64,000 bases of DNA from a virus. The position numbers were made by a program, and so were the translations under genes. Below the pieces are notes generated by a model. It worked only from the letters and a program-made list of their open reading frames with translations. It did no database searches and was not told the origin of the DNA. Positions 1 to 64,000 of this stretch are shown here, piece by piece; position 1 is the stretch's first letter; every line of letters begins with the position of its first letter. Where the stretch lies: the IMG/VR virus record IMGVR_UViG_3300028840_004184, positions 32,001 through 96,000 of that record; one strand, 5' to 3'.

Positions 1-4
1 TTTT

Positions 5-280
5 ATGGAGTATAAACCAAAAATAGTTATTATAGAGGTTAATTCTAATCATATGCCGGATGTAGAAATTATTAATGTTTTGCAAGATTTACGTGGTGAT
101 ACGTGGCGGTGTACTTCGTTGAAGCCAATGGTTGCTTTGGCTAATGAAAAGGGGTATGAATTAGTTGCTCATATATCTTGTAATGCTATTTTTGTTGACA
201 GGTCTTTATATCACTTAGTAGGTCTAGAGTCTAATTGTATTGAGGATATATATCATTATGAAATGGTGAGGCATAGATGA
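5..280 (+). CDS. C-terminal part of FkbM-like SAM methyltransferase (probably truncated by window edge)
   Basis: PKIVIIEVN...GYELVAH...NAIFV pattern typical of FkbM-family C-termini; next to other glycan-modifying genes. Confidence 0.5.
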   Translation: MEYKPKIVIIEVNSNHMPDVEIINVLQDLRGDTWRCTSLKPMVALANEKGYELVAHISCNAIFVDRSLYHLVGLESNCIEDIYHYEMVRHR

Positions 281-996
281 AATTAACTGATTTACTTGAT
301 ATATACAAAAGATTTGGTAACCATGGATTAGTTTCAAAACTAGAATATGAATTTACTACTGATGCCGACTTAGTAGCCTGGCGTAAATATTTTGAAAAGA
401 TCGGCGGCTTTGCCCAAAATTCATGGTATGTTATGTGGGACGCTATTATCAAGAAGATTACTATAGAAAATTTTCTTGATCTTGGTGTACATGTTGGTCA
501 ATTTAGTATATTGCCTGCTCTTCTTGGCAAGCGGCATGATAAAGAGTTTAATATCCATATGGTAAGCCCATTTAACGGAGTGGGTGATAAATATAGTAGT
601 TATGAACAGAAGGATTATGGAGAAGTTTTCTTACAAGCCATGGCAGACATGATGATTGACTCATGTAGTTTCGTAATGCATAAAGGGATGTCCCAAGACC
701 CAAAAGTTAAAGACGAGGTTAAAGATACAAGATTCGACTTAATGTATATCGATGGTTCTCACGATTATGAGGTGGTTACCCAGGATATAGATTTTTATGT
801 TATGGAGCTTCTTAAACCTAATGGTATTGTGATATTTGATGATGCACAATTTTATATACCATCTGGCGGCCATCCGTGGGAGAGACAGGGGTATGGTGAT
901 GTAGTGAGGGCCGTTAGAGAAAAAATGGATAATCATCCTGATTTTATGCATCTTTGTGATGTTACGCATAATAGAATATTTCAGAGGTTGAGATGA
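277..996 (+). CDS. class I SAM-dependent methyltransferase (Methyltransf_24-like)
   Basis: FLDLGVHVG motif I; FDLMYIDGSHDYE; LKPNGIVIFDD. Confidence 0.8.
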   Translation: MKLTDLLDIYKRFGNHGLVSKLEYEFTTDADLVAWRKYFEKIGGFAQNSWYVMWDAIIKKITIENFLDLGVHVGQFSILPALLGKRHDKEFNIHMVSPFNGVGDKYSSYEQKDYGEVFLQAMADMMIDSCSFVMHKGMSQDPKVKDEVKDTRFDLMYIDGSHDYEVVTQDIDFYVMELLKPNGIVIFDDAQFYIPSGGHPWERQGYGDVVRAVREKMDNHPDFMHLCDVTHNRIFQRLR

Positions 997-1832
997 ATTT
1001 AAATAGTGTATGCGTTTTGCTTGGTCCATACAGGAATTTGACTACTCTTTTATCAAGCATGATGTTTCTTCATCCTAATTGTCAGGTTTTAAATCATGCT
1101 GGTGATCGTGTATATCAACCTAGTGTTGGGGAAGATGTTAATTTTATTGATAGATATTCAGAAGAGACGCTAGATAATTTTGTTGATTATGCTTTACGTA
1201 TATCAAGGGAGCCAACTAGTGGTTGGCGTGGCGGATCTATTACAGTTTCTCATGCCTTTATTTTCCATCCTAAAATGGTGAAAACATATAATAATAGATA
1301 TGGGTCTTCGTTAATAAAATCCGACATTCGTTGTTTGTGGTGGAAGGAGTCTATGAAGACGACTCTTAAGCTAATGCATGATGATTTTGACTTTGATTTA
1401 TTTTTGAAGAAATCAGATCCTCGTGTTAAATTTTTGTTACCCATTCGTAACCCCATGGATTGTGCGATATCTAATTCAAATAATGGTCAGATGTGGCCTA
1501 TGTTATCCCCATCACGTTCTGAGCAAGCTATTTTGAATAAGATTGTGGAAATTATCAAATGGTTTACAGAGTGGCGTACAAGGTATCCTGATAGATTTTT
1601 TTATATTACTGAATATGATCTTGAGAATATGTTGAGTGGGACGTTATTTGATGTTGCTAATTTCTTGAAGATAGACTATGTAGATGAGTGGGTTGATGAT
1701 GTAAGGACGGTTTGTGAATTAAAAACAACTTATCCACATCCTGACGGTCTACAGAAGCATTATGATCTTTTGTTAAATACGTACTTTGGTAATTTTGCTG
1801 ATTTTAAACATAAATTATCGTTAATGAGGTGA
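993..1832 (+). CDS. sulfotransferase-like protein
   Basis: N-terminal LLGPYRNLTTLL...LHPN (5'-PSB-like loop) and IRNPMDCAIS (3'-PB motif). Confidence 0.65.
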   Translation: MNLNSVCVLLGPYRNLTTLLSSMMFLHPNCQVLNHAGDRVYQPSVGEDVNFIDRYSEETLDNFVDYALRISREPTSGWRGGSITVSHAFIFHPKMVKTYNNRYGSSLIKSDIRCLWWKESMKTTLKLMHDDFDFDLFLKKSDPRVKFLLPIRNPMDCAISNSNNGQMWPMLSPSRSEQAILNKIVEIIKWFTEWRTRYPDRFFYITEYDLENMLSGTLFDVANFLKIDYVDEWVDDVRTVCELKTTYPHPDGLQKHYDLLLNTYFGNFADFKHKLSLMR

Positions 1833-1841
1833 TTATTTAAA

Positions 1842-2156
1842 ATGCCTTTTTATGATTACAGATGTAATAAATGCGAAGAGATTACGGAATGTTTTTTTGA
1901 TGAGATAAAGAAGCGTCGTGATAAAATAAAGTGTGGCAATTGTGGCGAGGACGCTAAGCGTATTTATACTATTGCTGCTGGTTATGTTAAAAAGAATCGC
2001 GTTGGCGATATTTGGGACAAAAAGGGCATCGGCCCAGTTTCTGAAGGAAATTCCAAAGCCAAACAAGCTAACATGGAGCGTGTTGAAAAAATGCGTAAGG
2101 ATAAAGAGTCGAGAATTGACATGGCACGAGAAAAAAGAAAAAGGGGGGATTTATAA
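1842..2156 (+). CDS. FmdB-family zinc-ribbon protein
   Basis: MPFYDYRCNKC...CGNCG signature. Confidence 0.75.
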   Translation: MPFYDYRCNKCEEITECFFDEIKKRRDKIKCGNCGEDAKRIYTIAAGYVKKNRVGDIWDKKGIGPVSEGNSKAKQANMERVEKMRKDKESRIDMAREKRKRGDL

Positions 2157-2157
2157 G

Positions 2158-5100
2158 ATGTCCTTTTGTCACCTACATGTTCATTCTGACGCATCGCTTC
2201 TTGATGGTATGTCTAAAGTAAAAGATATAGCCAAAAAGGCCAAGAAGCTTGGTCAACCCGCCGTGGCATTAACTGATCATGGCAATATATATAATGCCAT
2301 TGCATTTTACCAGGCTTGTAAAAAAGAAGATGTTAAGCCTATACTTGGTTGCGAATTTTATTTTGTTCCCAGTATAAAGCGTATGAAGGAAGAAAAAAAT
2401 AGAACCGCTTATCATTTAACTGTGTTGGCTGAAAATAATAAGGGGTGGAGTAACATAGTCAGGATGATTTCTGCTTCTAATCATCCGGATAATTTTTACC
2501 ATAAACCAAGAATAGATTATGATATACTTGAGCAACATTCTGATGGCCTTATTGTGTTGACCGGATGTATGGGCGGTATGATATCTAAGTCGTTAATGAA
2601 TGATGACCAAGACCAGGCTATCGATTTTGTCAAGCGAATGCGTGATATGTTCGGTAATAGATTATATTTTGAAACACAAAATGCTGGTTTGGAAGAACAA
2701 GATAGCTTAAACGAGGCAATTCGTGCCCTAGCTAAAGAAGTGGGTAGACCTACTGTGGCTACGGTTGATTCGCATTATGTGAATCGAGAGGATGCCATGA
2801 CTCATATAGAGTTGAAAACTATTTCTACTGGCAGGGATTTTGTAATGAGTGGTGGCTTTGGGGTATCTAGTGAATTCTTTTTTAAGGCAAGAGAAGAAGT
2901 ACAATTGCCAGATAAAGAAAAAGATATGACGCTTGATATTGCTGAAAGGTGTAATGTTACTATAGACTTAAAAAAACAAAGATTTCCATCTTATAGACCA
3001 AGAGAAGGTGAGATGGACGGTATTGACACACATGATATACTTTTAAGAAAGAAACTAACGGATGGATGGCAGCAACGACTAACTAAGGAGCAACGTGCTG
3101 ATGTTACATATACGATGCGAGCCCAACAAGAGTTTAAAGAAATCGCGGCTGCTGGTTTTGTAGACTATTTTTTAATTGTGGCAGATATCGTTAATTGGGC
3201 TAAGGAGAATGGCATTTGGGTAGGTCCCTCTAGAGGATCTGTCGCCGGTTCGCTTCTTGCATATTTACTGAATATAACTGATGTGGACCCCATCAAACAT
3301 GGCTTGATTTTTGAGAGATTTTACAATAGTGGGCGTTCTCACAGTGCTCCTGATATTGATACGGATATTGAGCTAAGGTATCGCAAGGATGTGATTAGGT
3401 ATATCGGGGAAAGATTCGGATATGATCAAGTAGCTCAGCTTATGACACTTAATACGATGGCGGCCAGGGCGGCCCTTAAGGATGTTATGAGGGTTAATAA
3501 CGTAGACTTTGAGACAGCAAACGAAATAACAAGTCTTATTCCGTTGAAAAACGATGAGCACGGTACTATTACGCTTAAGGAGGCTATAGAAAAAAATGAC
3601 CGTTTAAAAACATATAGCGAAAATCCGGAATACGAGATGTGTTTCAAACATGCTAAGGCCATAGAGGGTGTTGCTAAGTCGGTTGGTACTCATGCTGCTG
3701 CGGTTATTATTAGTGATAAACCGTTTTCTGATGGTGAGTTGCCGCTTGTTAGATCTCCAGATGGACAGAATTTGATGTGTGGTTGGCCGATGAAGACTAT
3801 TGATGCTTTGAATATTTTGAAGTGTGATATCTTGGGGTTAGCTACGCTTGAAGTCCTTCATCGCTGTTGTGATTTTATTAAAGAGCGTCATAATGTTGTA
3901 ATTGATTTTGACAACTTGGATTATGGAGATGATAAAACATACGGATTGATATGTCGGGGGTTATTGGATGGTGTGTTCCAGATTGAAACTCATTTGGGGA
4001 AAAAGTGGTCTAAGCTTTTGATGCCCACCTCGTTGTCGGATATTGCCGATTTATTGGCATTAATCAGGCCGGGGTGTCTTGATACCAATATGACTGATGA
4101 ATATCGTCTTATTAAGCATGGAGAGAAGCAGGCTGCATATATCCATCCGTTCCTGAAGCCCATTTTGGAGCCTACGCATAGCGTTCTTATTTTTCAGGAG
4201 CAGATCCTTGAAATATGTAAAAAGATAGCTAATATGACCCTTAAGGAGGGGGATGAGATTCGGCGTTGTTTGGGTAAAAAACTACCCGATGAAATGCGTA
4301 GCTGGAAAGATAAATTTATTACGAAGGCTGTTGAGCATACTGATATGCGGCTGGATGATGTTGAATCTATCTGGTCGTGGATTGAGGCGTTTGCTGGTTA
4401 TGGTTTTAATCGTTCTCATGCTTTGGGTTATGCTATTATCGCTTATCGTACAGCTTATTTGAAGGCTCATTATCCTTTGGAATTTATCTGTGCGTGTTTG
4501 ATTTGCTCGAAATATAATCAGAAGTCATTAGATGAAGTCAAGAGGTTTGTTAATGATGCTAAGTTATTTGGTATTAGGATATTACCTCCAGATATTTGTG
4601 CGAAGAATGTTGATTTTTCTATTGCGGATGATAATACTATCAGATTTGGTTTGTCGCATATTAAGAACCTGGGTGAGAGTGCGATTGGTAAAATTCTTGA
4701 TTCTAATGAAGCCGGGGATGATTTTTATCAATATATCATGAATTGTCCGTTGAATAAAAGGGCTGTGTTGGCACTCATGCATTCTGGAGCATTGGATTGT
4801 TTTGAGATCCCAAGAGATCGCATGGTTAATGAGTATACGCTGTATAAGAAGTTGAGTCCGATCCAACAAAAAAATTTAAAAAGTGTGTTTAAAAAAGGTG
4901 AGGATAGTGTTATTTCTATTACTCGAAAAATGTCATCCGAGGACGAGGTAGACAATTGGAAGTCTGTTGGGGTGAGACCACCAAATGTTAATGGTAGAAA
5001 GAAATTGCGGAAGTTAGTTTCAGAGTATGAGGGCATGGAGATTTTATCTGATGCCCAGATGGCCGAAAAAGAACGAGAAATACTTGGTATAGCTACTGTT

Positions 5101-5406
5101 CCTAGGATGATACCCGCTAAAAGTAAGGACACATGTCTGTCGGTCAAAATGCATCTTCCCCCCGGTACCGATAATGTTAAAATCTCGGGTTTTGTTTCTG
5201 ATGTTAAAATTGTACGTACAAAACAGCGTGGCGATCAAATGGCGTTTATAGCTTTGGAAGATTCTACGTATGCACTTGACGGTATTGTTGTTTTCCCTAA
5301 ATTATTCAATCGTGTGTCGTCGCTATTGAAGGTAGATAGACTAATTAATATTTCTGGTGTTCTGGATAATCATGGTACTTTATTGTGTAGAAAGATCGAG
5401 GCATGA
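2158..5406 (+). CDS. dnaE: DNA polymerase III alpha subunit
   Basis: PHP domain HLHVHS..SLLDG and TDHG; RGSVAGS; PDIDTD catalytic motif; GYGFNRSH; C-terminal OB fold. Start set at ATG 2158 (MSFCHLHVHS), not 1933. Confidence 0.97.
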   Translation: MSFCHLHVHSDASLLDGMSKVKDIAKKAKKLGQPAVALTDHGNIYNAIAFYQACKKEDVKPILGCEFYFVPSIKRMKEEKNRTAYHLTVLAENNKGWSNIVRMISASNHPDNFYHKPRIDYDILEQHSDGLIVLTGCMGGMISKSLMNDDQDQAIDFVKRMRDMFGNRLYFETQNAGLEEQDSLNEAIRALAKEVGRPTVATVDSHYVNREDAMTHIELKTISTGRDFVMSGGFGVSSEFFFKAREEVQLPDKEKDMTLDIAERCNVTIDLKKQRFPSYRPREGEMDGIDTHDILLRKKLTDGWQQRLTKEQRADVTYTMRAQQEFKEIAAAGFVDYFLIVADIVNWAKENGIWVGPSRGSVAGSLLAYLLNITDVDPIKHGLIFERFYNSGRSHSAPDIDTDIELRYRKDVIRYIGERFGYDQVAQLMTLNTMAARAALKDVMRVNNVDFETANEITSLIPLKNDEHGTITLKEAIEKNDRLKTYSENPEYEMCFKHAKAIEGVAKSVGTHAAAVIISDKPFSDGELPLVRSPDGQNLMCGWPMKTIDALNILKCDILGLATLEVLHRCCDFIKERHNVVIDFDNLDYGDDKTYGLICRGLLDGVFQIETHLGKKWSKLLMPTSLSDIADLLALIRPGCLDTNMTDEYRLIKHGEKQAAYIHPFLKPILEPTHSVLIFQEQILEICKKIANMTLKEGDEIRRCLGKKLPDEMRSWKDKFITKAVEHTDMRLDDVESIWSWIEAFAGYGFNRSHALGYAIIAYRTAYLKAHYPLEFICACLICSKYNQKSLDEVKRFVNDAKLFGIRILPPDICAKNVDFSIADDNTIRFGLSHIKNLGESAIGKILDSNEAGDDFYQYIMNCPLNKRAVLALMHSGALDCFEIPRDRMVNEYTLYKKLSPIQQKNLKSVFKKGEDSVISITRKMSSEDEVDNWKSVGVRPPNVNGRKKLRKLVSEYEGMEILSDAQMAEKEREILGIATVPRMIPAKSKDTCLSVKMHLPPGTDNVKISGFVSDVKIVRTKQRGDQMAFIALEDSTYALDGIVVFPKLFNRVSSLLKVDRLINISGVLDNHGTLLCRKIEA

Positions 5407-5909
5407 AGAAATTATCGGTTGTATGTAATTCATATAACAGTAGCGTGTTTTATAAGCATGATGATAATGTATTATGCGTGTTGCGTTGGACAATTAACGA
5501 GAATGAGCTTGCCGGTTTTGTTATTGATAGTCATAATTGTCTTGTAGATATATATGATAAGGATTTTTATCCATTAGATGATTCTGCGTTGTCGGCTTTT
5601 ATTATTAATATGGCCGATAGGATTAAGCTTGATCAGCAAATGGACACAGTTGAATATATTGATAGTGGTGGTGTTGCATCATACTTACCTATGTTTCTAC
5701 CTAATGAGATTAGGGATGAAGATATTAATGATTTACCTAGGTATCAAATAGGTGTATGTAAGGCCTGGGTGGCTTTTGTTAAGGAATTTAATTGTAGTCT
5801 TTATGAGGATTTTTTAAAATATTTGGATCAACAAGGTCTATTAGCTGGTTTTCTTGACCTTGTTACTGTTGAATTGTCTTCGTTGATGAAAGGAATAAAC
5901 AATGAGTGA
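5403..5909 (+). CDS. hypothetical protein
   Basis: 168-aa ORF overlapping dnaE stop and ssb start. Confidence 0.6.
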   Translation: MKKLSVVCNSYNSSVFYKHDDNVLCVLRWTINENELAGFVIDSHNCLVDIYDKDFYPLDDSALSAFIINMADRIKLDQQMDTVEYIDSGGVASYLPMFLPNEIRDEDINDLPRYQIGVCKAWVAFVKEFNCSLYEDFLKYLDQQGLLAGFLDLVTVELSSLMKGINNE

Positions 5910-6321
5910 TTTTAGTGAAGTAACCGTTTGTGGTAGAATGGGCGAGCCTCAGTTTTTTGAGATTGGTGAGAAGAAGACTCCGAAGGCTGCGTTTAGTGTA
6001 GCCGTGAATAAATATCGTCCCAAGCAGGGTGGAGAGGGTTTCGATCAGAGAACCATATGGGTTCCTTGTGTCGCCTGGGCTCGTGTAGCCAGCCAAATTA
6101 AGCAAAATGGTGGTAAAGGCGTTACCATTATGGCTTCTGGTGAGTTTGAAGTTGAGGAGTATCAGGACAAGGAGGGCAACCCAAAGAAATCGCAATTTGT
6201 GCGTTTGCGTTCTGTCAAATTGTTTGATTTTAAGTCTGGTAATTCTGAAGCCGCTTCTCAAAATACTTCTCAAAATACCAATAACAATAGTGGTTTCCAG
6301 CCATCTGGACCTTTTGGATAA
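5902..6321 (+). CDS. ssb: single-stranded DNA-binding protein
   Basis: SSB OB-fold pattern (VCGRMG..P, FSVAVN, WVPCVAW, G.FEVEEYQDKEG) and low-complexity tail ending PFG. Confidence 0.9.
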   Translation: MSDFSEVTVCGRMGEPQFFEIGEKKTPKAAFSVAVNKYRPKQGGEGFDQRTIWVPCVAWARVASQIKQNGGKGVTIMASGEFEVEEYQDKEGNPKKSQFVRLRSVKLFDFKSGNSEAASQNTSQNTNNNSGFQPSGPFG

Positions 6322-6333
6322 TGGAGAAAAATA

Positions 6334-8199
6334 GTGTCGGATAAATATAAGAAAAGAATTCTGTTTTGTGGTGAGGCATCTTTTCTGAATACAGGATTTT
6401 CTACTTATTATCGAGAACTGCTTCCCCGTCTAGCAAAGACGGGGAAGTATGAAATTGCCGAAATGGGGTCGTATGCTAATCAGGCCGATCCTCGTATTTA
6501 CGATTTTATTCGTAATAGGTGGACGTTTTATGGTGTTGAGGCTATCCCGACGCCCAATCGTGATTCGTCTGACGAATTGGCATATCGAGATCCTCAAAAT
6601 CAGAGCCCTCGTGCTCCTGGGCAAAATACTTGTCAGTTTGGTGATTACAGGTTCCAGTATGCTTGTGCTGATTTCAAGCCGGATATTGTCGTAGATATTC
6701 GTGATTGGTGGATGCTGGAGTATATCGAAAGATCTGCTTTCCGTCCTTATTTCAAATGGATAGCTATGCCAACCGTTGATGCTGAACCGCAGCGAGAAGA
6801 ATGGATTGCTACTTATCGCACAGCCAATTTATGTCTTGCATATTCTGATTTTGGTGTTCACGTATTAAAGTCTTATCCTGGTGTGAAAGTCTGGAATAAG
6901 CCTACTAGACCTGGTGTTGATCTGGATGTATTCCATCCCATGGATCAAAAAGAACTGAAGAAAGATTGGCTTGGGTGCCAGGATGATGTCAGGGTTATTT
7001 TAATGGTTGCACGTAATCAAAGTAGAAAGCTGTTTCCTGATGCCTTAAATGCCTTTGCTTTAATGAAAGAAAAATACAAGGGTGTTCGTGCTGTTGATAA
7101 GGCAGTATTTGTTGTACATAGTTCTTGGCCTGATAATCAGCATTCTTATGATTACCCTCGACATATTGCAAGAATGCATACTGGGCATTATGGTCTTGAA
7201 TATTATAATATGCCGACTAAATCTAAAAAACAGAGCAAGAAGAAGCCTAAGGGCGGGATTATGCATGATGTTTTCCAGACATATATGTGTCGTAAATGCA
7301 ATCATGTTTTTCTTGGCTGGGCTATTCATTTGTATGATAAGCCCGTTGAGTATCGTGTTCCTAATGAAGCGGGTAAGATTTATATACAATGTCAAAAGTG
7401 TGGTGAAAATTGGGCCACTACCCCAGACACATCTCGTGGATATGATCGCGAACAATTAGCTCGTTTATATGCTATGGCTGATATGTTTGTGCAGGTCACA
7501 ATCTGTGAGGGGGACGGCATGCCTATTCAAGAAGCTAAGGCCTGTGGTTGTCCCACGCTAGTTGTTGATTATTCTGCTATGGCCGAAAAGGGCCGTTTTC
7601 ATGATGAGTATGTGCATTTCAAGGACAAAGATTTTAATAAGGACGAGTATACCGTCCATCATGGGGGGGCGGCCATCCCTGTGGAAAGGTTTTATTATGA
7701 GCCCGAAACTTCATGCAAAAGGGCTCTTCCGGACACATCTGAGTTAGCAGACCAGATGTATGAATTATTGACTGATGATAAGAAGCGTAATAAGATGCGT
7801 GTTGATGCACGCAGGTGTGTTGAAGAAAACTATGATTGGGATAAGCTTGTTCAGGAATGGGAATATGTTTTGGATAACATGGACATTCTTGATCGTTCTA
7901 CCACATGGGATAAGACTCATAAAATAGTGGAAACAAGGAAGGCTGGGGATATCCCCGAGGGACTTAACGATAGTGAGTTTATTGATCATTTATATTTAAA
8001 GGTTCTTAAATACCCTAAGGTGGATGATGCTGGTAAACAACATTGGTTAGCTGCCCTGGAGGCGGGAGAGAGTCGTGAGGCAGTTTGTCGTGCTTTTGAA
8101 CAGGTGATTGGGCAGGAGGTTAAACATCAGAATGCGGTTAATGCACTGCTTGCCACACCCGAAAAAGATCCTAATAAGCTTGATGGAGAGATGATATAA
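6334..8199 (+). CDS. GT-B (GT4-like) glycosyltransferase with Zn-ribbon insert and C-terminal DUF4214-like domain
   Basis: TGFSTY N-terminus, VARNQSRK, EGDGMPIQEAKACGCP; CRKC...CQKC insert. Confidence 0.85.
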   Translation: MSDKYKKRILFCGEASFLNTGFSTYYRELLPRLAKTGKYEIAEMGSYANQADPRIYDFIRNRWTFYGVEAIPTPNRDSSDELAYRDPQNQSPRAPGQNTCQFGDYRFQYACADFKPDIVVDIRDWWMLEYIERSAFRPYFKWIAMPTVDAEPQREEWIATYRTANLCLAYSDFGVHVLKSYPGVKVWNKPTRPGVDLDVFHPMDQKELKKDWLGCQDDVRVILMVARNQSRKLFPDALNAFALMKEKYKGVRAVDKAVFVVHSSWPDNQHSYDYPRHIARMHTGHYGLEYYNMPTKSKKQSKKKPKGGIMHDVFQTYMCRKCNHVFLGWAIHLYDKPVEYRVPNEAGKIYIQCQKCGENWATTPDTSRGYDREQLARLYAMADMFVQVTICEGDGMPIQEAKACGCPTLVVDYSAMAEKGRFHDEYVHFKDKDFNKDEYTVHHGGAAIPVERFYYEPETSCKRALPDTSELADQMYELLTDDKKRNKMRVDARRCVEENYDWDKLVQEWEYVLDNMDILDRSTTWDKTHKIVETRKAGDIPEGLNDSEFIDHLYLKVLKYPKVDDAGKQHWLAALEAGESREAVCRAFEQVIGQEVKHQNAVNALLATPEKDPNKLDGEMI

Positions 8200-9389
8200 T
8201 GAAGATTTTGATTGTTGGTCCGCTTAAGGATTTTTCAGGCTATGCACATTTGGCTCGTAATATGGCGTCGGCTCTTCATATGAATAAGGTCGATGTCGCT
8301 ATGCGTCATGTGAAGTACGATGATTATGAATATATACCTAGTGTTGAAGAACTAGATATGTTTAAGAAACCTATGGATGAGTGTGATATTGTTTGGCAGT
8401 GGACAACTCCGAATGAGATTAGGTACATTCCTGGTAAAATGAATATAGCTACTTTGTTTTGGGAAACCACACGCATTCCTAGGTATTGGGTTGAACAATT
8501 GAATTTGATGGATTTAATTATTGTCCCATGTAACTTCAATGCCACGGTTCTTAGTCGATGTGGTGTGACAAAACCTATATGTACTGCCAATCCGTTGTTT
8601 GATATTAGTATTTATAATCAGCAGTATGACAGGTTTGAAATTCCTAATGCAGGTGATAGGACCATATACTATAATATTTGTCAGTTTAATGCTAAGAAGG
8701 GTCTTGATGCTTTACTAAGATCATATTTTCGGGCTTTTTACGATATACCTGAAGAAACATTATTGGTGTTGAAAACTTATATTAGTATGGTGAATCGTAA
8801 TGGTGAGATAGATCGTGTACGTGGTTTTATTGATAATGTTAAGAAGCGTATGCGTTTACCACAATATCCGCCCGTTTATGTTATCACTAATATATTAGAT
8901 GACAAAGGCGTATATAGACTACATACTACTGGTGACGTTTATGTGTGTCCGAGTCGTGGCGAAGGTTGGGGTATTCCGCCTTTTGAGGCGATGGCAATGG
9001 GTTCCCACCTTATAACTAATAATTGGGGTGGTTTGGGTGAGTTTGTCCATGAGAATAATGCGATTCTTTATCCCGGAGCCCAGTCTATTGTTTTTGATCA
9101 ACCACATCCCGATCCTAATCTTTACACTAGTGCAGAGGAATGGTTTGAGCCTAACGACTTTCATATGTCTGTGGCTATGCGAAATGTACATGAGTGTATC
9201 AGAGGGAGGGGGCAGAAAGATTTTGTTGATAAGCTTAACGGACTCAAAACAAGAGCAAAGGCCGATATCCAGAATTATGATTTTCGAACCGCTGGTCCAA
9301 AGTTTATAGCTGAATTACGTAAACTTTATTCGTCATGGAAACAAAATGGTTGTATAGAGGTTGAACAAAATGAAGCTAATAAGGTTTAA
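8199..9389 (+). CDS. GT4-like glycosyltransferase
   Basis: SGYAHLAR, WETT, KKGLD, PSRGEGWGIPPFEAMAMG. Confidence 0.9.
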   Translation: MKILIVGPLKDFSGYAHLARNMASALHMNKVDVAMRHVKYDDYEYIPSVEELDMFKKPMDECDIVWQWTTPNEIRYIPGKMNIATLFWETTRIPRYWVEQLNLMDLIIVPCNFNATVLSRCGVTKPICTANPLFDISIYNQQYDRFEIPNAGDRTIYYNICQFNAKKGLDALLRSYFRAFYDIPEETLLVLKTYISMVNRNGEIDRVRGFIDNVKKRMRLPQYPPVYVITNILDDKGVYRLHTTGDVYVCPSRGEGWGIPPFEAMAMGSHLITNNWGGLGEFVHENNAILYPGAQSIVFDQPHPDPNLYTSAEEWFEPNDFHMSVAMRNVHECIRGRGQKDFVDKLNGLKTRAKADIQNYDFRTAGPKFIAELRKLYSSWKQNGCIEVEQNEANKV

Positions 9390-9702
9390 GTGTATTGTTT
9401 GTAAAAGTGAGTTTTATACTCTTCCTGATTATGTCGAAGAGATTCGTAAAAAAGATGATGATCCCATTTGCCCTTTTTGTGATCCTGAGCCGGGCAAGTC
9501 AATATCAAGGTGTTTTGAGGTCGGTGATGTTGAGTTTGATGATCGATCTAAGCTTGAGGCAGATGATATTGAAAATACTGTCGAATTTTTGAAGGAAGTT
9601 GAAAAAGAGATATCTGGGCAATTCGATCAAGCTTACCATAGAATAGAAAGACTAAAAAGACAAAAGGTTGAAGATAGCGGAGACACCAATGAGCCAGAAT
9701 AA
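9370..9702 (+). CDS. hypothetical zinc-finger protein
   Basis: CIVC...CPFC; GAGG RBS before ATG 9370. Confidence 0.6.
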   Translation: MKLIRFKCIVCKSEFYTLPDYVEEIRKKDDDPICPFCDPEPGKSISRCFEVGDVEFDDRSKLEADDIENTVEFLKEVEKEISGQFDQAYHRIERLKRQKVEDSGDTNEPE

Positions 9703-10732
9703 TCAAGGAGCTAACTATCGTGGTCAAATGGACGAAATAGCCGAGGTGCTTATGTGGCCGACTAAAATCGTTCAATGTATCCAGGTATTCAATGGGGAAG
9801 AATTCATAGAGTATGTGTTAAAATCTATATATAATGCCGTCGATCACATAAGGATTGTCGAGGGGGCTGTAAAAAATCAGGTTGGTGCTACCAAAGACGG
9901 TCATTCTACCGACAAAACTGTTGAAATTATTAAAAGATTTATAAAAGAGAGTGATCCGGGCAAAAAAGTCAGACTTATCCAGATTAAGAGACCGTATGAA
10001 AACCTGGAAGAAATGAAACAAACATTTCTTGATTATGCGGTTCCGGGTGAGTGGCTTTTGATTAATGATGTGGATGAATTTTATAGGGAAGAAGATATAC
10101 ATCTGTTAAGAAGGGCTATATATTATCAACCTCTTGCATCTGAGTTTGTTCCGTTATTTTTGCATTTTTATAGAGATTGTGTTCATATTGCTAAACCAGA
10201 ACATGAATGGCAGCCTCAACATCAAAGATTTTTCCGCTTTGTAAAAGGAATGAAATATAATGCTCATCCGATAGTGACTGATCATATGAATCATTGTACT
10301 TATTATGCTGTCCACTATCAGCATCGACGCTTTGTTGTGAAAGACTGGTATGTATGGCATTACGGGTATGCTCGTGAAAATATGGATAAAGTCATGATGG
10401 ACAAGAAGACTTATTACGAAAAAGAGCTTTCTAAGCATGCCGGGGCTGATAAGCCGTTCGATGAAAAAGCCAATCTCTTTTTGAATAGAGGTGAAGATCT
10501 TGGAGATTTTTTGTCTTACAATATCGCGTTACATCCCGAGGTATTAAAAAATCATCCGATGATGAAGTTTCGCGATGAGCAGTGGAGTGGGTTAATATTT
10601 GATCCATGGCACAAGGCTGAACCCTATTGTCTTGAGGAAATTCCTAATATATGGCTTTGGATGACTGGAGCTAATCCACGTATGCCTTTTTACAGTAATC
10701 AAATTACTTTGGACGAACTAAAAGAACTATAA
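9689..10732 (+). CDS. GT-A (GT2-like) glycosyltransferase
   Basis: VFNGEEFI, STDKT, NDVDE (DxD), HYGYAR. Confidence 0.8.
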   Translation: MSQNNQGANYRGQMDEIAEVLMWPTKIVQCIQVFNGEEFIEYVLKSIYNAVDHIRIVEGAVKNQVGATKDGHSTDKTVEIIKRFIKESDPGKKVRLIQIKRPYENLEEMKQTFLDYAVPGEWLLINDVDEFYREEDIHLLRRAIYYQPLASEFVPLFLHFYRDCVHIAKPEHEWQPQHQRFFRFVKGMKYNAHPIVTDHMNHCTYYAVHYQHRRFVVKDWYVWHYGYARENMDKVMMDKKTYYEKELSKHAGADKPFDEKANLFLNRGEDLGDFLSYNIALHPEVLKNHPMMKFRDEQWSGLIFDPWHKAEPYCLEEIPNIWLWMTGANPRMPFYSNQITLDELKEL

Positions 10733-10744
10733 GGAGACCGAGAT

Positions 10745-11122
10745 ATGCGTTGTATTATTATTATGTTGTTTATTATGTTGTCATTAGTCGGGTGTCAGTC
10801 AATAAATCAAAATGAACGTCATATAATGCTTGATGTTAATGTTGCTACTGTTGCAGAATATTTTTGTGTTGCCGCACAACTTGATATTATACTCAATGAA
10901 TTGCTTGTGTATAATCCTGATAATGAAAGTCTCTTAGACATTCAGAAAAAGCTTAAAGAATCTAGAGCCAACGTTGCTGAGTTGGCGGAGCATCTTCGTA
11001 AAATGGTCGAGTCTTCTGATCTTGAAGATACTGTGAAAAATAGTATGTTCGAGGTATTAAATGCTGCTATATTGTTGGGTATTGATAACACCAAGGTATT
11101 AGTCACACCAAGAGGAGAATAA
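10745..11122 (+). CDS. putative lipoprotein
   Basis: hydrophobic N-terminus with LVGC lipobox. Confidence 0.6.
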   Translation: MRCIIIMLFIMLSLVGCQSINQNERHIMLDVNVATVAEYFCVAAQLDIILNELLVYNPDNESLLDIQKKLKESRANVAELAEHLRKMVESSDLEDTVKNSMFEVLNAAILLGIDNTKVLVTPRGE

Positions 11123-11124
11123 TC

Positions 11125-11352
11125 ATGCCATTCGAACCCAGAGGAATAGACGGATTAAAAGTTTTTAATATCCCTGAAGAGAAACTCAAGGAGATGCAAG
11201 CCAAAGCAAAGCATATGATCAAAAAGAAACATGTTAAAGAATTACTAAGTGTTATGGAGCAGGTCCAACAAGCCAAAGACCAACGAAAAGCATTAATTAA
11301 ACATCTTTTTTCTGTCCTCCGTATAGCTATCGCCCTAGGTTTTCGCGTGTAA
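11125..11352 (+). CDS. hypothetical protein
   Basis: GGAG RBS, operonic spacing. Confidence 0.55.
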   Translation: MPFEPRGIDGLKVFNIPEEKLKEMQAKAKHMIKKKHVKELLSVMEQVQQAKDQRKALIKHLFSVLRIAIALGFRV

Positions 11353-11364
11353 GGAAAAACATTT

Positions 11365-12222
11365 ATGCCTAAAATAAGCTACTTAGTATCCACATATAAT
11401 TCTGCTGATTATCTTGACAGATGTATTAGGGACCTTATGCTACAGAGCGAACAAAACTTCGAGATAATTATTGTGAACCCTAATTCACCAGATAGGGATG
11501 ATGAAATAGCCCAAGAGTGGTTGGATCGCGATTCTCGCATCAGGTATTTTTATGTTAAGGAGCGGGAACCTTATGGTCAGTCATGGCTTAGGGCATGGCA
11601 GCAAGCCGAATCCCCGATTGTGTGTAATGCTAATACGGATGACACAAGACATTATATGTTTGGTACATATGTGATTAGTGCTTTAGAATCTACGGACGGT
11701 ATAGCTTTTGTTTATCCTGGTGTTAATGTAGTAAATCAGAAAGGGATATATACTGGAGGCGGTGAGAGAGGGCCTTTTGATAGAAATGTTTTTAAGAAGG
11801 AGTGTCATGGTGGACCGTGTGTTGCTTGGCGGACGAGTCTGAGGGACGAAGTAAATATGGATGAGGCCTGGGAAAGAGCTGGTGTATATACGTCTGCTTT
11901 TGATTATTGGCTTTGGCTAAAATTTATGAGCCTGGGGTATGATGGTAAAGTTCTTTATGGAGTGCCTGTGACATATACTCAGAGGCCGGATTCAATCGAG
12001 AATAGTTCTGGTCCTAAATCTACGTGGCAGTCGTTTTGTGCTATATCTGAGTTTTTCCCCGAGGCTATCCAAGAAATAGGGAAGGAAGCATTGGACTTTC
12101 TTAGTTTTCCTGTTGTTCCTCCTCAGGACGAATGGTGTGAAATGATGAAAACTAAGATTGGACCAGATGATATCAAGAGGTGGGACGGAGCCAAGATTAA
12201 TATTTTTGCGGAGCGGGTATGA
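11365..12222 (+). CDS. GT2 glycosyltransferase
   Basis: ISYLVSTYN...Q..NFEIIIVN, NTDD, DYWLWLK. Confidence 0.88.
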   Translation: MPKISYLVSTYNSADYLDRCIRDLMLQSEQNFEIIIVNPNSPDRDDEIAQEWLDRDSRIRYFYVKEREPYGQSWLRAWQQAESPIVCNANTDDTRHYMFGTYVISALESTDGIAFVYPGVNVVNQKGIYTGGGERGPFDRNVFKKECHGGPCVAWRTSLRDEVNMDEAWERAGVYTSAFDYWLWLKFMSLGYDGKVLYGVPVTYTQRPDSIENSSGPKSTWQSFCAISEFFPEAIQEIGKEALDFLSFPVVPPQDEWCEMMKTKIGPDDIKRWDGAKINIFAERV

Positions 12223-13349
12223 AGATCTTGCATTTTATACATGATTTAGGAATTGGTGGTACTCAGAAAACCTGTGAGCAGTTTGCTATTGAACTTGCTA
12301 GGCGTGGGCATACATGCTCTGTCGTATTTTATGAAGGTGGGGCAACAGACAGGTGTGAAAACTTAGATAGTTGTGCAGCGAATGATGTTGGGTATGATAG
12401 ATTAGTTTGGTTTGGTATTAATAGGGAGAATAAAGAGAAAGCCTTCCAGGAAATAGTAGATAAGTTTAAGCCTGATATTATTCATACATATTTGAGTGGA
12501 TATCCTGAATTTCCTGATCCTGGCAAAGACTATGATCCTCGCGGAGCGAAGTGTGTTCAAACGAATGTATTTGGTCATTATAATAGTAACCCTGATTTAC
12601 ACAAAGTGTTATATATGAGCGAATATCTTTATTTTCATGCCAGGAAACATGGCTATGCTACTGGTCCTGATTTCCGATATGACTTTATTTACAATCCTGT
12701 CCCTAAACCTGTGGTTAGTAGGGTGTCTAAGCTGGTGCTTGATGGTGACAAGGAAATTTGGCCGAAAGATAATAAAATTGTTATCGGTAGGACTGGTAGA
12801 CCTGAGAATGGGATATACGACTCTATATCTATTGACGCCTTAAATATATTGTTGCAAAACCAGCCGGAATTACGTGGCAAAATTAATTTTTTGGTTCTTG
12901 CTCCGCCTCCTAATATGGTTAAAGATCTTAAGAGATATAGTATTCCCTTTAGTATGCATTGTCCTACGGTCATACCTTATGAAATCGATCGTATTTATAG
13001 TAAAATGGATATTTTTGCACATGCTCGTTTGGATGGCGAGACATGTGGCTGCGTTATTGAGGAGGCTATGATGCATGGGCTTCCTGTTGTTACTCATGTA
13101 TCGCAGCCCGATGTTCCAAATGTTTATCCGTTCCAGGCACAAACAACTCTTGTGGAAAATGATCGTACAGGATTTGTTGTTGGACATTCTGCTGAAGAGT
13201 ATGCTGAAGCCTTGGGTGAGCTTATCGAAGATGCTGATCTTCGCAAGAAGCTTGGTGATGCTGGTAAGGAAGTTGCCTTGTCACTTTTTGAGACTGGTGT
13301 ATGTGTGGATAAGTTGGAGAAAATATATTACGAGTTAATAAATGAATAA
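12219..13349 (+). CDS. GT4 glycosyltransferase
   Basis: MKILHF..GGTQ, GETCGCVIEEAMMHGLPVV. Confidence 0.9.
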   Translation: MKILHFIHDLGIGGTQKTCEQFAIELARRGHTCSVVFYEGGATDRCENLDSCAANDVGYDRLVWFGINRENKEKAFQEIVDKFKPDIIHTYLSGYPEFPDPGKDYDPRGAKCVQTNVFGHYNSNPDLHKVLYMSEYLYFHARKHGYATGPDFRYDFIYNPVPKPVVSRVSKLVLDGDKEIWPKDNKIVIGRTGRPENGIYDSISIDALNILLQNQPELRGKINFLVLAPPPNMVKDLKRYSIPFSMHCPTVIPYEIDRIYSKMDIFAHARLDGETCGCVIEEAMMHGLPVVTHVSQPDVPNVYPFQAQTTLVENDRTGFVVGHSAEEYAEALGELIEDADLRKKLGDAGKEVALSLFETGVCVDKLEKIYYELINE

Positions 13350-14034
13350 TCAAAGAGTAAAGCCATTTATTCAAGCGGTTAACAGGCTAAAAAACGCCAG
13401 GTGTGATGGCAATAAGATATATTATGATTTCCAGATACCTGGATGGTGTCATCAAGAAACAATGTTCTTTTTGAATCTTGTAGTTGGTCATTTTTTGAAT
13501 CAAGACGAACAGTATTTGGAAATAGGCACCTATTGTGGTAAAAGTCTAGTAGCTGCTCTTTATAAAAATTATGCTAAGGCTCAAGTAATAGAGCCGTTTG
13601 AGAAGCATTTGCCGGATGGAGTACATATTAGAAGTAAGTGGGTGGAAAATATTAGTCGTTTTGGTCTTGGGTCTGAGAATAGAGTCACGCTTCATAATGA
13701 AAAGTGTGAGCAGTTCGATGGCGATCTACCAGAGATCGGCGTGTTTTATTATGATGGTAATCATGACTCAGGTCACACTTACGAGGCTCTTAAAAAGTAC
13801 GAGAAGTATTTAGCGGACAATGCAATTATCATAGTTGATGATTATTATATCGGCGGAGGGGACGCCCAAACTCCTTATCCTGGATACGATGTTGTTGATG
13901 GTCATCCAGTTAAAGTTGATACTGACAGGTGGGTGTCTGAAAATCAAGATAAGGCCAGGATAGTTTGGATTATGCCGTGCGAGAACCATCAAGCCGTTAT
14001 TTTATATAGAAGAAATGGTCATGAAGAAGATTAA
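13342..14034 (+). CDS. class I SAM-dependent methyltransferase (Methyltransf_24-like)
   Basis: YLEIGTYCGKS, FYYDGNH, IIIVDD. Confidence 0.85.
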   Translation: MNNQRVKPFIQAVNRLKNARCDGNKIYYDFQIPGWCHQETMFFLNLVVGHFLNQDEQYLEIGTYCGKSLVAALYKNYAKAQVIEPFEKHLPDGVHIRSKWVENISRFGLGSENRVTLHNEKCEQFDGDLPEIGVFYYDGNHDSGHTYEALKKYEKYLADNAIIIVDDYYIGGGDAQTPYPGYDVVDGHPVKVDTDRWVSENQDKARIVWIMPCENHQAVILYRRNGHEED

Positions 14035-15079
14035 GGTAGTACATCACACAAAAGGATGTGGGTATTCTGGCACAGATAGGACAGCCCAGCTTTTCTGTCA
14101 ATATTTAGACAGGAGTAAGTTTGAGCCGTATATTGTGTACAGGGAAAACGCTGATTGTTCGCGGGTAAATTTTATGAAGCGTGAACTTGAAGGCAGTAAT
14201 GTGGTGGAATACGATCACGAACACGGTAATAATGTTTCTCCTTATTGGCCCAAGAGAGATAATTTTGTAGATGTGATTCGTTCTATTAACCCAGACATTA
14301 TACATTTCCATCGTTCTGGTCATACCGAGTGGCCTTGTTTGCCTTTTCTCAAGAAGGAATTTCCGAAAGTCAAGTTTGTTGAAACTAATATATTCGCTCA
14401 TAACGATAATTTTCCATGGGACCTGAGATTATTTATATGTCCTTATATCGCAACGAGAGCAGGGCATCCTGACGGATCTTATTTATATAATCCAGTAGAA
14501 TTGCCTTATTGCGGTGAAGGTAGTGACGATTCTGATATTGTCGTTTTGGGGCGAATAGGTAGACAGGATAATTTTTATGATATATCCTTACAGGCTTGTC
14601 GATTGTTGTTAGGTCGAGGAATTAAAAACTGGAAGTACTTGATTGTTAATCCTTGTGACAAGTGGATTAACAGGATTCATGAATTAGGGCTTGATAAATA
14701 TTGTGAGCCTATTGTCCCGATTTATGATAATCGATCATTATCTAGATTTTATTCATTATTAGATGTTTTCGCACATTCCAGAAGTGATGGTGAATGCCAA
14801 AGTGTTTGTATGAGTGAAGCACAAATACATGGTGTTCCCATTGTTACCCATAAGTCGCCATGCTGGAATGGTCAGGTTGATCAAATTAATTTGAGTAATT
14901 GTGGGTTTTGTGTTGGGTGGAATGATGCCGTTGGGTATGCTGATAATTTACAGGCATTAATAGAAAGTAAGTCATTGAGAGAACGACTTGGGGGGAACGG
15001 TAGGCGGTGGGCTAATCATAATGTCGAGGCTAGTGTTGTAGTTAAGCAACTTGAGGGATACTATGAGGGACTCATATAA
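14015..15079 (+). CDS. GT4 glycosyltransferase (paralogue of 12219..13349)
   Basis: DVFAHSRSDGECQSVCMSEAQIHGVPIVTH; shares TNxF and IGR motifs with 12219. Confidence 0.88.
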   Translation: MVMKKIKVVHHTKGCGYSGTDRTAQLFCQYLDRSKFEPYIVYRENADCSRVNFMKRELEGSNVVEYDHEHGNNVSPYWPKRDNFVDVIRSINPDIIHFHRSGHTEWPCLPFLKKEFPKVKFVETNIFAHNDNFPWDLRLFICPYIATRAGHPDGSYLYNPVELPYCGEGSDDSDIVVLGRIGRQDNFYDISLQACRLLLGRGIKNWKYLIVNPCDKWINRIHELGLDKYCEPIVPIYDNRSLSRFYSLLDVFAHSRSDGECQSVCMSEAQIHGVPIVTHKSPCWNGQVDQINLSNCGFCVGWNDAVGYADNLQALIESKSLRERLGGNGRRWANHNVEASVVVKQLEGYYEGLI

Positions 15080-15633
15080 TGTCTAATATATTTTTTATCG
15101 CTGATACTCATTTCGGACACGCTAATATTTCTAAATATTGTAATCGTCCTTTCTCTTCGAAAGAAATGGACGAAATGATGATCGAGCGTTGGAATAATGT
15201 TGTCAAATGTCATGATCTTATATATCATTTGGGCGACTTCGCGTTCTGTTGTAGTCCTGCATATGCCGAAAATGTTTTAAAACATCTTAATGGACAGATA
15301 TATCTTTGTAAAGGATCGCATGATAAAATTGTTCTAAAAAATAAATGTAGAACATATTTTGCGGATATTCAAGAATCATTTTATTTACATATTCACAAGG
15401 GAATATTCTTGGCTCATTGTTGTCATAAGGTTTGGCATAAATCTCATCATGGATCATGGCATCTTTTTGGTCATAGTCATGGTGGGCTTGATAACTATGC
15501 TCACAACGAGGGTAAGTTACTGGATGTGGGAGTAGACAGTAATGATTTTACGCCATGGCATATCGATGAGGTCCGGGCCGTTATGGCTAAGCGTCCCTTA
15601 AATTTTAATGATCTACAAAGGAGAGAAAATTGA
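15079..15633 (+). CDS. calcineurin-like metallophosphoesterase
   Basis: DTHFGH, HLGDF, GSHD, FGHSH motifs. Confidence 0.9.
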   Translation: MSNIFFIADTHFGHANISKYCNRPFSSKEMDEMMIERWNNVVKCHDLIYHLGDFAFCCSPAYAENVLKHLNGQIYLCKGSHDKIVLKNKCRTYFADIQESFYLHIHKGIFLAHCCHKVWHKSHHGSWHLFGHSHGGLDNYAHNEGKLLDVGVDSNDFTPWHIDEVRAVMAKRPLNFNDLQRREN

Positions 15634-16634
15634 AGATAGGAATCTATACTACTGCACTTGGCTCGCATATTTCTGGTGGTATACTATGTATTGTTGAAAC
15701 ACTGAATGCACTTATCAGGCTTGGACATGAATGTTGCTGTTTTGTGGACGATAAGCCGTATCGATCGGACTGGTTAAAAACTGATTTCCCTGTTTTACCA
15801 TCTGATGAGATCGATAGTTTTGATGGTATACTGGTGTCTCCATATTCGCCAACGGCTGAAAGGGTTGCTTTTGCCAAAAATGCCGATGAGAGGTTCTACT
15901 GGGTGCATACCAATGAATCTTTATTCTGTCATAATGGACCGGAGTGGCAGGACCAGGCACGCAGATCATATCATTTGCCATTGAAGATTTTTTGTACATC
16001 TACATATGTACAGATTTTGATGGAAACTGTTTTTAATAGATATGTTATCGGTGCTTTAGTCCCGCCCGGCATAGACCCACAAACATTTTTCCCTAGCAAT
16101 CCGTTACAAAATAAAGATGTAGTGAACGTAGGTATGCTTCATCGTCCTGATTGGGTCAGGGGGCATGACGTTGCAGTACTTGGTATGCAGTTAGCACAAA
16201 GGACACTCGGTAAACATATGAATTCTGTGGTTATCGGTCCTACGTCAGATCGTCGTCAAATGGCTAACAGGATGCGATCCTTAGATATTTTTATTGACCC
16301 AAGTCGCGTTGCTGGTAGCCCGACTCCTGTTAAGGAGGCCATGGCGTGTGGGGCAATACCCATTTGTACAAAATATGGAACGACCGACTTTGTTCTTGAT
16401 GGTTACAATGGTCGTATCATCCCCCCTGACAATATAATGTCTTTGTCTAATCAGATAGTTAGTATTGCAAATCTTTCTTATGAAAAGCGTTGTGATATAG
16501 CCTCTCAGGCTGCTGAATATGTTAAACAGTTTTCGTGGGATCATATAGCTATGCGTTTTGAATCAGCCCTTGGAGAGGGCATTAATCGTGGCGACGAGTT
16601 ACTTAAGACAAGAAATTGGAATGAACCCAAATGA
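15630..16634 (+). CDS. GT4 glycosyltransferase
   Basis: SGGI N-terminus, PPGID, EAMACG. Confidence 0.85.
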   Translation: MKIGIYTTALGSHISGGILCIVETLNALIRLGHECCCFVDDKPYRSDWLKTDFPVLPSDEIDSFDGILVSPYSPTAERVAFAKNADERFYWVHTNESLFCHNGPEWQDQARRSYHLPLKIFCTSTYVQILMETVFNRYVIGALVPPGIDPQTFFPSNPLQNKDVVNVGMLHRPDWVRGHDVAVLGMQLAQRTLGKHMNSVVIGPTSDRRQMANRMRSLDIFIDPSRVAGSPTPVKEAMACGAIPICTKYGTTDFVLDGYNGRIIPPDNIMSLSNQIVSIANLSYEKRCDIASQAAEYVKQFSWDHIAMRFESALGEGINRGDELLKTRNWNEPK

Positions 16635-16987
16635 AACATATAAATATGTATATCAAATGTTGTAACGAGTGTCCTTTTTTAAAAATGGATGATTACGCTA
16701 GACCTGGATATATATGGTGGTGTGAATGCAAGGGAGCACCACAGGGTGATAGGGGGCATGTTTTAGATATGCACGAACGAGGAAAAGATATACCCGTGTG
16801 GTGTCCACTACCAGATGCACACGCACTGGAGTTGCCTATGTTGGCCGCATGTATTAAGCCGGTAGAAAACAAGTGCCCAAAATGTAGAACCGTGGGTGAA
16901 GTTGGAATGATAAAATGCGATAACAATGGCGTGCATCAAAATTATCAATGTCCAAAATGTGGCTGCGGGTGGAGTGACAGAATTTGA
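16631..16987 (+). CDS. Cys-rich zinc-finger protein
   Basis: CNECPF, CPL, two CPKC motifs. Confidence 0.6.
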   Translation: MKHINMYIKCCNECPFLKMDDYARPGYIWWCECKGAPQGDRGHVLDMHERGKDIPVWCPLPDAHALELPMLAACIKPVENKCPKCRTVGEVGMIKCDNNGVHQNYQCPKCGCGWSDRI

Positions 16988-17883
16988 AGATACTAGTATC
17001 GTATAGAGGCATACCACAATCTCCTGGTTGGGCTACGGGAGATCTCGTATTTAATGCTTTTAAGAGCATGGGGTATGAGGTGTACACCTACGGATATTAT
17101 TATCAGAACCCCAAGAATAGACTGCCTAATAATCTAACTATAGAACAGGCGAAACGCGAAACTTGGGACCTTGTTCTTTATATGGAATGTAATGACCCAG
17201 ACCCACAATATGTGGAGCTTAAACATTTAAATTCTAAGAAGTTTGTATACTGGGATTTTGACGCTTCGTATCATCTTGATCATACTCTTGGTTTCGTAAA
17301 CTATATGAGGTTTGATCATATATTTTGTGCTAATATTTTACTTAAGGAGTATTTTAAAAGATATGCACCTACTACCATATTACCATACGCTTTTTGTAAA
17401 GACAAACACTGTATAGTAACACAACCGGATAGAACAATGAGATTTGCTATGGTCGGTAGTAACTGGGGCGAGCGACAAAAGATTTATGAAGCTTTGATTA
17501 AGGAGCGAATTCCTGTTGATTTAGTAGTAAATAAATTTCGCGAAGAATACATAGAGGCATTGGCGTCTACGCATGTATGCATAAATCATAATGTTAAGAG
17601 TGGAAGAGGACTATTAGTGATGCGTATTTTTGAAGCCTTAGGAGCGAAGACGTGTCTGTTGACTAATGATGCCGATGGAATTCAACATTTTTTGACACCG
17701 GACCAGGATTGCATAGTGTATAAAGATATTCCGCACCTTATTGAAATTTGTCGTGGTTTGAACGCACCAAAGGGTATGATACTTGCTGACCAGATAGCCG
17801 AGATCGGACATAAAACTGGTATAGATAGGCATACGTATCATCATAGATGCCAGAAAATATTAAGAGTTTTAAACTTGGAGTAA
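16984..17883 (+). CDS. glycosyltransferase (CgeB / Glyco_trans_1_2-like)
   Basis: MRIFEALGAKTCLLT and HTYHHR C-terminal motifs. Confidence 0.8.
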   Translation: MKILVSYRGIPQSPGWATGDLVFNAFKSMGYEVYTYGYYYQNPKNRLPNNLTIEQAKRETWDLVLYMECNDPDPQYVELKHLNSKKFVYWDFDASYHLDHTLGFVNYMRFDHIFCANILLKEYFKRYAPTTILPYAFCKDKHCIVTQPDRTMRFAMVGSNWGERQKIYEALIKERIPVDLVVNKFREEYIEALASTHVCINHNVKSGRGLLVMRIFEALGAKTCLLTNDADGIQHFLTPDQDCIVYKDIPHLIEICRGLNAPKGMILADQIAEIGHKTGIDRHTYHHRCQKILRVLNLE

Positions 17884-17888
17884 TAGTA

Positions 17889-18575
17889 GTGAGAGATTTG
17901 ACCTTATTAATTTGTAACCATAATCACGGCCACTTCCTAAAACGCATGCTGCGGGACGTTTTTAATCAAACCCTTAACCCAGATCGCTGGAAGTTAATAA
18001 TCATCCATGATGAATGCTCTGATGGCTCAGAGGAGATTTTTGACGAGGTATGGACAGAACTTTGTTCAGCCTCAGGACGCCCGGTAGATTGGCTGCCGTG
18101 TTTTTCTTTTGTTAAGGAGAAGAAGAAGGGTTTGGCTAATTGTAAGAACTTTGGTCTTAGTCGTTGTGATACCAAGTATGTAGCTTACCTGGATGTAGAT
18201 GATGGCATGCTCCCAGAAAGACTTGCTACGCAGCTTGGTTTTTTAGAGAATAACCCAGAAATAGATGCGGTTTTTACACAAGCCTGGGATCTTAACGACA
18301 AGGGACAGCTTCTTGTAAATTGTTTTGGTATAAATACTTATATAACGCATAACGATATAGCTGCTGCTTTACATCATGAAAACGTGTTGATGCACGGTTC
18401 TGCTATGATAAAAATGGATGCTATCAAGATTGTTGGTGGTTATGATGAGTCAGGCAGGCTTAAAGGACGAGAAGACTGGGGTTTGTGGCTAAAAATGCTT
18501 CGGGCTGGCTATAAGTTTTACAAGATTAATGAGAGGTTATGTATATATAGCTTGGGTACTTCGGTGGAGAGATAA
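17889..18575 (+). CDS. GT2 glycosyltransferase
   Basis: GTG start after GGAG; CNHN, SDGS, YLDVDD, GGYDE, EDWGLW. Confidence 0.88.
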   Translation: MRDLTLLICNHNHGHFLKRMLRDVFNQTLNPDRWKLIIIHDECSDGSEEIFDEVWTELCSASGRPVDWLPCFSFVKEKKKGLANCKNFGLSRCDTKYVAYLDVDDGMLPERLATQLGFLENNPEIDAVFTQAWDLNDKGQLLVNCFGINTYITHNDIAAALHHENVLMHGSAMIKMDAIKIVGGYDESGRLKGREDWGLWLKMLRAGYKFYKINERLCIYSLGTSVER

Positions 18576-18579
18576 CGCG

Positions 18580-19032
18580 ATGCGTGCAATATGTTCATGG
18601 TTGTTGAATATAAGAGCAAAAATCGGTGACGGTGTACGTAAATTAGGACTACTGATTATACCTAGAAGATATAGATTTTTGTATGTTACGAAGGGCATTA
18701 AAGCATTGAAATGTCTGGATGTTGATCAGGAATTTTATAGCCCCGGTGCTCCTTATACATGGGTGTCATTTGGGCAGTGTCCATATACTAAGGAGTGTAC
18801 AAGCAACCAGTGTTTTTTCAAAAGAAGAGATTGTTGTGGATACCAACCGTGGGCTACTGCATATAAAAATCAGGATGTTGTAGATAATGAAAAAAGAATG
18901 ACGGATAGATATGGTAAAGTCGTATTTCCTGAATTTGATATGGGGGTAGGTACAAATTGTATACGTATCGTTTGTAAAAGTGCTAAGGGTTATAGAGACA
19001 TAGACTATAGGGGTAGAGAGGTAACGCGATGA
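18580..19032 (+). CDS. hypothetical protein
   Basis: ATG 18580 after GGAG; Cys-rich. Confidence 0.55.
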   Translation: MRAICSWLLNIRAKIGDGVRKLGLLIIPRRYRFLYVTKGIKALKCLDVDQEFYSPGAPYTWVSFGQCPYTKECTSNQCFFKRRDCCGYQPWATAYKNQDVVDNEKRMTDRYGKVVFPEFDMGVGTNCIRIVCKSAKGYRDIDYRGREVTR

Positions 19033-19247
19033 TTTTTCTTAAGTCGTTTAATAATTCTGTTGGACCAGCTTGTCAGTTGATGCCTAACGTTTCTCCTCCA
19101 CCGGTATGGATTGATTATGCACAAGAACAAAAGATGAGTGAAATTTCTGATAGCTTTAAGCAGATATCAGCCAAGATAGATAAGCTTTCGAGTTTATTAG
19201 AGCAACTTACAAAAACTTTGGATGGATTAATTAATGAACGAACATAG
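19029..19247 (+). CDS. hypothetical coiled-coil protein
   Basis: coupled start/stop overlaps. Confidence 0.5.
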   Translation: MIFLKSFNNSVGPACQLMPNVSPPPVWIDYAQEQKMSEISDSFKQISAKIDKLSSLLEQLTKTLDGLINERT

Positions 19248-20244
19248 AATTCTTTATTGCAGTCTTAAGTATGATTATGCTGAGCCTGATCGTGGACTGT
19301 CTTATGAGGCTCTTAATCTTGAACATGGTATGCGTGAGTGTGCCGAGAACGGACTGTTCGATCTTGAGGTTTTTCATATTGATGATGAGCATATTAAGCT
19401 TGGACAAGAACAGGCGGACGTTAAGCTTATTGATGTGATTAGAAGATATAAGCCAACCATTTTATTTCATACGTCGTTTGATGATAACTGGGATATTGAT
19501 CCTGAGACGTTATTGTGGTGTAAAGAAGAAGGTATTAAAACAGTTCTTTGGAATTGTGATGCGTCTTGGAGGTTCAAAGATTTTATTCTTCCACGAAAGA
19601 GTAGGTATACTCATTTTATTACAACACATAATGTTACTATCCCTTGGTTTAAACAAGAGGGAATGAAGGTTATCAAGAGCCAATGGGGCGGATCTTCTTT
19701 GTATACTAGGTACATGAATAAGTCAGCGGGTGGCGTTAAGTTATACGATGTTTCTTTTGTAGGACAAAAGCATGGCATTAGGCCACAATTGGTTCATGCA
19801 TTAAATAATGCGGGAATTAAGGTGCATTTGTTTGGAAATTATTGGGACGGGCACCCCGATGATCATGGCTTTATTTCTTTTGACGATATGATTAATGTAT
19901 TTAATCAAACAAAGATAAATCTAAATTTTTCTAATCCGTTTCAAGTAAATACAGTGCCACAGATCAAGGGTAGACATTTCGAGATACCGCAGTGTGGCGG
20001 CTTCCAACTATCTACTATTGCTGATGATATAGAGTCTTACTTTGTTTCGGATAAGGAAATTGTTCTTGTTGATAGTGTACCTAAGCTGATTAATAGTATC
20101 CGACATTATCTTGGTCATGATGATGAAAGAGAAGCTGTCGCAGAGGCTGGTTTTCAACGTATGATGAAGGAACATCAATGGGAACATCGGTTTGAGCATA
20201 TTTTAAAGGAGATTGACAAAAATGAAAACGGAACTAGAAGCTAG
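19234..20244 (+). CDS. glycosyltransferase (CgeB-like)
   Basis: YDVSFVG, KINLN, RHFEIPQCGGFQLS, HQWEHR. Confidence 0.85.
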   Translation: MNEHRILYCSLKYDYAEPDRGLSYEALNLEHGMRECAENGLFDLEVFHIDDEHIKLGQEQADVKLIDVIRRYKPTILFHTSFDDNWDIDPETLLWCKEEGIKTVLWNCDASWRFKDFILPRKSRYTHFITTHNVTIPWFKQEGMKVIKSQWGGSSLYTRYMNKSAGGVKLYDVSFVGQKHGIRPQLVHALNNAGIKVHLFGNYWDGHPDDHGFISFDDMINVFNQTKINLNFSNPFQVNTVPQIKGRHFEIPQCGGFQLSTIADDIESYFVSDKEIVLVDSVPKLINSIRHYLGHDDEREAVAEAGFQRMMKEHQWEHRFEHILKEIDKNENGTRS

Positions 20245-20476
20245 GTTAGATCCCAATGAGTGTGGGGTAATTTTAAGTTTTTTGCAAAACGCGGACTTTA
20301 ATATTAAGGGTCAGTACATACCCATTGTCTCTAGTGCGATGCACAAGATGCAGGCAGTGTTGGTTGAGGCTGGGAAGCTTCAAGGAGATGCTTCTTCGCC
20401 TCAAAAGGAGCCCGTTGTACGGGCGTCTGGCATTAATAAAGCAGAGGATGGTAAAGATGGTGCTCCGTTTGGATAA
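20222..20476 (+). CDS. hypothetical protein
   Basis: AGGAG upstream; operonic. Confidence 0.5.
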   Translation: MKTELEARLDPNECGVILSFLQNADFNIKGQYIPIVSSAMHKMQAVLVEAGKLQGDASSPQKEPVVRASGINKAEDGKDGAPFG

Positions 20477-20489
20477 TAAGGAGGCATGA

Positions 20490-21458
20490 ATGAATTTACT
20501 TATCACTGGAGCTAATGGTTTCGTGGGTAAACACTTGGTCAAACTTCTCGCAAAGAAGAGGCCAGATATTAAGCTTTTTACACCATCACACGATACGTTC
20601 GATTTGCTCGATTCGTGTCATTTGTATGGATATTTAGACACATTTAAGATTGACCATATCGTACATTTGGCCGCCCGAGTTGGTGGTATCGGTGCTAATC
20701 AGAGTAAACCCGCGACTTTTCTCTATGATAATCTTTTGATGGGTATGAATATCGTACACGCAGCTAATAGCACCCCAGGTGTTAAGAAGCTTATTAACAT
20801 AGGGACAATTTGTAGTTATCCAAAACATACAGAGGTGCCATTTAAAGAAGAGAATATTTGGGATGGCTACCCCGAAGAAACAAATGCTCCTTATGGTATA
20901 GCTAAGCGTGCTGTGATGGCATATGCCATAGCATCTAATTTTCAGTACGGTACTAATGTAGTTAATTTGATGGCTGTTAATATGGCTGGTGAATATGATA
21001 ATTTTCATCCTCTCACATCACATGTTATACCAGCTATAATTTTGAAGATCGATAAGGCAATGGATGATGGTGATTCCGATATCAAATTATGGGGTACCGG
21101 TCAGGCAACCCGTGAATTTTTGTATGCTGGTGATTGTGCTCGTGCAATACTAATGTCTTTGGAGACTCATGTGGGGCCTGATCCGGTGAATATTGGTACA
21201 GGCAAAGAGATTACTATTCGCGTTCTCGCAAACGCTATTAAAAGTTTTATGAAGTACCAGGGGAATATTATGTTTACCTCTCAGGTATCTGATGGTCAAC
21301 CAAGACGTTGTTTAGATGTTTCTAGAGCTAAAAAGATATTTGGTTTTAAGCCCGAGGTAGATTTGTCAGAAATGATTCGGCGAGAAGTTCAATATTATTA
21401 TAGTCTTAAAGAACAGAATCCCGAATTAATAGATTCGTATAGAGCAATGATTAGCTAA
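20490..21458 (+). CDS. fcl: GDP-L-fucose synthase
   Basis: TGANGFVG, HLAARVGGIGAN, YGIAK, SHVIPA, WGTG..TREF, DGQPRR. Confidence 0.95.
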   Translation: MNLLITGANGFVGKHLVKLLAKKRPDIKLFTPSHDTFDLLDSCHLYGYLDTFKIDHIVHLAARVGGIGANQSKPATFLYDNLLMGMNIVHAANSTPGVKKLINIGTICSYPKHTEVPFKEENIWDGYPEETNAPYGIAKRAVMAYAIASNFQYGTNVVNLMAVNMAGEYDNFHPLTSHVIPAIILKIDKAMDDGDSDIKLWGTGQATREFLYAGDCARAILMSLETHVGPDPVNIGTGKEITIRVLANAIKSFMKYQGNIMFTSQVSDGQPRRCLDVSRAKKIFGFKPEVDLSEMIRREVQYYYSLKEQNPELIDSYRAMIS

Positions 21459-21467
21459 GGAGGATAA

Positions 21468-23546
21468 ATGAAGACTGCTGTTATAACAGGTATAACTGGT
21501 CAAGATGGTTTTTATTTGGCGTCTTTGCTGTTAAGTAAAGGATATGTGGTTGTTGGTATAAAAAGGCGTACTTCTACCCCTCATGATCAAAGGCTAAGGA
21601 TGTTGAAGCACCAGAATCTTTTTTTGGTTAGTGGTGATGTAACTGATTCGGCTTCAATACAACGTATAGTGACTAAGTACCAACCAGATGAGTTTTATCA
21701 TTTGGCGGCAATGTCTCACGTTGGTTTTTCGTCAGAAGCACCTCAGATTACTCAGGATATTAATTGTGCTGGTACAGTGAATACTCTTGAAGCTATTAAG
21801 GATTTAAAGCCAGATTGTAGGTATTATTTCGCGGCGAGTTCTGAGATGTTTGGTAACCAGCTTGAAGAATCTAGTCTTGTCGCTCGTGCTCCGTCTACTA
21901 TCAGGTTGAATGAATTGTCCAAAATGGAGCCTCGCTCGCCTTATGGTGCATCAAAGATTTTTGGTTTTGGTATGACGAAACACTATAGGGAAGCTTATGG
22001 GTTATTTGCGTGCAACGGCATACTTTTCAACCATGAGTCAGCGTTGCGTGGTGAAAATTTTGTTACTCGTAAAATAACAAAATCTATAGCAGATATTGTT
22101 GCTGGTCGTAGTGACAAAATAACGCTTGGTAACATAGATGCTAAGAGAGACTGGGGTTTCGCGGGTGATTATTGTATCAATTTAGACGTGCCCATTCTTA
22201 CAATAAATGGCTGGAAGTATTATGACGAAATAAGTATTGGTGACATTATTGTCAATTTTGATACTAAAATGAATAGATTGTCTCGTGACAGGGTGTTGAA
22301 CAAAGTTGTTAAGAGTAGTAGCGGCGACAAGATTTTGTTTACTGGGCGGGGGCTACACTTAAATGTTACTTTGGACCATAGGATGTATTATCAGCGTAAG
22401 TCTACTAAATCTAAAGGGGGTTGGTCTGACTGGAAGGTTATGATGGCACAAGAGTTATATGATGTACTTAATGATAAATCATTAAGGACTAAGTATGATT
22501 ATAGATTGCCGCATTTTCAGGATTATTATGTTGGCGATAGTGGTAATTGTTCTATGTTTACTGATGATGAATTATATTTAATTGGTGCATTGTTGGCAGA
22601 AGGCAGTTTAGATAGTCGTTTTTTTAATGGACGTAAAGTAAGTATATCTCAGTCTTTTGTTGCTAATGAAAGTATTTTAGATAAGATTATTGATATTGTT
22701 GATCGACTTGGCTTGATATATAGAAAGAGAGTCAGAAACGATGGTGTATATGAATTAATCTTTGATGCTCAGAGTAGTGACATTATTTTGTCTCGTTATT
22801 TTGATGAAGATAATGTTCATATTATGCCCAGATCTCTGTATGATGTCGATAGTAGACAGGCTGCTATTATTTTTGGTGCGTTGATGGATTGTGATGGATC
22901 TTGGGGCAGCATGTCGTTTTCATCCAAGAGGTCTTTATTGGCTGTTGATTTTCAAACTATTGCACATTTGGCTGGATATAGAACAACGGCAGTAAAACAA
23001 TTAGAGAATGGAATGTTTCGTGTTGGTGTTATTGCTAAACGTAAGAAATATTCCTATATTCAGGATGTTGAAAAATATAATGATAGTCATGGTAAAGTAT
23101 GGTGTGTCACTACTAGTAATCAAACAATTGTGACTCGCGATCATGGCTGTGTAAATATTTCTGGTAACTGTCGTGCTATGCATATGATGCTTAATCATCA
23201 TGAACCTGATGATTTTGTGATAGCCACTGGCGAATGTTATTCGGTAAAAGATTTTTTAGTTAAGGCGTTTGGATGTGCGGGTTTTGATGAATCGCCCCAA
23301 GAGTTGATTGATAAGTATGTTGTTTTCGATGAGAGATTTCTTCGACCATCTGATATTCATATACTGAAAGGTGATTCTACTAAAGCTAGAAAAATATTAG
23401 GCTGGAAGCCAAAAATGACATTTAATCAATTGGTTTTATCAATGGTTCAGTATGATCAAGAACAAGGCGTCGAAGGTAGGAGCGGTCGTCATTTTGTTTT
23501 TGATGCATTGGGATCTAAGAGTTTCGTAGAGGAAGGTATAAAATGA
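21468..23546 (+). CDS. gmd: GDP-mannose 4,6-dehydratase, intein-containing
   Basis: TGITGQDG, ASSSEMFG, PRSPYGASK, GILFNHES, FVTRKIT, RDWG; 332-aa insert leaves about 360-aa mature protein. Confidence 0.95.
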   Translation: MKTAVITGITGQDGFYLASLLLSKGYVVVGIKRRTSTPHDQRLRMLKHQNLFLVSGDVTDSASIQRIVTKYQPDEFYHLAAMSHVGFSSEAPQITQDINCAGTVNTLEAIKDLKPDCRYYFAASSEMFGNQLEESSLVARAPSTIRLNELSKMEPRSPYGASKIFGFGMTKHYREAYGLFACNGILFNHESALRGENFVTRKITKSIADIVAGRSDKITLGNIDAKRDWGFAGDYCINLDVPILTINGWKYYDEISIGDIIVNFDTKMNRLSRDRVLNKVVKSSSGDKILFTGRGLHLNVTLDHRMYYQRKSTKSKGGWSDWKVMMAQELYDVLNDKSLRTKYDYRLPHFQDYYVGDSGNCSMFTDDELYLIGALLAEGSLDSRFFNGRKVSISQSFVANESILDKIIDIVDRLGLIYRKRVRNDGVYELIFDAQSSDIILSRYFDEDNVHIMPRSLYDVDSRQAAIIFGALMDCDGSWGSMSFSSKRSLLAVDFQTIAHLAGYRTTAVKQLENGMFRVGVIAKRKKYSYIQDVEKYNDSHGKVWCVTTSNQTIVTRDHGCVNISGNCRAMHMMLNHHEPDDFVIATGECYSVKDFLVKAFGCAGFDESPQELIDKYVVFDERFLRPSDIHILKGDSTKARKILGWKPKMTFNQLVLSMVQYDQEQGVEGRSGRHFVFDALGSKSFVEEGIK
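22173..23168 (+). mobile_element. intein with LAGLIDADG homing endonuclease in gmd
   Basis: begins C(INLDVPILT), block B TLDH, LAGLIDADG-like LIGALLAEG and FGALMDCDG, ends VWCVT...ISGN followed by Cys+1; removal restores RDWGFAGDY|CRAMHMML. Confidence 0.92.
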
Positions 23547-24268
23547 ATGAGCAATTTTCTGATATTGATATTGAGAAATTTCATGATGCAAAACAGCAGA
23601 AGCGTACTGTTGTGTCATTGGATGATGGTCAGGTTATAGAATTCGCGAGGATGTTACAGCGTCAGGCTCCTCCTGGAGATTTTAATCTGAGGTTTAATAT
23701 GTCGCCAGATGAGATAGAGCGTCAACGACATACCCTAGGGCTTATAAACGAAGATACTATTGATAGTTTTTTGAAGGCTATTGATAGTAGACAACCAGAT
23801 TTGGATCGGGAAAGGGAAATAAAAGAAGAGGATGCCAGGAGACAGAAAAGATTGGATGAACTTAATTCTTCTAGGTTTGTTAATAATGTTAAGAAGACTC
23901 CTTCACGCAAGAAGACGTTTAATAGAAGCGTGAATGAACAACAAAAAGATCTAGACGCCATGAATGATGCTAAGCACGGCGTTAAACCCAGGATGAAGTA
24001 TAATAGTGTTCAACATTATAAAGAGGTCACAGGTAAGAGATTCCGTAGGAAGCCGTCTGAAATACAAGAGGGGTTAAGTATAGAAGAGGCGTTCGAAAGA
24101 AGATTCGAAGAACCGTCTTTTCGGATTCCTGAAGACCAAGAAGAACAATTTAAGCTGGATTCTAGGCTTGGCATTAATATGTTGTGTAGTAAGTATGGTG
24201 CTAAAAGATCTGAGATTGCGGCTGAGCTTCGCAGACTTGGTGTCGATTTGGATATGTTGCCGCGATGA
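23543..24268 (+). CDS. hypothetical protein
   Basis: 241-aa ORF; shares a motif with 45358..45888. Confidence 0.6.
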   Translation: MNEQFSDIDIEKFHDAKQQKRTVVSLDDGQVIEFARMLQRQAPPGDFNLRFNMSPDEIERQRHTLGLINEDTIDSFLKAIDSRQPDLDREREIKEEDARRQKRLDELNSSRFVNNVKKTPSRKKTFNRSVNEQQKDLDAMNDAKHGVKPRMKYNSVQHYKEVTGKRFRRKPSEIQEGLSIEEAFERRFEEPSFRIPEDQEEQFKLDSRLGINMLCSKYGAKRSEIAAELRRLGVDLDMLPR

Positions 24269-24474
24269 AAAAATCTATCAATGTGAATGAAATTATCCGG
24301 TTATACGAGATCGAAAAATTATCTAGTTATGAAATAGGTGGTAGGCTTGGTATACCTCCTTCAACTATTAGATATCATCTTAGAAAAAACAGGAAGCTTC
24401 GTGATAAGGCCGCCGCTCAAAGAGAATACTTAGCACGCCATGATCATCAGCGACTTGGTAAAAGGAGTAATTAA
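24265..24474 (+). CDS. helix-turn-helix DNA-binding protein
   Basis: LSSYEIGGRLGIPPSTIRYHL. Confidence 0.75.
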   Translation: MKKSINVNEIIRLYEIEKLSSYEIGGRLGIPPSTIRYHLRKNRKLRDKAAAQREYLARHDHQRLGKRSN

Positions 24475-25161
24475 ATGAGTGAACCTGTGAGGAAAAAGAA
24501 AAAGCGTGGACGACCAAAAAAAGCTAAACGTAAGGATATGGCTATCAATGGTGAATGGTATCATAAATTAAGAGATAACGAGATAGGAAAAGATGAGAAG
24601 AGCGGAGACGAGTTTCCATTTTTTAGTGGTTTAGCGAGGATAGCTGATGAAGCAGGGAAAGTGTCTGAGCGTGTTATAAAGACAGAGTTTTTTCGTATAC
24701 CTCGTCCGGATGATGGTTATGCTTTGGCCGCCCATGTTGTTGTTGAAGTTGCTTTCGATGATGGTACTGTTTGGTGTGGGTCTGCTGACGCACACCCCGG
24801 TAATTGTGTCGCTTTTATTGGACACCCTACTGCTTTGGCCGAAACAAGAGCCCTAGGTAGGGCTTACCGTAGAGCCCTTGGTATCCATAAGATTTGTTTT
24901 GAGGAAAAAACCGACGGCGAAAATTGTGAACATGAAATGATTAATCAGCCAAGCCCACAGCAACTTCGATTAATAAGACATATGGCTAGTAAACATGATA
25001 TAAAACTTATAGATGTAATATCTAACGTCACCAATCGTGAAGATGTAACTGCTCTTGAAGATTTAACATATAAGGAAGCCCAGGCAGCGTCTCGTTATGT
25101 TGCCAGTGTTGCCGACAAAAAAGCTATGAGGAAAAGGAAAGATGAAAGAAAAAAAGCCTAG
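24475..25161 (+). CDS. Rad52/Sak-like ssDNA annealing protein (putative)
   Basis: ALAETRALGRAYRRALGI helix motif and C-terminal S.QQL..I...LTYKEA domain. Confidence 0.6.
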   Translation: MSEPVRKKKKRGRPKKAKRKDMAINGEWYHKLRDNEIGKDEKSGDEFPFFSGLARIADEAGKVSERVIKTEFFRIPRPDDGYALAAHVVVEVAFDDGTVWCGSADAHPGNCVAFIGHPTALAETRALGRAYRRALGIHKICFEEKTDGENCEHEMINQPSPQQLRLIRHMASKHDIKLIDVISNVTNREDVTALEDLTYKEAQAASRYVASVADKKAMRKRKDERKKA

Positions 25162-25462
25162 TTTGTATAAAGTTAAGGGATTCAGGGGACCAACACTTAT
25201 ACCCATGATATGTCCGAAATGTGAAAAGCGTAGGATGTATAGGCCTGCCGGGCACCTAATATCAACTAATAAAGAGCTTGCTATAGATGGTAAAACAGAG
25301 CGTCTTATTGATGTGTGTGCTATATGTCAGCAAAAATATAAAGACATGGACGAAAAATATATGAAAAAGCAGGTTAGAGAGGCGAAGAGAGCTATCGAAG
25401 ACAGAAAGAGTCTTGATGGTACGGGCGTTTCTATAGAGGATACCCTTAATAATGGCGACTAA
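25142..25462 (+). CDS. hypothetical zinc-binding protein
   Basis: CPKC...CAIC. Confidence 0.55.
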   Translation: MKEKKPSLYKVKGFRGPTLIPMICPKCEKRRMYRPAGHLISTNKELAIDGKTERLIDVCAICQQKYKDMDEKYMKKQVREAKRAIEDRKSLDGTGVSIEDTLNNGD

Positions 25463-26579
25463 TATCAATTATTGGTATGATACAACTAATGTAAGGGTGA
25501 AGATGAGGGCTGGTTTGCCTCGCAATAATACAGATGTAGTTATTATTGGTGGTGGGATAGCTGGTCTCAATACATTACATTGTTTGTTATCTAGAGGGAT
25601 AGATGCTATTTTGTTAGAAAAAAACGATGTAGGATTCAAGGCAAGCGGCAGAGCTAATGGCAGCGTCGGAGTTCCTTCCCGTATTGCTAAATATCCATGT
25701 TCTTTTGACGATCTGTATGGTATGGTTAAAACCAATAATAATATTCTTAGAAGAATGATTCAAACAGAAGGCATGGACTGTCATTTGGATATGTGTGGGG
25801 AATTCCAAATATGTACTGACGATCAGTCTGACAAGATGGTCGAGTCGGATGTTCATAGAGCTATTATGCATATGAATAAGGATTTATTGGATGGCATCGT
25901 TCCTAGTAAGGTGTTCGATGGTGGCTTATTTATGCCCGTGTCTTTTATGGTGAATAGTTATCGTTTGCTTTATTGTTTGGTGACTAAGTGTGAATCTTCG
26001 GGAAGCCGTATTTTTAGTCATATAGATGTTAAGAAGATAACACCACTTAAAAAAAGCGTTAAGATTACCCTGGATGATACAAATGTAATAAAGTGCAACA
26101 AGGTTGTTGTATGTAATGCTGATTTGGCCAAGAAGTTTGTTGATAACGACATATTAAGTGAGGCTACATTATATGGTGGATGCAGCCCTACTTTGCCGCT
26201 AGGTAAATGTTATACTTTTCCACCTTCGCCCATATATATATTAAACGATAATGTTAGATTGAGAATATATGGACAACGTTTATTTGTTGATGTGTTGGAT
26301 GGGCGAGATGTTATAGATGTTATGCCTAAAATATATTCCTATTTTAGTCATATTGCTGGCATAAATTTAGAATATGAGTGGTCAGGCAGAGTGGTTAATA
26401 CTAAGGATGGGCTTCCTTTGATTGGTGGTACACGTCATAGTAATGTTTATTTGAACACAGCGTTTGGGTATCACGGTTTAAGTTTTGCCTTTTTGGGTGG
26501 ACATATTATTAGTGATTGTATTATTAACGAAGTCAATGATCATAAACTTTTGTATCCTGGTCGTTTTGAAAAGGAGTAA
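25452..26579 (+). CDS. FAD-dependent oxidoreductase (DAO/PuuB-like)
   Basis: DVVIIGGGIAG, ASGRANG, TKDGLPLIG, FGYHG. Confidence 0.85.
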   Translation: MATNINYWYDTTNVRVKMRAGLPRNNTDVVIIGGGIAGLNTLHCLLSRGIDAILLEKNDVGFKASGRANGSVGVPSRIAKYPCSFDDLYGMVKTNNNILRRMIQTEGMDCHLDMCGEFQICTDDQSDKMVESDVHRAIMHMNKDLLDGIVPSKVFDGGLFMPVSFMVNSYRLLYCLVTKCESSGSRIFSHIDVKKITPLKKSVKITLDDTNVIKCNKVVVCNADLAKKFVDNDILSEATLYGGCSPTLPLGKCYTFPPSPIYILNDNVRLRIYGQRLFVDVLDGRDVIDVMPKIYSYFSHIAGINLEYEWSGRVVNTKDGLPLIGGTRHSNVYLNTAFGYHGLSFAFLGGHIISDCIINEVNDHKLLYPGRFEKE

Positions 26580-26588
26580 TGTATATAG

Positions 26589-28484
26589 ATGGAACTTAGA
26601 GGACTGTCGCGAGATGTTTTTATGGACAAGTACGCCGCTCCAGGCGAAAAAGAATGGTGCGAACTATCAAAACGCGTATCTCATAATATAGCCTTAGCCG
26701 AAGGTGGTAATTACAATAAGTGGGTTGATCCGTTTTTTGACATTATAAATAATATGGACTTTATACCCGGCGGGAGAATATTGTTTGGTGCTGGTAGAGC
26801 GAATCAATCGCTACTCAATTGTTTTTCGCTACAATTTGAGGATAACGTTGAATCTTTAGGCAGGGGGCTAAGAGATGTTTATTTAATATCTTGTCAGGGG
26901 GGCGGAATTGGAATAAATTTCTCAAAAATCAGACCCAAGGGAGACCCAATACAGAATATTCCTTTTTCTGCTCCAGGGGTTGTATCTGAGATTAGAAAAA
27001 TTAATGTGATAGGCGAAGAAGTAAAGGGTGGAAAAAATAGACGCACAGCCTTATTGGCTGTTTTAAACGCAGACCATCCTGATATCTTAGATTTCCTGCA
27101 TGCTAAGTTAGATCTAAGTCAGTTAAATAATTTTAATATATCTATCGGAATAACGAATGAATTTCTCAAGTCGGTTCAGAAAAATAAAGAATGGCGTTTT
27201 AAATTTAACAACAAAGATTACAATGTATATAGTGTAGATAAAATTCCATTTGGTGACAAGAAGAAAGAAGTCGTCCAGGTAGTAGCTCTTAACGAAGAAG
27301 ATGCTATTGGTCGTGCCCGATATGCATGCAAAGATAATGCCGCAGACGACTTTAAAAATGCACGTATAGCTAAATATATGGCAAAAGATTTATGGAATAG
27401 GATTATAGAAAACTCGTGGCGGTGTGGTGATCCTGGGTTATTTAATCTTGATCTTGTGAATACACACACAACTGTTAGTTATTTTGAACGTCTTGATCAG
27501 TGCAACCCATGCGGAGAGATACCTTTACCACCCTATGGTTCTTGTTGTCTTGGTTCCATCAATTTAAATAATATGTTTAACCCCAGAACCAATGATGTTA
27601 ACTGGTCCAAGTTGAGTCGGACTATTAAAATGGCGGTTAGGTTTCTTGATGATGTTTTATCAATCAATAACTATCCTATTTCATTAACAAAAGAAGTTAG
27701 TTCAAGATCGAGACGAATAGGGCTTGGCGTCATGGGTTTGCATTATTTGCTTATTAAGAAGAAATACAGGTATGGTGATGATAAGTGTCAAGAGTTTCTT
27801 GAAAGATTATTTATGAAGATCCGTAACGAAGCCTATATTGCGTCTACAGAATTGGCTGAAGAAAAAGGCGTTTTCCCCGCGTTCGATGTCGAGGCATATC
27901 TTAAAGAAGAGTTTATTAAACATCTTCCTTCGCGAGTTACAAGACGGATCAAAAAATGCGGTATAAGAAACGCCACTCTGTTGACTATTCCTCCCACTGG
28001 GACTACTTCCATAGTTGTGGGTGTATCGTCAGGTATTGAGCCTATATTTGCCCCTGTTTATAAAAGGAGCTATAGGGACCCAGAAGATGCTTCTGTGTGG
28101 AGATCATCTATTGTTGTAGATAAATTATTTAAAGAACTATATGAAAACGGACAAGACGTTAGTCATATTATAGGGGCACATGACGTAACACCAGAGGAGC
28201 ATTTGCAAGTTCAGGCAACAGTACAGCAATTTTTAGACTCTTCGATAAGTAAAACAATTAATGTCCCAGAAAAGATAAGCACAAAACATTTGTCTGATAT
28301 AGTTTTCGAATTTATTCTTGGGCTTAAGGGTGTGACAATTTATCGTACCAACAGCAGAGGGCAAGAACCATTGATACCGATAAAAATAAAAGACGACAGT
28401 CATATGCAACGTCTTCTTAAGAAGGCTAACGAAAATGGTAGTAATTCTATAGATACATGTAAAAGTGGGTCTTGTGAGCTATGA
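26589..28484 (+). CDS. nrdJ: ribonucleotide reductase class II (adenosylcobalamin-dependent)
   Basis: PGGRIL, GGGIG, NPCGEIPL, PTGT, SGIEP, ISKTIN, KGVTIYR (no class I YY pair), C-terminal CxxxxC; no nrdB adjacent. Confidence 0.88.
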   Translation: MELRGLSRDVFMDKYAAPGEKEWCELSKRVSHNIALAEGGNYNKWVDPFFDIINNMDFIPGGRILFGAGRANQSLLNCFSLQFEDNVESLGRGLRDVYLISCQGGGIGINFSKIRPKGDPIQNIPFSAPGVVSEIRKINVIGEEVKGGKNRRTALLAVLNADHPDILDFLHAKLDLSQLNNFNISIGITNEFLKSVQKNKEWRFKFNNKDYNVYSVDKIPFGDKKKEVVQVVALNEEDAIGRARYACKDNAADDFKNARIAKYMAKDLWNRIIENSWRCGDPGLFNLDLVNTHTTVSYFERLDQCNPCGEIPLPPYGSCCLGSINLNNMFNPRTNDVNWSKLSRTIKMAVRFLDDVLSINNYPISLTKEVSSRSRRIGLGVMGLHYLLIKKKYRYGDDKCQEFLERLFMKIRNEAYIASTELAEEKGVFPAFDVEAYLKEEFIKHLPSRVTRRIKKCGIRNATLLTIPPTGTTSIVVGVSSGIEPIFAPVYKRSYRDPEDASVWRSSIVVDKLFKELYENGQDVSHIIGAHDVTPEEHLQVQATVQQFLDSSISKTINVPEKISTKHLSDIVFEFILGLKGVTIYRTNSRGQEPLIPIKIKDDSHMQRLLKKANENGSNSIDTCKSGSCEL

Positions 28485-28960
28485 TATTGCCAAATAGAAA
28501 ACAAGCTGAAATAGACCAAAAGTGGCTAAGGGTAGCCGAATGTATAGCCAATGAATTCAGTCGATGTAAAAAACGCAAATGCGGAGCTATTATAGTCGGT
28601 ATCTATGGCAACATAGTTGGTACCGGCTATAATTTTCATCCTAAAAAAACCTGCCTTGATCATATTTGCTTAAGAGAAGAGGTTAAGAGTGGAAGTAATA
28701 ATGATATAGGTTATTGCTGTCATGCCGAAGTCAATGCGGCTACACATGCTAATTATAATGATATGCAGAGGGCCACCATGTATGTTACGCATGCCCCATG
28801 TATTCAATGTGCTCGTTATATTTTAAATTCAGGTATTGCACGATTAGTGTACTATATAGATGACCAGGATCGTATTGATGGCATAAGGCTAATCAAGGAT
28901 TTAACGGCTGACTGTGGGCCGATGCGTTTCACTATGAGTAGCTATAAACGCCAAGAATAA
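28481..28960 (+). CDS. dCMP deaminase
   Basis: TGYN, HAEVNA, PCIQC. Confidence 0.9.
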   Translation: MILPNRKQAEIDQKWLRVAECIANEFSRCKKRKCGAIIVGIYGNIVGTGYNFHPKKTCLDHICLREEVKSGSNNDIGYCCHAEVNAATHANYNDMQRATMYVTHAPCIQCARYILNSGIARLVYYIDDQDRIDGIRLIKDLTADCGPMRFTMSSYKRQE

Positions 28961-28986
28961 CGTATCCTAAGTAGGAGTAATATTTT

Positions 28987-29631
28987 ATGAGTAATGTTAC
29001 AATTTGTGATTGGTGTAAGAAACCATTTGATGATAATCAACTCAGGCCGGTTACTTTTCCAAGCAACACTTCTATGCCAGGCAGTGGTGCCGAATCCTCA
29101 TCAGACGAGTCTTTTGATCTTTGCACAAAGTGCAACGAGCAGGTTATTTCTCGATTAAGGAGCAGGGACGTACAGCTTTTTGCCGTCAACGTGAACCCAA
29201 CCATGGGACTAGAAGAATATGTGGATGATGATGGCTATGATTTTGTTGAGGAGTCTGGTGCATCACGCAGAAATAAGAGGAGGCAGCAACCGAAGAAGGC
29301 TGATGTATGGCCTGAGGATCGTGGTGATAAAATTGCTGCTATTGAGCGTGGTGACGTGCCTGTTCGTGATGGAGAAGAAAAGTCTGCTGCACGATCGAGG
29401 TCTAGTGGTGGACGTGTATTTAAGGACTCAAAGTCCGCCGAACATGCAGGAGATAAAAGAAAATGTCCTCACATGAACAAAGGCAGGATTGCTGGTATCC
29501 AAACTGGTCGTCCTTGGCGGCAGTGTTTAGATTGCAATAAAAAGATACCCATAAAGCGACCTGACGAAAAAGGTTTAACTAGGCCGCCTGCGGGTGTTAA
29601 TTTAGTATCGAGTAATGATAGAAGAAGATAG
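28987..29631 (+). CDS. hypothetical zinc-finger protein
   Basis: CDWC...DLCTKC; AGGAG RBS. Confidence 0.6.
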   Translation: MSNVTICDWCKKPFDDNQLRPVTFPSNTSMPGSGAESSSDESFDLCTKCNEQVISRLRSRDVQLFAVNVNPTMGLEEYVDDDGYDFVEESGASRRNKRRQQPKKADVWPEDRGDKIAAIERGDVPVRDGEEKSAARSRSSGGRVFKDSKSAEHAGDKRKCPHMNKGRIAGIQTGRPWRQCLDCNKKIPIKRPDEKGLTRPPAGVNLVSSNDRRR

Positions 29632-29640
29632 GAGGATATT

Positions 29641-30099
29641 ATGAGAGTTATTCTTAGCCTGGCTTTAGTTATGTTAACATTGGGTGGATGTGTTTTGTTT
29701 GGTGGGATGCAGCAGTCATTGACTCAAATGAATGATGCTCAGTTTACGGCATTAGAAAAACAAATCTATCTGATTAGTAATCGTGGCTTTGCTAGATTGT
29801 TTACTGAGCGACCAGACCTTAAAGAGGATATGGCTTCGTTTGCTGAGATTGTTGGACCATATCTTGATGAAGCTGATTCAGATGCAGCTTTTTTTATCAC
29901 TGATGTACTTGATTCCGTTTTGCTTAAAATTTCAGACCCTGATGTGAAATTTATCCTTGAATTGGCGTTATTGGAGATACAGAAGTATGGTGGGTTGAGC
30001 TATATTGATGATGCTGAAGTAGAAGCGATTTTAAATATGCGTAGCATGAAGCTTGTTCAGGCTATTTTGAAAGGATTTGTAGAAGCCTTAAATGGTTAA
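29641..30099 (+). CDS. putative lipoprotein
   Basis: signal peptide with LGGC lipobox; GGAGG RBS. Confidence 0.6.
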   Translation: MRVILSLALVMLTLGGCVLFGGMQQSLTQMNDAQFTALEKQIYLISNRGFARLFTERPDLKEDMASFAEIVGPYLDEADSDAAFFITDVLDSVLLKISDPDVKFILELALLEIQKYGGLSYIDDAEVEAILNMRSMKLVQAILKGFVEALNG

Positions 30100-30562
30100 T
30101 TGCTATTTTGATAATAAAAATTATTATTTCACAGATGGAGATGGTGGCTTTACTTTTTTTGCTGGCTCTGATTCTGTGGCTATGTGGAAGTTGTCATCTG
30201 ATTATCAGAGATCGTATTTGTTGTTAATGAATATGATAGCGGATCTTAAAGTCAATGGCATTAAAAATGTCAAGATACATCACAATACTAGAATTGTAGA
30301 AGAAGTAGGGGGTGTTATTAAACCTATGAATACATGGGGAAATAATGCCCTTTTGATTATTCGTCGTAATTATTTGCCGTATCTTATTGATTATTCTATA
30401 GTTAAAATATCGTCTGAAGAACTTGCTTCTGTGATTAGCGAAGGAAGAAAAAATATACAGCATTCTTGTGATATAGATCCATCGAAATTGTTACAAAGTT
30501 TTAAACAGAAGAGATTTAGGAGGTTTAAGCGTCGTTTTTCTAAGGAGGATGTACAAAATTGA
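30092..30562 (+). CDS. hypothetical protein
   Basis: 156-aa operonic ORF. Confidence 0.55.
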   Translation: MVNCYFDNKNYYFTDGDGGFTFFAGSDSVAMWKLSSDYQRSYLLLMNMIADLKVNGIKNVKIHHNTRIVEEVGGVIKPMNTWGNNALLIIRRNYLPYLIDYSIVKISSEELASVISEGRKNIQHSCDIDPSKLLQSFKQKRFRRFKRRFSKEDVQN

Positions 30563-30677
30563 AAAGGGCAGTTGGGACAAAGGATGATCGTCGAGCAAAT
30601 TATGAGAGAAAAAAAGACGGCAAAAAAAGGGATCGCCGTAAGTCATTGTATAGGGACAAAAAATTGGAGAAATAGTT

Positions 30678-30890
30678 ATGGAGAAGGAAATTAGAAATGT
30701 TTTGAAGAAATTTTTTGATAAGTATGAGGTGCCTAATTCGGCTATAGAGTCTGCTGTTACCGAAATTTTAAGACTTGCTGCCGGTGGTCCTCCTAAGCAG
30801 AAGTATGGTGCTGTAGTGATGACTGAAGAGGCTTCTATGGCTGCTGATCAGAAGCTTGGTGGTGGTCGTCAGAAGCCTCCAATCGTTTAA
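30678..30890 (+). CDS. hypothetical protein
   Basis: GGAG RBS, 70 aa. Confidence 0.55.
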   Translation: MEKEIRNVLKKFFDKYEVPNSAIESAVTEILRLAAGGPPKQKYGAVVMTEEASMAADQKLGGGRQKPPIV

Positions 30891-30945
30891 TCTTGCCTAA
30901 CTAAAAACATATCTACCTCAGTGGACCACAAGTTCGCTGGCCGCC

Positions 30946-30974
30946 AAACCCCCGAGTGGTGACCGGGGGTTTTT
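30946..30974 (+). terminator. intrinsic terminator
   Basis: AAACCCCCG-loop-CGGGGGTTTTT after last gene of block. Confidence 0.75.
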
Positions 30975-31000
30975 AATTCTATTCGTCTTTTTGTCATTAT

Positions 31001-31011
31001 TTAGTGTATAT
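31001..31011 (+). promoter_or_regulatory. TTAGTGTATAT motif, candidate phage late promoter
   Basis: exact 11-mer also at 34964, 46333 (+) and 40229-40239 (-), always intergenic and upstream of a co-oriented gene. Confidence 0.55.
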
Positions 31012-31090
31012 TTCTATATTAGGACTCCCTACAACCTGTTATTGTTTTGGGGTTATTGGGTTATTGTGGCTGAAAGGAGGCTATAGAATA

Positions 31091-31537
31091 ATGCGTGTTA
31101 CTCAATCCATTATTGGTAGTGGAACTACAACTCTTACATCTGACATACGTCCTGGCGTTGTACCAAGTAGAGGAACTCAACCCGCACAAGGTATAAGAGA
31201 CGGCATGAACGTTGTTGTGATCAATCCTGAAGACTTAAACTCTTCACCATTTTTTGCTTCGTCTGGTGTGATGCTTGCTGCGGATACCGTCACCGAAATT
31301 CCTGGTCTTTTACCTTTGCGGAGAACGGTGCAGTTTGCTAGTACTGGTCCCGGATGGGTGTTTATAGGCTTTAATCCTGATGAATTGACCGTTATGAATG
31401 GTTTTCCTGTGCCGATGATTAAGATGGGTAATCAGACGGGACCTGGGACGTATTTAAAATTAAATTTGTTGCCTGGTGTTCAAATATTCGCTGTTTCTAG
31501 CGGCGAAGTATCTGATGTTCGCTGGACGGAATACTAA
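31091..31537 (+). CDS. small beta-rich putative virion protein
   Basis: GGAGG RBS before ATG 31091; paralogous to 31553 (RR...V.(I/V)GF...G(F/Y)P(V/I)). Confidence 0.6.
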   Translation: MRVTQSIIGSGTTTLTSDIRPGVVPSRGTQPAQGIRDGMNVVVINPEDLNSSPFFASSGVMLAADTVTEIPGLLPLRRTVQFASTGPGWVFIGFNPDELTVMNGFPVPMIKMGNQTGPGTYLKLNLLPGVQIFAVSSGEVSDVRWTEY

Positions 31538-31552
31538 ACCCGGAGGTGAATT

Positions 31553-31990
31553 ATGCCTCATACGGCAGTTACATTACCCGGAAGTGGTACTGTCCCATCT
31601 ATTTATTCTTCTTTGCCCGGAGAGGAAGACTATGGCACTGTTGATGCTGTAACGCGTCGTGATGCTGATCCTATAGCCGTTATGAATGTCGAGGACTTCT
31701 CTGCTTTTTTGGGGCCTGGAGATACCCAAATTGTCACTGTGACCGGTGGTGGTGCGGCTGTTAAGTTGGATAAAGGGATAGTTAATAGGCGTGCTGTCGC
31801 TATTGTCAATACGCATGAAACCGCTATTCTATATGTAGGTTTTCGAGATACGATTACCACGAGTGCCGGTCCATTGGCTGGTTATCCTATCCTTCCTAGA
31901 ACCGGTATATCAATTAATTGTACTAATCGATATCAGATATGGGGTAGAAGTACCGCTAATATTGATGCGGGGATTATGGAGATAGCGTAA
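31553..31990 (+). CDS. small beta-rich putative virion protein
   Basis: GGAGG RBS; paralogue of 31091. Confidence 0.6.
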   Translation: MPHTAVTLPGSGTVPSIYSSLPGEEDYGTVDAVTRRDADPIAVMNVEDFSAFLGPGDTQIVTVTGGGAAVKLDKGIVNRRAVAIVNTHETAILYVGFRDTITTSAGPLAGYPILPRTGISINCTNRYQIWGRSTANIDAGIMEIA

Positions 31991-33480
31991 TGATTAATGG
32001 TGGTATGATTACTGTTGCTGGTGGAGGAGGCGGCGGTAGTGCCGCTGCTGGTAGTGGTATCATGTCTATAAATGGCGAAACTGGGCCAACCATAACTAAC
32101 CAAAGCTCTGATAATACCATAAACATCACTGTTCCATCAACTAATATTATAGATTATTCTTGTAGTGGTTTTGTTAGTGGTGTACAGCAACAAATAGAGG
32201 CGAAGCTTGCTGTGTCTGGGCAGACATTTTTGTCTGCTATCAATGCGTCTGGGCAAGTACTGTTGTCTGTTAATAGTGCGTCAGGCCAATACCTATGGAC
32301 ACAACTAAATGTATCTGGTCAGTATATTCTATCTAGTGTTGTGAGGTCAATTGGTGTCCAGGGTGGTGCCGATTTAAATGGTGACGTAGATCTTTTATCC
32401 ACTAGTGGGTTTATAATTATAGGTGATAATGCTGGTAGTAGTCCAGTATCTTTCGACGTAGATATACATGCCCTATCTGGGTTTTGGGGACTTGGTAGTC
32501 TCGGGGCTGGTAACGTTGCTTCGGTTGGTGTTTTGGGTGGTGCTGATCTAACGGGCGATATTGATTTTTCAGATCCAAGTGGATTCATAGTGTGGGGCGA
32601 TACCGCTGGTGCAAATCCGATTACTGCAAGCATTGACACCCATGCTCTTTCTGGGTTATGGGATCTAAATTTAATTAATTTAAATCGACAAGCCATTCAT
32701 TCTTCGGGGCAGGTATTATTATCCGAAAATAGTGCGTCGGGTCAGTATTTGTGGACACAACTAAAGGTATCAGGCCAGCAAATTTTGTCTAGTGTTGTAA
32801 GATCGATTGGTGTTCAAGGGGGGGCAAACCTGAGTGGTGATGTGGATCTTGTATCATCTAGTGGTTTTGTTGTCCTGGGTGATAACACTGGGACAAGCCC
32901 CATATCATTTGATGTTGATATTCATTCTTTGTCTGGTTTCTGGGGACTTGGAAGCCTTGGGGCTGGTAATGTTACTTCAGTGGGTGCTTTAGGCGGTGCT
33001 GATTTAACAGGTGACATTGATTTTTCTGATCCAAGCGGGTTTATTGTTTGGGGAGATACTGTTGGTGCTAGTCCAGTCACTGCTAGTGTTGATATCCATG
33101 CTCTTTCAGGTTTTTGGGGCTTGAGTCAGATTGATCTAAATAAACAGGCTGTAATAGCATCCGGGCAGGTATTGTTAAGTAATACTGCTGACCACAATAG
33201 CTTGGATGGACTTCAGGGTGGTACAGGCGGACAGTATTATCATCTTACGGAGGATGAACATAATAATACGGTGCCTCGTAAATATTATGGGTATTTTAAT
33301 AACTTTGGTAGTGGGTATTTTAATCATGGACTTAATACAAAGTTATTGACGTGGGGTGTATATGCCTCAGGCACAACCGTTGATGCCATCGAGCCGGATC
33401 AGTTTAGGGTCATGGATGAGGATCATATATTTTTAAAGTTCAATTCTGAAGAAACCGGCCTAGTTGTTATTATGGGGTAA
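31990..33480 (+). CDS. tail-fibre-like virion protein with Ser-Gly repeats
   Basis: Gly/Ser-rich, V.S(I/V)G..G..L.GD repeats, HNSLDGLQGG..YYHLT fibre motif. Confidence 0.65.
   Translation: MINGGMITVAGGGGGGSAAAGSGIMSINGETGPTITNQSSDNTINITVPSTNIIDYSCSGFVSGVQQQIEAKLAVSGQTFLSAINASGQVLLSVNSASGQYLWTQLNVSGQYILSSVVRSIGVQGGADLNGDVDLLSTSGFIIIGDNAGSSPVSFDVDIHALSGFWGLGSLGAGNVASVGVLGGADLTGDIDFSDPSGFIVWGDTAGANPITASIDTHALSGLWDLNLINLNRQAIHSSGQVLLSENSASGQYLWTQLKVSGQQILSSVVRSIGVQGGANLSGDVDLVSSSGFVVLGDNTGTSPISFDVDIHSLSGFWGLGSLGAGNVTSVGALGGADLTGDIDFSDPSGFIVWGDTVGASPVTASVDIHALSGFWGLSQIDLNKQAVIASGQVLLSNTADHNSLDGLQGGTGGQYYHLTEDEHNNTVPRKYYGYFNNFGSGYFNHGLNTKLLTWGVYASGTTVDAIEPDQFRVMDEDHIFLKFNSEETGLVVIMG
32248..33159 (+). 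repeat. 456-bp (152-aa) tandem duplication inside the fibre gene
   Basis: SGQVLLS recurs at 32248, 32704 and 33160, exactly 456 nt apart; diverged at synonymous sites. Confidence 0.85.
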
Positions 33481-33498
33481 ACATAAGATAGGAGTAAG

Positions 33499-34959
33499 AT
33501 GCATAAGTATATATTAACAATTATGTCTTTGCTTATACTGATGTGTGGTTTGGTACACGCTAGTGAGATCTGGGTCGATACAGATGGTGGTAATGATGAT
33601 AATGTAGGCACCAGAGAGTCGCCAATAAAGTCTCCTAATATTGCTGTGGGTAGACTCGGTGAAGGTGGTGGAATCGTACATATAAATGCTGATGGTTTCG
33701 CTCCATGTTACGAATCGTTACACCCTGGTATGATTATTTATGATAAAAATAATCCGCTTATTATAGATGGTCATAACAATACTATTTTTTATGGCTTTGA
33801 TGGTGATTTTGATGATTTTGACCCTATCAATCAGCCAGTTCGTAATTATCATGTTGTTGGTGTGATGGATTGTCACAATGTTATTTTTAAAAATTTCGAG
33901 ACATGGGGTGGTGTTACCCAAGCTTTTGGTTTAAATGATTCTTATCCAGATGTTGGTTTACATCATATCACTTTAGATAATATAACCGTTCGTTATGGCC
34001 GAGACCGTGGCATTTTTATGGGTGGGAGCAACATTTCTAACATAAAAATTCTTAATAGTCACATAACAGAAACAGCATATGGTGATGTGACGCACGGAAT
34101 TTATTTATCCGGTGGTATTTGGAGCGGAGACTATCCGCCGATTAGACATATTACTATAAAGAATACTACAGTAAGTTATTCAACTGGGCGACATGGTATC
34201 CAGCTTAATGGTCGTTTTGAGCATGTTATGATTGAAAATTGCTCTTTGTTTCATAATGAATTAGCTGGTATTAGTTTGATGGGGTGTAGGTTTGTAGAAG
34301 TAAAAGATTGTCTTATATACGGTAATCATAAACAAGGTATTGTTATATCTGACTATTTTGATGATCATTACTGGGACCCCGATGATGAGGCCAGCGTCAC
34401 TGATTGGCGTAGTAGTCATCATTCCAGTGGCTGGATGTATATACATCATAATACCATCGTAGTTGGTCCTACTCAATGGCATAGAGATGGTCATCACAAC
34501 AATATACCGGGTGGACATGGGTGTATAGCTATTAATAATGCCGCTAGAGCACAAATTATAGATTATGAAATGGGTCCATATTTTATATATAATAATATCC
34601 TATGGACTCCTGGGCCTGTTTCTCTTGCCCTAGGTAGTCAGTATAAGGGATACCATGGTGAAGCCAACATGCTTTATGTGCATAATAATATTGTGTGGTC
34701 TAGTGGGTCCGATGATAGTCCGTTGGTGGTGGTTCATAGGCATATGGGGCGATATTCTTATGATTTCCTTGAGGGTATATTGGGTAATTTTTTTATAAAC
34801 AATAGTGTTCATGATCCTGAATTTAATAAAATACCAGTATATGATTTCGTGGATCTAACAAAGCCACCCTATCGTTTCAATTGGTCAGAGCATATTTCGT
34901 CAGCAGATTTATTTTCTATAAAATGTAGAAAGTTGGGGATTGGTAGACGCAAGAGATAA
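33499..34959 (+). CDS. right-handed beta-helix (pectate-lyase-like) protein with signal peptide
   Basis: signal peptide; WVDTDGGNDDNVGT..P start; repeated I.NS.I / HGIY / NNI motifs. Confidence 0.75.
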   Translation: MHKYILTIMSLLILMCGLVHASEIWVDTDGGNDDNVGTRESPIKSPNIAVGRLGEGGGIVHINADGFAPCYESLHPGMIIYDKNNPLIIDGHNNTIFYGFDGDFDDFDPINQPVRNYHVVGVMDCHNVIFKNFETWGGVTQAFGLNDSYPDVGLHHITLDNITVRYGRDRGIFMGGSNISNIKILNSHITETAYGDVTHGIYLSGGIWSGDYPPIRHITIKNTTVSYSTGRHGIQLNGRFEHVMIENCSLFHNELAGISLMGCRFVEVKDCLIYGNHKQGIVISDYFDDHYWDPDDEASVTDWRSSHHSSGWMYIHHNTIVVGPTQWHRDGHHNNIPGGHGCIAINNAARAQIIDYEMGPYFIYNNILWTPGPVSLALGSQYKGYHGEANMLYVHNNIVWSSGSDDSPLVVVHRHMGRYSYDFLEGILGNFFINNSVHDPEFNKIPVYDFVDLTKPPYRFNWSEHISSADLFSIKCRKLGIGRRKR

Positions 34960-34963
34960 TTTA

Positions 34964-34974
34964 TTAGTGTATAT
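34964..34974 (+). promoter_or_regulatory. TTAGTGTATAT motif
   Basis: exact copy upstream of fibre gene 35016. Confidence 0.55.
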
Positions 34975-35015
34975 TGATGAGAAAGAGCCTTTTAAAACAC
35001 ATAAGGGACAGATAG

Positions 35016-37190
35016 ATGATACGTAATGGCAATATTATACCTAGGGCTAGTGGTCACCCAGAGGGGTCTGTGCTTGGTAATGCATGGACGCCGTGGGGCG
35101 AAGTGCATATGGAAAGCGGTGTTTTCCATAACCTAGTTGGTGTATCACAATCTGGTGTTATAAGATTTGATCCTTACAATAATGGTCTTGAGTTTAGTAA
35201 TGATGGTGGAAAAACATTCGATAGTTTTGGTAAAATCACCAGCCTGGGTGTTATTGGCGATGCAGACCTAACCGGAGATATAGATCTTTCAGTACCAAAT
35301 AGTGGTTTTATGACTATTCAGGATACTGGTGATGCCAGCCCATTATCTTTCGCCGTAGATCATTTAGGTTTGTCTGGCCTATGGAGATTCCCGACTCAAG
35401 GCCTTAGTAACGTAGTTAATAATATAAGACAAATCGGAAATACTCCGTTACAGGGTGTTGTCAATTTCCAAACCAAGTCTAGCGGCTTCATGTCAATTAC
35501 GCAAAATGGTCAAAATCTCCAGTGGCAGGTTGATTACCATGCACTTTCGGGACTATGGGGCTTATCACCCAGTAGTGGTATCGCCGCCGTAAATCAGCAG
35601 GATGGTCAATATTTAACCTTAATAGGTGATGACTCTGTTTCTATAGAAAACCCCGCTGATGACGTTATACAGGTCGTGTGTAGCGGTATAACTTCTTCAG
35701 GCGAGGTCAACTTTTTGCCTACGACCATGATGACGGTTTCTGGACAAAAGGTTCAGTATGATATGCATCATCCGGCTGGTAATGCTGTGACGTATCGTTT
35801 TTATGACTGGAGTACATTTGGGCATTATCGTGTTGGTAATGACAACGATCCTGATTATCATGGTTCACCTTTTACATTACACCAAACATCTAAAGGAACT
35901 ATAGAACAGAGGGCTATGTTATGGATTTACAATTTAGTTAGAGTAGATCCTAACGACATTGCCGCTGGTTATTATGGCTGGGTTATGGAAAACCATAACG
36001 TACAGATTAATACTGTGGCTGGTCAGAGGCCGATTGTTGCTCAACCTACCGTAGGTTTGTCAAGCGGTATAGCTACTTTTGACGGAGAAGGAGTTCTTCC
36101 TTACAACCATGTTTCTGGTATACAGTCCACGAGAGATATACGTTTGGAAGCCACCGATAATATCTATATGTTTACCATGTTGGGTAATCGTCCCGAAGTT
36201 AATGGTAGCGGGATAGCGTTGCTTGGTGAACCAAGAGTGTTATCATCTATAAACGATGAAGATGGTCCTGATATTGATATCATAGGAGATGACTCTATTT
36301 CGATAGATGTTCCGGCAAGTGATGTTATCCAAGTTATATGTAGTGGTGTTGCTTCGTCTGGTACTTTGTTGCTTGATGCTACGCAGAATTTCGACACTAT
36401 GGCTGGGGGAAATGTTCTTCATTCTGGTGCTGGAAATTTTAAGACTTATGTTTACAATAAAAATTATTCGATTGGTGAGGCATCTGGTGTTGATAACTAT
36501 GATATCACTAAGACCCCCACTAATATATACGGGTTCGCTACATCTAGTGTACGACTAGATGCTCTTAACATATACCTTTATCCTCAAACCAATTTACACG
36601 TTGGTCATAGTAGTAAACTTAAAGATAAAACACCATGGAATATTAATTTTTACACACGTAATCAATTCAGACTATTTTATGATGGTGCCCAAATAACAGT
36701 TAATAACAAGAGACTCCCCGAGGGGTACGGCCAATTCTATGCTTATATGAGTGCTGCCAATTCTGGTATTCCAACTTTAATATCTGGTAATAGGGGCGTT
36801 ATTCCATGGGGTGCTGAAGAAATAGAAGATTCTGACTATTTCACGCATGCTACAGCGTGGCCAGGATACAACACCCATGTTTATGTAGATAGAGATGGTG
36901 TGTATGAGATCACATATACTGTTACTACTGATATATCTGTTGGTACGACAAGAACTGGTTGTCGAGGTCAGTGCAAAATAAATAATACAACATTAGTTCC
37001 TGGATCAACAACCTATACTTATAATAGAACTTTGGGTGCTGGTAAAGACACAATGACATGGAAGGGTACTCAGGAATTAAATAGTGGGGACTCCATAACT
37101 GTCGAGGTGGTGGAGTATGGTAATTCAACTAACTGTGTAGCCGTTCAAGGGGCATGTTCTATACATGTAAAATGGGTCAGAGATAGTTAA
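35016..37190 (+). CDS. tail-fibre / receptor-binding-like protein with C-terminal C1q/BclA-like domain
   Basis: shares GDADLTGDID..SGF...H.LSGLW repeat with 31990; C-terminal DGVYEITY...LNSGDSI.V pattern. Confidence 0.65.
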   Translation: MIRNGNIIPRASGHPEGSVLGNAWTPWGEVHMESGVFHNLVGVSQSGVIRFDPYNNGLEFSNDGGKTFDSFGKITSLGVIGDADLTGDIDLSVPNSGFMTIQDTGDASPLSFAVDHLGLSGLWRFPTQGLSNVVNNIRQIGNTPLQGVVNFQTKSSGFMSITQNGQNLQWQVDYHALSGLWGLSPSSGIAAVNQQDGQYLTLIGDDSVSIENPADDVIQVVCSGITSSGEVNFLPTTMMTVSGQKVQYDMHHPAGNAVTYRFYDWSTFGHYRVGNDNDPDYHGSPFTLHQTSKGTIEQRAMLWIYNLVRVDPNDIAAGYYGWVMENHNVQINTVAGQRPIVAQPTVGLSSGIATFDGEGVLPYNHVSGIQSTRDIRLEATDNIYMFTMLGNRPEVNGSGIALLGEPRVLSSINDEDGPDIDIIGDDSISIDVPASDVIQVICSGVASSGTLLLDATQNFDTMAGGNVLHSGAGNFKTYVYNKNYSIGEASGVDNYDITKTPTNIYGFATSSVRLDALNIYLYPQTNLHVGHSSKLKDKTPWNINFYTRNQFRLFYDGAQITVNNKRLPEGYGQFYAYMSAANSGIPTLISGNRGVIPWGAEEIEDSDYFTHATAWPGYNTHVYVDRDGVYEITYTVTTDISVGTTRTGCRGQCKINNTTLVPGSTTYTYNRTLGAGKDTMTWKGTQELNSGDSITVEVVEYGNSTNCVAVQGACSIHVKWVRDS

Positions 37191-37210
37191 TTGGAAGGGT
37201 GTAATTTATA

Positions 37211-37579
37211 ATGTCTGATGAAAAAAAGACCGCACTTAGCGGCACTCCGTGTGATGATTGTCGAGTGCATGATACTTTGTGTTTGCGTGTAGATTACGTG
37301 GAAAGCGATCACGAGGATCTGAGGGAGAGTCACAACGAAGGAAAAAGAGTTATATGGCAAAGTATTAATAAGTTAAACGACGAGAAGGTTAGTTTCAGAA
37401 ACTTCAAGATGTTCATGTCCTTAATTGTAGCTCTTCTTTTATTGGGTGCTGGATTAATTGTAGAAACTCGCGTGGCTGTGGTTAAGGAGTTAAGCGAGAT
37501 ACGCAAAGAGTTGAATGGAAAGATAGAGACGACTAAGGCGATCGAAGGCAAGGAGATAAAATTGAAGCCAGGGGAATAA
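37211..37579 (+). CDS. single-pass membrane coiled-coil protein (holin-like?)
   Basis: one hydrophobic segment after a coiled coil, last gene of structural block. Confidence 0.45.
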   Translation: MSDEKKTALSGTPCDDCRVHDTLCLRVDYVESDHEDLRESHNEGKRVIWQSINKLNDEKVSFRNFKMFMSLIVALLLLGAGLIVETRVAVVKELSEIRKELNGKIETTKAIEGKEIKLKPGE

Positions 37580-37591
37580 AGAGGGAGGTTG

Positions 37592-37625
37592 TACCGCCTA
37601 CAGAATTGTAGGCGGTATTTTTTTT
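37592..37625 (+). terminator. intrinsic terminator between convergent blocks
   Basis: TACCGCCTACA-GAAT-TGTAGGCGGTA followed by T8. Confidence 0.85.
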
Positions 37626-38604
37626 ACCCGTCTAAAACTACTAGTGTATTGTTGTTTGCATCAGAGCCCATCCTAGCATTTCCTTTGTCCGATAATTCTC
37701 TGCCCCTTGAAGTTATTTTAATATACCCCTTCTGCAAAAGAAACGGCTCTACTAATGTTATTATATCTTCTTCGGGTAGCCCAGACATAGCCACGATGCT
37801 TTTTAAGCCAGACACACCGTGTTCTCTCAGTATAGACATACACAAGAGGTCTTCTTTTGTGCATCCGTCTTCTTCGATGCTATATATATTGCAAAATGCC
37901 TTAAAGTGATCCATGGTAATCTTTTTTGCATTATTCATATCCAGAAACGCGGCGAATGTCTTAAGACGCCCCTTTGCTCCTCTAGGGTTTCTCCCTATCC
38001 TGGAGAGAGCTATCATTACATTATTCGGGATATCGAGATTGGTGTTTCTTTTAATGATTTCCACCATTTCATCTTCGGTATAGTCATCAAATGTTATTTT
38101 CATGATCCTGTCGAGGATGGTGTCTCTTAAGCATCCACGATGAGTAGTCCCAAGGATAAAGGAAATATTAGTAGGTAAAACAGCTTTAATTATATCTCCC
38201 TTTTGAAAAGTTTTTGTTTTGCCGCTTTCCGTGTTATAGGTTTTCTTTGTGGGACTAGAAAAACATAATGTAGCAGGTTCTTCAAGTACAGACAGAAGGT
38301 TTTCCTGTATGCCCTTTGGTAACTCGTGTGCCTCGTCCAGGAATACTAAAAAATGCTTGTGTGGGTTGGATCTGGCCTTATTTATGTCTTTGAGAAAGGC
38401 CATAGGGGTTTCAACAGACGTGGAGTTAATATAAATAAGCTCAGCCCCCATCTCTTCTGCTATTAATTCGCTTATGAAGGATTTACCCATGCCCTTAGTA
38501 GCGAATATACCAAGGTGAGGCATCTTTCCCATAGATCCCTCGTGGATAGCAATCCTAAGCTGCATTTTTACTCGGTCCTGTCCAACGAATTTCTCAAATG
38601 GCAT
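37624..38604 (-). CDS. ruvB: Holliday junction branch migration helicase RuvB-like
   Basis: FEKFVGQ, Walker A GMGKS, FLDEAH, GTT, EPFLLQKGYI..T.RGR. Confidence 0.88.
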   Translation of the reverse strand: MPFEKFVGQDRVKMQLRIAIHEGSMGKMPHLGIFATKGMGKSFISELIAEEMGAELIYINSTSVETPMAFLKDINKARSNPHKHFLVFLDEAHELPKGIQENLLSVLEEPATLCFSSPTKKTYNTESGKTKTFQKGDIIKAVLPTNISFILGTTHRGCLRDTILDRIMKITFDDYTEDEMVEIIKRNTNLDIPNNVMIALSRIGRNPRGAKGRLKTFAAFLDMNNAKKITMDHFKAFCNIYSIEEDGCTKEDLLCMSILREHGVSGLKSIVAMSGLPEEDIITLVEPFLLQKGYIKITSRGRELSDKGNARMGSDANNNTLVVLDG

Positions 38605-38630
38605 TTCAACGTTCCTTTAAAATTAACCGA

Positions 38631-39230
38631 CTATTTATTAAGTATAGCTATGACCTTCTCCCAGTGGGATCTGGCTTTTGCGGCAACTTCTTTATCCTTT
38701 TGTTTACGGAGCAAGTATGAAGGATGATATGAAAACGCAACAGGGCATTTAAAATCGTCTATCGCGATCTCATGACTTGTATCACATAGCTCGCCTAGAT
38801 TATCCACCTTATCTTGACCTATAAGGGCCTTAGCAGCAGCAGCACCGAGTCCTAGAATAACCTTGGGTTTTATAAGATAAATTTGACACATTAGCCTACG
38901 ATTGCAGGCCAAGATCTCTTCATTAAAGAGCGGTGTTCTGTTACCAGGAGGGCGACACAGAACTGTATTTGTAATATAGGTATTTTTGTCTCGTTCCAAC
39001 TTAAAGAATTTCAGTATTTCATCAAGCTTTTTCCCCGCCCTTCCTACGAAAGGTATGCCCTGTTCATCTTCATTTTGGCCGGGGGCTTCACCGACAATAA
39101 ACAGGGGGGCGAATACATTGCCCTCCCCGAGCACTATATTTTTTCTTACGGAGCTAAGTTCACAATTTTTACATGAAGAAGCTGCTTCTTTAAACAGATT
39201 ATGCAATGTTTGTTTTGCTGAGAAATCCAT
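38631..39230 (-). CDS. uracil-DNA glycosylase family 4
   Basis: CxxC, VGEAPG..ED..G.PFVG, CRPP.NR.P, HPSYLLR. Confidence 0.93.
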   Translation of the reverse strand: MDFSAKQTLHNLFKEAASSCKNCELSSVRKNIVLGEGNVFAPLFIVGEAPGQNEDEQGIPFVGRAGKKLDEILKFFKLERDKNTYITNTVLCRPPGNRTPLFNEEILACNRRLMCQIYLIKPKVILGLGAAAAKALIGQDKVDNLGELCDTSHEIAIDDFKCPVAFSYHPSYLLRKQKDKEVAAKARSHWEKVIAILNK

Positions 39231-39251
39231 ATGTTGTTTCCTTAAAATGAA

Positions 39252-39506
39252 TTATCGTCTTTTCCTATTGTTTCCTACTCTGTATGGGGGAATTGTTTTG
39301 TTGTATCTTGGCGAATGATTGTCGGGTATACGTCGATCATGCTCATCTATTTCATTGCAATTCGTACACTTTGATATAGATGATGGTAGTATCGACACGA
39401 GATCTCCCGGCTTCAGTTCTATCCTATTTCCTTTATACCACTGAGATCCGCACTTTTTACATTCAACTAGACTCAGTGTTTTCGGTGGCATTTGATTCAT
39501 CTTCAC
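39252..39506 (-). CDS. hypothetical zinc-ribbon protein
   Basis: CKKC...CTNC. Confidence 0.5.
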   Translation of the reverse strand: MKMNQMPPKTLSLVECKKCGSQWYKGNRIELKPGDLVSILPSSISKCTNCNEIDEHDRRIPDNHSPRYNKTIPPYRVGNNRKRR

Positions 39507-39891
39507 TCATCTCCATTATAATACGTGCTGCCATCTCTGTCAAGACATTTTTACTTTTTGGTGAAAAATTTTTGAACTGCCTTACGGTATGATTATTGCT
39601 TGGTAGTACTTTCATTTTGCGTTTTAGTGTTTTATTTCCTATATTTTTTTCATTATATCTGAATACTGGTATAGCGGCTTTCTTGTTAACAAGATGTATG
39701 GCCATAGCCACAATATCTTTGTTCTCTTTTAAAATTTCCGATATATGTTCCTTAAAATTGTCTATTTTACAATATGTTGTATTGTTTCGCTTTTTTTTAG
39801 TATTATATTTGATCTGGATTTTTGTGTCGGGTTCGACTCGTGCATCCCTTTTTAGACTTTCATAGAAGCCTGATAGGTTTTCCCACTTCAT
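39463..39891 (-). CDS. hypothetical protein
   Basis: GGAG RBS on minus strand. Confidence 0.55.
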   Translation of the reverse strand: MKWENLSGFYESLKRDARVEPDTKIQIKYNTKKKRNNTTYCKIDNFKEHISEILKENKDIVAMAIHLVNKKAAIPVFRYNEKNIGNKTLKRKMKVLPSNNHTVRQFKNFSPKSKNVLTEMAARIIMEMSEDESNATENTESS

Positions 39892-39911
39892 GTATTTCGT
39901 ACTCCACAGAA

Positions 39912-40190
39912 TTACTTTTCGTATGTCGTTAATTCAGAATTTAATGTTGCTATAATATCAAGTAGGTCGTGTTCTAATGCAAAACCTAAAGCTTCTTGTT
40001 TGGTAATCAATTGCCATTGACCTCCTCCCGCCCCTGAGTTCCAGTGTCTTACCCAGTTGTTTTTTACTGTTCTATAAAATGTGAATGTTTGTCCTCCTAT
40101 ATTATATGGTATATATTGGGTAGCTGATATAATGTCAAACCACCATTTTTTTCCTGTTGAATCTGTTATAACTTGTTCTATATGTGCCAC
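39912..40190 (-). CDS. hypothetical protein
   Basis: GGAGG RBS; preceded by TTAGTGTATAT motif. Confidence 0.6.
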   Translation of the reverse strand: MAHIEQVITDSTGKKWWFDIISATQYIPYNIGGQTFTFYRTVKNNWVRHWNSGAGGGQWQLITKQEALGFALEHDLLDIIATLNSELTTYEK

Positions 40191-40228
40191 TTTTCTTGCC
40201 TCCTTTCACATATGTTATTTCCTAATGA

Positions 40229-40239
40229 ATATACACTAA
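40229..40239 (-). promoter_or_regulatory. TTAGTGTATAT motif
   Basis: exact copy on minus strand upstream of 40190. Confidence 0.5.
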
Positions 40240-40259
40240 AAGGAAGCTTCAGTTAAATT

Positions 40260-40469
40260 TTAATCGTCTGTGACAATGAAACCGTAGTCGTGATCTTCGT
40301 CTACCATATCTATCAAAAAACCATCATCTACTACCTGTTCGTCTAGTTGGAGGGCCTCAGTTTGCTCTTCTTCTGCTTTTTTATTATAGTAGTCTATGAT
40401 CTTACTTAGTATATATAATATCACGAATATGGCGAATATATAGAACGCTATGTGGTCTGAAGTTATCAT
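40260..40469 (-). CDS. small membrane protein
   Basis: N-terminal TM helix, acidic tail. Confidence 0.55.
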   Translation of the reverse strand: MITSDHIAFYIFAIFVILYILSKIIDYYNKKAEEEQTEALQLDEQVVDDGFLIDMVDEDHDYGFIVTDD

Positions 40470-40472
40470 TGC

Positions 40473-40679
40473 TCAAACGCCGCAGGGCTTCTGCGGTCTC
40501 CTTTTTTCTTTCCCTCTACGTGGGCATTTATCTGCTTTTACCAGTTTGTAGCAGAATGGCATATTTTCTGTGCCACGGTAAATTCCCCCACGAGATATGC
40601 CATATTTACAGTGACATTTTTTATGCCAGGGGCATGCTGGTACCCTATATTCGCATTTTCTTATTCTTATATTACTCAC
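40473..40679 (-). CDS. Cys-rich hypothetical protein
   Basis: coupled overlap with 40676. Confidence 0.45.
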   Translation of the reverse strand: MSNIRIRKCEYRVPACPWHKKCHCKYGISRGGIYRGTENMPFCYKLVKADKCPRRGKEKRRPQKPCGV

Positions 40680-41155
40680 TTTTGTAAGTCACTCCACTGT
40701 AGTAAGTTAATCGGTACTTTGTACGCAGGTTTGTTGCCTGCCGTGAACCATTTGACCAGTTCGCATCTTGCTGCTATCACTTTACATTGTCTAACCCCTA
40801 TTAAGGTAAACTTAGGTACGTTTTCTTTCCATCCGTTTACCATAAGAATTTGGGCCTTTTTACGTATGCATGTATGAAGCTTACCCTCCTTAAGATGAAA
40901 ATGGGTTGGGCACATTGGATTAGCATACTGAATTTCCACCAAGCCAAGTTTTTCTATTTCGTAGTCTGGGTCTGTGGTGACGTTTTTATTGTTTCTGATA
41001 AATCTGCCGCTATTGTCTGACCCTTTGTCCCAATATTTTAGGTCGGTTTTGCCAATTGTTTTAAGCCAGCATTTCAGTATAGTCACCTGATCTCGGGTGC
41101 TCCGCTTAATGTCTTTTCTAAACTCCTCTTCGGTCCTTCTATCAAATCTACTCAT
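40676..41155 (-). CDS. hypothetical protein, possible PD-(D/E)xK nuclease
   Basis: DPDY...LVEIQ. Confidence 0.45.
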   Translation of the reverse strand: MSRFDRRTEEEFRKDIKRSTRDQVTILKCWLKTIGKTDLKYWDKGSDNSGRFIRNNKNVTTDPDYEIEKLGLVEIQYANPMCPTHFHLKEGKLHTCIRKKAQILMVNGWKENVPKFTLIGVRQCKVIAARCELVKWFTAGNKPAYKVPINLLQWSDLQK

Positions 41156-41251
41156 ATTATACCTTCTTTTCCTGTAAAGTCAAGGAAGTTTTGCCCAGAA
41201 TTTTTAAGTCCTGGGCAAATACTGTTCTACCTTACGAGATTTTAACCGAAC

Positions 41252-41752
41252 TTATTCGTCGAAAAATGGAGATGATTCATTATTTCCCACATGTTCGTTC
41301 GCTATAAGTGGAGAATCTTGGGTCGCGGTTACAACATCAACTCCCTGTTCCTCTTGAGTTTCGGCCAATACGGGGGTGTCGGCCTGGGGCTGGACAAGAT
41401 CCTGTATGTGTGATAGATTAAGATTTACTTTGTTCCCTCCGAGTGCCTCAACCTTGTTGTTAAGATTAGTGAAAGTCTCGAAGGTTTTTTTGGGATCATC
41501 AATGCTTGTCACATCCCGAAGTGCCTGTTTAGCATCTTGAACTGCTTTGCTTAGTTTGTTCATTTTTTCAAGGATGATCACGATATTTTTCCGCTGTTGT
41601 GTAGCCTTTTTTAATTCGGCTGGAGACTTGTGTTTTTGCTCAATGCTTTCAATTAGGGCCACAGCACGGGGGTCGTTCTTTTCCCAACCAGCAGCTTCAA
41701 TAACTCGCTTGGCTCGATCGAGGTCGATTACTCGTTTGGTTCTTCGCTTCAT
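41252..41752 (-). CDS. hypothetical coiled-coil protein
   Basis: AGGAG RBS. Confidence 0.6.
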   Translation of the reverse strand: MKRRTKRVIDLDRAKRVIEAAGWEKNDPRAVALIESIEQKHKSPAELKKATQQRKNIVIILEKMNKLSKAVQDAKQALRDVTSIDDPKKTFETFTNLNNKVEALGGNKVNLNLSHIQDLVQPQADTPVLAETQEEQGVDVVTATQDSPLIANEHVGNNESSPFFDE

Positions 41753-41765
41753 GTGTAGTTACTCC

Positions 41766-42737
41766 TTAAGTAAAATAGTTTGTAAATTTATTAGACCAAT
41801 AACTGATTATATTATGTATAAATGTTATATTGCTGTGTTGTGATGGTATCACTTGAATCGGTGCTGTTTTTAATACCGACCTTTTAATAAGTGGTCCCAT
41901 CTCATCCCAAAAATGTGATAGTGCCCTTTTCACAACGGAGTTTTTCGTATATTTACTCATTTTGAATTTAGCTACCTTCCATAATTCTTTTTGTTGATAG
42001 GCAGATAATTCAAAGATCTTAGATGGGAAAAATTGTTCCGTTTCTGGTGGGATTATAATGCTTTGTCTTATAGCATGTTTTAGCAACCTTGTCCATACCT
42101 TTGGTTCTCGCGTTTTTTTTGTTGGTAATGAAGGTGTCAAGAACGCCTTTCTGTGTTGGGTAAATCTGTAAAATTCTGTCGTACTTATTTTAGTTTCGTT
42201 TTCATCTATTCCCACTTGGCAAAAATTCCAGTCGAAACCTTGTAGAATTTTTAATGGATCATTTATGTTATCCACATTCATAAATATAAGTTGTATTTTT
42301 TTGTCCCATTTTGTGTCTATGTATTGATACTCAAATATAGCAGCAATGTTATGTTTTGATGATTTGAAGTGCTTGAGTTTGAGAGCCTGTTTCTTGGTTT
42401 GCCCGATAGCTTTAAAGTTTCCTTTAGGGTTTACAAGTTTGTCTATTACATTATCCGTGATATTATTACTAAGGGGCACGAATACATCAACATCACCATA
42501 ATTATTTGTGTATCCTTCCGCAAACAATCCAGCACCACCGGCTATTAAGAATGGATGACCGTGCTGTATACGGGTATCAATAAAACCCATAACCCTGTTA
42601 AATACAGTGTTCCTGTCATAAGACGATATATTCTGTGTAGGTTCGATAATAACATGTCCTGATGGCGGATCACATACATCACACACCCAGTTTACAAGAA
42701 GCTGAGTCATTTTGTTATTACATTTGGGACATTTCAT
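41766..42737 (-). CDS. nucleotidyltransferase-like protein with N-terminal zinc ribbon
   Basis: IAGGA...GDVDVF, IQLIF, FDWNFCQVG (Pol-beta / CCA-enzyme head-type motifs). Confidence 0.7.
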   Translation of the reverse strand: MKCPKCNNKMTQLLVNWVCDVCDPPSGHVIIEPTQNISSYDRNTVFNRVMGFIDTRIQHGHPFLIAGGAGLFAEGYTNNYGDVDVFVPLSNNITDNVIDKLVNPKGNFKAIGQTKKQALKLKHFKSSKHNIAAIFEYQYIDTKWDKKIQLIFMNVDNINDPLKILQGFDWNFCQVGIDENETKISTTEFYRFTQHRKAFLTPSLPTKKTREPKVWTRLLKHAIRQSIIIPPETEQFFPSKIFELSAYQQKELWKVAKFKMSKYTKNSVVKRALSHFWDEMGPLIKRSVLKTAPIQVIPSQHSNITFIHNIISYWSNKFTNYFT

Positions 42738-42943
42738 TCGCTTAATCGCCGCGAAGGCTTACTCCATTTATTAAGTCTTTCAAGACATTCTACACAGTCT
42801 GGTTTTCTATATTTATAACCCCATGGCATTATTACTACGTGTTCACATAATGTATGTACGTTATCTATTTCATTACTGGGTTTTTGGTTGTTTTTTGTGG
42901 CACAAAACCCGTTACTATGTTCGACGCACCATACTTTTTTCAT
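42734..42943 (-). CDS. small Cys-rich hypothetical protein
   Basis: coupled overlaps on both sides. Confidence 0.5.
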   Translation of the reverse strand: MKKVWCVEHSNGFCATKNNQKPSNEIDNVHTLCEHVVIMPWGYKYRKPDCVECLERLNKWSKPSRRLSE

Positions 42944-43317
42944 TGTAATTTCTTTTTCTTATATGGTATAACATAACCACTACTATGTATTGCGAGTAAG
43001 TCACCCGTCTTTATAGGACCAGAAGCAGACACTTGGAATGTTGCTCCTCTTGCTGTGCCGCCAGTCATCATCACGAGCACCGTGTGGTCTTCTGGGTCAG
43101 GAGCAGACACTGCAATACCAATAGGTATCTGTTTATCATCGGCATATTCCCACCCGTTCCATTGATCGTCTTGTGGGAAAACACACTCATCTTCGGTTGA
43201 TGGCTCTTTGTTGTTAGCAGTCTTTTTCTTTTTAGTATTGTCAGACGGATTACAGTTTTCGCAAACCCAGGATGTTAATAACTGTATCATGGGCTTTTTA
43301 CATTTGGGACAATTCAA
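42940..43317 (-). CDS. hypothetical protein with N-terminal zinc ribbon
   Basis: CPKC..M.QLLTSWVCENC shared with 42737 and 52276. Confidence 0.55.
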   Translation of the reverse strand: MNCPKCKKPMIQLLTSWVCENCNPSDNTKKKKTANNKEPSTEDECVFPQDDQWNGWEYADDKQIPIGIAVSAPDPEDHTVLVMMTGGTARGATFQVSASGPIKTGDLLAIHSSGYVIPYKKKKLQ

Positions 43318-43320
43318 CCT

Positions 43321-43722
43321 TTAGTCACCCTCTTTCTTTTTCTGTTTTTTGAGTTTTTCCAGCACCTCGGGCGAGGCATTAATTCTACGATAATCAAAGC
43401 CACCATCAAGAGACAGGTTTTGGCATTTGCATGTTTGGTAGTCGTGTCTATGTAACGAATGTATAGTTTTTTTACATTCCGGACATTTTATTTTCGGTGC
43501 TTTGTTTTCGTCAATAATATTTTTCTTCAACATGTTAGACGGTAAAGTTAGTGGTAGGGCCATGCCTCCATAGACTGAAAAATGTCTATAGCGTTTATGT
43601 AGCCATCCGAATGACTGTCTACATTCACAATAAACTTTACGTCGTTGAAGTTTTTTGATGTCCCGGCATCTGGGACAATATATAAAGACATATTTGTACC
43701 AATCTTTTTCGTTATATTCCAT
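43321..43722 (-). CDS. phage zinc-finger protein
   Basis: CPEC...S.HRHDYQTCKC...DGG.DY motif, duplicated degenerately at N-terminus. Confidence 0.6.
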   Translation of the reverse strand: MEYNEKDWYKYVFIYCPRCRDIKKLQRRKVYCECRQSFGWLHKRYRHFSVYGGMALPLTLPSNMLKKNIIDENKAPKIKCPECKKTIHSLHRHDYQTCKCQNLSLDGGFDYRRINASPEVLEKLKKQKKKEGD

Positions 43723-44461
43723 TAGCTATATCCACGTATTGTTTACTTATATCAAAACCAAGCCATCTACGGTTTAGTTTTTTCGCTACCTTAAGAGTTG
43801 TTCCAATACCACAAAAAGGATCGACAACAAGGTCACCAGCATAACTAAGCATTTGTATAAGCCTATAAGGCAATTCTTCTGGGAAAACGGCAGGATGTAC
43901 CTCGTGTTTAACTCCTGGAAACTTCCATATGCCATTAGAAAACTTAACAAACTCTTCTTTTGAAACAGTTATTTTTTCTTTATCACCTTCCTTGCGATGT
44001 GTTTTGTGTGCAAACACCAGTATGTATTCAAACGGTCTAGGGAAAGACGGGTTAAGAGGAGATTGGAACGATCCCCACGCCGTTCTATTGCTTGTACTCC
44101 CTTTGTCCCACAAAATAATTGTTACAGGGAGAAATCCCAGATTGTCAGTCATTCTCTGTATAATGTCAGAATGAGTGGGGACCTTCCCGTTTTTGCCGTC
44201 TCCTATATTGATGCAAACCCTAGCACCGTCTTTTAAAAGAGGCATAAGGCGAACCATTTTCATCATTAACCACTCTATATAGTCTTTGTGATCTTTATTG
44301 TCGTTATATAGATCATAGGGACGCTTATTGTATTTGTTGTTTCCCAAGTTAATGTTGTATGGTGGAGAGCAAATAACCATATCTATTATCGGGTCTTTTA
44401 CGTACTTATTTATATTAATACAATCATCACATATGGCTTTATTAATTATGTTTTTATGCAT
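43712..44461 (-). CDS. DNA methyltransferase (N4-C/N6-A, beta class)
   Basis: SPPY before HPAVFP and DPFCGIGTT. Confidence 0.92.
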   Translation of the reverse strand: MHKNIINKAICDDCININKYVKDPIIDMVICSPPYNINLGNNKYNKRPYDLYNDNKDHKDYIEWLMMKMVRLMPLLKDGARVCINIGDGKNGKVPTHSDIIQRMTDNLGFLPVTIILWDKGSTSNRTAWGSFQSPLNPSFPRPFEYILVFAHKTHRKEGDKEKITVSKEEFVKFSNGIWKFPGVKHEVHPAVFPEELPYRLIQMLSYAGDLVVDPFCGIGTTLKVAKKLNRRWLGFDISKQYVDIANGI

Positions 44462-44951
44462 TTTTATACACTTTATAGTTTTTGTTTTTGAGTATTTTTT
44501 TCATTATATTTGTGGATCTGGTTACCCATTGCCAATTACGTGGTATATTTTTCCCACCACGAGATTTAGGGATTATATGATCTACGGTAGCGTCGAAACC
44601 TAATTCAAGTTTTTCATTTGTATAAGCACATTGATAGTTTTGTTTTTCAAGAATATTTTGTAAATCTTTCCAGTGTTTATTGGTGCCTGTAATTTTGTAT
44701 GACTTAGTTTTAAGCCAACATATTTCACACTTTACGCCAACGATAGCTTGACAACCACAATAGGGACATAGCCCAGATTGTTTCCGCTGATGTTTTGTCT
44801 TGAGTTTAAGTTTCGCGGCTCTCTTTTTATTTAATTTATACCATGGATCACCACCATGTTTTCTGCGATATGCTCTCCTACAGGCATTTATTTTGTCTTT
44901 ATTTTGCTCTCTGTACACACGAAGGTATTCTTTTCGTTCTTGACGATTCAT
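44454..44951 (-). CDS. HNH endonuclease
   Basis: QNYQCAYT, VDHIIPKSRGG.N...N.QWV. Confidence 0.85.
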   Translation of the reverse strand: MNRQERKEYLRVYREQNKDKINACRRAYRRKHGGDPWYKLNKKRAAKLKLKTKHQRKQSGLCPYCGCQAIVGVKCEICWLKTKSYKITGTNKHWKDLQNILEKQNYQCAYTNEKLELGFDATVDHIIPKSRGGKNIPRNWQWVTRSTNIMKKILKNKNYKVYKNA

Positions 44952-45361
44952 GGCAGAACAATTCCCCCACCAGTTTCTTCGTTAGGGAGAATGATACCTT
45001 TGCCATGTTTCTTTTCCATCATACGTAAGCATACTTTTAATATATGGGCGGGGGCTTTTTTGTCTTGTTCAGCGATGTGCCCTATTAATGACAATATAAC
45101 GGCTACGTGTTTATCAAGATAGCTTTGGAATAGAACTTGGCTTAGCTCAGTTTTGCTTTTTATTTCTTCTTTGAGTATAACACCTTCTTGTATAGTCCAT
45201 TCATCTATAACTTGTTCAATAGCAATAGCTAATGCACGAAGTGTGTTCACACGAGATATATTTTCGTGTTGATATAGGATATAAACTATTTGTTGAACTG
45301 CTGATTTTATTAAATCTAGATCTTGTTCTGTTGGCTCTTCTTTAAAGGCTTCCATGCTCAT
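44948..45361 (-). CDS. hypothetical protein
   Basis: GGAG RBS, coupled overlaps. Confidence 0.55.
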   Translation of the reverse strand: MSMEAFKEEPTEQDLDLIKSAVQQIVYILYQHENISRVNTLRALAIAIEQVIDEWTIQEGVILKEEIKSKTELSQVLFQSYLDKHVAVILSLIGHIAEQDKKAPAHILKVCLRMMEKKHGKGIILPNEETGGGIVLP

Positions 45362-45888
45362 TTGGTGCTCCCGTATATTTCTTGAAACGCTTCTTCCCGA
45401 GTAATTTCGCCCTTCTTATGTCTGATCGCTTGTTCTTTTTTCATGCGAAATCTTTGTCCTGTGGCTTCTGTAAATTCTTTGATGTTTGAATACACAGTGT
45501 CGTTTTCTGAAGTATCAGATTCTTTTGCTTTTTCGCGACGGAACTGGATGCATTTTTGTCGTATGCGGCCCTGCTCTTTTCTGATATACACTATTTTTTC
45601 TTCACAGTCATTTCTTTTACTTAGGACTGGATGAAATTCTATGGCCATGCGTACTATCATACTTGATTTATGTTCTCTAAGTATTTGTATTATATCCATT
45701 TCTGCACCGCATGTTCGATGATCGATCATGAGCATTTTACGCATAAAATGTTTAAAAAGTTCTCCTTGAAAATGATTGGTTTGACCATTTTCTTGGGTTG
45801 TAAAAGGATAAGAGCCATGAAAGTTCTTAAGAAAGTCGTACAAAAGAAGATAAAGATCTTTGTCGCTTAATTTAAGCTTGTCTGTCAT
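45358..45888 (-). CDS. hypothetical protein
   Basis: start moved to ATG 45888 because the ORF-track TTG is the -35 box; C-terminal motif shared with 23543. Confidence 0.55.
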   Translation of the reverse strand: MTDKLKLSDKDLYLLLYDFLKNFHGSYPFTTQENGQTNHFQGELFKHFMRKMLMIDHRTCGAEMDIIQILREHKSSMIVRMAIEFHPVLSKRNDCEEKIVYIRKEQGRIRQKCIQFRREKAKESDTSENDTVYSNIKEFTEATGQRFRMKKEQAIRHKKGEITREEAFQEIYGSTK

Positions 45889-45922
45889 TAGAATGTTCCT
45901 TTTTTTATTTTTTCCTTGACTT

Positions 45923-45951
45923 ATTCTATCCCATAAAGTATACTTTGTCAA
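45923..45951 (-). promoter_or_regulatory. sigma70-type promoter for leftward block
   Basis: TTGACA-17-TAGAAT on minus strand. Confidence 0.65.
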
Positions 45952-45990
45952 GTTGTTTTTTCTTTTTTTTACTATATGGAGGCCTTATAA

Positions 45991-46254
45991 ATGCCTTATA
46001 TTCCAGCCGAGCGTCGAGAAGAAAGATTTGATGAACACCTCGAAAGAATTCTTGAAGGTATTGAGGTCCAGGGCGATCTTACCTACTGTATCTATTGGTT
46101 GATGGTCAAGTGGGCTCGTTCTAAGCCTGGACGACCCAGCTATCATAATTATAGCCCATCCGGAGCAGCCTGTCAAGATGCAAATAGTGAATTTTACAGA
46201 AAGGAGATGATCCCTTTAGAAGATAATGCTATTGAGAGAAATGGAGATATTTAA
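45991..46254 (+). CDS. conserved phage hypothetical protein
   Basis: MPYI...G.L.Y...EFYR...P.ED.AI..NGD pattern; GGAGG RBS. Confidence 0.65.
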   Translation: MPYIPAERREERFDEHLERILEGIEVQGDLTYCIYWLMVKWARSKPGRPSYHNYSPSGAACQDANSEFYRKEMIPLEDNAIERNGDI

Positions 46255-46336
46255 TTTTGTATTGCATAAATGTGGTAATTCTGTGTGTTGCAATCCGAAA
46301 CATTTATTTTTAAGCAGGAAATCGACAAAAGATTAG
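46241..46336 (+). pseudogene. HNH endonuclease remnant
   Basis: 31-aa ORF containing VLHKCGNSVCCNPKHLFL (HNH_3-type core) only. Confidence 0.55.
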
Positions 46337-46343
46337 TGTATAT
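46333..46343 (+). promoter_or_regulatory. TTAGTGTATAT motif
   Basis: exact copy upstream of protease gene. Confidence 0.5.
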
Positions 46344-46419
46344 ATAATTAAGGCAATTTGACAAAGAGCAAGTTACGAAAGCTATTGAACATATATAACA
46401 ACTATGAAGGAGGTGGGTC

Positions 46420-47202
46420 ATGTTCAAGAGTAGTATTGTAACGTGTGTTTTGTCCGTTTCTTATTGTCTTTTAACACTTCTCGGCTGTACCACATGCAAA
46501 AAGGATGTTTCCCCCTCTTTATTTCCGGAAGAACAAAGAATATCTAATATTTATGATCGTGTAGCCCGGTCTGTTGTTTTAATTAAAAACAAAAGAAAGC
46601 ATCCTACTATGGGTGTAGCTACGTACTGTATGGGTAGTGGATATGTTGTATCTTGTGGTATGGATAAAATTATTGTAACAAACTATCATGTTGTGGATTT
46701 AGCATATTCTGTTTGGGTAGTGATTAATGAACAAGAATGGGAAGCCGATTTCGTAGGCGGGGCTAAGTCTTGTGATATCGCAATTATTAGAATAAAAAAC
46801 CCAGCTATTTTGCAACACATGCCGTCTTTGACATTTGGCTCATCTGCTGACTTGAAGGTTGGCCAAGATGTTTATACTCTGGGTTACCCCTTTGCTTTGC
46901 CGTTAACTATGACAAGAGGTATAGTTAGTGGTTTGAATAGAAGGGTTTGTGTGGGTGACGATATCGATATGCATGGATGTATACAGATTGATAGTGCCGT
47001 CAATCCAGGCAGTTCTGGTGGTGCGGTTTTGAATAGTAGAGGAGAATTAATAGGTATGGCTACCATGATTATGTCTCGTGGAGGAGACTTTTGTGGGATA
47101 GCATTTGCCATTCCAAGTGATCTTATTCGTACTATTGTAGACTCTATTATGGAAGAATATAATAAAATGTTAATATTTTTTCATAATTCACTTGACTATT
47201 GA
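46420..47202 (+). CDS. HtrA/DegP-like trypsin serine protease without PDZ, exported
   Basis: TNYHVV, DIAII, GYPF, IQID..VNPGSSGG; signal/lipobox-like N-terminus. Confidence 0.92.
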   Translation: MFKSSIVTCVLSVSYCLLTLLGCTTCKKDVSPSLFPEEQRISNIYDRVARSVVLIKNKRKHPTMGVATYCMGSGYVVSCGMDKIIVTNYHVVDLAYSVWVVINEQEWEADFVGGAKSCDIAIIRIKNPAILQHMPSLTFGSSADLKVGQDVYTLGYPFALPLTMTRGIVSGLNRRVCVGDDIDMHGCIQIDSAVNPGSSGGAVLNSRGELIGMATMIMSRGGDFCGIAFAIPSDLIRTIVDSIMEEYNKMLIFFHNSLDY

Positions 47203-47278
47203 AAATAATATGTTATGGTAAAATAGTTATGGTGTGAGAAAAACATTTACACTTCGTGGTCTTAAGGGTAAATTGATT

Positions 47279-47620
47279 ATGTCACAGAATACAATGGATG
47301 ATTTCGATAAACTTTTTCCTGGCTTATCAGAAAAGATATTTGAGCAGTTTTACGGTGATGCTGATCATGGTATATTAATATGGAATAGAGAACAATTAGA
47401 CAGAGAAGGTTTCAACCATACGTTTTGTGCTGAAATAATATTACATGGGCAACATATTTATGTAAGCTGTCAAGACGGAAATTGGAATGGATCAGAGATA
47501 CTGGATTTTGAATGTTGTAAATTAGATAATCATCAAGAAAATATATGTCCATATTGTGGTGGACAAATAGAAACAATTATTGGAAACTTTAAAATATGTC
47601 AAAAGTGTGAGGATTGTTAA
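47279..47620 (+). CDS. hypothetical protein with C-terminal zinc ribbon
   Basis: CPYC...CQKC. Confidence 0.55.
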   Translation: MSQNTMDDFDKLFPGLSEKIFEQFYGDADHGILIWNREQLDREGFNHTFCAEIILHGQHIYVSCQDGNWNGSEILDFECCKLDNHQENICPYCGGQIETIIGNFKICQKCEDC

Positions 47621-47621
47621 T

Positions 47622-48902
47622 ATGAGAAATCTTGCTTCTATCCAGAAGATCAAAAGCCTTCAACCCATTGAAGGGGCTGATAAAATTGAAGTGGCTCGCG
47701 TTCTTGGTTGGGATGTTGTGGTAAAAAAGAATGAGTTTCAGCCTGGAGATCTCTGTGTCTATATTGAAATTGATTCTGTTCTACCATCGCGGGATGAGTT
47801 TAATTTTTTACTTAAGCTAACGGCTAAATGCTCTAATGACAATTGCCCAAATCGTTGGCAGGTTCCATATGATTTTAAGCTTATTGGTGGTCGTGTATAC
47901 TGCCCTAAGTGTGATAAGCTAAGCGAAGAGATCGAGGAGATTCCTGAAGTCAAGCAAGAAAAAATGAGACGTATTCGAACTATTAGGCTTCGCGGTCAGT
48001 TATCTCAGGGAATTGTTTTCCCATTGTCGATCTTGCCTAATAATGCCATGTGTTTTAAGAAAGATATGGTAGATACCGATGTTACTGAAGCCCTCGGTAT
48101 TAAGAAATATGAGCCCCCTATTGCTAGCGGCCCTGGTGGCCCCAATCGTAACAAGAGAACTAAGGGGAAGCGACCTATTTATGTACCACTGACTGACGAG
48201 ACCCGTGTACAGATCCTGGGTCCTGTTATCGAGAAATATCAAGGAACCGTGGGTTATATTAGTGAGAAACTGGACGGCTCTAGTTTCTCTGCTTCGCTCG
48301 TAGGAGGTAAGTACGAGGTATGTAGCCGGAATATGAATTTGGCAAAGCCCGGACTTCCTTGGTTACGCAGGTTATTGAATTGGTACTGGCAGTTGCGAAA
48401 CCGACAAGAAATGGTCCGTCATCCCGAAAGGGTAGACGCCTGGTGGTCTGTGGCCAATACTCTTGGTTTAAAAGAACGCATGCAAAAGTACTGTAAAAAT
48501 CATGGAATAAGAAATATTGTTTTACAGGCAGAATTAATAGGACCTAGAGTACAAGGAAACAAATACGCACTAGATGATTACGACCTTTACGTTTTTCAAA
48601 TTTATAATCCCGACACTGATAGTTATTTTAGTTTTATTGATTTTATTAATGCTGTTGAAGAAATGGGACTTAAAACTGTGCCAATTTTGAATGATAATTA
48701 TATTCTCGGTGGTGACAGTGATACTTTACTTCAGGTGGCGAAGGGCGATAGTGTATTAAACCCTAAAATTCCAAGGGAAGGCATAGTCTTCCGTCCATTA
48801 AAAGAAGTCTTGGTTACTTCTGGTATCGGTAGTAAGTTGCATCGAAGTAGATTAAGTTTTAAGGCAATCAATAATGATTTTCTACTAAGATATGGTGAAT
48901 AA
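47622..48902 (+). CDS. ATP-dependent RNA ligase (DRB0094/Rnl2-like)
   Basis: MR.LASI...IEGADKIE N-terminus, EKLDGSS motif I, REGIVF, SFKAIN. Confidence 0.92.
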   Translation: MRNLASIQKIKSLQPIEGADKIEVARVLGWDVVVKKNEFQPGDLCVYIEIDSVLPSRDEFNFLLKLTAKCSNDNCPNRWQVPYDFKLIGGRVYCPKCDKLSEEIEEIPEVKQEKMRRIRTIRLRGQLSQGIVFPLSILPNNAMCFKKDMVDTDVTEALGIKKYEPPIASGPGGPNRNKRTKGKRPIYVPLTDETRVQILGPVIEKYQGTVGYISEKLDGSSFSASLVGGKYEVCSRNMNLAKPGLPWLRRLLNWYWQLRNRQEMVRHPERVDAWWSVANTLGLKERMQKYCKNHGIRNIVLQAELIGPRVQGNKYALDDYDLYVFQIYNPDTDSYFSFIDFINAVEEMGLKTVPILNDNYILGGDSDTLLQVAKGDSVLNPKIPREGIVFRPLKEVLVTSGIGSKLHRSRLSFKAINNDFLLRYGE

Positions 48903-49479
48903 TATGGGGAAAATAATCCATGGGCACAGTTTACAAAATAATAAAACCTCTACTTATCAAATATGGAAATCTATGATAAAACGTTGTTCTAATTCTAATG
49001 ATAGGTATTATGCAAATTATGGTGGCCGTGGCATCAAAGTATGTCATCGATGGAAAAAGTTTGAAAATTTTCTAAAGGACATGGGTGAAAAACCCAATGG
49101 CATGACGCTCGATAGAATTGATAATAACGGGCATTACTGTATGGAAAATTGTCGATGGGCTACTAGAAAACAACAAATGAGAAATACTCGTAGAAATAGA
49201 TTAATTACTATAAATAATAAAACCAAGTGTTTGTCCGAATGGTGCGAAGAGTTATGTCTAAATTATCACAGAACCAAAAAAAGACTTAATCGTGGGTGGC
49301 CTGTAGAAGAGGCTTTTGATATAGTGCCACATAAAGTCTTGTGCCATAAATATTTTACGTGGCATAATCAAACACTAAATATGAGACAGTGGTGTAAAGT
49401 ATTAAACCTCAAATATACTACCGTGATGATGCGTATAAAAAGTGGGTGGTCTATCCCAAGAGCCTTAGGTTTACTATAA
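48892..49479 (+). CDS. HNH-type homing endonuclease
   Basis: YGGRGIKVC.RW..F.NF..DMG, LDRIDNNG.Y..ENCRWAT. Confidence 0.88.
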   Translation: MVNNMGKIIHGHSLQNNKTSTYQIWKSMIKRCSNSNDRYYANYGGRGIKVCHRWKKFENFLKDMGEKPNGMTLDRIDNNGHYCMENCRWATRKQQMRNTRRNRLITINNKTKCLSEWCEELCLNYHRTKKRLNRGWPVEEAFDIVPHKVLCHKYFTWHNQTLNMRQWCKVLNLKYTTVMMRIKSGWSIPRALGLL

Positions 49480-49522
49480 AAAATTTAAAGGAAAAAAATA
49501 ACTAACGAAGAGGGGGAAAACA

Positions 49523-49747
49523 ATGACAGCCAGCAGTTTCACCGTGAACTGTTTTCAATCGACGGCGACTAATGCCACCAAGTGTTCAAAATGTCACAGG
49601 CAATTGAAGAATAGTGAAAACTGCTGGGTTATTCAGTGCTGTATGTTTGACGAACGTATTTTTTCCTATTGGATCAATAATTATTGTTCAAGCAACCATA
49701 AAGTTTGTAAACAATGTATTGATGAAATACGGGATATATTTCAATAA
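49523..49747 (+). CDS. small zinc-finger protein
   Basis: CSKC...CKQC. Confidence 0.5.
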   Translation: MTASSFTVNCFQSTATNATKCSKCHRQLKNSENCWVIQCCMFDERIFSYWINNYCSSNHKVCKQCIDEIRDIFQ

Positions 49748-50097
49748 TGATTTACAATCATAGATGCCGTGTGTGTCCTAAATTTGTGTCTAGGGGTAAA
49801 AAATTCTGTAGCCCGAAGTGTGCGACAAAGTTTTATGCCTCGGGGGCTCTTAAGGAAAAAAGACAGCGGCTTGCAGCTAACGCAAGAAGAAACTTATCGG
49901 CAGCTACGAAAGCGTATTTCGCAAGATTATGTAGTAAAGAAGAGAGATTCTTCTGGAAAGAGCGACGATGTTCGAAATGTGGAGCAAGCGGTAAACGTAT
50001 GCATGTTATTCTTAAGAAGCCGTTCTGGCAAGGTGGACAATATACACCAGATAATATAAGATATTATTGTAGTAATTGTAATAAATGTAGTGTATAA
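49747..50097 (+). CDS. degenerate HNH-like zinc-finger protein
   Basis: KFCSPKC; CSKC...GG....NI...CSNC. Confidence 0.5.
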   Translation: MIYNHRCRVCPKFVSRGKKFCSPKCATKFYASGALKEKRQRLAANARRNLSAATKAYFARLCSKEERFFWKERRCSKCGASGKRMHVILKKPFWQGGQYTPDNIRYYCSNCNKCSV

Positions 50098-50106
50098 TAG
50101 ATGAAT

Positions 50107-50179
50107 AGCGGGGAGGATGGGTATCCCGGCAGGGCTCATATCCCTGTTCTTGCAGGCTCGACTCCTGCCCCCGCTACCA
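50107..50179 (+). tRNA. tRNA-Met(CAT), initiator-like
   Basis: AGCGGGG/CCCCGCT acceptor, GGG/CCC anticodon stem, CTCATAT loop, encoded CCA; short D-arm. Confidence 0.8.
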
Positions 50180-50240
50180 TAAATATTTTCTCCTTAGGGA
50201 GTTGTGTTCTCTGCCTATGGCAGATAATCTAAAAAGGTTT

Positions 50241-50274
50241 CCGCTGAACCCGCCTGGCGAATCAGCGGTTTTTT
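50241..50274 (+). terminator. intrinsic terminator between the two CAT tRNAs
   Basis: CCGCTGA...TCAGCGG followed by T6. Confidence 0.6.
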
Positions 50275-50278
50275 ATTT

Positions 50279-50355
50279 GGACCCGTAGCTCAGTTGGTGA
50301 GAGCACTCGCCTCATAAGCGATAGGTCCTTGGTTCAAGTCCAAGCGGGTCCACCA
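50279..50355 (+). tRNA. tRNA(CAT), probably Ile2 (lysidine type) or elongator Met
   Basis: canonical cloverleaf, GGACCCG acceptor, CTCATAA loop, CCA. Confidence 0.9.
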
Positions 50356-50444
50356 CCTCAAACGGCAATAGCCTTAGTTTTACATTGGAGTATGAATTAA
50401 TGCATTTACCAGTTGGATAAGACTTATTAAGGACATAAAACATA

Positions 50445-50660
50445 ATGAGTGAAGAACTAATACGCAAGATAGAGGAAGAGTGGGATCAGCCGCAACCAAT
50501 GCAGTGCCCGGATTGTGGAAATTTTGTCATGGTTTCTCCAGAAGATTTGCTGGTACCAGTTGAGGATTTGTGTGAATGCTGCTTCAGATATAATGAAGAA
50601 TGTATCAGAGAACACGAAACTATGCACAGCGACCGACTATTCGACGATGATTTATGGTAA
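50445..50660 (+). CDS. small acidic zinc-finger protein
   Basis: CPDC...CECC; AAGGA RBS. Confidence 0.55.
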   Translation: MSEELIRKIEEEWDQPQPMQCPDCGNFVMVSPEDLLVPVEDLCECCFRYNEECIREHETMHSDRLFDDDLW

Positions 50661-50678
50661 TTTTTTCGAAAAAATAAC

Positions 50679-50707
50679 TTGACTTTTCGTAAGGTTTAGA
50701 GTATTAT
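50679..50707 (+). promoter_or_regulatory. sigma70-type promoter of tRNA array leader
   Basis: TTGACT-17-TATTAT with A-rich UP region. Confidence 0.7.
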
Positions 50708-50830
50708 ATATATACACGGGGTTATTCCCGATCTTACTATAGTTTGTGGGATTGTGACAGTTTGACTCAATTCCACTAAATAGTAGAACACGCATATAGC
50801 GTAGTTATTTCATAGGTTATGGAGAATAAA

Positions 50831-50911
50831 ATGTTTCTCGCAGAGCGACCATCTAGTTTGTCACATTTATGGACACCGGCATACGGCATCGAAGGAGCCG
50901 ATACGGGATAG
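50831..50911 (+). CDS. putative attenuator leader peptide MFLAERPSSLSHLWTPAYGIEGADTG
   Basis: GGAG RBS 6 nt upstream; stop codon directly adjoins antiterminator strand. Confidence 0.65.
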   Translation: MFLAERPSSLSHLWTPAYGIEGADTG

Positions 50912-50985
50912 CTGAGGGTCTGCTTATAACACATTTTTTAACACAATATACAGACCCTCAGGAGAAAAACTTCTGAGGGTTTTTT
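50912..50985 (+). terminator. mutually exclusive antiterminator (50912-50922 / 50951-50961) and terminator (50954-50980 + T-run)
   Basis: CTGAGGGTCTG/CAGACCCTCAG versus ACCCTCAGGAG/CTTCTGAGGGT-TTTTT. Confidence 0.85.
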
Positions 50986-51063
50986 AATGTTCAGTCGCCG
51001 AAGGGCTCACAAAAAAGTAGCTTTAAGATTAGCCGAATGGATTCAAGATATTTATAAATAAGT

Positions 51064-51137
51064 GCGTGGATGGTGTAGTGATAGCATCTGTGATTCCAAC
51101 TCATAGGGCCAGGGTTTGATTCCTTGTCTGCGTGCCA
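51064..51137 (+). tRNA. tRNA-Trp(CCA)
   Basis: cloverleaf, loop TTCCAAC, G73, CCA; G-U-rich acceptor. Confidence 0.8.
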
Positions 51138-51161
51138 ATTTTTATTGAGATATTTTATAAC

Positions 51162-51238
51162 GGGGGTGTAGTTCAGGTAGTTAGAACGCCAGCCTGTCAC
51201 GTTGGAGGTCGAGGGTGCGATGCCCTTCATCCCCGCCA
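51162..51238 (+). tRNA. tRNA-Asp(GTC)
   Basis: cloverleaf, CTGTCAC loop, G73, CCA. Confidence 0.92.
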
Positions 51239-51284
51239 CTTATTTCTTTGTTATGGAGGAATGAGCCTTAAATGAACGATATAT

Positions 51285-51359
51285 GGGCGAATAGTGTTAA
51301 CGGGAGCATACTAGATTTGCACTCTAGGGGTTGGGGTTCAACTCCCCATTTGTCCACCA
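51285..51359 (+). tRNA. tRNA-Ala(TGC)
   Basis: cloverleaf, G3:U70, CCA. Confidence 0.92.
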
Positions 51360-51446
51360 ACACTCAGTCGCCGTGGGGCTTTGATAAAAAATATTGCTCT
51401 TAGGCGAAAAAATAGATTGACAAATAAGAAAGATGTAGTATGATTA

Positions 51447-51522
51447 CTAGGGTTAACTCAGTTTGGTAGAGTACTGGCCTTGGACGCCAGGAGCGTAGGT
51501 TCAAATCCTACACCTTAGACCA
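51447..51522 (+). tRNA. tRNA-Pro(TGG)
   Basis: cloverleaf, C1:G72, CCA. Confidence 0.92.
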
Positions 51523-51527
51523 AAATT

Positions 51528-51640
51528 ATTCTTCCTTGCTGGGTCGTCTAATATGGTAGGACGCCAGTGACTCCTGTGGGGCGGAGCCTGCTCCGTAAAC
51601 TGGAAATGGTGGTTCGATTCCACCACCGTCATGGAGGAAT
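51528..51640 (+). ncRNA. tRNA-like RNA with expanded anticodon domain, no CCA
   Basis: D-arm GTCT-AATATGGTA-GGAC, CCAGT/ACTGG stem, T-arm GGTGG-TTCGATT-CCACC. Confidence 0.6.
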
Positions 51641-51677
51641 CTTTTAAGCTTAAGTTATATTGTATTGGATTTGTGTT

Positions 51678-52199
51678 ATGATATATTTAAGTGAAAAGCA
51701 ACGAAAAAACAAACGCATTATATTAGAGGAAATCAAACCTGTTGATTGTCAGGTGTGTTTTTTCCATGACGTATCTCATTTGCCGTTTAGTGGTTATCCT
51801 ATGCGTTCGAGTTATTATGATGAAATTAATAAGATAGCTTTCGTGTATACGGCTGAAGCGACCAACCGTCATATTTTGTATTCGTTACTACATGAGGTAT
51901 GTCATCACATTACATGGGACAAGAGATGGGATAGGCGTAAGTTTAGACGAGATGAATGGGGGGAGTGGAGACCTAGCCATCCTACATATTATTTGCGAGA
52001 ATATAAAGCAGAGAAGTTATTGCGAAAAATATGTAGACGATATGGATGGCATGAATTACTACAAGAGTCGGATATGTTATTAACAAAACATTTATTAAAT
52101 AAAACAAAAGATACTGAAAGACAATATACATATTCTTGTAAACGTATAGTAAGAGAAGAAAAACGAGACATAGCTCAGATGGTTAGAGCGTTCGGCTGA
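51678..52199 (+). CDS. HExxH metallopeptidase-like protein
   Basis: SLLHEVCHH...E..A; 3' end overlaps tRNA-Ile. Confidence 0.6.
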   Translation: MIYLSEKQRKNKRIILEEIKPVDCQVCFFHDVSHLPFSGYPMRSSYYDEINKIAFVYTAEATNRHILYSLLHEVCHHITWDKRWDRRKFRRDEWGEWRPSHPTYYLREYKAEKLLRKICRRYGWHELLQESDMLLTKHLLNKTKDTERQYTYSCKRIVREEKRDIAQMVRAFG

Positions 52200-52240
52200 T
52201 AACCGAAAGGGCGTAGGTTCAATTCCTACTGTCTCGACCA
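52164..52240 (+). tRNA. tRNA-Ile(GAT)
   Basis: canonical cloverleaf, CCA. Confidence 0.93.
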
Positions 52241-52275
52241 ACACTCAAGCGGCGTGGGCCTTATGGAGAAAATAG

Positions 52276-53055
52276 ATGATAAGAAAGTGTGATAAATGCG
52301 GATCTAACCTTGTTGAGTTGATTACATCGTGGGTTTGCCCTAACAGTTGCAACAAGGTGGACACCCCCTTGAAATCCCCCGGTGACTGGGGATCCGAAAT
52401 AGAACGTGACACCTTCTACCAGGACTTGCTTAAGGAGCAATGCAAAAACTGCGTCAACGAAGGAGATCATGATAATTGTTGTGGCAACGCTTGTGATGAA
52501 ATACCGTGTCCTGGATTTGAGAAAATGCCTGTAAAGAAGTCTATTACAGAACAGTCAATGATGCAACCAGTAGATATAACACAAAGCGGTTGTTTGAGTG
52601 GGCTAAAGAAGCCGCAGACAAAAATGTCATTAAAACAAGATCTCCATAAGCGGCAAGAAGATAAGTCCGCGTCGCTCTGTTCGATGGGTGTTTGGCGATG
52701 TGGATGTGGTAAGTTTCCTATACTCAAAAGCGAACCGGATGAAGAGGGAGATTTATTTTGGTTTTCATGTTGTGATATAGTTTCTTTTAATACGTCAGAT
52801 CTTAAATTGGCAGTTTTGCGATGGAATAATCTCCTTAAGCAGAAGGAGGGGTGGGAAAGACTAGGTGAAGTAGATCACATCGAAATAAACGATGGAAATA
52901 AAATTGTTATACATACTAAAAAGAACAATTTTCATATGAATGAGGATCAAATAATAAGTGATATGTCGGAAAAAGATTGTCCAAATAGTATAAAAAACAT
53001 ATTTCTTTATTATCAACAAAAGCATAATATATATAGATTTGAAATTATACCATGA
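52276..53055 (+). CDS. Cys-rich hypothetical protein with N-terminal zinc ribbon
   Basis: GGAG RBS; CDKC...LITSWVC. Confidence 0.6.
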   Translation: MIRKCDKCGSNLVELITSWVCPNSCNKVDTPLKSPGDWGSEIERDTFYQDLLKEQCKNCVNEGDHDNCCGNACDEIPCPGFEKMPVKKSITEQSMMQPVDITQSGCLSGLKKPQTKMSLKQDLHKRQEDKSASLCSMGVWRCGCGKFPILKSEPDEEGDLFWFSCCDIVSFNTSDLKLAVLRWNNLLKQKEGWERLGEVDHIEINDGNKIVIHTKKNNFHMNEDQIISDMSEKDCPNSIKNIFLYYQQKHNIYRFEIIP

Positions 53056-53141
53056 GTCGAACATATAAAGATACTAAAAGGCGTAGAGATGAAGCAGACG
53101 CACAGAAACAGATAAACGAATATAATCCCGAGCGGGAATAA

Positions 53142-53414
53142 TTGCTGCTTTGCAGCACTAAAATGTTAAATATTTACCGAGCGGTAATATCTAGTTGTTT
53201 TTATTATCATAAACACAAATGTATTATATGTGATGAGATTAATATAGTGGCCGTGCATCATTTTGATTTTAATAATAAAAATAATGAACCGGATAATTTA
53301 ATACCAATGTGCCCAACGCATCATCAATATATGCATAGTAGATTTAGGGAACTAATAGATAAAAAAGTTATTGAATATAGGCAGAGCTTCTTAAAGAAAT
53401 TTCGGAGCACATAA
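53142..53414 (+). CDS. HNH domain protein (possibly truncated)
   Basis: CIIC...VHHFD.N..NN...NL..MCPTHH. Confidence 0.65.
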   Translation: MLLCSTKMLNIYRAVISSCFYYHKHKCIICDEINIVAVHHFDFNNKNNEPDNLIPMCPTHHQYMHSRFRELIDKKVIEYRQSFLKKFRST

Positions 53415-53417
53415 AAA

Positions 53418-53639
53418 ATGGGAATGTATGATGAAATCAAGGTGCCTTGTCCTGAATGTGGTACAATTCATCTTGCCCAATCTAAGGGCGGCGATTGTAC
53501 ACTGGCACTTTATACGTTAAACGAAGCACCGACAGACGTATTACTTGATGTAAACAGACATGGTCCATTCCAATGTGAAAGGTGCTGTACAAGATTTGCT
53601 GTTAAAATACATTGTGTAGCTCAGGTTGTAAAAGAATAA
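53418..53639 (+). CDS. small zinc-ribbon protein
   Basis: MGMYD...CPECG...QSK. Confidence 0.6.
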   Translation: MGMYDEIKVPCPECGTIHLAQSKGGDCTLALYTLNEAPTDVLLDVNRHGPFQCERCCTRFAVKIHCVAQVVKE

Positions 53640-53656
53640 TTTGCGTAGCAATAGCA

Positions 53657-53730
53657 GGACATATCGTATAATGGTATTATGTGTGGCTTACATCCACAAG
53701 ACGGTGGTTCGATTCCATCTATGTCCACCA
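53657..53730 (+). tRNA. tRNA-Val(TAC)
   Basis: cloverleaf, CTTACAT loop, CCA. Confidence 0.88.
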
Positions 53731-53767
53731 ATGCTCAATCGCCGCAAGGCTTGTTAAGGATATTATT

Positions 53768-53944
53768 ATGAAAACAAAATTAAAAATTGTGATTGAATAT
53801 GAAGCAGATCCCGAGGATTATGATACCGAAGATCCAAAGAAAATGGCTGAAATTGATGAGAGTAATTTTAGAGAAGACCCACCATCTTTGATGGAAATGT
53901 TATGTGATTTAGAAGATATTAAAGTTAAAGTGGAGCCAGCATAG
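53768..53944 (+). CDS. small acidic hypothetical protein
   Basis: AAGGA RBS before ATG 53768. Confidence 0.5.
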   Translation: MKTKLKIVIEYEADPEDYDTEDPKKMAEIDESNFREDPPSLMEMLCDLEDIKVKVEPA

Positions 53945-53946
53945 TC

Positions 53947-54405
53947 ATGCAAACTTTTCTCCCGTACCGCGACTTTGAAAAATCGGCTAAATGTCTCGAT
54001 TATCGTCGGCTCGGTAAACAAAGAGTTGAGGCAAAACAGATCCTTAATGTTCTCCTGGGAAGGACAAATAAAAAGGGTTGGCGTAATCATCCATGCGTGA
54101 CAATGTGGCGTGATTATGAACTTGCTTTACAAGAATATTATAATATGATTCTGAAAGAATGGATAAGGCGTGGATATAAAAATAATATGGAATTTGAGTA
54201 TACTTCATATTATAAACATGGTATACTGAGGGTATATCAAGAACCATATACTAATCCTTATTATTGTAAGCCAGAATGGCTCAATAAGACATTCTGTGCC
54301 TCTCATCGTTCTAATCTGCTCCGTAAAGATCCTGAGTGGTATGGACGATTTGAGTGGGAAGAACCAAATAATTTACCGTACATTTGGCCCATTCAGTCAG
54401 CGTGA
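53947..54405 (+). CDS. pyrimidine-dimer DNA glycosylase-like protein (MSMEG_6728 family)
   Basis: MQTFLPY..F..SA..LD..RLGKQRVEA.QI, NHP...MW, SHRSNLLRKDP..Y. Confidence 0.85.
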   Translation: MQTFLPYRDFEKSAKCLDYRRLGKQRVEAKQILNVLLGRTNKKGWRNHPCVTMWRDYELALQEYYNMILKEWIRRGYKNNMEFEYTSYYKHGILRVYQEPYTNPYYCKPEWLNKTFCASHRSNLLRKDPEWYGRFEWEEPNNLPYIWPIQSA

Positions 54406-54430
54406 GCCTTTTTTGTTTATGGAGTAAAAT

Positions 54431-54625
54431 ATGATTGATCCCCAAATTAAAGAATGGATCGACGGTGCTAATATTGAAATGTTGTTGAGGAAATGGAGGT
54501 TCGCAAGGTCTGGTGATCCATATTTCCAAGGAGAAGCCGGAAAGTATTATTCTGAAGTTATGGCCAAGAAACGAAATGAAGACCCGGCGGCTTATACTCG
54601 GGCTAGCAAGAATATTGGATGGTAA
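54431..54625 (+). CDS. hypothetical protein
   Basis: GGAG RBS. Confidence 0.6.
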   Translation: MIDPQIKEWIDGANIEMLLRKWRFARSGDPYFQGEAGKYYSEVMAKKRNEDPAAYTRASKNIGW

Positions 54626-54649
54626 TAAGTTATTTTTGGAGACAATGAA

Positions 54650-55114
54650 ATGAAAACTACGGCTATAGTAACCCTGGCGATATTTATGTTCATAATAGGA
54701 TACGGAGCCTTACATTGTATTATGATAGAACGGGTGAAAGATAATGCAGTTGAAGACTATCGTAGATCGGCGGGTATGATAAGTTTTGATGATGAAGGTC
54801 CTAAGAAAACGGCATGTAAATGGGGCTGGGATATGGAGGCTGATCTTATCGAGACTCCTCATGGTAATCACAAGTTGATACTTAATGCAACTATTACCAA
54901 AGAACCCTGTGGAGAGCCCACGTTCACATTTTTTGTCTTTTTCTTTGGTTCTGATAATCAGATACTAGGGACTAGGAAAATTGTACGTCCTTGTGATAGT
55001 CCTGTGCAGTTATGGATTCCACGAAACACAGCGTATATACTAGTTTGCGGTGAGGGTAAATGTGGTAAATGCGGAAGCGAAGTGTTGAATGCGGCATTGT
55101 TGGAAATAGAATAA
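54650..55114 (+). CDS. membrane-anchored beta-rich protein
   Basis: N-terminal TM, Cys pairs. Confidence 0.55.
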   Translation: MKTTAIVTLAIFMFIIGYGALHCIMIERVKDNAVEDYRRSAGMISFDDEGPKKTACKWGWDMEADLIETPHGNHKLILNATITKEPCGEPTFTFFVFFFGSDNQILGTRKIVRPCDSPVQLWIPRNTAYILVCGEGKCGKCGSEVLNAALLEIE

Positions 55115-55120
55115 TCAAGA

Positions 55121-55197
55121 GTTGACCATGGTGTAGATAGTTAACATATCGGATTGTGACTCCGGGGTCAGCGGGGCGGAACCGCTTGGTCAACCCA
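55121..55197 (+). tRNA. tRNA-His(GTG)
   Basis: G-1:C73, TTGTGAC loop, CCA; aberrant T-loop GGCGGAA. Confidence 0.88.
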
Positions 55198-55236
55198 CAT
55201 AACTTCGTTATGAAGAAAGTCGTAGTTTAAAAATTG

Positions 55237-55329
55237 GGAGGGTTGTCGGAGCGGTCAATCGAGGCGGATTTGAAATCCGTTGGTCAGTTTAAAGCTGGCA
55301 CGGGGGTTCGAATCCCTCACCCTCCTCCA
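55237..55329 (+). tRNA. tRNA-Ser(TGA)
   Basis: long variable arm, TTTGAAA loop, CCA. Confidence 0.92.
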
Positions 55330-55342
55330 AACTTTAAATAAA

Positions 55343-55433
55343 AGTCCATGGCGAAGTGGCAGACGTGTTATTTCATGGTGGGCGTCGGGAGCCGTTAACC
55401 GATAGCTGTTGGTTCGAATCCAGCCCATGGACT
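55343..55433 (+). ncRNA. tRNA-like RNA with expanded anticodon domain, no CCA
   Basis: AGTCCATGG/CCATGGACT closing stem, D-loop-like AAGTGGCAGA, T-arm GTTGG-TTCGAAT-CCAGC. Confidence 0.6.
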
Positions 55434-55456
55434 GTTTTTAAAATGGATAACTTCCC

Positions 55457-55756
55457 ATGGATGATAAAATAAAAATACTAAGATGGTGGAATAAAAATGA
55501 AGCCGAAGTAATAAAAGAATACCATATTGCTGTACGGGTTACAAGAACTAAATCTGGTAAACGACATAGGTATGATGTATGTGCTCAAGACGATGATCCG
55601 AACTTAGCGGGGTGGAATTTTATTAGTATATATCTTCCTCACGATCAGGATGAAGAGGCGAAAAAGAAAGCTATTGAAAAAATTAAAGGCATGGTTCGGT
55701 GTGGTTCTCCTGACATACATATGATAAGAAATGATATCGAGGAACATAAATCATGA
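55457..55756 (+). CDS. hypothetical protein
   Basis: 99-aa ORF between RNA genes. Confidence 0.5.
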   Translation: MDDKIKILRWWNKNEAEVIKEYHIAVRVTRTKSGKRHRYDVCAQDDDPNLAGWNFISIYLPHDQDEEAKKKAIEKIKGMVRCGSPDIHMIRNDIEEHKS

Positions 55757-55962
55757 AACCCAGCAAAAAATCTGAAGGTATTGAGGATTTCCTAGATCGT
55801 TTTGGCGAAGTCGCATACGGAAGAGGCCGTATAGAATCAATTGAAAATGATATCTGTATAAAATGTGGTCAACCAGCCAAAGTTTTTCGCGACGATCTTT
55901 CCCGTAGGGAATATACGATTTCTGGTCTTTGCCAAAAGTGTCAGGATAAGATATTTAAGTAG
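55753..55962 (+). CDS. small zinc-finger protein
   Basis: CIKC...EY.ISGLCQKCQD..F. Confidence 0.65.
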   Translation: MKPSKKSEGIEDFLDRFGEVAYGRGRIESIENDICIKCGQPAKVFRDDLSRREYTISGLCQKCQDKIFK

Positions 55963-56048
55963 GGGTGGCGGAATAATAGACGCAGCCCGATTATGGGTGG
56001 CTATTTTGATCAAATAGTGTGTAGGTGTGAATCCTACCCTCTACACCA
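55959..56048 (+). tRNA. aberrant Leu-like tRNA with truncated anticodon arm
   Basis: GTAGGGG/CCTCTAC acceptor, A73-CCA, long variable arm; anticodon arm only GCCC-GATTAT-GGGT. Confidence 0.6.
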
Positions 56049-56082
56049 AAACTTAGACGCCGTTAGGCTTTGAAATAGAGAC

Positions 56083-56167
56083 GGGCGGGTACCCAAGCGG
56101 CAAAGGGGTGTGGCTGTAGACCACATGGCTAACGCCTACGTTGGTTCGAGTCCAACTCCGCCCACCA
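56083..56167 (+). tRNA. tRNA-Tyr(GTA)
   Basis: cloverleaf with variable arm, CCA. Confidence 0.93.
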
Positions 56168-56180
56168 ACATAACTTCGTT

Positions 56181-56390
56181 ATGGAGAAAGAAAAAATGCG
56201 ACTAAGTGAGTTGATTAATGTATTACTAGAAGTACAGAGAGATTGTAAAAATGATCCCGATTATCCTGATGATCCCCCCGTAGAGATTTGTCAAGCAATT
56301 AGTACAAATATAGGATCGGTAGAGAGATCAAGATATTATAATCACAGGACGGACGGAAAAGATCCAATTGTTATGATACATGAAGCATGA
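56181..56390 (+). CDS. hypothetical protein
   Basis: small ORF; true start may be the second ATG after GGAG. Confidence 0.5.
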   Translation: MEKEKMRLSELINVLLEVQRDCKNDPDYPDDPPVEICQAISTNIGSVERSRYYNHRTDGKDPIVMIHEA

Positions 56391-56407
56391 AGGTCGATAA
56401 ACATAGT

Positions 56408-56493
56408 GGCTCCGTGGGGGAAATTAGCAGACCCGTATCGCTTAAGACGATATGCCCTAGGGCGTTCCAGTGCAAGTCTGGACGGAGCTACCA
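56408..56493 (+). tRNA. tRNA-Leu(TAA)
   Basis: CTTAAGA loop, variable arm, CCA. Confidence 0.9.
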
Positions 56494-56534
56494 AAACATA
56501 AATACCGCTACAGACTTTTGCGGAGCATATACTA

Positions 56535-57155
56535 ATGGGAATGTCACGATCAGAAGCTGGTAAGCTTGGTGCTAAGAAAGTTAATCCGGCACAAAGACAA
56601 AGAGCGATAAACAAATACTACAAAAGTCCATCTATTTGTAAATATTGTGGTAAAGTTATACGAATCAAAAATAAGGAAAAAGCATCTTATGTTAAAAGAA
56701 AGAAATTTTGTAATAGATCATGTTTAATGAGATACATAAACGCGTTACATGTTCGGCAAAGCGATAAACGAAATTGTTTACAATGCGACAAGGTAATACC
56801 AGCGAGACAGAAATACTGCTCTTTGAAATGTCAGCAATTATATAAAAAAATAAAAAGATTCAACGATATAGACGAAAGACAAGATGCTGATGGGTATGGT
56901 AATAAAACTATTAAGTCATATTTGTTATATAAATATGGTTATAAATGCTCTATATGTAATAATACTGTGTGGATGGACAAACAAATCCCCTTAGTTATGG
57001 ACCACGTAGATGGTAATCCATACAATAATAAGATCAATAACTTAAGGCTGGTCTGTGGTAACTGTGATATGCAGTTACCAACGTATAAGTCAAAAAATAG
57101 AGGAAGTGGTCGTCATTATAGACGACTAAGATATAAACAAGACAAAAGCTATTAG
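56535..57155 (+). CDS. HNH homing endonuclease
   Basis: KFCN..C zinc motifs, CSIC...DHVDGN..NN...NL.LVC.NC. Confidence 0.85.
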   Translation: MGMSRSEAGKLGAKKVNPAQRQRAINKYYKSPSICKYCGKVIRIKNKEKASYVKRKKFCNRSCLMRYINALHVRQSDKRNCLQCDKVIPARQKYCSLKCQQLYKKIKRFNDIDERQDADGYGNKTIKSYLLYKYGYKCSICNNTVWMDKQIPLVMDHVDGNPYNNKINNLRLVCGNCDMQLPTYKSKNRGSGRHYRRLRYKQDKSY

Positions 57156-57228
57156 CCTGCATAGTTTAATGGTAAAACCTCGGTTTTGTAATCCGAATTT
57201 CGGCGTTCGATTCGTCGTGCAGGCTCCA
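57155..57228 (+). tRNA. tRNA-Thr(TGT)
   Basis: cloverleaf, CCA. Confidence 0.9.
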
Positions 57229-57258
57229 TGTATTTTTCTTTGTTATGGAGGTGTTAAA

Positions 57259-57465
57259 ATGGTTAACTTCAGTAACGTAAGGGATGTCGGCAGAATTCTT
57301 GCTCTTAGAGAGAGAGCATACCGCAGGTCTAATCGTGAAAAATCATTACAGCCTCGTCATAGCAAACATTGGTGTCCGTCTTGTGACGGAGCTATAATTG
57401 GTGCTGGTAGCAAATGTCCTAGATGTGGAAAGCGTATTTCGCCGAGACGGCTGAAAAAGGAATAA
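57259..57465 (+). CDS. small zinc-ribbon protein
   Basis: GGAGG RBS; WCPSCD...KCPRCG. Confidence 0.6.
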   Translation: MVNFSNVRDVGRILALRERAYRRSNREKSLQPRHSKHWCPSCDGAIIGAGSKCPRCGKRISPRRLKKE

Positions 57466-57488
57466 TGCTACGCAGGCTAAAATTTTAC

Positions 57489-57579
57489 GGAAGGGTGGCC
57501 GAGTTGGCTTATGGCACCGTCCTGCTAAGGCGGAGGGGTATAATAGCCCCCGCAAGTTCGAATCTTGTCCCTTCCTCCA
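57489..57579 (+). tRNA. tRNA-Ser(GCT)
   Basis: long variable arm, CTGCTAA loop, CCA. Confidence 0.92.
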
Positions 57580-57608
57580 TGCTCAATCGCCGCAAGGCTT
57601 ACAGTTGA

Positions 57609-57790
57609 TCTTTGAATATTTATAAGCAAGAGGACTAGGGGCGAGAATCCGTATAATTCAATTCTTAGCCAGGACGTTCGGAGCATGTAAAATGCAGCAC
57701 CGCCTAGTATGAGTTTGCGGATACATATACAGCAACTCTGGTGATAGTTGCTCTGTGAAATCTAACAGAAAAGGCCGTAATATTCAAAGA
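57609..57790 (+). ncRNA. unclassified ~180-nt pseudoknotted structured RNA
   Basis: 12-bp closing stem TCTTTGAATATT/AATATTCAAAGA plus five internal helices and a long pseudoknot; no ORF. Confidence 0.6.
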
Positions 57791-57822
57791 CTTGATTAAT
57801 TTTAACTAAGGAGCAATTTATC

Positions 57823-58209
57823 ATGTTTAACTTTCTAATTTATCTGTTGATTACATTTAGTTCTTTTATAATGCAAGATCCTGGGCCTGGTCCGCAGGTT
57901 TGTGTACTGGAGGGGTGTATTGATCTTGTCACTGTTGATTATGGTGATGGACTATACGGCCTTGAAGTCTATTCAAGGGGTAGTTCCAGCTTGAATCACG
58001 GGGTCTCTATGGAGATTTATTGGTATGTTTTTGACATGTTCGGGAAACTTGTGGGGCTTGGTCGTGATCTTATTCCGTATTGGTATGACGAGAGAGAATT
58101 AATCCCTTTGGTGGCTGGTCAACACGTATATATCGAACTAAGAGTGATTTGTTGGAAATGTAAGATCGATACGTGGGCTTATGCGGATACTAAGATACCT
58201 CCATTTTAA
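57823..58209 (+). CDS. exported beta-rich protein
   Basis: AAGGAG RBS, signal-like N-terminus. Confidence 0.55.
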   Translation: MFNFLIYLLITFSSFIMQDPGPGPQVCVLEGCIDLVTVDYGDGLYGLEVYSRGSSSLNHGVSMEIYWYVFDMFGKLVGLGRDLIPYWYDERELIPLVAGQHVYIELRVICWKCKIDTWAYADTKIPPF

Positions 58210-58274
58210 ACTCAGGTGGCGTTGGCCTTATATTGTATTGTTTTAAAGGCACAAAAAATTGTGCGTAGCACAAT

Positions 58275-58361
58275 GGCATCCTGGCGAAATGGCAGACGCG
58301 GTAGGTTCAAAACCTGCTACCACGTAGTGGTGTCCCGGTTCAAGTCCGGGGGGTGCCACCA
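58275..58361 (+). tRNA. tRNA-Leu(CAA)
   Basis: TTCAAAA loop, variable arm, CCA. Confidence 0.92.
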
Positions 58362-58399
58362 TATTCAGTTGCCGCAGGGCTTAGAAAAGGAAAGATAAC

Positions 58400-58555
58400 A
58401 TGAGTGAAGATGAAATAGTCGAATGTCCCGAGTGTGGTTTTCAGCAGCTAGATCCTGGTAAAGGAGTTGCTTGTGAAGAATGCGGACATTATCCCCTTGT
58501 TTCTCTTAAGGAGATCGAGAAGCAGGACAAAGAGTGGAGAAAAGGCAATGGCTAG
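58400..58555 (+). CDS. small zinc-ribbon protein (below ORF-track cutoff)
   Basis: MSEDEIVECPECG...CEECG; AAGGA RBS. Confidence 0.55.
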   Translation: MSEDEIVECPECGFQQLDPGKGVACEECGHYPLVSLKEIEKQDKEWRKGNG

Positions 58556-58745
58556 ATGTAATTATTGCAATTTTGTAAGTATTAGAGAAGAGCATAAGAA
58601 TAGTGATAAGACGGTGACTTTAACACCAGACAATCACGTATATGTACACCCTAAAGAGATTATTATTGCTGATTTGTCAAAGGAGGAAAGGGAAAAATAC
58701 TTTGTGGCCTGGTTTATGGAGTTGCCTAATTATTGTTGTTGCTAA
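58548..58745 (+). CDS. hypothetical protein
   Basis: GGAG RBS before ATG 58548. Confidence 0.55.
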   Translation: MARCNYCNFVSIREEHKNSDKTVTLTPDNHVYVHPKEIIIADLSKEEREKYFVAWFMELPNYCCC

Positions 58746-58746
58746 A

Positions 58747-58823
58747 GCGGGTGTAGTTTAGTCGAATAGAACACCTCGCTACGAACGAGGAGGTCGGGGG
58801 TTTAAGTCCTCCCACCCGCACCA
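58747..58823 (+). tRNA. tRNA-Arg(ACG)
   Basis: cloverleaf, A20, CCA. Confidence 0.9.
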
Positions 58824-58832
58824 TTGAAGCTC

Positions 58833-58930
58833 GATAAGAGATTGTCAGAGCCCGTTGTACAGGCTTGATTCGGTGGACGTGGTGACCGAATGACTATGAT
58901 ACAAGGAAGCAACCTTGCAGTTATCTTATC
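58833..58930 (+). ncRNA. unclassified ~100-nt four-way-junction RNA
   Basis: GATAAGAGATTG/CAGTTATCTTATC closing stem with three hairpins. Confidence 0.5.
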
Positions 58931-58951
58931 CATACAGCATTATTTTTATGT

Positions 58952-59036
58952 GGGAGAGTGGCGTAACTGGTAGCCGCGTATGGTTTAGGACCATATGTCG
59001 AAAGGCGTGCAGGTTCGAGTCCTGTCTCTCCTACCA
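58952..59036 (+). tRNA. tRNA-Leu(TAG)
   Basis: TTTAGGA loop, variable arm, CCA. Confidence 0.92.
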
Positions 59037-59078
59037 ACACTCATGCTTCGCTGGCGTGGGCCTTATTAGGGGTATATT

Positions 59079-59300
59079 ATGACCAGGAAAGAATTTAGTG
59101 AAGTGCTTCGTGATTTATCTCCCGTTGTTTACGATGGTATGTTGGCTGGGGGTATGTCGCTGCCTAAAATAGCACAGGCTGTTGCCCTGGACTGTTTTTT
59201 ATATAGGTCGGGAGAAGTAGACAGTATTATGCAGAGAACACTGCGTGGGTATTTACAAAACCTAGATAAGACTGGCGTCTTTGGATTTGATAAAGAATAG
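59079..59300 (+). CDS. hypothetical protein
   Basis: AGGGG RBS, fills gap between tRNAs. Confidence 0.55.
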   Translation: MTRKEFSEVLRDLSPVVYDGMLAGGMSLPKIAQAVALDCFLYRSGEVDSIMQRTLRGYLQNLDKTGVFGFDKE

Positions 59301-59301
59301 A

Positions 59302-59375
59302 GAGGCTATGGTGTAGTGGTAACACGTCAGGTTTTCAGCCTGAGGTCGAGAGTTCGATTCTCTCTAGCCTTACCA
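59302..59375 (+). tRNA. tRNA-Glu(TTC)
   Basis: cloverleaf, TTTTCAG loop, CCA. Confidence 0.9.
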
Positions 59376-59396
59376 ACTTAAGAAGAATATGATATA

Positions 59397-60011
59397 ATGA
59401 GAATTCCTGATATTTTGATAAAAGATCTTAATAGCCTAAGTCCAGGCAATCGTGTTTTGAGATTAAGGGGATTGTCGTCATATTATCGAAACCCAAGATA
59501 TTGTTTGTTTTGTAACAAAGTTATTAATGCTGTACCTGGAGTACGTCTTGCACGCACAAAGGCAAAAAAGTTTTGTAACCAAAGATGTGCTGCATTATAC
59601 AATAATAAGCGTAAGCTGTCTAATGAGTGTTTGTATTGTGGTAAATCAATATATAAGTATCGTAAATACTGTTCTCATAAGTGTGTTCAAGAGCATAAAT
59701 ATAGAACATATATCGGTAAATGGCTTAGCGGTAAAGTAAGTGGTATAAAAGGCAAGGACAGCATATCTAATTATATCAGACGTTGGTTAATTGATAAATA
59801 TAACAATCGATGCGTTAAGTGTGGATGGAGTGTAAAAAATAGATATACGAATAAAGTCCCTCTACAAATTAATCACATCGATGGTAATTGGAAAAACAAC
59901 AAGTCCGAGAATTTAGAGCTTGTATGTCCTAATTGTCATTCATTAACACCTAATTATGGTGGTAGAAATAAAGGAAAAGGACGACCATATAGGTATAAAA
60001 TGCGAGTATAA
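59397..60011 (+). CDS. HNH homing endonuclease (paralogue of 56535)
   Basis: CVKCGW...LQINHIDGN..NN..ENL.LVCPNCHS. Confidence 0.88.
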   Translation: MRIPDILIKDLNSLSPGNRVLRLRGLSSYYRNPRYCLFCNKVINAVPGVRLARTKAKKFCNQRCAALYNNKRKLSNECLYCGKSIYKYRKYCSHKCVQEHKYRTYIGKWLSGKVSGIKGKDSISNYIRRWLIDKYNNRCVKCGWSVKNRYTNKVPLQINHIDGNWKNNKSENLELVCPNCHSLTPNYGGRNKGKGRPYRYKMRV

Positions 60012-60075
60012 TTCAATGGTAGAAAGTCACCCTTCCAAGGTGGATATGCCGGTTCGAATCCGGCTACTCGCTCCA
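60002..60075 (+). tRNA. tRNA-Gly(TCC)
   Basis: GCG acceptor start, U73, CCA. Confidence 0.92.
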
Positions 60076-60116
60076 TACTGCTCAATCGCCGCAGGGCTTG
60101 CTTTTTAAGGAAGAAT

Positions 60117-60371
60117 ATGGTGGAAAATAAACCGAGTTATCTCTGGGTGTGTGATCAATGTCGTGAGAAAGATTGGGAAACCCTGACTATTGGCAGATTA
60201 ATTGATGACCGGGTGTGCAAGTGGTGTGGTAGGGGTGGCGTTAATACATCTGCTGTTTCGTTTGATAAACTTATTGGTACTCATGCTATGAATTATATTT
60301 CTAAGAGAAATGATATTGGGGGTGGTTCATGTGGCGAAGAAGAGAAAAGAGAGGGTAATAAAGCTGGCTAA
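60117..60371 (+). CDS. small zinc-finger protein
   Basis: CDQC...CKWC; AAGGA RBS. Confidence 0.5.
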   Translation: MVENKPSYLWVCDQCREKDWETLTIGRLIDDRVCKWCGRGGVNTSAVSFDKLIGTHAMNYISKRNDIGGGSCGEEEKREGNKAG

Positions 60372-60469
60372 GGAATTGTGGAAAGATAAGATAGAGCAAA
60401 TGTCTGACCAGGAATTTGTAAATTTCCTTAAGATGAATTCGCCATGTGAAAATAAAAGCAAAAAAGGAT

Positions 60470-60497
60470 TTGACATTCTCCGAAAATAGGATAAGCT
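60470..60497 (+). promoter_or_regulatory. sigma70-type promoter
   Basis: TTGACA-16-TAAGCT. Confidence 0.45.
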
Positions 60498-60525
60498 TGA
60501 CTAAAAACTCTTAGGGATTATCTGG

Positions 60526-60909
60526 ATGGAAATTAATGAACGTGTTGTAGGCATGTTAGAACAATCAGCACAAAAACTTAACATTACCGCAGAGCATCTT
60601 TGGGGTGCTCTTGTTGCCCAAGCTCCTATTCAGGGCTTAGTGAACTGTTGTTATCTTTTTTTGTTTTTAATATCATCTATCTTATGTCTTAGAATGGCTT
60701 TTAAGTTTAGCGTAAAGGGTCGATGGGGTCCTAACGATCCATGTACCAAAACCGAGGCCATCACTGTTATATATGGCATTTTATGTTGTATATCGGTTCT
60801 TTGGGGGCTGGTAATGATGTATCGCCTGCCCATGTCTATCGGTGCTATTGTTAATCCTGATTATTGGGCTCTCAATGAATTAGCCACAATACTTGGTGTA
60901 TCTAAATAA
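60526..60909 (+). CDS. two-TM membrane protein
   Basis: L.ITAEHLW..LV.QA, two TM helices, NPDYWAL. Confidence 0.65.
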   Translation: MEINERVVGMLEQSAQKLNITAEHLWGALVAQAPIQGLVNCCYLFLFLISSILCLRMAFKFSVKGRWGPNDPCTKTEAITVIYGILCCISVLWGLVMMYRLPMSIGAIVNPDYWALNELATILGVSK

Positions 60910-60920
60910 GGAGTGTATTC

Positions 60921-61676
60921 ATGAGAGGTGATTATGGTTCCATGGGATGTAATTTAGGTAAATCATCTGGGGCGGAACGATGGGTGTTTATTTGTCTTAT
61001 AGTCGCCGTCTGTCTTGTCACCGTAGTATCGGGTCTATGGAGTGCTTTTGCTGATGAACCCGTTATACGGCAGACGGGTGCTCCTCAAGATACAGAAGAA
61101 GAGACTGGTGGCTGTCCCGTTAGTATAGAAGTTAATGTTTATGAGGAAGATGGCAGTCTGTATTATTGGGTGAAGACAGCAGAAGGATGTGGCGAAACAG
61201 TTTTTGAAATTTCGTTTACATACTGTGTAAGTATTGGTGGAGTATTCTCTGTAACCCATAGGATATATGGAGATATAGAGGACTCTTTTTTAATCGACTC
61301 CGCTGATCTTAAGCTACTCACCATCGTAGGTAATGCGGTTGATGAGGAAAGACATCAAAGCGTTGATTATGATGTGTGGGTTTCTCCTTCTCATACGGAG
61401 AGCCTACTTAATATTGCCGTTAATGTATGGCATATGAAGTTCAGTGTTTTTTATTCTGCTGATATCACAAAGGACACATCACCAGCCAGGTTCAGTATAA
61501 GTATAACTACGGTATTAAAAGGTGGTGGTATAGCTACTTATTCATCGCCGATCCATCGTGATTGGCCGCATGTTCCCACTGATAACTATGTCGATTTGGC
61601 ATTGTCCAGTATAGTCGGCGAAGCCATAGACCAACAAGGACACCATAAACTCGACCATGATATGTGGAAGGAGTAA
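60921..61676 (+). CDS. membrane-anchored protein with two repeated beta domains
   Basis: TM helix; IVG.A.D...H...D.D.W occurs twice. Confidence 0.6.
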   Translation: MRGDYGSMGCNLGKSSGAERWVFICLIVAVCLVTVVSGLWSAFADEPVIRQTGAPQDTEEETGGCPVSIEVNVYEEDGSLYYWVKTAEGCGETVFEISFTYCVSIGGVFSVTHRIYGDIEDSFLIDSADLKLLTIVGNAVDEERHQSVDYDVWVSPSHTESLLNIAVNVWHMKFSVFYSADITKDTSPARFSISITTVLKGGGIATYSSPIHRDWPHVPTDNYVDLALSSIVGEAIDQQGHHKLDHDMWKE

Positions 61677-61683
61677 ATAAAAA

Positions 61684-62133
61684 ATGAGATGCGGAATGAA
61701 GCTTTTAACATCTTTGTGGATAGCATTTTCTTTGATGACATTGTGTGGATGCATTAGTCGAAACGAAGCCGAGGCTGTTGTCACCGCAGATATCGTTGCT
61801 ATTGAAAACAAAATTATAGATGGCGATTTGAATTTTGGTATTCTCGGTGGCCGTGGTTCGGTGAGTAATGATACCATTAAAATAGGCGTCAGATTTTATC
61901 TTGCCGATGAGTTATTTTTGCTTGATATTGATGCTTTACATGCCGAACTTGCACATTTTTGTAGTAATGAGAATAATAACAAAATACCTATTCGGGTTAG
62001 AGCAGTAACTTGTGATACCTGGGTGACAGACGAAGGAATTTTATATTTTCATTTGAATCATAGGCGGATATATTATAATCGTATCCCTATGGGGCGAGCA
62101 GACAAGTTTATTAATTACCTGAAGTACAAATAG
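61684..62133 (+). CDS. putative lipoprotein
   Basis: signal peptide with LCGC lipobox. Confidence 0.55.
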   Translation: MRCGMKLLTSLWIAFSLMTLCGCISRNEAEAVVTADIVAIENKIIDGDLNFGILGGRGSVSNDTIKIGVRFYLADELFLLDIDALHAELAHFCSNENNNKIPIRVRAVTCDTWVTDEGILYFHLNHRRIYYNRIPMGRADKFINYLKYK

Positions 62134-62404
62134 GGGGCGATGTTGAAGTACATTATCAACTTATTGTCAACTTATCCTAAATTTTATTGACAACTTCATG
62201 GGGCAAGTAAGCGACTATCATTATAGGGCTTGCCGCGAGTAAGCCCGTCTCATTATAGGGTCTCTTTGCCGCTATATTCTTCGGTTATGGAGCAGCCCCA
62301 CATGTCGAAGAACATTTACTCCTGTCGAAATGACAGGTTTTTCCTGCCAATTTGTCGAAACGCAAATACTACCTATTTTTTGCGTCAAAAAAATATTTTT
62401 CAAC

Positions 62405-62432
62405 TTGACAACACCATTTCGCGATGTATAAT
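62405..62432 (+). promoter_or_regulatory. consensus sigma70 promoter
   Basis: TTGACA-16-TATAAT. Confidence 0.75.
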
Positions 62433-62535
62433 AAGGTAACTTCGAAAGAAAAAGGAAGCTGAGTTTTCCTTACTCTTTTTAGGCAAAATAGTTATGTGAG
62501 TGTACCATTCTTTCATGGATTGTCAAGGAGTTTTT

Positions 62536-62700
62536 ATGAAAATCGCTGTCGAAGATCTTGAGATAGGTATGCAGGTCGGACCTTATGGCGAGGTATATGA
62601 CATAAGAATCTATGATACTTTCATAGTCGTAGAATTCATAAGAGATGATACAATACACGATGGGATTTATGGTAGATACCAGGAAATTATGTGGCTATGA
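62536..62700 (+). CDS. hypothetical protein
   Basis: AAGGAG RBS before ATG 62536. Confidence 0.55.
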   Translation: MKIAVEDLEIGMQVGPYGEVYDIRIYDTFIVVEFIRDDTIHDGIYGRYQEIMWL

Positions 62701-62730
62701 GTTATAGACAAATTCAAGGGGATTAAATTA

Positions 62731-63210
62731 ATGAATAATATGTGTCCTAAATGTGGTGGTGTTATGGAGCTAGGTTTTAACCAATACACTTGTTATCAGT
62801 GCGGAAAAGAACCGGTATATAACGAATATAATTTCGATGTAGGTTATAACCGTGATTTTAAAATTGGCGATAGGTGGTGTAATATTTTTAAGTCTGGTGG
62901 TACAAAGTATTTTAGAATAGCCACTAGCATTACAGTAGATGCTTCTACTTGCAACTGGTTTCCTTTGTGTCCAGATGAATTGAAGATATTTCTTTATACT
63001 ATTAAGTCTCCTTATAAAAATCATTTGCTTTCAGGCACGCAACACGCATTGTCAGGAAAGCATTTTGATATCACAATATATAACAGAGACCAATTAGTTA
63101 TAAAGGGTTCTACAACATCTGAGCAGATGGAAATCATTTTTAGTAAAAAAGATGCGGAAAAACTTGTATCTCTTGTGAAACAAGTGAAAAAATTATTTGA
63201 CTCTTGTTGA
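62731..63210 (+). CDS. hypothetical protein with N-terminal zinc ribbon
   Basis: CPKCGG.M...CYQCG. Confidence 0.55.
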   Translation: MNNMCPKCGGVMELGFNQYTCYQCGKEPVYNEYNFDVGYNRDFKIGDRWCNIFKSGGTKYFRIATSITVDASTCNWFPLCPDELKIFLYTIKSPYKNHLLSGTQHALSGKHFDITIYNRDQLVIKGSTTSEQMEIIFSKKDAEKLVSLVKQVKKLFDSC

Positions 63211-63225
63211 AAAATAAGCTATACT
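63197..63225 (+). promoter_or_regulatory. sigma70-type promoter
   Basis: TTGACT-17-TATACT. Confidence 0.65.
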
Positions 63226-63251
63226 TTAATCAACAAGGAAAGGATTAATCG

Positions 63252-63458
63252 ATGACTGAACATTGTACATGTTGTGGCCGTCCACTTAAAGAGAGTCGGA
63301 TAGTGTGGTTAGAACTTGACCAGAGGATTAATGAGTATCATGATGGCATTATTCCGGAGGAGTCATCACAGGGTGCGTTTCCGTTTGGAACTGATTGTGC
63401 AAGGAAAGCAATCGTCAGAGCCAATAATGCTCTTATCAAGCTAAAGAAAGGAACTTAA
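63252..63458 (+). CDS. small zinc-finger protein
   Basis: CTCCGRPL...FG.DCA. Confidence 0.6.
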   Translation: MTEHCTCCGRPLKESRIVWLELDQRINEYHDGIIPEESSQGAFPFGTDCARKAIVRANNALIKLKKGT

Positions 63459-63643
63459 CTCGGCGTGGCAGGTTGCTACCCGCTTGCGGGGAAAAACGGT
63501 TAAGCGTGATCAAAGCGAAAGAATCGAATCATAGGTTGCTGATCACTGATCTGCTGAGGGCTATAGTCCGTTGAGGCTTAATATGATGAGTGAATTTCGT
63601 TAAGGTTTAATTGAGCGGGTTCGAATCCCGCCGCCGATGTCCA
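63459..63643 (+). ncRNA. ~185-nt RNA with tRNA-like acceptor/T-arm and large internal domain
   Basis: TCGGCG/CGCCGA end pairing, GCGGG-TTCGAAT-CCCGC T-arm, CCA nearby. Confidence 0.6.
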
Positions 63644-63664
63644 AAATTAATCTTGTTTTTTCTC

Positions 63665-63692
63665 TTGACTCTTGGAAAAAAAGAGATATAAT
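63665..63692 (+). promoter_or_regulatory. sigma70-type promoter
   Basis: TTGACT-16-TATAAT. Confidence 0.7.
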
Positions 63693-63744
63693 TTAGTTGA
63701 TGTGAATAAAAGACAAGCAGGAATTTGTTGAGCGGAGCGAAACA

Positions 63745-64000
63745 ATGAATCTTAGGGAAGCTAGAGAGAGAACCCAGTATTTAATGAAGAGGCATGGCTT
63801 AGGGAATAACTGGTCTTTCAGGTGGTCTCGTGGCAGAAGGCTTCATGGGTATGCTCAATATAATGAGAGAACAAAAAGGGGACATATCGCGTTGTCAAGA
63901 TTTTTTGTGCAGCTTAATACATCTGACGAGATTGAAGATACTATTTTGCATGAAATAGCTCACGCTCTTGTCGGTGTCGGCAAGGGGCATAGTCCTGCCT
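63745..64000 (+). CDS. SprT-like zinc metallopeptidase (runs off window)
   Basis: own translation: MNLREA...IALS...DTILHEIAHAL...GH. Confidence 0.8.
   Translation, partial: MNLREARERTQYLMKRHGLGNNWSFRWSRGRRLHGYAQYNERTKRGHIALSRFFVQLNTSDEIEDTILHEIAHALVGVGKGHSPA

Follow-up and report, generated by a model that had tools for sequence, protein, structure and literature searches.

Copies of the motif in the analysed window

The window is the whole analysed stretch of 64,000 nt, and the positions given below refer to it unless they are called genome positions. It includes an 11-kb tRNA array in which we found one clear terminator and just two sigma-70 promoters of good quality; because the array is so poor in both, its tRNAs and ORFs are probably excised from long transcripts. 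Several HNH endonuclease genes also lie within the array. A 19-base mini-hairpin with the consensus [tg]CTCA-RNY-GSC-GNNR-GSC-TT occurs in 14 copies in the window, all on the + strand.

Nine copies start 1-9 nt past a tRNA CCA end, as had been proposed. Precisely, the copy at 50357..50375, with a swapped GGC/GCC stem, lies 1 nt past the CCA of tRNA-Met and upstream of the RBS of the ORF 50445-50660, whereas three others lie 3 nt past a CCA: 51363..51381 after tRNA-Ala, 35 nt upstream of a promoter (TTGACA-16-TATGAT at 51417); 52244..52262 (GGC/GCC stem) after tRNA-Ile, followed at once by the RBS ATGGAG and the ORF 52276-53055; and 53734..53752 after tRNA-Val, with an ATG 16 nt downstream. The copy at 56052..56070, a CTTA variant, is found a few nt past the CCA of a tRNA-like gene (~55963-56047) that was missed by ARAGORN, with tRNA-Tyr 12 nt further on. 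The copy at 57582..57600 is 2 nt past the CCA of tRNA-Ser and is followed by about 220 nt without a clear ORF. Two copies are 2 nt past a tRNA-Leu CCA: the TTCA copy at 58364..58382, upstream of an RBS and the ORF 58400-58555, and the variant at 59039..59064 (GGC/GCC stem), which precedes an RBS and the ORF starting at 59079 and whose CTCA, at 59039, stands 9 nt instead of 3 ahead of the stem at 59046. Finally, the copy at 60081..60099 is 5 nt past the CCA of tRNA-Gly, upstream of an RBS and the ORF 60117-60371.

Three further copies follow other features. The one at 50990..51008 (TTCA, ending in CTC) adjoins the 3' side of the intrinsic terminator 50952-50982, in agreement with the copy originally noted just after a terminator, and tRNA-Trp is found 55 nt on. 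The copy at 54392..54410 is degenerate, its outer pair being a mismatched A-C; the TGA of the ORF 53947-54405 falls in its loop and an RBS follows. The copy at 58211..58229 (GGC/GCC stem) lies 1 nt past the TAA of the ORF 57823-58209, and tRNA-Leu is 45 nt on.

The remaining two copies keep the + orientation inside a block of - strand genes, as originally noted, and are hence antisense to the local genes. The reverse complement of the copy at 40472..40490 encodes the C-terminal KPCGV and the stop codon of a 68-aa Cys-rich ORF, and its CTCA is 2 nt away from where the following - strand gene has its ATG; read on the + strand, this copy extends to a 7-bp hairpin followed by a T-run (z = -2.4). 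The copy at 42741..42760, a CTTA variant with a 5-nt loop, overlaps a - strand ORF of 69 aa at its C-terminus and is 3 nt from the next - strand ATG.

Frequency, strand and covariation

We searched the window with the pattern YTCARNYGSCNNNNGSCTT, allowing at most one mismatch, and used dinucleotide shuffles as the null. The pattern gave 12 matches, 12 of 12 on the + strand, against 0.26 on average, and never more than 3, in the shuffles, so the motif is more frequent than expected by chance. The total of 14 originally counted stands because the copies at 42741 and 59046 are real variants.

We also ran a position-weight scan over the whole 170,410-bp genome, which returned further + strand copies at genome positions 97732, 102253, 108362, 114123 and 122520 and a lone - strand copy at genome positions 22516-22534. 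The claim that the motif is always on the + strand is therefore correct within the window but not genome-wide, where the tally is 19 copies on the + strand to 1 on the - strand. Within the 170-kb genome the copies are clustered in 50 kb.

In the alignment of the 20 copies, the middle pair of the stem is C-G in 15 and G-C in 5, with no mismatch, and covariation at the observed level was reached by none of 500 shuffles. The compensated flip of the central pair, already recognised in the window, thus holds for the full set, limited as it is to one pair of a stem of just 3 bp. In a folding test the isolated hairpin was no more stable than shuffled sequence and is thermodynamically marginal. The CTCA, the stem, the G at loop position 1 and the TT are invariant, while the spacer and the middle of the loop vary; this alternation of fixed and variable positions points to selection on shape and flanks, beyond mere recent copying. 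An Rfam search of the array and of the metagenome arrays gave, apart from tRNAs, no match near the gathering score and none overlapping any motif copy.

Placement at gene boundaries

All 20 copies in the phage are located at gene boundaries. Sixteen are in sense orientation; a tRNA CCA or stop codon precedes them by 1-9 nt and an RBS follows after 0-11 nt, and they occupy the slot between the two. The other four are antisense, with the CTCA end 2-3 nt from a start codon, and retain the full consensus even within coding sequence. Orientation tracks the genome strand more closely (19:1) than it does the local gene direction (16:4).

At the tRNA-to-ORF junctions the motif is present at 7, and an unrelated second hairpin takes the same slot at 3-4 others; only the two junctions preceding HNH endonuclease genes have neither. 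The phage copies neither overlap a -35/-10 pair nor precede one, and no -10 was found 16-18 nt past them.

Occurrence in other phages and in bacteria

Near-identical 19-mers are present in related phage-like metagenome contigs in both sense and antisense layouts. Altogether, 29 low-GC metagenome loci carry such 19-mers, in three recurring contexts. Two phage-like contigs, L141 and L165, have the order tRNA, motif, RBS, ATG as in the phage; homologues of the genes at genome positions 97769 and 102490 follow the motif in L141 and L165, with different upstream neighbours. In contig L161, the ortholog of the gene at genome position 168517 has a reverse-complemented motif between RBS and ATG, whereas the gene in the present phage has no motif, which is a presence/absence polymorphism. 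Copy 40472 and the corresponding L173 copy each specify KPCG(V/D)-stop; all synonymous sites are identical between them, although the neighbouring protein is just 60% identical. Antisense copies beside tRNA genes are seen in contig L170 and also in three bacterial loci, L244, L264 and L296.

Four bacterial MAGs carry 22, 13, 22 and 13 copies on both strands, and a reversed control pattern gave 0 matches in the same four. They are two small low-GC genomes and two Oscillospiraceae with 60% GC. When G006 and 40 relatives were searched, only 4 of these 41 genomes had the motif, a patchiness expected for a repeat expanding in some lineages. In the low-GC MAGs the motif forms tandem arrays with a spacing of ~62-72 nt (mostly ~69 nt), together with two other covarying hairpins, and the tandem units lie between housekeeping genes. 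Loop sequences are uniform inside each bacterial genome and different from genome to genome. In ~15 of 17 cases the terminal bacterial copy abuts a TTGACA- or TTGCCA-like (-35-like) hexamer downstream, two divergent intergenic regions being among them. The recurrence of the same 19-mer in a few unrelated, uncultured bacteria alters the framing, the motif being not phage-only; instead of a signal of this phage, it seems to be a member, so far undescribed, of the small dispersed hairpin repeats.

Interpretation

We consider the motif as a small dispersed hairpin repeat, similar to REPs and SDRs, that is recognised as a single strand of nucleic acid, is kept at junctions only and has probably been recruited to punctuate mRNAs; we assign to this reading a probability of about 0.4. 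The motif would be one module (A) in a so far undescribed family of dispersed hairpin repeats of very small size. From 5' to 3' it comprises the CTCA tag, a spacer of 3 nt, a G/C stem of 3 bp enclosing a G-N-N-R loop, and TT, and it would be read single-stranded, on one strand, by a putative sequence- and shape-specific factor. The family is patchy, occurring in a few bacterial genomes and in the present phage lineage, and may have spread at the DNA level. Its behaviour resembles that of REP elements and cyanobacterial SDRs, being multi-copy, extragenic or at the extreme ends of ORFs, in tandem with other hairpins, and variably present at equivalent sites. In the phage the motif would persist only at harmless sites, i.e. 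gene and tRNA boundaries. In sense orientation it was probably co-opted as an RNA punctuation hairpin, which would open each mRNA freed from the long tRNA-mRNA transcript, immediately 5' of the RBS.

Some findings argue against a repeat. No target-site duplication or clean insertion boundary could be defined, the 19-nt element is below the size of known REPs, its hairpin is only marginally stable by itself, and no mobilising enzyme was evident: in the phage there was no match to Y1 transposase (PF01797) or tyrosine recombinase (PF00589) and no GIY-YIG nuclease was found; in the bacteria, the flanks of the Y1 genes of G006 and G007 were without the motif, Y1 occurred in 17 of the 41 genomes searched regardless of motif presence, and no RAYT gene was flanked by the motif or correlated with it. 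In addition, the motif upstream of homologous genes in two relatives could mean a cis-regulatory function and not mobility. A bolder version, which we regard as unlikely, would take the 19-nt hairpin as the entire unit by which an ultra-small element, so far undescribed, is recognised. The element would be processed as single-stranded DNA, being inserted, nicked or primed on one strand of the template, and would move among small-genome (possibly CPR) bacteria, Firmicutes and large phages. Such an element would land in translation-initiation regions and gene ends, its own stem and built-in stop codon sparing the flanking genes; in fact, the reverse complement of CTCA is TGAG, hence a stop codon is carried in the motif.

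The motif could instead be a pure RNA cis element, namely a protein-bound mini-hairpin in + strand transcripts that marks the cuts of tRNA-mRNA precursors, or caps either the mRNA downstream at its new 5' end or the preceding unit at its 3' end, close to the processing or stabilising signal of the original prediction. The 16 sense copies between CCA or stop codon and RBS fit it, as do the scarcity of promoters and terminators in the array, the different hairpin in the same slot at other junctions, the shared gene order of L141 and L165, the tetraloop-like G-N-N-R loop closed by a C-G pair and the terminator-like extension of copy 40472. The four antisense phage copies and several loci in relatives, with the full consensus kept, do not; they would have to act on + strand antisense or read-through transcripts. 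Moreover, the antisense copies beside tRNA genes in L170 and in bacteria, the bacterial terminal copies that, lying just upstream of a -35-like hexamer, would escape transcription there, and the lack of an Rfam match make this reading, though possible, rather doubtful. Antisense copies kept at the nucleotide level inside an ORF and a 19:1 strand bias independent of gene direction give indirect support to the strand-polar DNA signal also proposed originally, i.e. a programmed nick site or a lagging-strand priming or loading site of the phage, with the hairpin extruded on the + strand. Several HNH endonuclease genes in the array would suit it; the third codon positions of the + strand are G-rich where genes are on the + strand and have a skew near zero, not clearly C-rich, where genes are on the - strand, which hints at an asymmetry not wholly set by gene direction. 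However, the clustering in 50 kb, the bacterial tandem arrays on both strands, which a phage nick or priming site leaves unexplained, and the fact that we identified no nickase render it improbable.

Two transcriptional roles fare worse. As a promoter or promoter-proximal element for phage-directed transcription, e.g. by the sigma factor at genome position 148619 (a Sigma70_r2 protein), the motif would be well placed past terminators, tRNAs and stop codons and just ahead of RBSs, and the hexamer abutting the bacterial terminal copies would be in keeping with this. But the gap of 0-11 nt to the RBS has no space for a -35/-10 geometry, the -10 is missing at the proper distance, the structural genes have no copy in front, and a sigma-type promoter would not be expected to show compensatory stem changes; a search for a single-subunit RNA polymerase was negative too, a weak argument as that search had no positive control. 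We hold this role as very improbable. The small hairpin with its purine-rich loop, conserved 5' flank and long operon recalls the nut/boxB-like antitermination signal put forward originally, which would load a phage protein onto RNA polymerase across the array; a 3-bp stem with a 4-nt loop instead of 5 bp with a pentaloop, no boxA, ~20 copies where one or two would suffice per operon, and the antisense and bacterial-chromosome copies make it barely credible.

Comparison with known systems

Three systems do not match. The lambda-type nut has a 5-bp stem, a GNRA-like pentaloop and an upstream boxA, with one or two per operon, and the motif departs from it by the stem, loop, boxA and copy-number differences given above, antisense copies included. 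Integron attC sites, recombined by the tyrosine recombinase IntI, are imperfect palindromes of 57-141 nt with R/L boxes; the phage has no PF00589 match, and the motif spans just 19 nt and has a stem of 3 bp without mismatch. N4-type hairpin promoters, used by a virion RNA polymerase, have a 5-7-bp stem and a 3-nt loop, so stem and loop sizes differ, and the phage gave no PF00940 match in a search without positive control.

Partial likenesses are more numerous. The nick sites of T5, phiKMV-like phages and Pseudomonas phage tf are conserved asymmetric sequences on one strand of a linear genome, and the motif, too, has an asymmetric consensus nearly restricted to one strand (19 + versus 1 -); those sites, however, are not hairpins and are not tied to gene junctions, and we know of none from host chromosomes. 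The RNase III processing hairpins found between early and late genes of T7 are intergenic, in the same orientation from stop codon to next RBS, and punctuate long transcripts; each is a long duplex of ~20 bp, imperfectly paired, whose primary sequence is not conserved. The motif shares with them its orientation and its place just past a stop codon and before the next RBS, but has a 3-bp stem, a strictly conserved sequence and some antisense copies.

The SDRs of filamentous cyanobacteria are reportedly ~21-27 nt, hairpin-forming and intergenic, and are said to be nested or in tandem with other small repeats and to show presence/absence polymorphism. To our knowledge they have no known transposase, and we know of no phage copies or strand polarity for them. 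Sequence and hosts differ, and the motif is likened to SDRs by their general description.

PeSL cassettes of T4-type phages combine a strong sigma-70 promoter with a terminator stem-loop (PMC2839356, PMC4122927). As with PeSLs, a short motif is repeated in a large phage; its copies lie among tRNAs and small ORFs, most of the latter unknown, where they may mark shuffling points of a plastic region with gene neighbourhoods that vary between relatives. Unlike PeSLs, it has no sigma-70-like -35/-10 and no terminator stem-loop (3 bp, no T-run, only copy 40472 extending terminator-like), and it is present in bacterial chromosomes too.

REP elements and REPINs, with their RAYT transposases, are short palindromic extragenic repeats with a conserved tetranucleotide beside the hairpin (PMC3116915). 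The motif is smaller (19 nt with a 3-bp stem, versus 20-40 nt for REPs) and it carries CTCA (or YTCA), set off from the stem by 3 nt, where REPs have GTAG at the 5' foot; differently from a REPtron, no cognate Y1 (RAYT) gene is flanked by it in the phage, G006 or G007, and, differently from REPINs, it has no inverted pairs, occurs in a phage and has a strong single-strand bias. As for REPs, there are many extragenic palindromic copies, 20 in the phage and 13-22 in each of the four MAGs, and the motif is, like them, multi-copy, located at gene ends, arranged in composite tandem arrays as in BIMEs and patchy among related genomes (PMC3116915).

Copies of the motif in the phage genome

The phage genome is complete (170,410 bp with direct terminal repeats, GC about 39%), with a coding fraction of about 92%. 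Its genes include a DnaE-type polymerase, a ribonucleotide reductase, an RNA ligase, a CCA-adding enzyme, an RtcB-like ligase, a large terminase, a major head protein and a Sigma70_r2 protein. In this genome we analysed a 19-nt mini-hairpin made of a CTCA tag, a 3-nt spacer, a 3-bp G/C stem, a G-N-N-R loop and a final TT. Copies are named by their start position; coordinates are those of the window, which spans bases 32001-96000 of the genome, unless marked as genome coordinates, which refer to the whole record.

The consensus of the original prediction, scanned with at most one mismatch, matched 12 sites in the window, every one of them on the + strand, where 0.26 would be expected. Adding two variants of the motif, copy 42741 with a 5-nt loop and copy 59046 with a longer spacer, brings the window to 14 copies, the number first counted. 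Scanning the whole genome with a weight matrix added + strand copies at genome 97732, 102253, 108362, 114123 and 122520. It had been claimed that the motif is always on the + strand, which is correct for all the copies in the window and not genome-wide, as one copy (genome 22516-22534) is on the - strand.

Across the 20 aligned copies there was almost no variation in the CTCA tag, the stem (all three pairs), the G that opens the loop or the closing TT, and variation fell in the spacer and the middle of the loop. The predicted compensated flip of the middle stem pair was recovered: this pair was C-G in 15 copies, G-C in 5 and mismatched in none, and its covariation was matched in 0 of 500 shuffles. 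It was the only covarying pair. The 3-bp hairpin alone folded no better than shuffled sequence; whatever reads the motif must stabilise the hairpin.

Motif positions 1-9 with the preceding base (e.g. 53733-53742), that is the 5′ half GCTCA-R-Y-Y-G, resemble a tRNA D-stem/D-loop (GCUCAGUCGG, GCUCAGUUGG), with an R where tRNA has R15 and a G where it has G18. This likeness may be either chance or a trace of origin; a tRNA model matched neither the motif nor the metagenome arrays.

Sense copies and the tRNA array

All the 20 phage copies were located at gene boundaries, 16 of them in sense orientation relative to the local genes. In the sense copies the CTCA end was 1-9 nt past a tRNA CCA, or 1-2 nt past (or over) a stop codon, and the TT end was 0-11 nt ahead of an RBS, usually (T)ATGGAG. 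ARAGORN called 19 tRNA genes at 50107-60075, every one on the + strand, in an array with two good sigma-70-like promoters (50679 and 51417) and one clear terminator (50952), and thus long tRNA-mRNA transcripts are likely across it. At tRNA-to-ORF junctions the slot between the CCA and the RBS held the motif in seven cases and a different hairpin (ATAACTTCGTTAT and a variant) in three or four, and the only junctions devoid of either hairpin were those before two HNH endonuclease genes. The hairpins in these slots, together with the scarcity of promoters and terminators, support a role of the sense copies as a co-opted RNA element.

The second element occupies the slot after tRNA-His, Tyr, Asp and Thr, as (C)ATAACTTCGTTATGRAG and its variant TTTCTTTGTTATGGAGG, at 55198-55216 and 56168-56186, with variants at 51239-51262 and 57229-57254; most bacterial tandem units carry its CTTCG core as well, within the loop of their third hairpin. 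HNH genes standing on their own, plus one further endonuclease-like gene, were found at 56535-57155, 59397-60011, 53142-53414, genome 76454-76951 and genome 22537 onward. About 220 nt with no clear ORF (57601-57822) separate the motif after tRNA-Ser from the ORF at 57823 and could contain a promoter or a small RNA. Rfam gave additional tRNA-like matches in the phage that were not called by ARAGORN. Uncalled tRNA-like genes with a T-arm and CCA-like ends, some of which may carry insertions, were seen at about 51540-51632, 55335-55432 and 55963-56047, where Rfam gave a weak tRNA match only (55372-55432). Base-pairing between CUC and the GAG of the RBS was discarded as a general feature, being predicted at one copy and no better than in shuffles.

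Antisense copies and strand

The four antisense copies were 40472, 42741, genome 122520 and the reversed copy at genome 22534, which abuts the start of an endonuclease-like ORF. In all of them the CTCA end was 2-3 nt from the ATG of the opposite-strand neighbour gene. In three the reverse complement formed the last codons of the upstream ORF, and in two of these three the stop codon as well (KPCGV-stop and EPHGN-stop).

The same layout (RBS, 0-12 nt, reverse-complemented motif, 1-4 nt, ATG) was present in four related metagenome contigs, L133, L173, L152 and L161. L173 carries an orthologue (60% identity) of the 159-aa gene beside copy 40472, and there the small downstream ORF ends in KPCGD-stop, with every synonymous site showing the same base as at copy 40472. 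From this comparison of sequences we infer that the antisense motif is constrained as nucleic acid on that strand. L161 carries an orthologue of the gene at genome 168517 with the reverse-complemented motif between RBS and ATG, whereas the studied phage has a plain 5-nt spacer and no motif in that place, which represents a presence/absence polymorphism.

According to a crude gene map, + strand blocks extend over genome 0-69.6, 78-119.5 and 148-170 kb and - strand blocks over genome 69.6-78 and 119.5-148 kb. The Sigma70_r2 gene (about 206 aa, genome 148619-148795, outside the window) lies at the start of the + strand block carrying the terminase and head genes, and may encode a late sigma factor. 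Taken in + strand coordinates, the GC skew at third codon positions was +0.1 to +0.4 for + strand genes and -0.06 to +0.08 for the - strand genes of the two large - blocks; being near zero, the latter are not a mirror image of the former. A reading of replication direction from this skew was rejected because no clear switch point was seen along the genome, and the lone reversed copy therefore stays without explanation.

Occurrence outside the phage

The phage GenBank collection contained no close DNA relative, the best DnaE protein match having about 34% identity, and homologues of the RNA ligase and of a 452-aa protein were found on short contigs only. Close relatives, as judged by TerL, were 56-64% identical in that protein. 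Motif scans of IMG/VR gave nothing apart from one chance match inside a coding region. The motif was absent from all five distant relatives scanned (G001-G005), which were reached through TerL (43-48% identity, GC 49%); the few pattern matches checked in G001 and G002 were inside tRNA genes. These last two 169-kb relatives (loci L086-L103) have many ORFs beginning 3-8 nt past a tRNA CCA (CCA-AACA-ATG) with no RBS, many sigma-70-like promoters with a palindromic spacer (TTGAC, hairpin, TATAAT), resembling the promoter-early stem-loops (PeSLs) of T4-type phages, and both have tRNAs with a CUA anticodon.

A metagenome scan with the strict 19-mer pattern gave, among the matches listed, 29 loci with GC <40%, in three contexts. 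In phage-like contigs (L141, L165, L131) the motif follows a tRNA or a stop codon ahead of an RBS, and other loci have the antisense arrangement of RBS, reverse-complemented motif and ATG. The third context consists of tandem arrays with a period of about 62-72 nt, mostly about 69 nt (L140:3460-4110, L121:370-535, L125:8750-8960, L164:3357-3500 and L253:3415-3490), located between housekeeping genes, e.g. gltX, ftsZ, recG and aroC, of small low-GC bacterial genomes. Each unit joins the motif to two further hairpins, one covarying and terminator-like and the other, the third hairpin, usually with CTTCG in its loop. Unit sequences recur from array to array with compensatory changes. Type III toxin-antitoxin RNA and CRISPR arrays were rejected for these units, as the 'spacers' recur and fold and at many loci the arrays have housekeeping genes on both sides.

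A scan of species-representative genomes gave four bacterial genomes (MAGs) rich in the motif, with 22, 13, 22 and 13 copies on both strands and 0 matches to a reversed control pattern. Two of them, small, low in GC and mutually related, are labelled Patescibacteria and Limisphaerales, the latter of which may be a binning error; the remaining two are Oscillospiraceae of about 60% GC, in which the motif is embedded in composite GC-rich repeats that often lie at contig ends. Within 41 genomes of 0.7-1.6 Mb (the bacterial genome G006 and 40 relatives) only four had the motif. Its loops were uniform inside each bacterial genome and different from genome to genome. Arrays usually ended at a -35-like hexamer: in the low-GC MAGs, about 15 of 17 last array copies were immediately next to a hexamer resembling TTGACA or TTGCCA, two of them in divergent intergenic regions. 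Antisense copies beside tRNA genes were present at loci L244, L264, L296 and L170.

Interpretation

The best-fitting reading of the motif, tentatively and with a probability of about 0.4, is that of a small dispersed repeat, hairpin-forming and of the REP/SDR kind. The element would be recognised on one strand and would spread, or be homogenised, at the DNA level; selection would filter its copies down to junctions, where they could gain a function comparable to that of REPs at mRNA ends. This reading is weakest on the side of the enzyme: searches of the phage for a Y1 transposase, an integrase and a GIY-YIG nuclease found none. Bacterial Y1 genes were neither flanked by the motif nor correlated with its presence, and on these two grounds a link to RAYTs, the transposases of REP elements, was rejected.

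It is rather unlikely that the motif is purely an RNA element, a signal that would account for most sense copies but not for the conservation of the antisense ones, for copies lying upstream of bacterial promoters or for the mixed orientation beside tRNAs. A phage nick or priming site would explain the strand bias but not the bacterial arrays, and we hold it improbable. Still less credit was given to a promoter: the spacing fits neither a sigma-70 promoter after the phage copies nor a MotA-box-like reading of GCTT, and a T7-like RNA polymerase was not found in the phage by a search that had no positive control. The boxB/nut-like antitermination hairpin of the original prediction is scarcely credible, as the motif fails the defining features of nut sites.

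If the motif is indeed a REP/SDR-like repeat, one hairpin of 19 bases would connect repeat arrays in the chromosomes of very different bacteria with a large phage lineage, and would count as one of the smallest known dispersed repeats; we know of no earlier one that phages and bacterial chromosomes share in nearly identical sequence. Used as an oligonucleotide bait, it would offer a concrete handle on the protein reading it, and in uncultured groups it could serve as a marker of phage-host or element exchange. It would also provide a natural test of how a hairpin between RBS and start codon is tolerated, and would bear on the separation of tRNA and messenger RNA in phages with large tRNA arrays.

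Comparison with known families

No Rfam family matched the motif, and a literature search found no report of its sequence. REPs are defined by a GTAG tag and a cognate RAYT and PeSLs by a promoter and a terminator, and the motif is without either pair; like nut sites, attC sites and N4 hairpin promoters have defining features that it lacks. In behaviour, the elements closest to the motif are REPs and the cyanobacterial SDR elements.

Follow-up and report, generated by a model that had tools for sequence, protein, structure and literature searches.

A Probable Leader-Peptide Attenuator at the Entrance to the Main tRNA Array of an Uncultivated Phage

The main tRNA array of an uncultivated phage is preceded by a promoter, a short ORF, and an intrinsic terminator, which, judging from modelled RNA folding, probably act together as a ribosome-mediated (leader-peptide) transcription attenuator. 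The anatomy of the locus, a non-random pairing between the terminator and a competitor strand upstream of it, and a non-random match between the leader codons and the tRNAs of the array were established here. Read from the sequence, the codon match may be functional, which we regard as possible and somewhat doubtful. The best explanation of the locus as a whole, a leader-peptide attenuator that gates the array and carries codons matched to the array tRNAs, falls just short of probable.

Genome and tRNA Gene Setting

The phage genome (IMG/VR) is 170,410 bp long with ~39% GC, carries direct terminal repeats, and is estimated to be complete. The window, which is the whole stretch of 64,000 nucleotides that was analysed, corresponds to bases 32001–96000 of this genome; positions are counted from the first letter of the window unless given as genome positions. 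ARAGORN identified 24 tRNA genes genome-wide. Nineteen were found on the + strand within the window (50107–60075), and relative to the leader ORF 17 tRNAs lie downstream and two, both tRNA-Met, upstream. A second cluster, consisting of tRNA-Arg (TCT), Asn, Lys, Phe, and Gln, is located on the minus strand at genome positions 146130–147041, directly after a peptide deformylase gene and ~55 kb from the main array. The first-pass annotation, made from the window, had noted that tRNAs for Lys, Asn, Gln, and AGR codons were absent; this holds for the window, but the second cluster of the genome was missed. It had also named Lys, Asn, or Gln tRNAs in the same transcription unit as a reason to abandon its reading, whereas the genes for these tRNAs were found 55 kb distant and in the opposite orientation. 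The leader-terminator locus has an RNA ligase gene 2 kb upstream of it, and the phage encodes a sigma-70-family protein.

Anatomy of the Leader Unit

The promoter, GGAG motif, 26-codon ORF, 11-bp antiterminator, and terminator described in the first-pass annotation were all present where it had placed them. The features of the locus are as follows:

50666–50707, + strand: sigma-70-type promoter with upstream A-tract, 10/12 consensus match
50714–50830, + strand: structured 5' untranslated leader of ~117 nt, with predicted hairpins and an inferred transcription start
50821–50824, + strand: Shine-Dalgarno GGAG, 6 nt ahead of the ATG at 50831
50831–50911, + strand: leader ORF, 26 sense codons plus TAG, 24 distinct codons
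50843–50858, + strand: segment 1, codons 5–10, predicted partner of segment 2 in the naked RNA (minimum-free-energy fold)
50876–50906, + strand: imperfect hairpin in the last third of the ORF, from the predicted pair list
50912–50922, + strand: segment 2, antiterminator 5' strand, begins at the base after the stop codon
50923–50950, + strand: A/U-rich antiterminator loop of 28 nt with two TAACACA copies and a T6 run
50951–50961, + strand: segment 3, partner of segment 2 (antiterminator) or of segment 4 (terminator)
50952–50985, + strand: intrinsic terminator, stem 50952–50982 with 13 pairs, 5-nt loop, then T6; 80 nt before tRNA-Trp
50990–51009, + strand: copy of a mini-hairpin motif that is repeated in the genome, between the terminator and tRNA-Trp
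51064–51522, + strand: tRNA-Trp, Asp, Ala, and Pro, the first genes behind the terminator
51417–51444, + strand: internal promoter TTGACA-16-TATGAT, 11/12 match, same upstream A-tract as the leader promoter
52164–60075, + strand: remaining array, 13 tRNAs interspersed with small ORFs

The leader promoter (P50679) comprises a −35 hexamer TTGACT at 50679–50684, a 17-nt spacer, and a −10 hexamer TATTAT at 50702–50707. It is one of a genome-wide family of TTGAC[AT] promoters with an A-rich block in front, and the block preceding the internal promoter (P51417) has almost the same sequence as its own. The RNA from 50800 to 50990 was more structured than its shuffles (z-score −4.2), and the imperfect hairpin at 50876–50906 could act as a pause element according to the predicted fold.

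The ribosome-binding site is of a kind that this phage commonly uses. GGAG was found upstream of 40 of its 122 long ORFs at spacings of 5–11 nt, with 6–7 nt among the most frequent, and the 14-nt block surrounding the leader GGAG occurs again ahead of other starts in the genome. A same-frame ATG at 50819 has a poor ribosome-binding site (AGG only, 3 nt upstream), and we therefore took 50831 as the start of the leader. Initiation at 50819 would bring in codons for Glu, Asn, Lys, and Met, and the count of codons in served boxes would then be 25/29 (P 0.04). The locus thus has the promoter and the short ORF with a usable ribosome-binding site that are expected of an attenuator. A run of codons for a regulating amino acid was not found in the leader, in which 24 different codons fill 26 positions. 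We also considered the leader as a paralogue of the structured leader in front of the second tRNA cluster and rejected this, as the common part is the 14-nt Shine-Dalgarno block alone. In the sORF before that cluster, codons for the cluster's own tRNAs were not enriched (9/37 vs. 22.6% expected from genome usage; hand count).

Competing Hairpins and Ribosome Masking

Segment 2 (50912–50922) is perfectly complementary to segment 3 (50951–50961) over 11 bp, which makes it a competitor for the 5' arm of the terminator. Hairpin-plus-T-run terminators were mapped genome-wide, and ~11 compact, GC-rich, strong ones were kept in the 170 kb; the leader terminator was the best terminator-like site within 47–64 kb. 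For the 11 terminators, a pairing partner of the 5' arm was sought up to 110 nt upstream. The competitor of the leader terminator reached −22.5 kcal/mol, where the null averaged −9.3; such a competitor was unique to this terminator among the 11, the next best value being −12.1 kcal/mol.

The isolated 2:3 and 3:4 hairpins had energies of −20.5 and −19.8 kcal/mol, respectively, and global folds forced into the antiterminator and terminator forms were near-isoenergetic at −43.0 and −46.4 kcal/mol. In the model, this near-equality would be the balance expected of a switch. The terminator form made up 99% of the naked RNA ensemble because 50843–50858, inside the ORF, pairs with 50910–50925. In modelled growing transcripts this 1:2 (protector) pairing was the first to form. 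Its energy was not more favourable than that of random sequence (P 0.3–0.4), and it was therefore not counted as evolved.

The effect of a ribosome was modelled by blocking a 28-nt footprint and folding the remainder at equilibrium. With the A site on the stop codon, the terminator formed in 100% and the antiterminator in 0% of the ensemble. Masks with the A site at codons 3–9 gave 90–99% antiterminator, a mask at codon 12 gave 41%, and from codon 15 onward the RNA was mostly in the terminator form. The first-pass annotation had proposed that a ribosome at the stop codon permits the terminator and that a stalled ribosome permits read-through. Its first half agrees with the masked folds, but the second was reproduced for stalls at about codons 3–12, not for all 25. 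The equilibrium model carries no steric hindrance to pairing across the bound ribosome, and stalls outside this range may therefore also be sensed. Among the features expected of an attenuator, computation therefore found a terminator between the ORF and the genes, a mutually exclusive antiterminator above chance, and, in the equilibrium model, the masking geometry.

Transcription of the First tRNAs and the Internal Promoter

A consensus scan of the + strand from 50708 to 51417 found no sigma-70-like site. The sequence TATAAATA occurs just ahead of tRNA-Trp; a T4-type late promoter at this place was judged unlikely, as the motif was not enriched genome-wide (rank 20 of 56 permutations). From the two results together, tRNA-Trp, Asp, Ala, and probably Pro seem to need read-through for their expression. 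Such a need speaks for a leaky or regulated terminator and against a plain insulator. Promoters used by the phage's own sigma-70-family protein, or the mini-hairpin at 50990, could also drive the first tRNAs independently. No strong + strand terminator was found after 50985 until ~61.3 kb, so read-through could extend far into the array.

With the −10 hexamer of P51417 ending at 51444 and the first base of tRNA-Pro at 51447, a normal transcription start would lie within tRNA-Pro. Because P51417 is of the same promoter family as P50679, read-through is not required for transcription of most of the array. P51417 can feed everything from ~51450 on, and at least 13 of the 17 sampled tRNAs may escape the switch. 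Within the array, only Trp, Asp, Ala, and probably Pro would consequently depend strictly on read-through.

Leader Codons and the tRNAs of the Array

Recomputation bore out the codon tallies of the first-pass annotation. Boxes served by the 17 downstream tRNAs contain 24 of the 25 elongation codons of the leader, and 20 codons are strictly decodable by these tRNAs. Conversely, the leader covers 16/17 of the tRNAs at box level and 15/17 by a strictly cognate codon. The Val tRNA has no codon in the leader, and the one unserved codon, TTT, is read by the second cluster (Phe). With this exception, it is the opposite-strand cluster that serves the codons avoided by the leader (Lys, Asn, Gln, and AGR).

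The permutation test against genome codon usage that had been suggested for this match gave P 0.0019 for served boxes, P 6e-4 for box coverage, and a joint P of 1.5e-5; strict coverage had a P of 1e-4 under the same null. Stop-free mononucleotide shuffles of the leader gave a joint P of 9e-5. With stop-free dinucleotide shuffles, the values were 0.02 for served boxes, 0.004 for box coverage, and 5.6e-4 jointly. A six-frame scan of the genome yielded 113,065 stop-free 25-codon windows, among which the leader was best on every measure; one other locus, antisense to tRNA-Leu, reached both thresholds. The match was confined to the ORF's own frame, and the stretch scored far lower in each of its five other frames. 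Codons for the first three tRNAs alone (Trp, Asp, and Ala) were not enriched (5/25 vs. ~14% expected; hand count).

Synonymous choice was assessed conditionally on the peptide, with synonymous codons redrawn at their genome frequencies. Decodable codons numbered 20 in the leader where 14.9 were expected (P 0.011), and Watson-Crick-cognate codons 13 where 8.4 were expected (P 0.028); under uniform synonymous usage, a hand calculation put the bias at about P 0.05. Codons ending in A make up 40% of the leader vs. 25% of the genome, an excess that fits the many U34 tRNAs of the array.

Related Sequences and RNA Families

The leader and its adjoining genes had no relative in GenBank phages, IMG/VR, JGI metagenomes, or a set of 5.8 billion proteins. 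The leader DNA matched nothing among GenBank phages, and the DNA of the first tRNAs showed generic tRNA similarity and nothing more. Relatives of the RNA ligase in GenBank phages and IMG/VR reached at most 38% identity and were not syntenic. The neighbouring 71-aa and 179-aa proteins matched only themselves in the 5.8-billion-protein set, and the 71-aa protein, used in a further scan, had no match. Pattern scans of IMG/VR with the 3' half of tRNA-Trp and with the mini-hairpin motif gave 0 matches. Fifteen metagenome matches to the 2:3 hairpin were rejected as unrelated palindromic repeats. Against Rfam, the leader scored below threshold for His_leader (RF00514; 26.9 bits vs. a gathering threshold of 49), and its opposite strand scored 17.9 bits too, which indicates that the match comes mostly from the terminator. 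The T-box model gave no match up to E 10.

Terminator Cassettes before tRNA Blocks in phiCbK

In phiCbK (NC_019405), a Caulobacter phage, the depositors annotate rho-independent terminators directly upstream of tRNA blocks. The codon statistic had been devised post hoc for the leader ORF and was applied unchanged to phiCbK, with these outcomes:

Terminator before Pro, Pro, Lys, Lys, Leu x3, Ala, Ser x2: sORF match at 31/44 residues (P < 1e-5)
Terminator before Phe, Val, Ile, Ile, Val, Gln, Gln: 9/12 consecutive Phe/Val/Ile/Gln codons, scan P 3.4e-4
Terminator before Glu, Asp: no sORF match, no competitor
Terminator before a protein gene: no competitor

The sORF before the Pro/Lys/Leu/Ala/Ser block covers 10/10 of its tRNAs (P 0.007), and its terminator 5' arm has a competitor at P 0.05. 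In the Phe/Val/Ile/Gln cassette the competitor lies within the ORF, at −34.4 kcal/mol (0/500 in the null). A class of tRNA-matched leaders thus looks real in at least one cultured phage, phiCbK, with two convincing cassettes, at 49.5–49.8 and 51.3–51.5 kb of the record, and these cassettes raise the prior for the present locus. We found no published description of the phiCbK sORF-terminator cassettes.

The two phages share the order of promoter, sORF, and terminator directly before a tRNA block, an sORF composition that matches the block, and a competitor for the terminator 5' arm. They are unrelated in sequence and lineage, and the layouts differ. The phiCbK leaders each serve one small block, repeat the matching codons, and have the competitor inside the ORF, whereas here a single leader of single codons stands before a 17-tRNA array and the competitor starts just past the stop codon.

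Comparison with Known Regulatory Leaders

The enterobacterial leaders trpL, hisL, leuL, pheL, thrL, and ilvL likewise consist of a promoter, a short ORF, and a terminator whose 5' arm has an alternative partner upstream. In those attenuators a ribosome at the stop codon masks a strand that an earlier stall leaves free, and modelling predicts the same geometry here. The ilv and thr leaders are multivalent and already sense more than one amino acid. Classical trp, his, and leu leaders use runs of regulatory codons, and single codons give weak sensitivity. The present leader differs in having no such run but 24 codons used about once each, in standing before tRNA genes and not biosynthetic enzymes, and in being carried by a phage. 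It differs further in that its 1:2 protector pairing has no statistical support and that it does not belong to the His_leader sequence family.

T-box riboswitches offer a functional analogy, as a leader RNA there reads tRNA status and switches a terminator and antiterminator of translation-related genes. A T-box binds one uncharged tRNA directly, without a ribosome, via Stem I and the T-box bulge, whereas the antiterminator here is a plain perfect stem. In erm/cat leaders and the antibiotic-responsive leaders found by Term-seq, a ribosome stalled on a short ORF remodels the downstream RNA, and sensing is not limited to a single amino acid, as is proposed here. Leaders of the erm/cat type differ in responding to drug-bound ribosomes through specific peptide motifs and in controlling resistance genes.

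The tRNA region of T5 (AY543070) resembles the present one as a mosaic of tRNA genes, small ORFs, and HNH endonucleases with several sigma-70 promoters. Its annotation shows no sORF-terminator cassette before tRNA blocks; it does list seven RNAs other than tRNAs, stable or tRNA-like and of unknown function, along with one putative tRNA-like RNA.

Proposed Mechanism

Transcripts from P50679 and from the upstream operon would carry the 26-codon ORF. A ribosome reaching TAG would cover 50912–50922 and leave segment 3 free for the 3:4 terminator, so that transcription would stop 80 nt before tRNA-Trp. Were the ribosome to stall earlier in the ORF, 50912–50922 would pair with 50951–50961 and block the terminator, and RNA polymerase would read into tRNA-Trp, Asp, Ala, and Pro and then into the terminator-free array. 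With 24 different codons, nearly all in array-served boxes, slow decoding of any of many codons would raise phage tRNA synthesis. We infer from this arrangement that the ORF is translated, that switching takes place, and that its trigger is starvation or a tRNA-cleaving host defence.

In its fullest form the mechanism would be a feedback "tRNA census", in which one ORF reads ~10–16 tRNAs by about one codon each and opens the supply of replacement tRNAs upon any shortage; we offer this form with more doubt than belief. A census could be triggered by tRNA-depleting host defences, anticodon nucleases among them. Recent work has linked phage tRNAs to escape from tRNA-cleaving host defences (PMC10264068, PMC11464382, PMC11555353). 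The tRNA-matched reading is weakened by the post hoc nature of the codon statistic on a single sequence, by the internal promoter, and by the limited sensing window that is predicted.

Alternative Explanations

The switch might work and yet sense translation in general, responding to any slowing or absence of ribosomes (shut-off, stress, antibiotics), with the codon match incidental. The structural evidence is identical for this explanation and for the tRNA-matched attenuator, and a leader without a run of any codon suits it. The match could arise incidentally because a GC-balanced, structured stretch avoids A/T-rich Lys, Asn, Phe, and Gln codons: the leader has 52% GC in a 39% GC genome, the avoided codons are exactly the A/T-rich ones, and exclusivity alone drops to P 0.02 under dinucleotide shuffles. 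Composition does not account so easily for the 16/17 coverage, which is still unusual when it is controlled (P 0.004; joint 5.6e-4), for the absence of the match from other frames of the same stretch, or for the tilt of synonymous choice toward codons decoded by phage tRNAs, and the phiCbK cassettes show block-specific matching. We consider a general translation sensor unlikely, while giving it some weight.

We judge no differently the chance that the locus is a stand-alone unit, producing a ~270-nt stable RNA or the 26-residue peptide, whose terminator insulates the upstream operon from the array. The 2:3 pairing would then belong to the fold of this RNA or have been left by a duplication, and the first tRNAs would be transcribed from an unrecognised phage-specific promoter. 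Such a unit would have its own promoter and strong terminator, as found here, and structure above shuffles; the naked RNA is 99% in the terminator form, the mosaic tRNA region of T5 is annotated with stable RNAs, and the phage has its own sigma-family gene. Against this stand the mutually exclusive 11-bp competitor, which is unique among the 11 terminators of the genome, and its position directly behind the stop of an ORF that carries a good Shine-Dalgarno sequence, an arrangement that a plain small RNA has no need of. There was also no Rfam family match, no promoter was found for tRNA-Trp, Asp, Ala, and Pro, and the 26-residue peptide has no obvious features. Much less probable is factor-dependent antitermination, in which an RNA-binding protein of phage or host, or an sRNA, would bind the 28-nt loop and either stabilise the 2:3 hairpin or block it, with no role for the sORF. 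The two direct TAACACA repeats in the loop, several small Cys-rich ORFs nearby, and the lack of significance of the 1:2 pairing could be read in its favour, but the short repeats occur in A/T-rich sequence, nothing points to a binding factor, and both the abutment of stop codon and competitor and the codon statistics are left unexplained. The leader-peptide attenuator with codons matched to the array tRNAs is therefore the reading that we prefer.

Significance

It has long been asked why phages carry tRNA genes, and to our knowledge hardly anything is known of how these genes are controlled. A search of the full-text literature, whose coverage was incomplete and which is thus not proof of novelty, found no description of leader-peptide attenuation of phage tRNA genes. 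The present phage is uncultivated and without relatives, which makes it a weaker experimental entry point than phiCbK; the locus extends the design seen there to an unrelated, mid-GC lineage. If the tRNA-matched attenuator is real, the supply of phage tRNAs would be under demand-driven control by a leader ORF that measures decoding speed, and the logic of trp/his attenuation would extend from amino-acid genes to tRNA genes, with many kinds of single codon as the sensor in place of a run of one codon. Should the census reading hold together with cassettes of the phiCbK type, they would represent a new class, the ribosome-mediated attenuation of tRNA genes themselves.

Proposed attenuator cassettes in phiCbK and a structured leader at a second tRNA cluster

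Two cassettes, each composed of a promoter, a short open reading frame (sORF) and a terminator, were found in the phiCbK genome (segment L028, NC_019405 46000-53500), at L028:3541-3770 and L028:5342-5503. In both, the composition of the sORF matched the tRNA block directly downstream, and an upstream competitor for the terminator arm was present. Two other phiCbK terminators had neither an sORF-tRNA match nor a terminator-arm competitor. In the proposed attenuator of the phage under study, the antiterminator loop (window 50923-50950) contained a T6 run flanked by two TAACACA copies, and may act as a binding or pause site.

Beyond the window, the whole-genome record (G000:C1) encoded a second tRNA cluster (genome segment L026), with a structured leader upstream:

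G000:C1:146130-147041 (L026:631-1542), minus strand: second tRNA cluster, Arg-TCT, Asn, Lys, Phe and Gln
Genome 147499-147809 (L026:2000-2310), minus strand: highly structured leader (z −5.4)

The 19 tRNAs of the window and this cluster jointly cover all amino acids but Cys. The gene directly 5′ of the cluster encodes a peptide deformylase (Pfam PF01327, E 9e-39), and the leader, which is upstream of both, is preceded by a TTGACT-16-TATAAT promoter. The leader and the proposed attenuator at window 50679-50985 have a 14-nt Shine-Dalgarno block in common. A 38-codon ORF in the leader spans three GC-rich hairpins; its codons did not match the second tRNA cluster, and the leader contained no T-run terminator.

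Features of the main tRNA array

Three further features lie within or near the array:

Window 47580-48902: RNA ligase gene (Pfam RNA_ligase plus PHA02142 OB-fold domain), adjoining the array
Window 50107-50179: tRNA-Met with an oddly placed anticodon (ARAGORN)
Window 53947-54405: gene for a pyrimidine-dimer DNA glycosylase (Pfam Pyr_excise, E 3e-27), inside the array

The tRNA-Met was not reported by the Rfam tRNA model, and the sole Rfam coverage of this interval was a weak tRNA-Sec match (25 bits); an aberrant tRNA or one resembling an initiator may be encoded here. Relatives of the RNA ligase occur in Aeromonas and Pseudomonas phages at ≤38% identity, and tRNA repair is a plausible role for this enzyme.

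A 20-nt repeat, in which CTCA[AG]T precedes a mini-hairpin (3-4-bp GCC/GGC stem, 4-nt loop), was nearly always on the plus strand:

Window 50990 (between the attenuator and tRNA-Trp), 51363, 53734, 56052, 57582, 58364 and 60081
Genome 97.7, 102.3, 108.4, 114.1 and 122.5 kb

Copies were located directly after tRNA 3′ ends or 12-20 nt 5′ of protein-gene ribosome-binding sites. Possible roles of the motif are as a site of processing or as a signal specific to the phage.

Promoters and sigma factor

Approximately 30 sigma-70-type promoters (TTGAC[AT]-16/18-TAnnnT) were identified on the plus strand genome-wide, many with an A-rich, UP-like block 5′ of the promoter. Examples of this family and a sigma-factor domain are as follows:

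Window 50666-50707, 51404-51444 and 63185-63225, plus strand: family promoters
G000:C1:148619-148795, plus strand: sigma-70 region-2 domain in a 206-aa ORF

The −10 hexamer of P51417, a strong promoter internal to the array, ends at window 51444, 2 nt short of the tRNA-Pro 5′ end at 51447. Initiation at the usual distance from this hexamer would place the transcript 5′ end within the tRNA-Pro acceptor stem, so P51417 is probably unable to yield tRNA-Pro. The phage probably steers host RNA polymerase to its own promoters.
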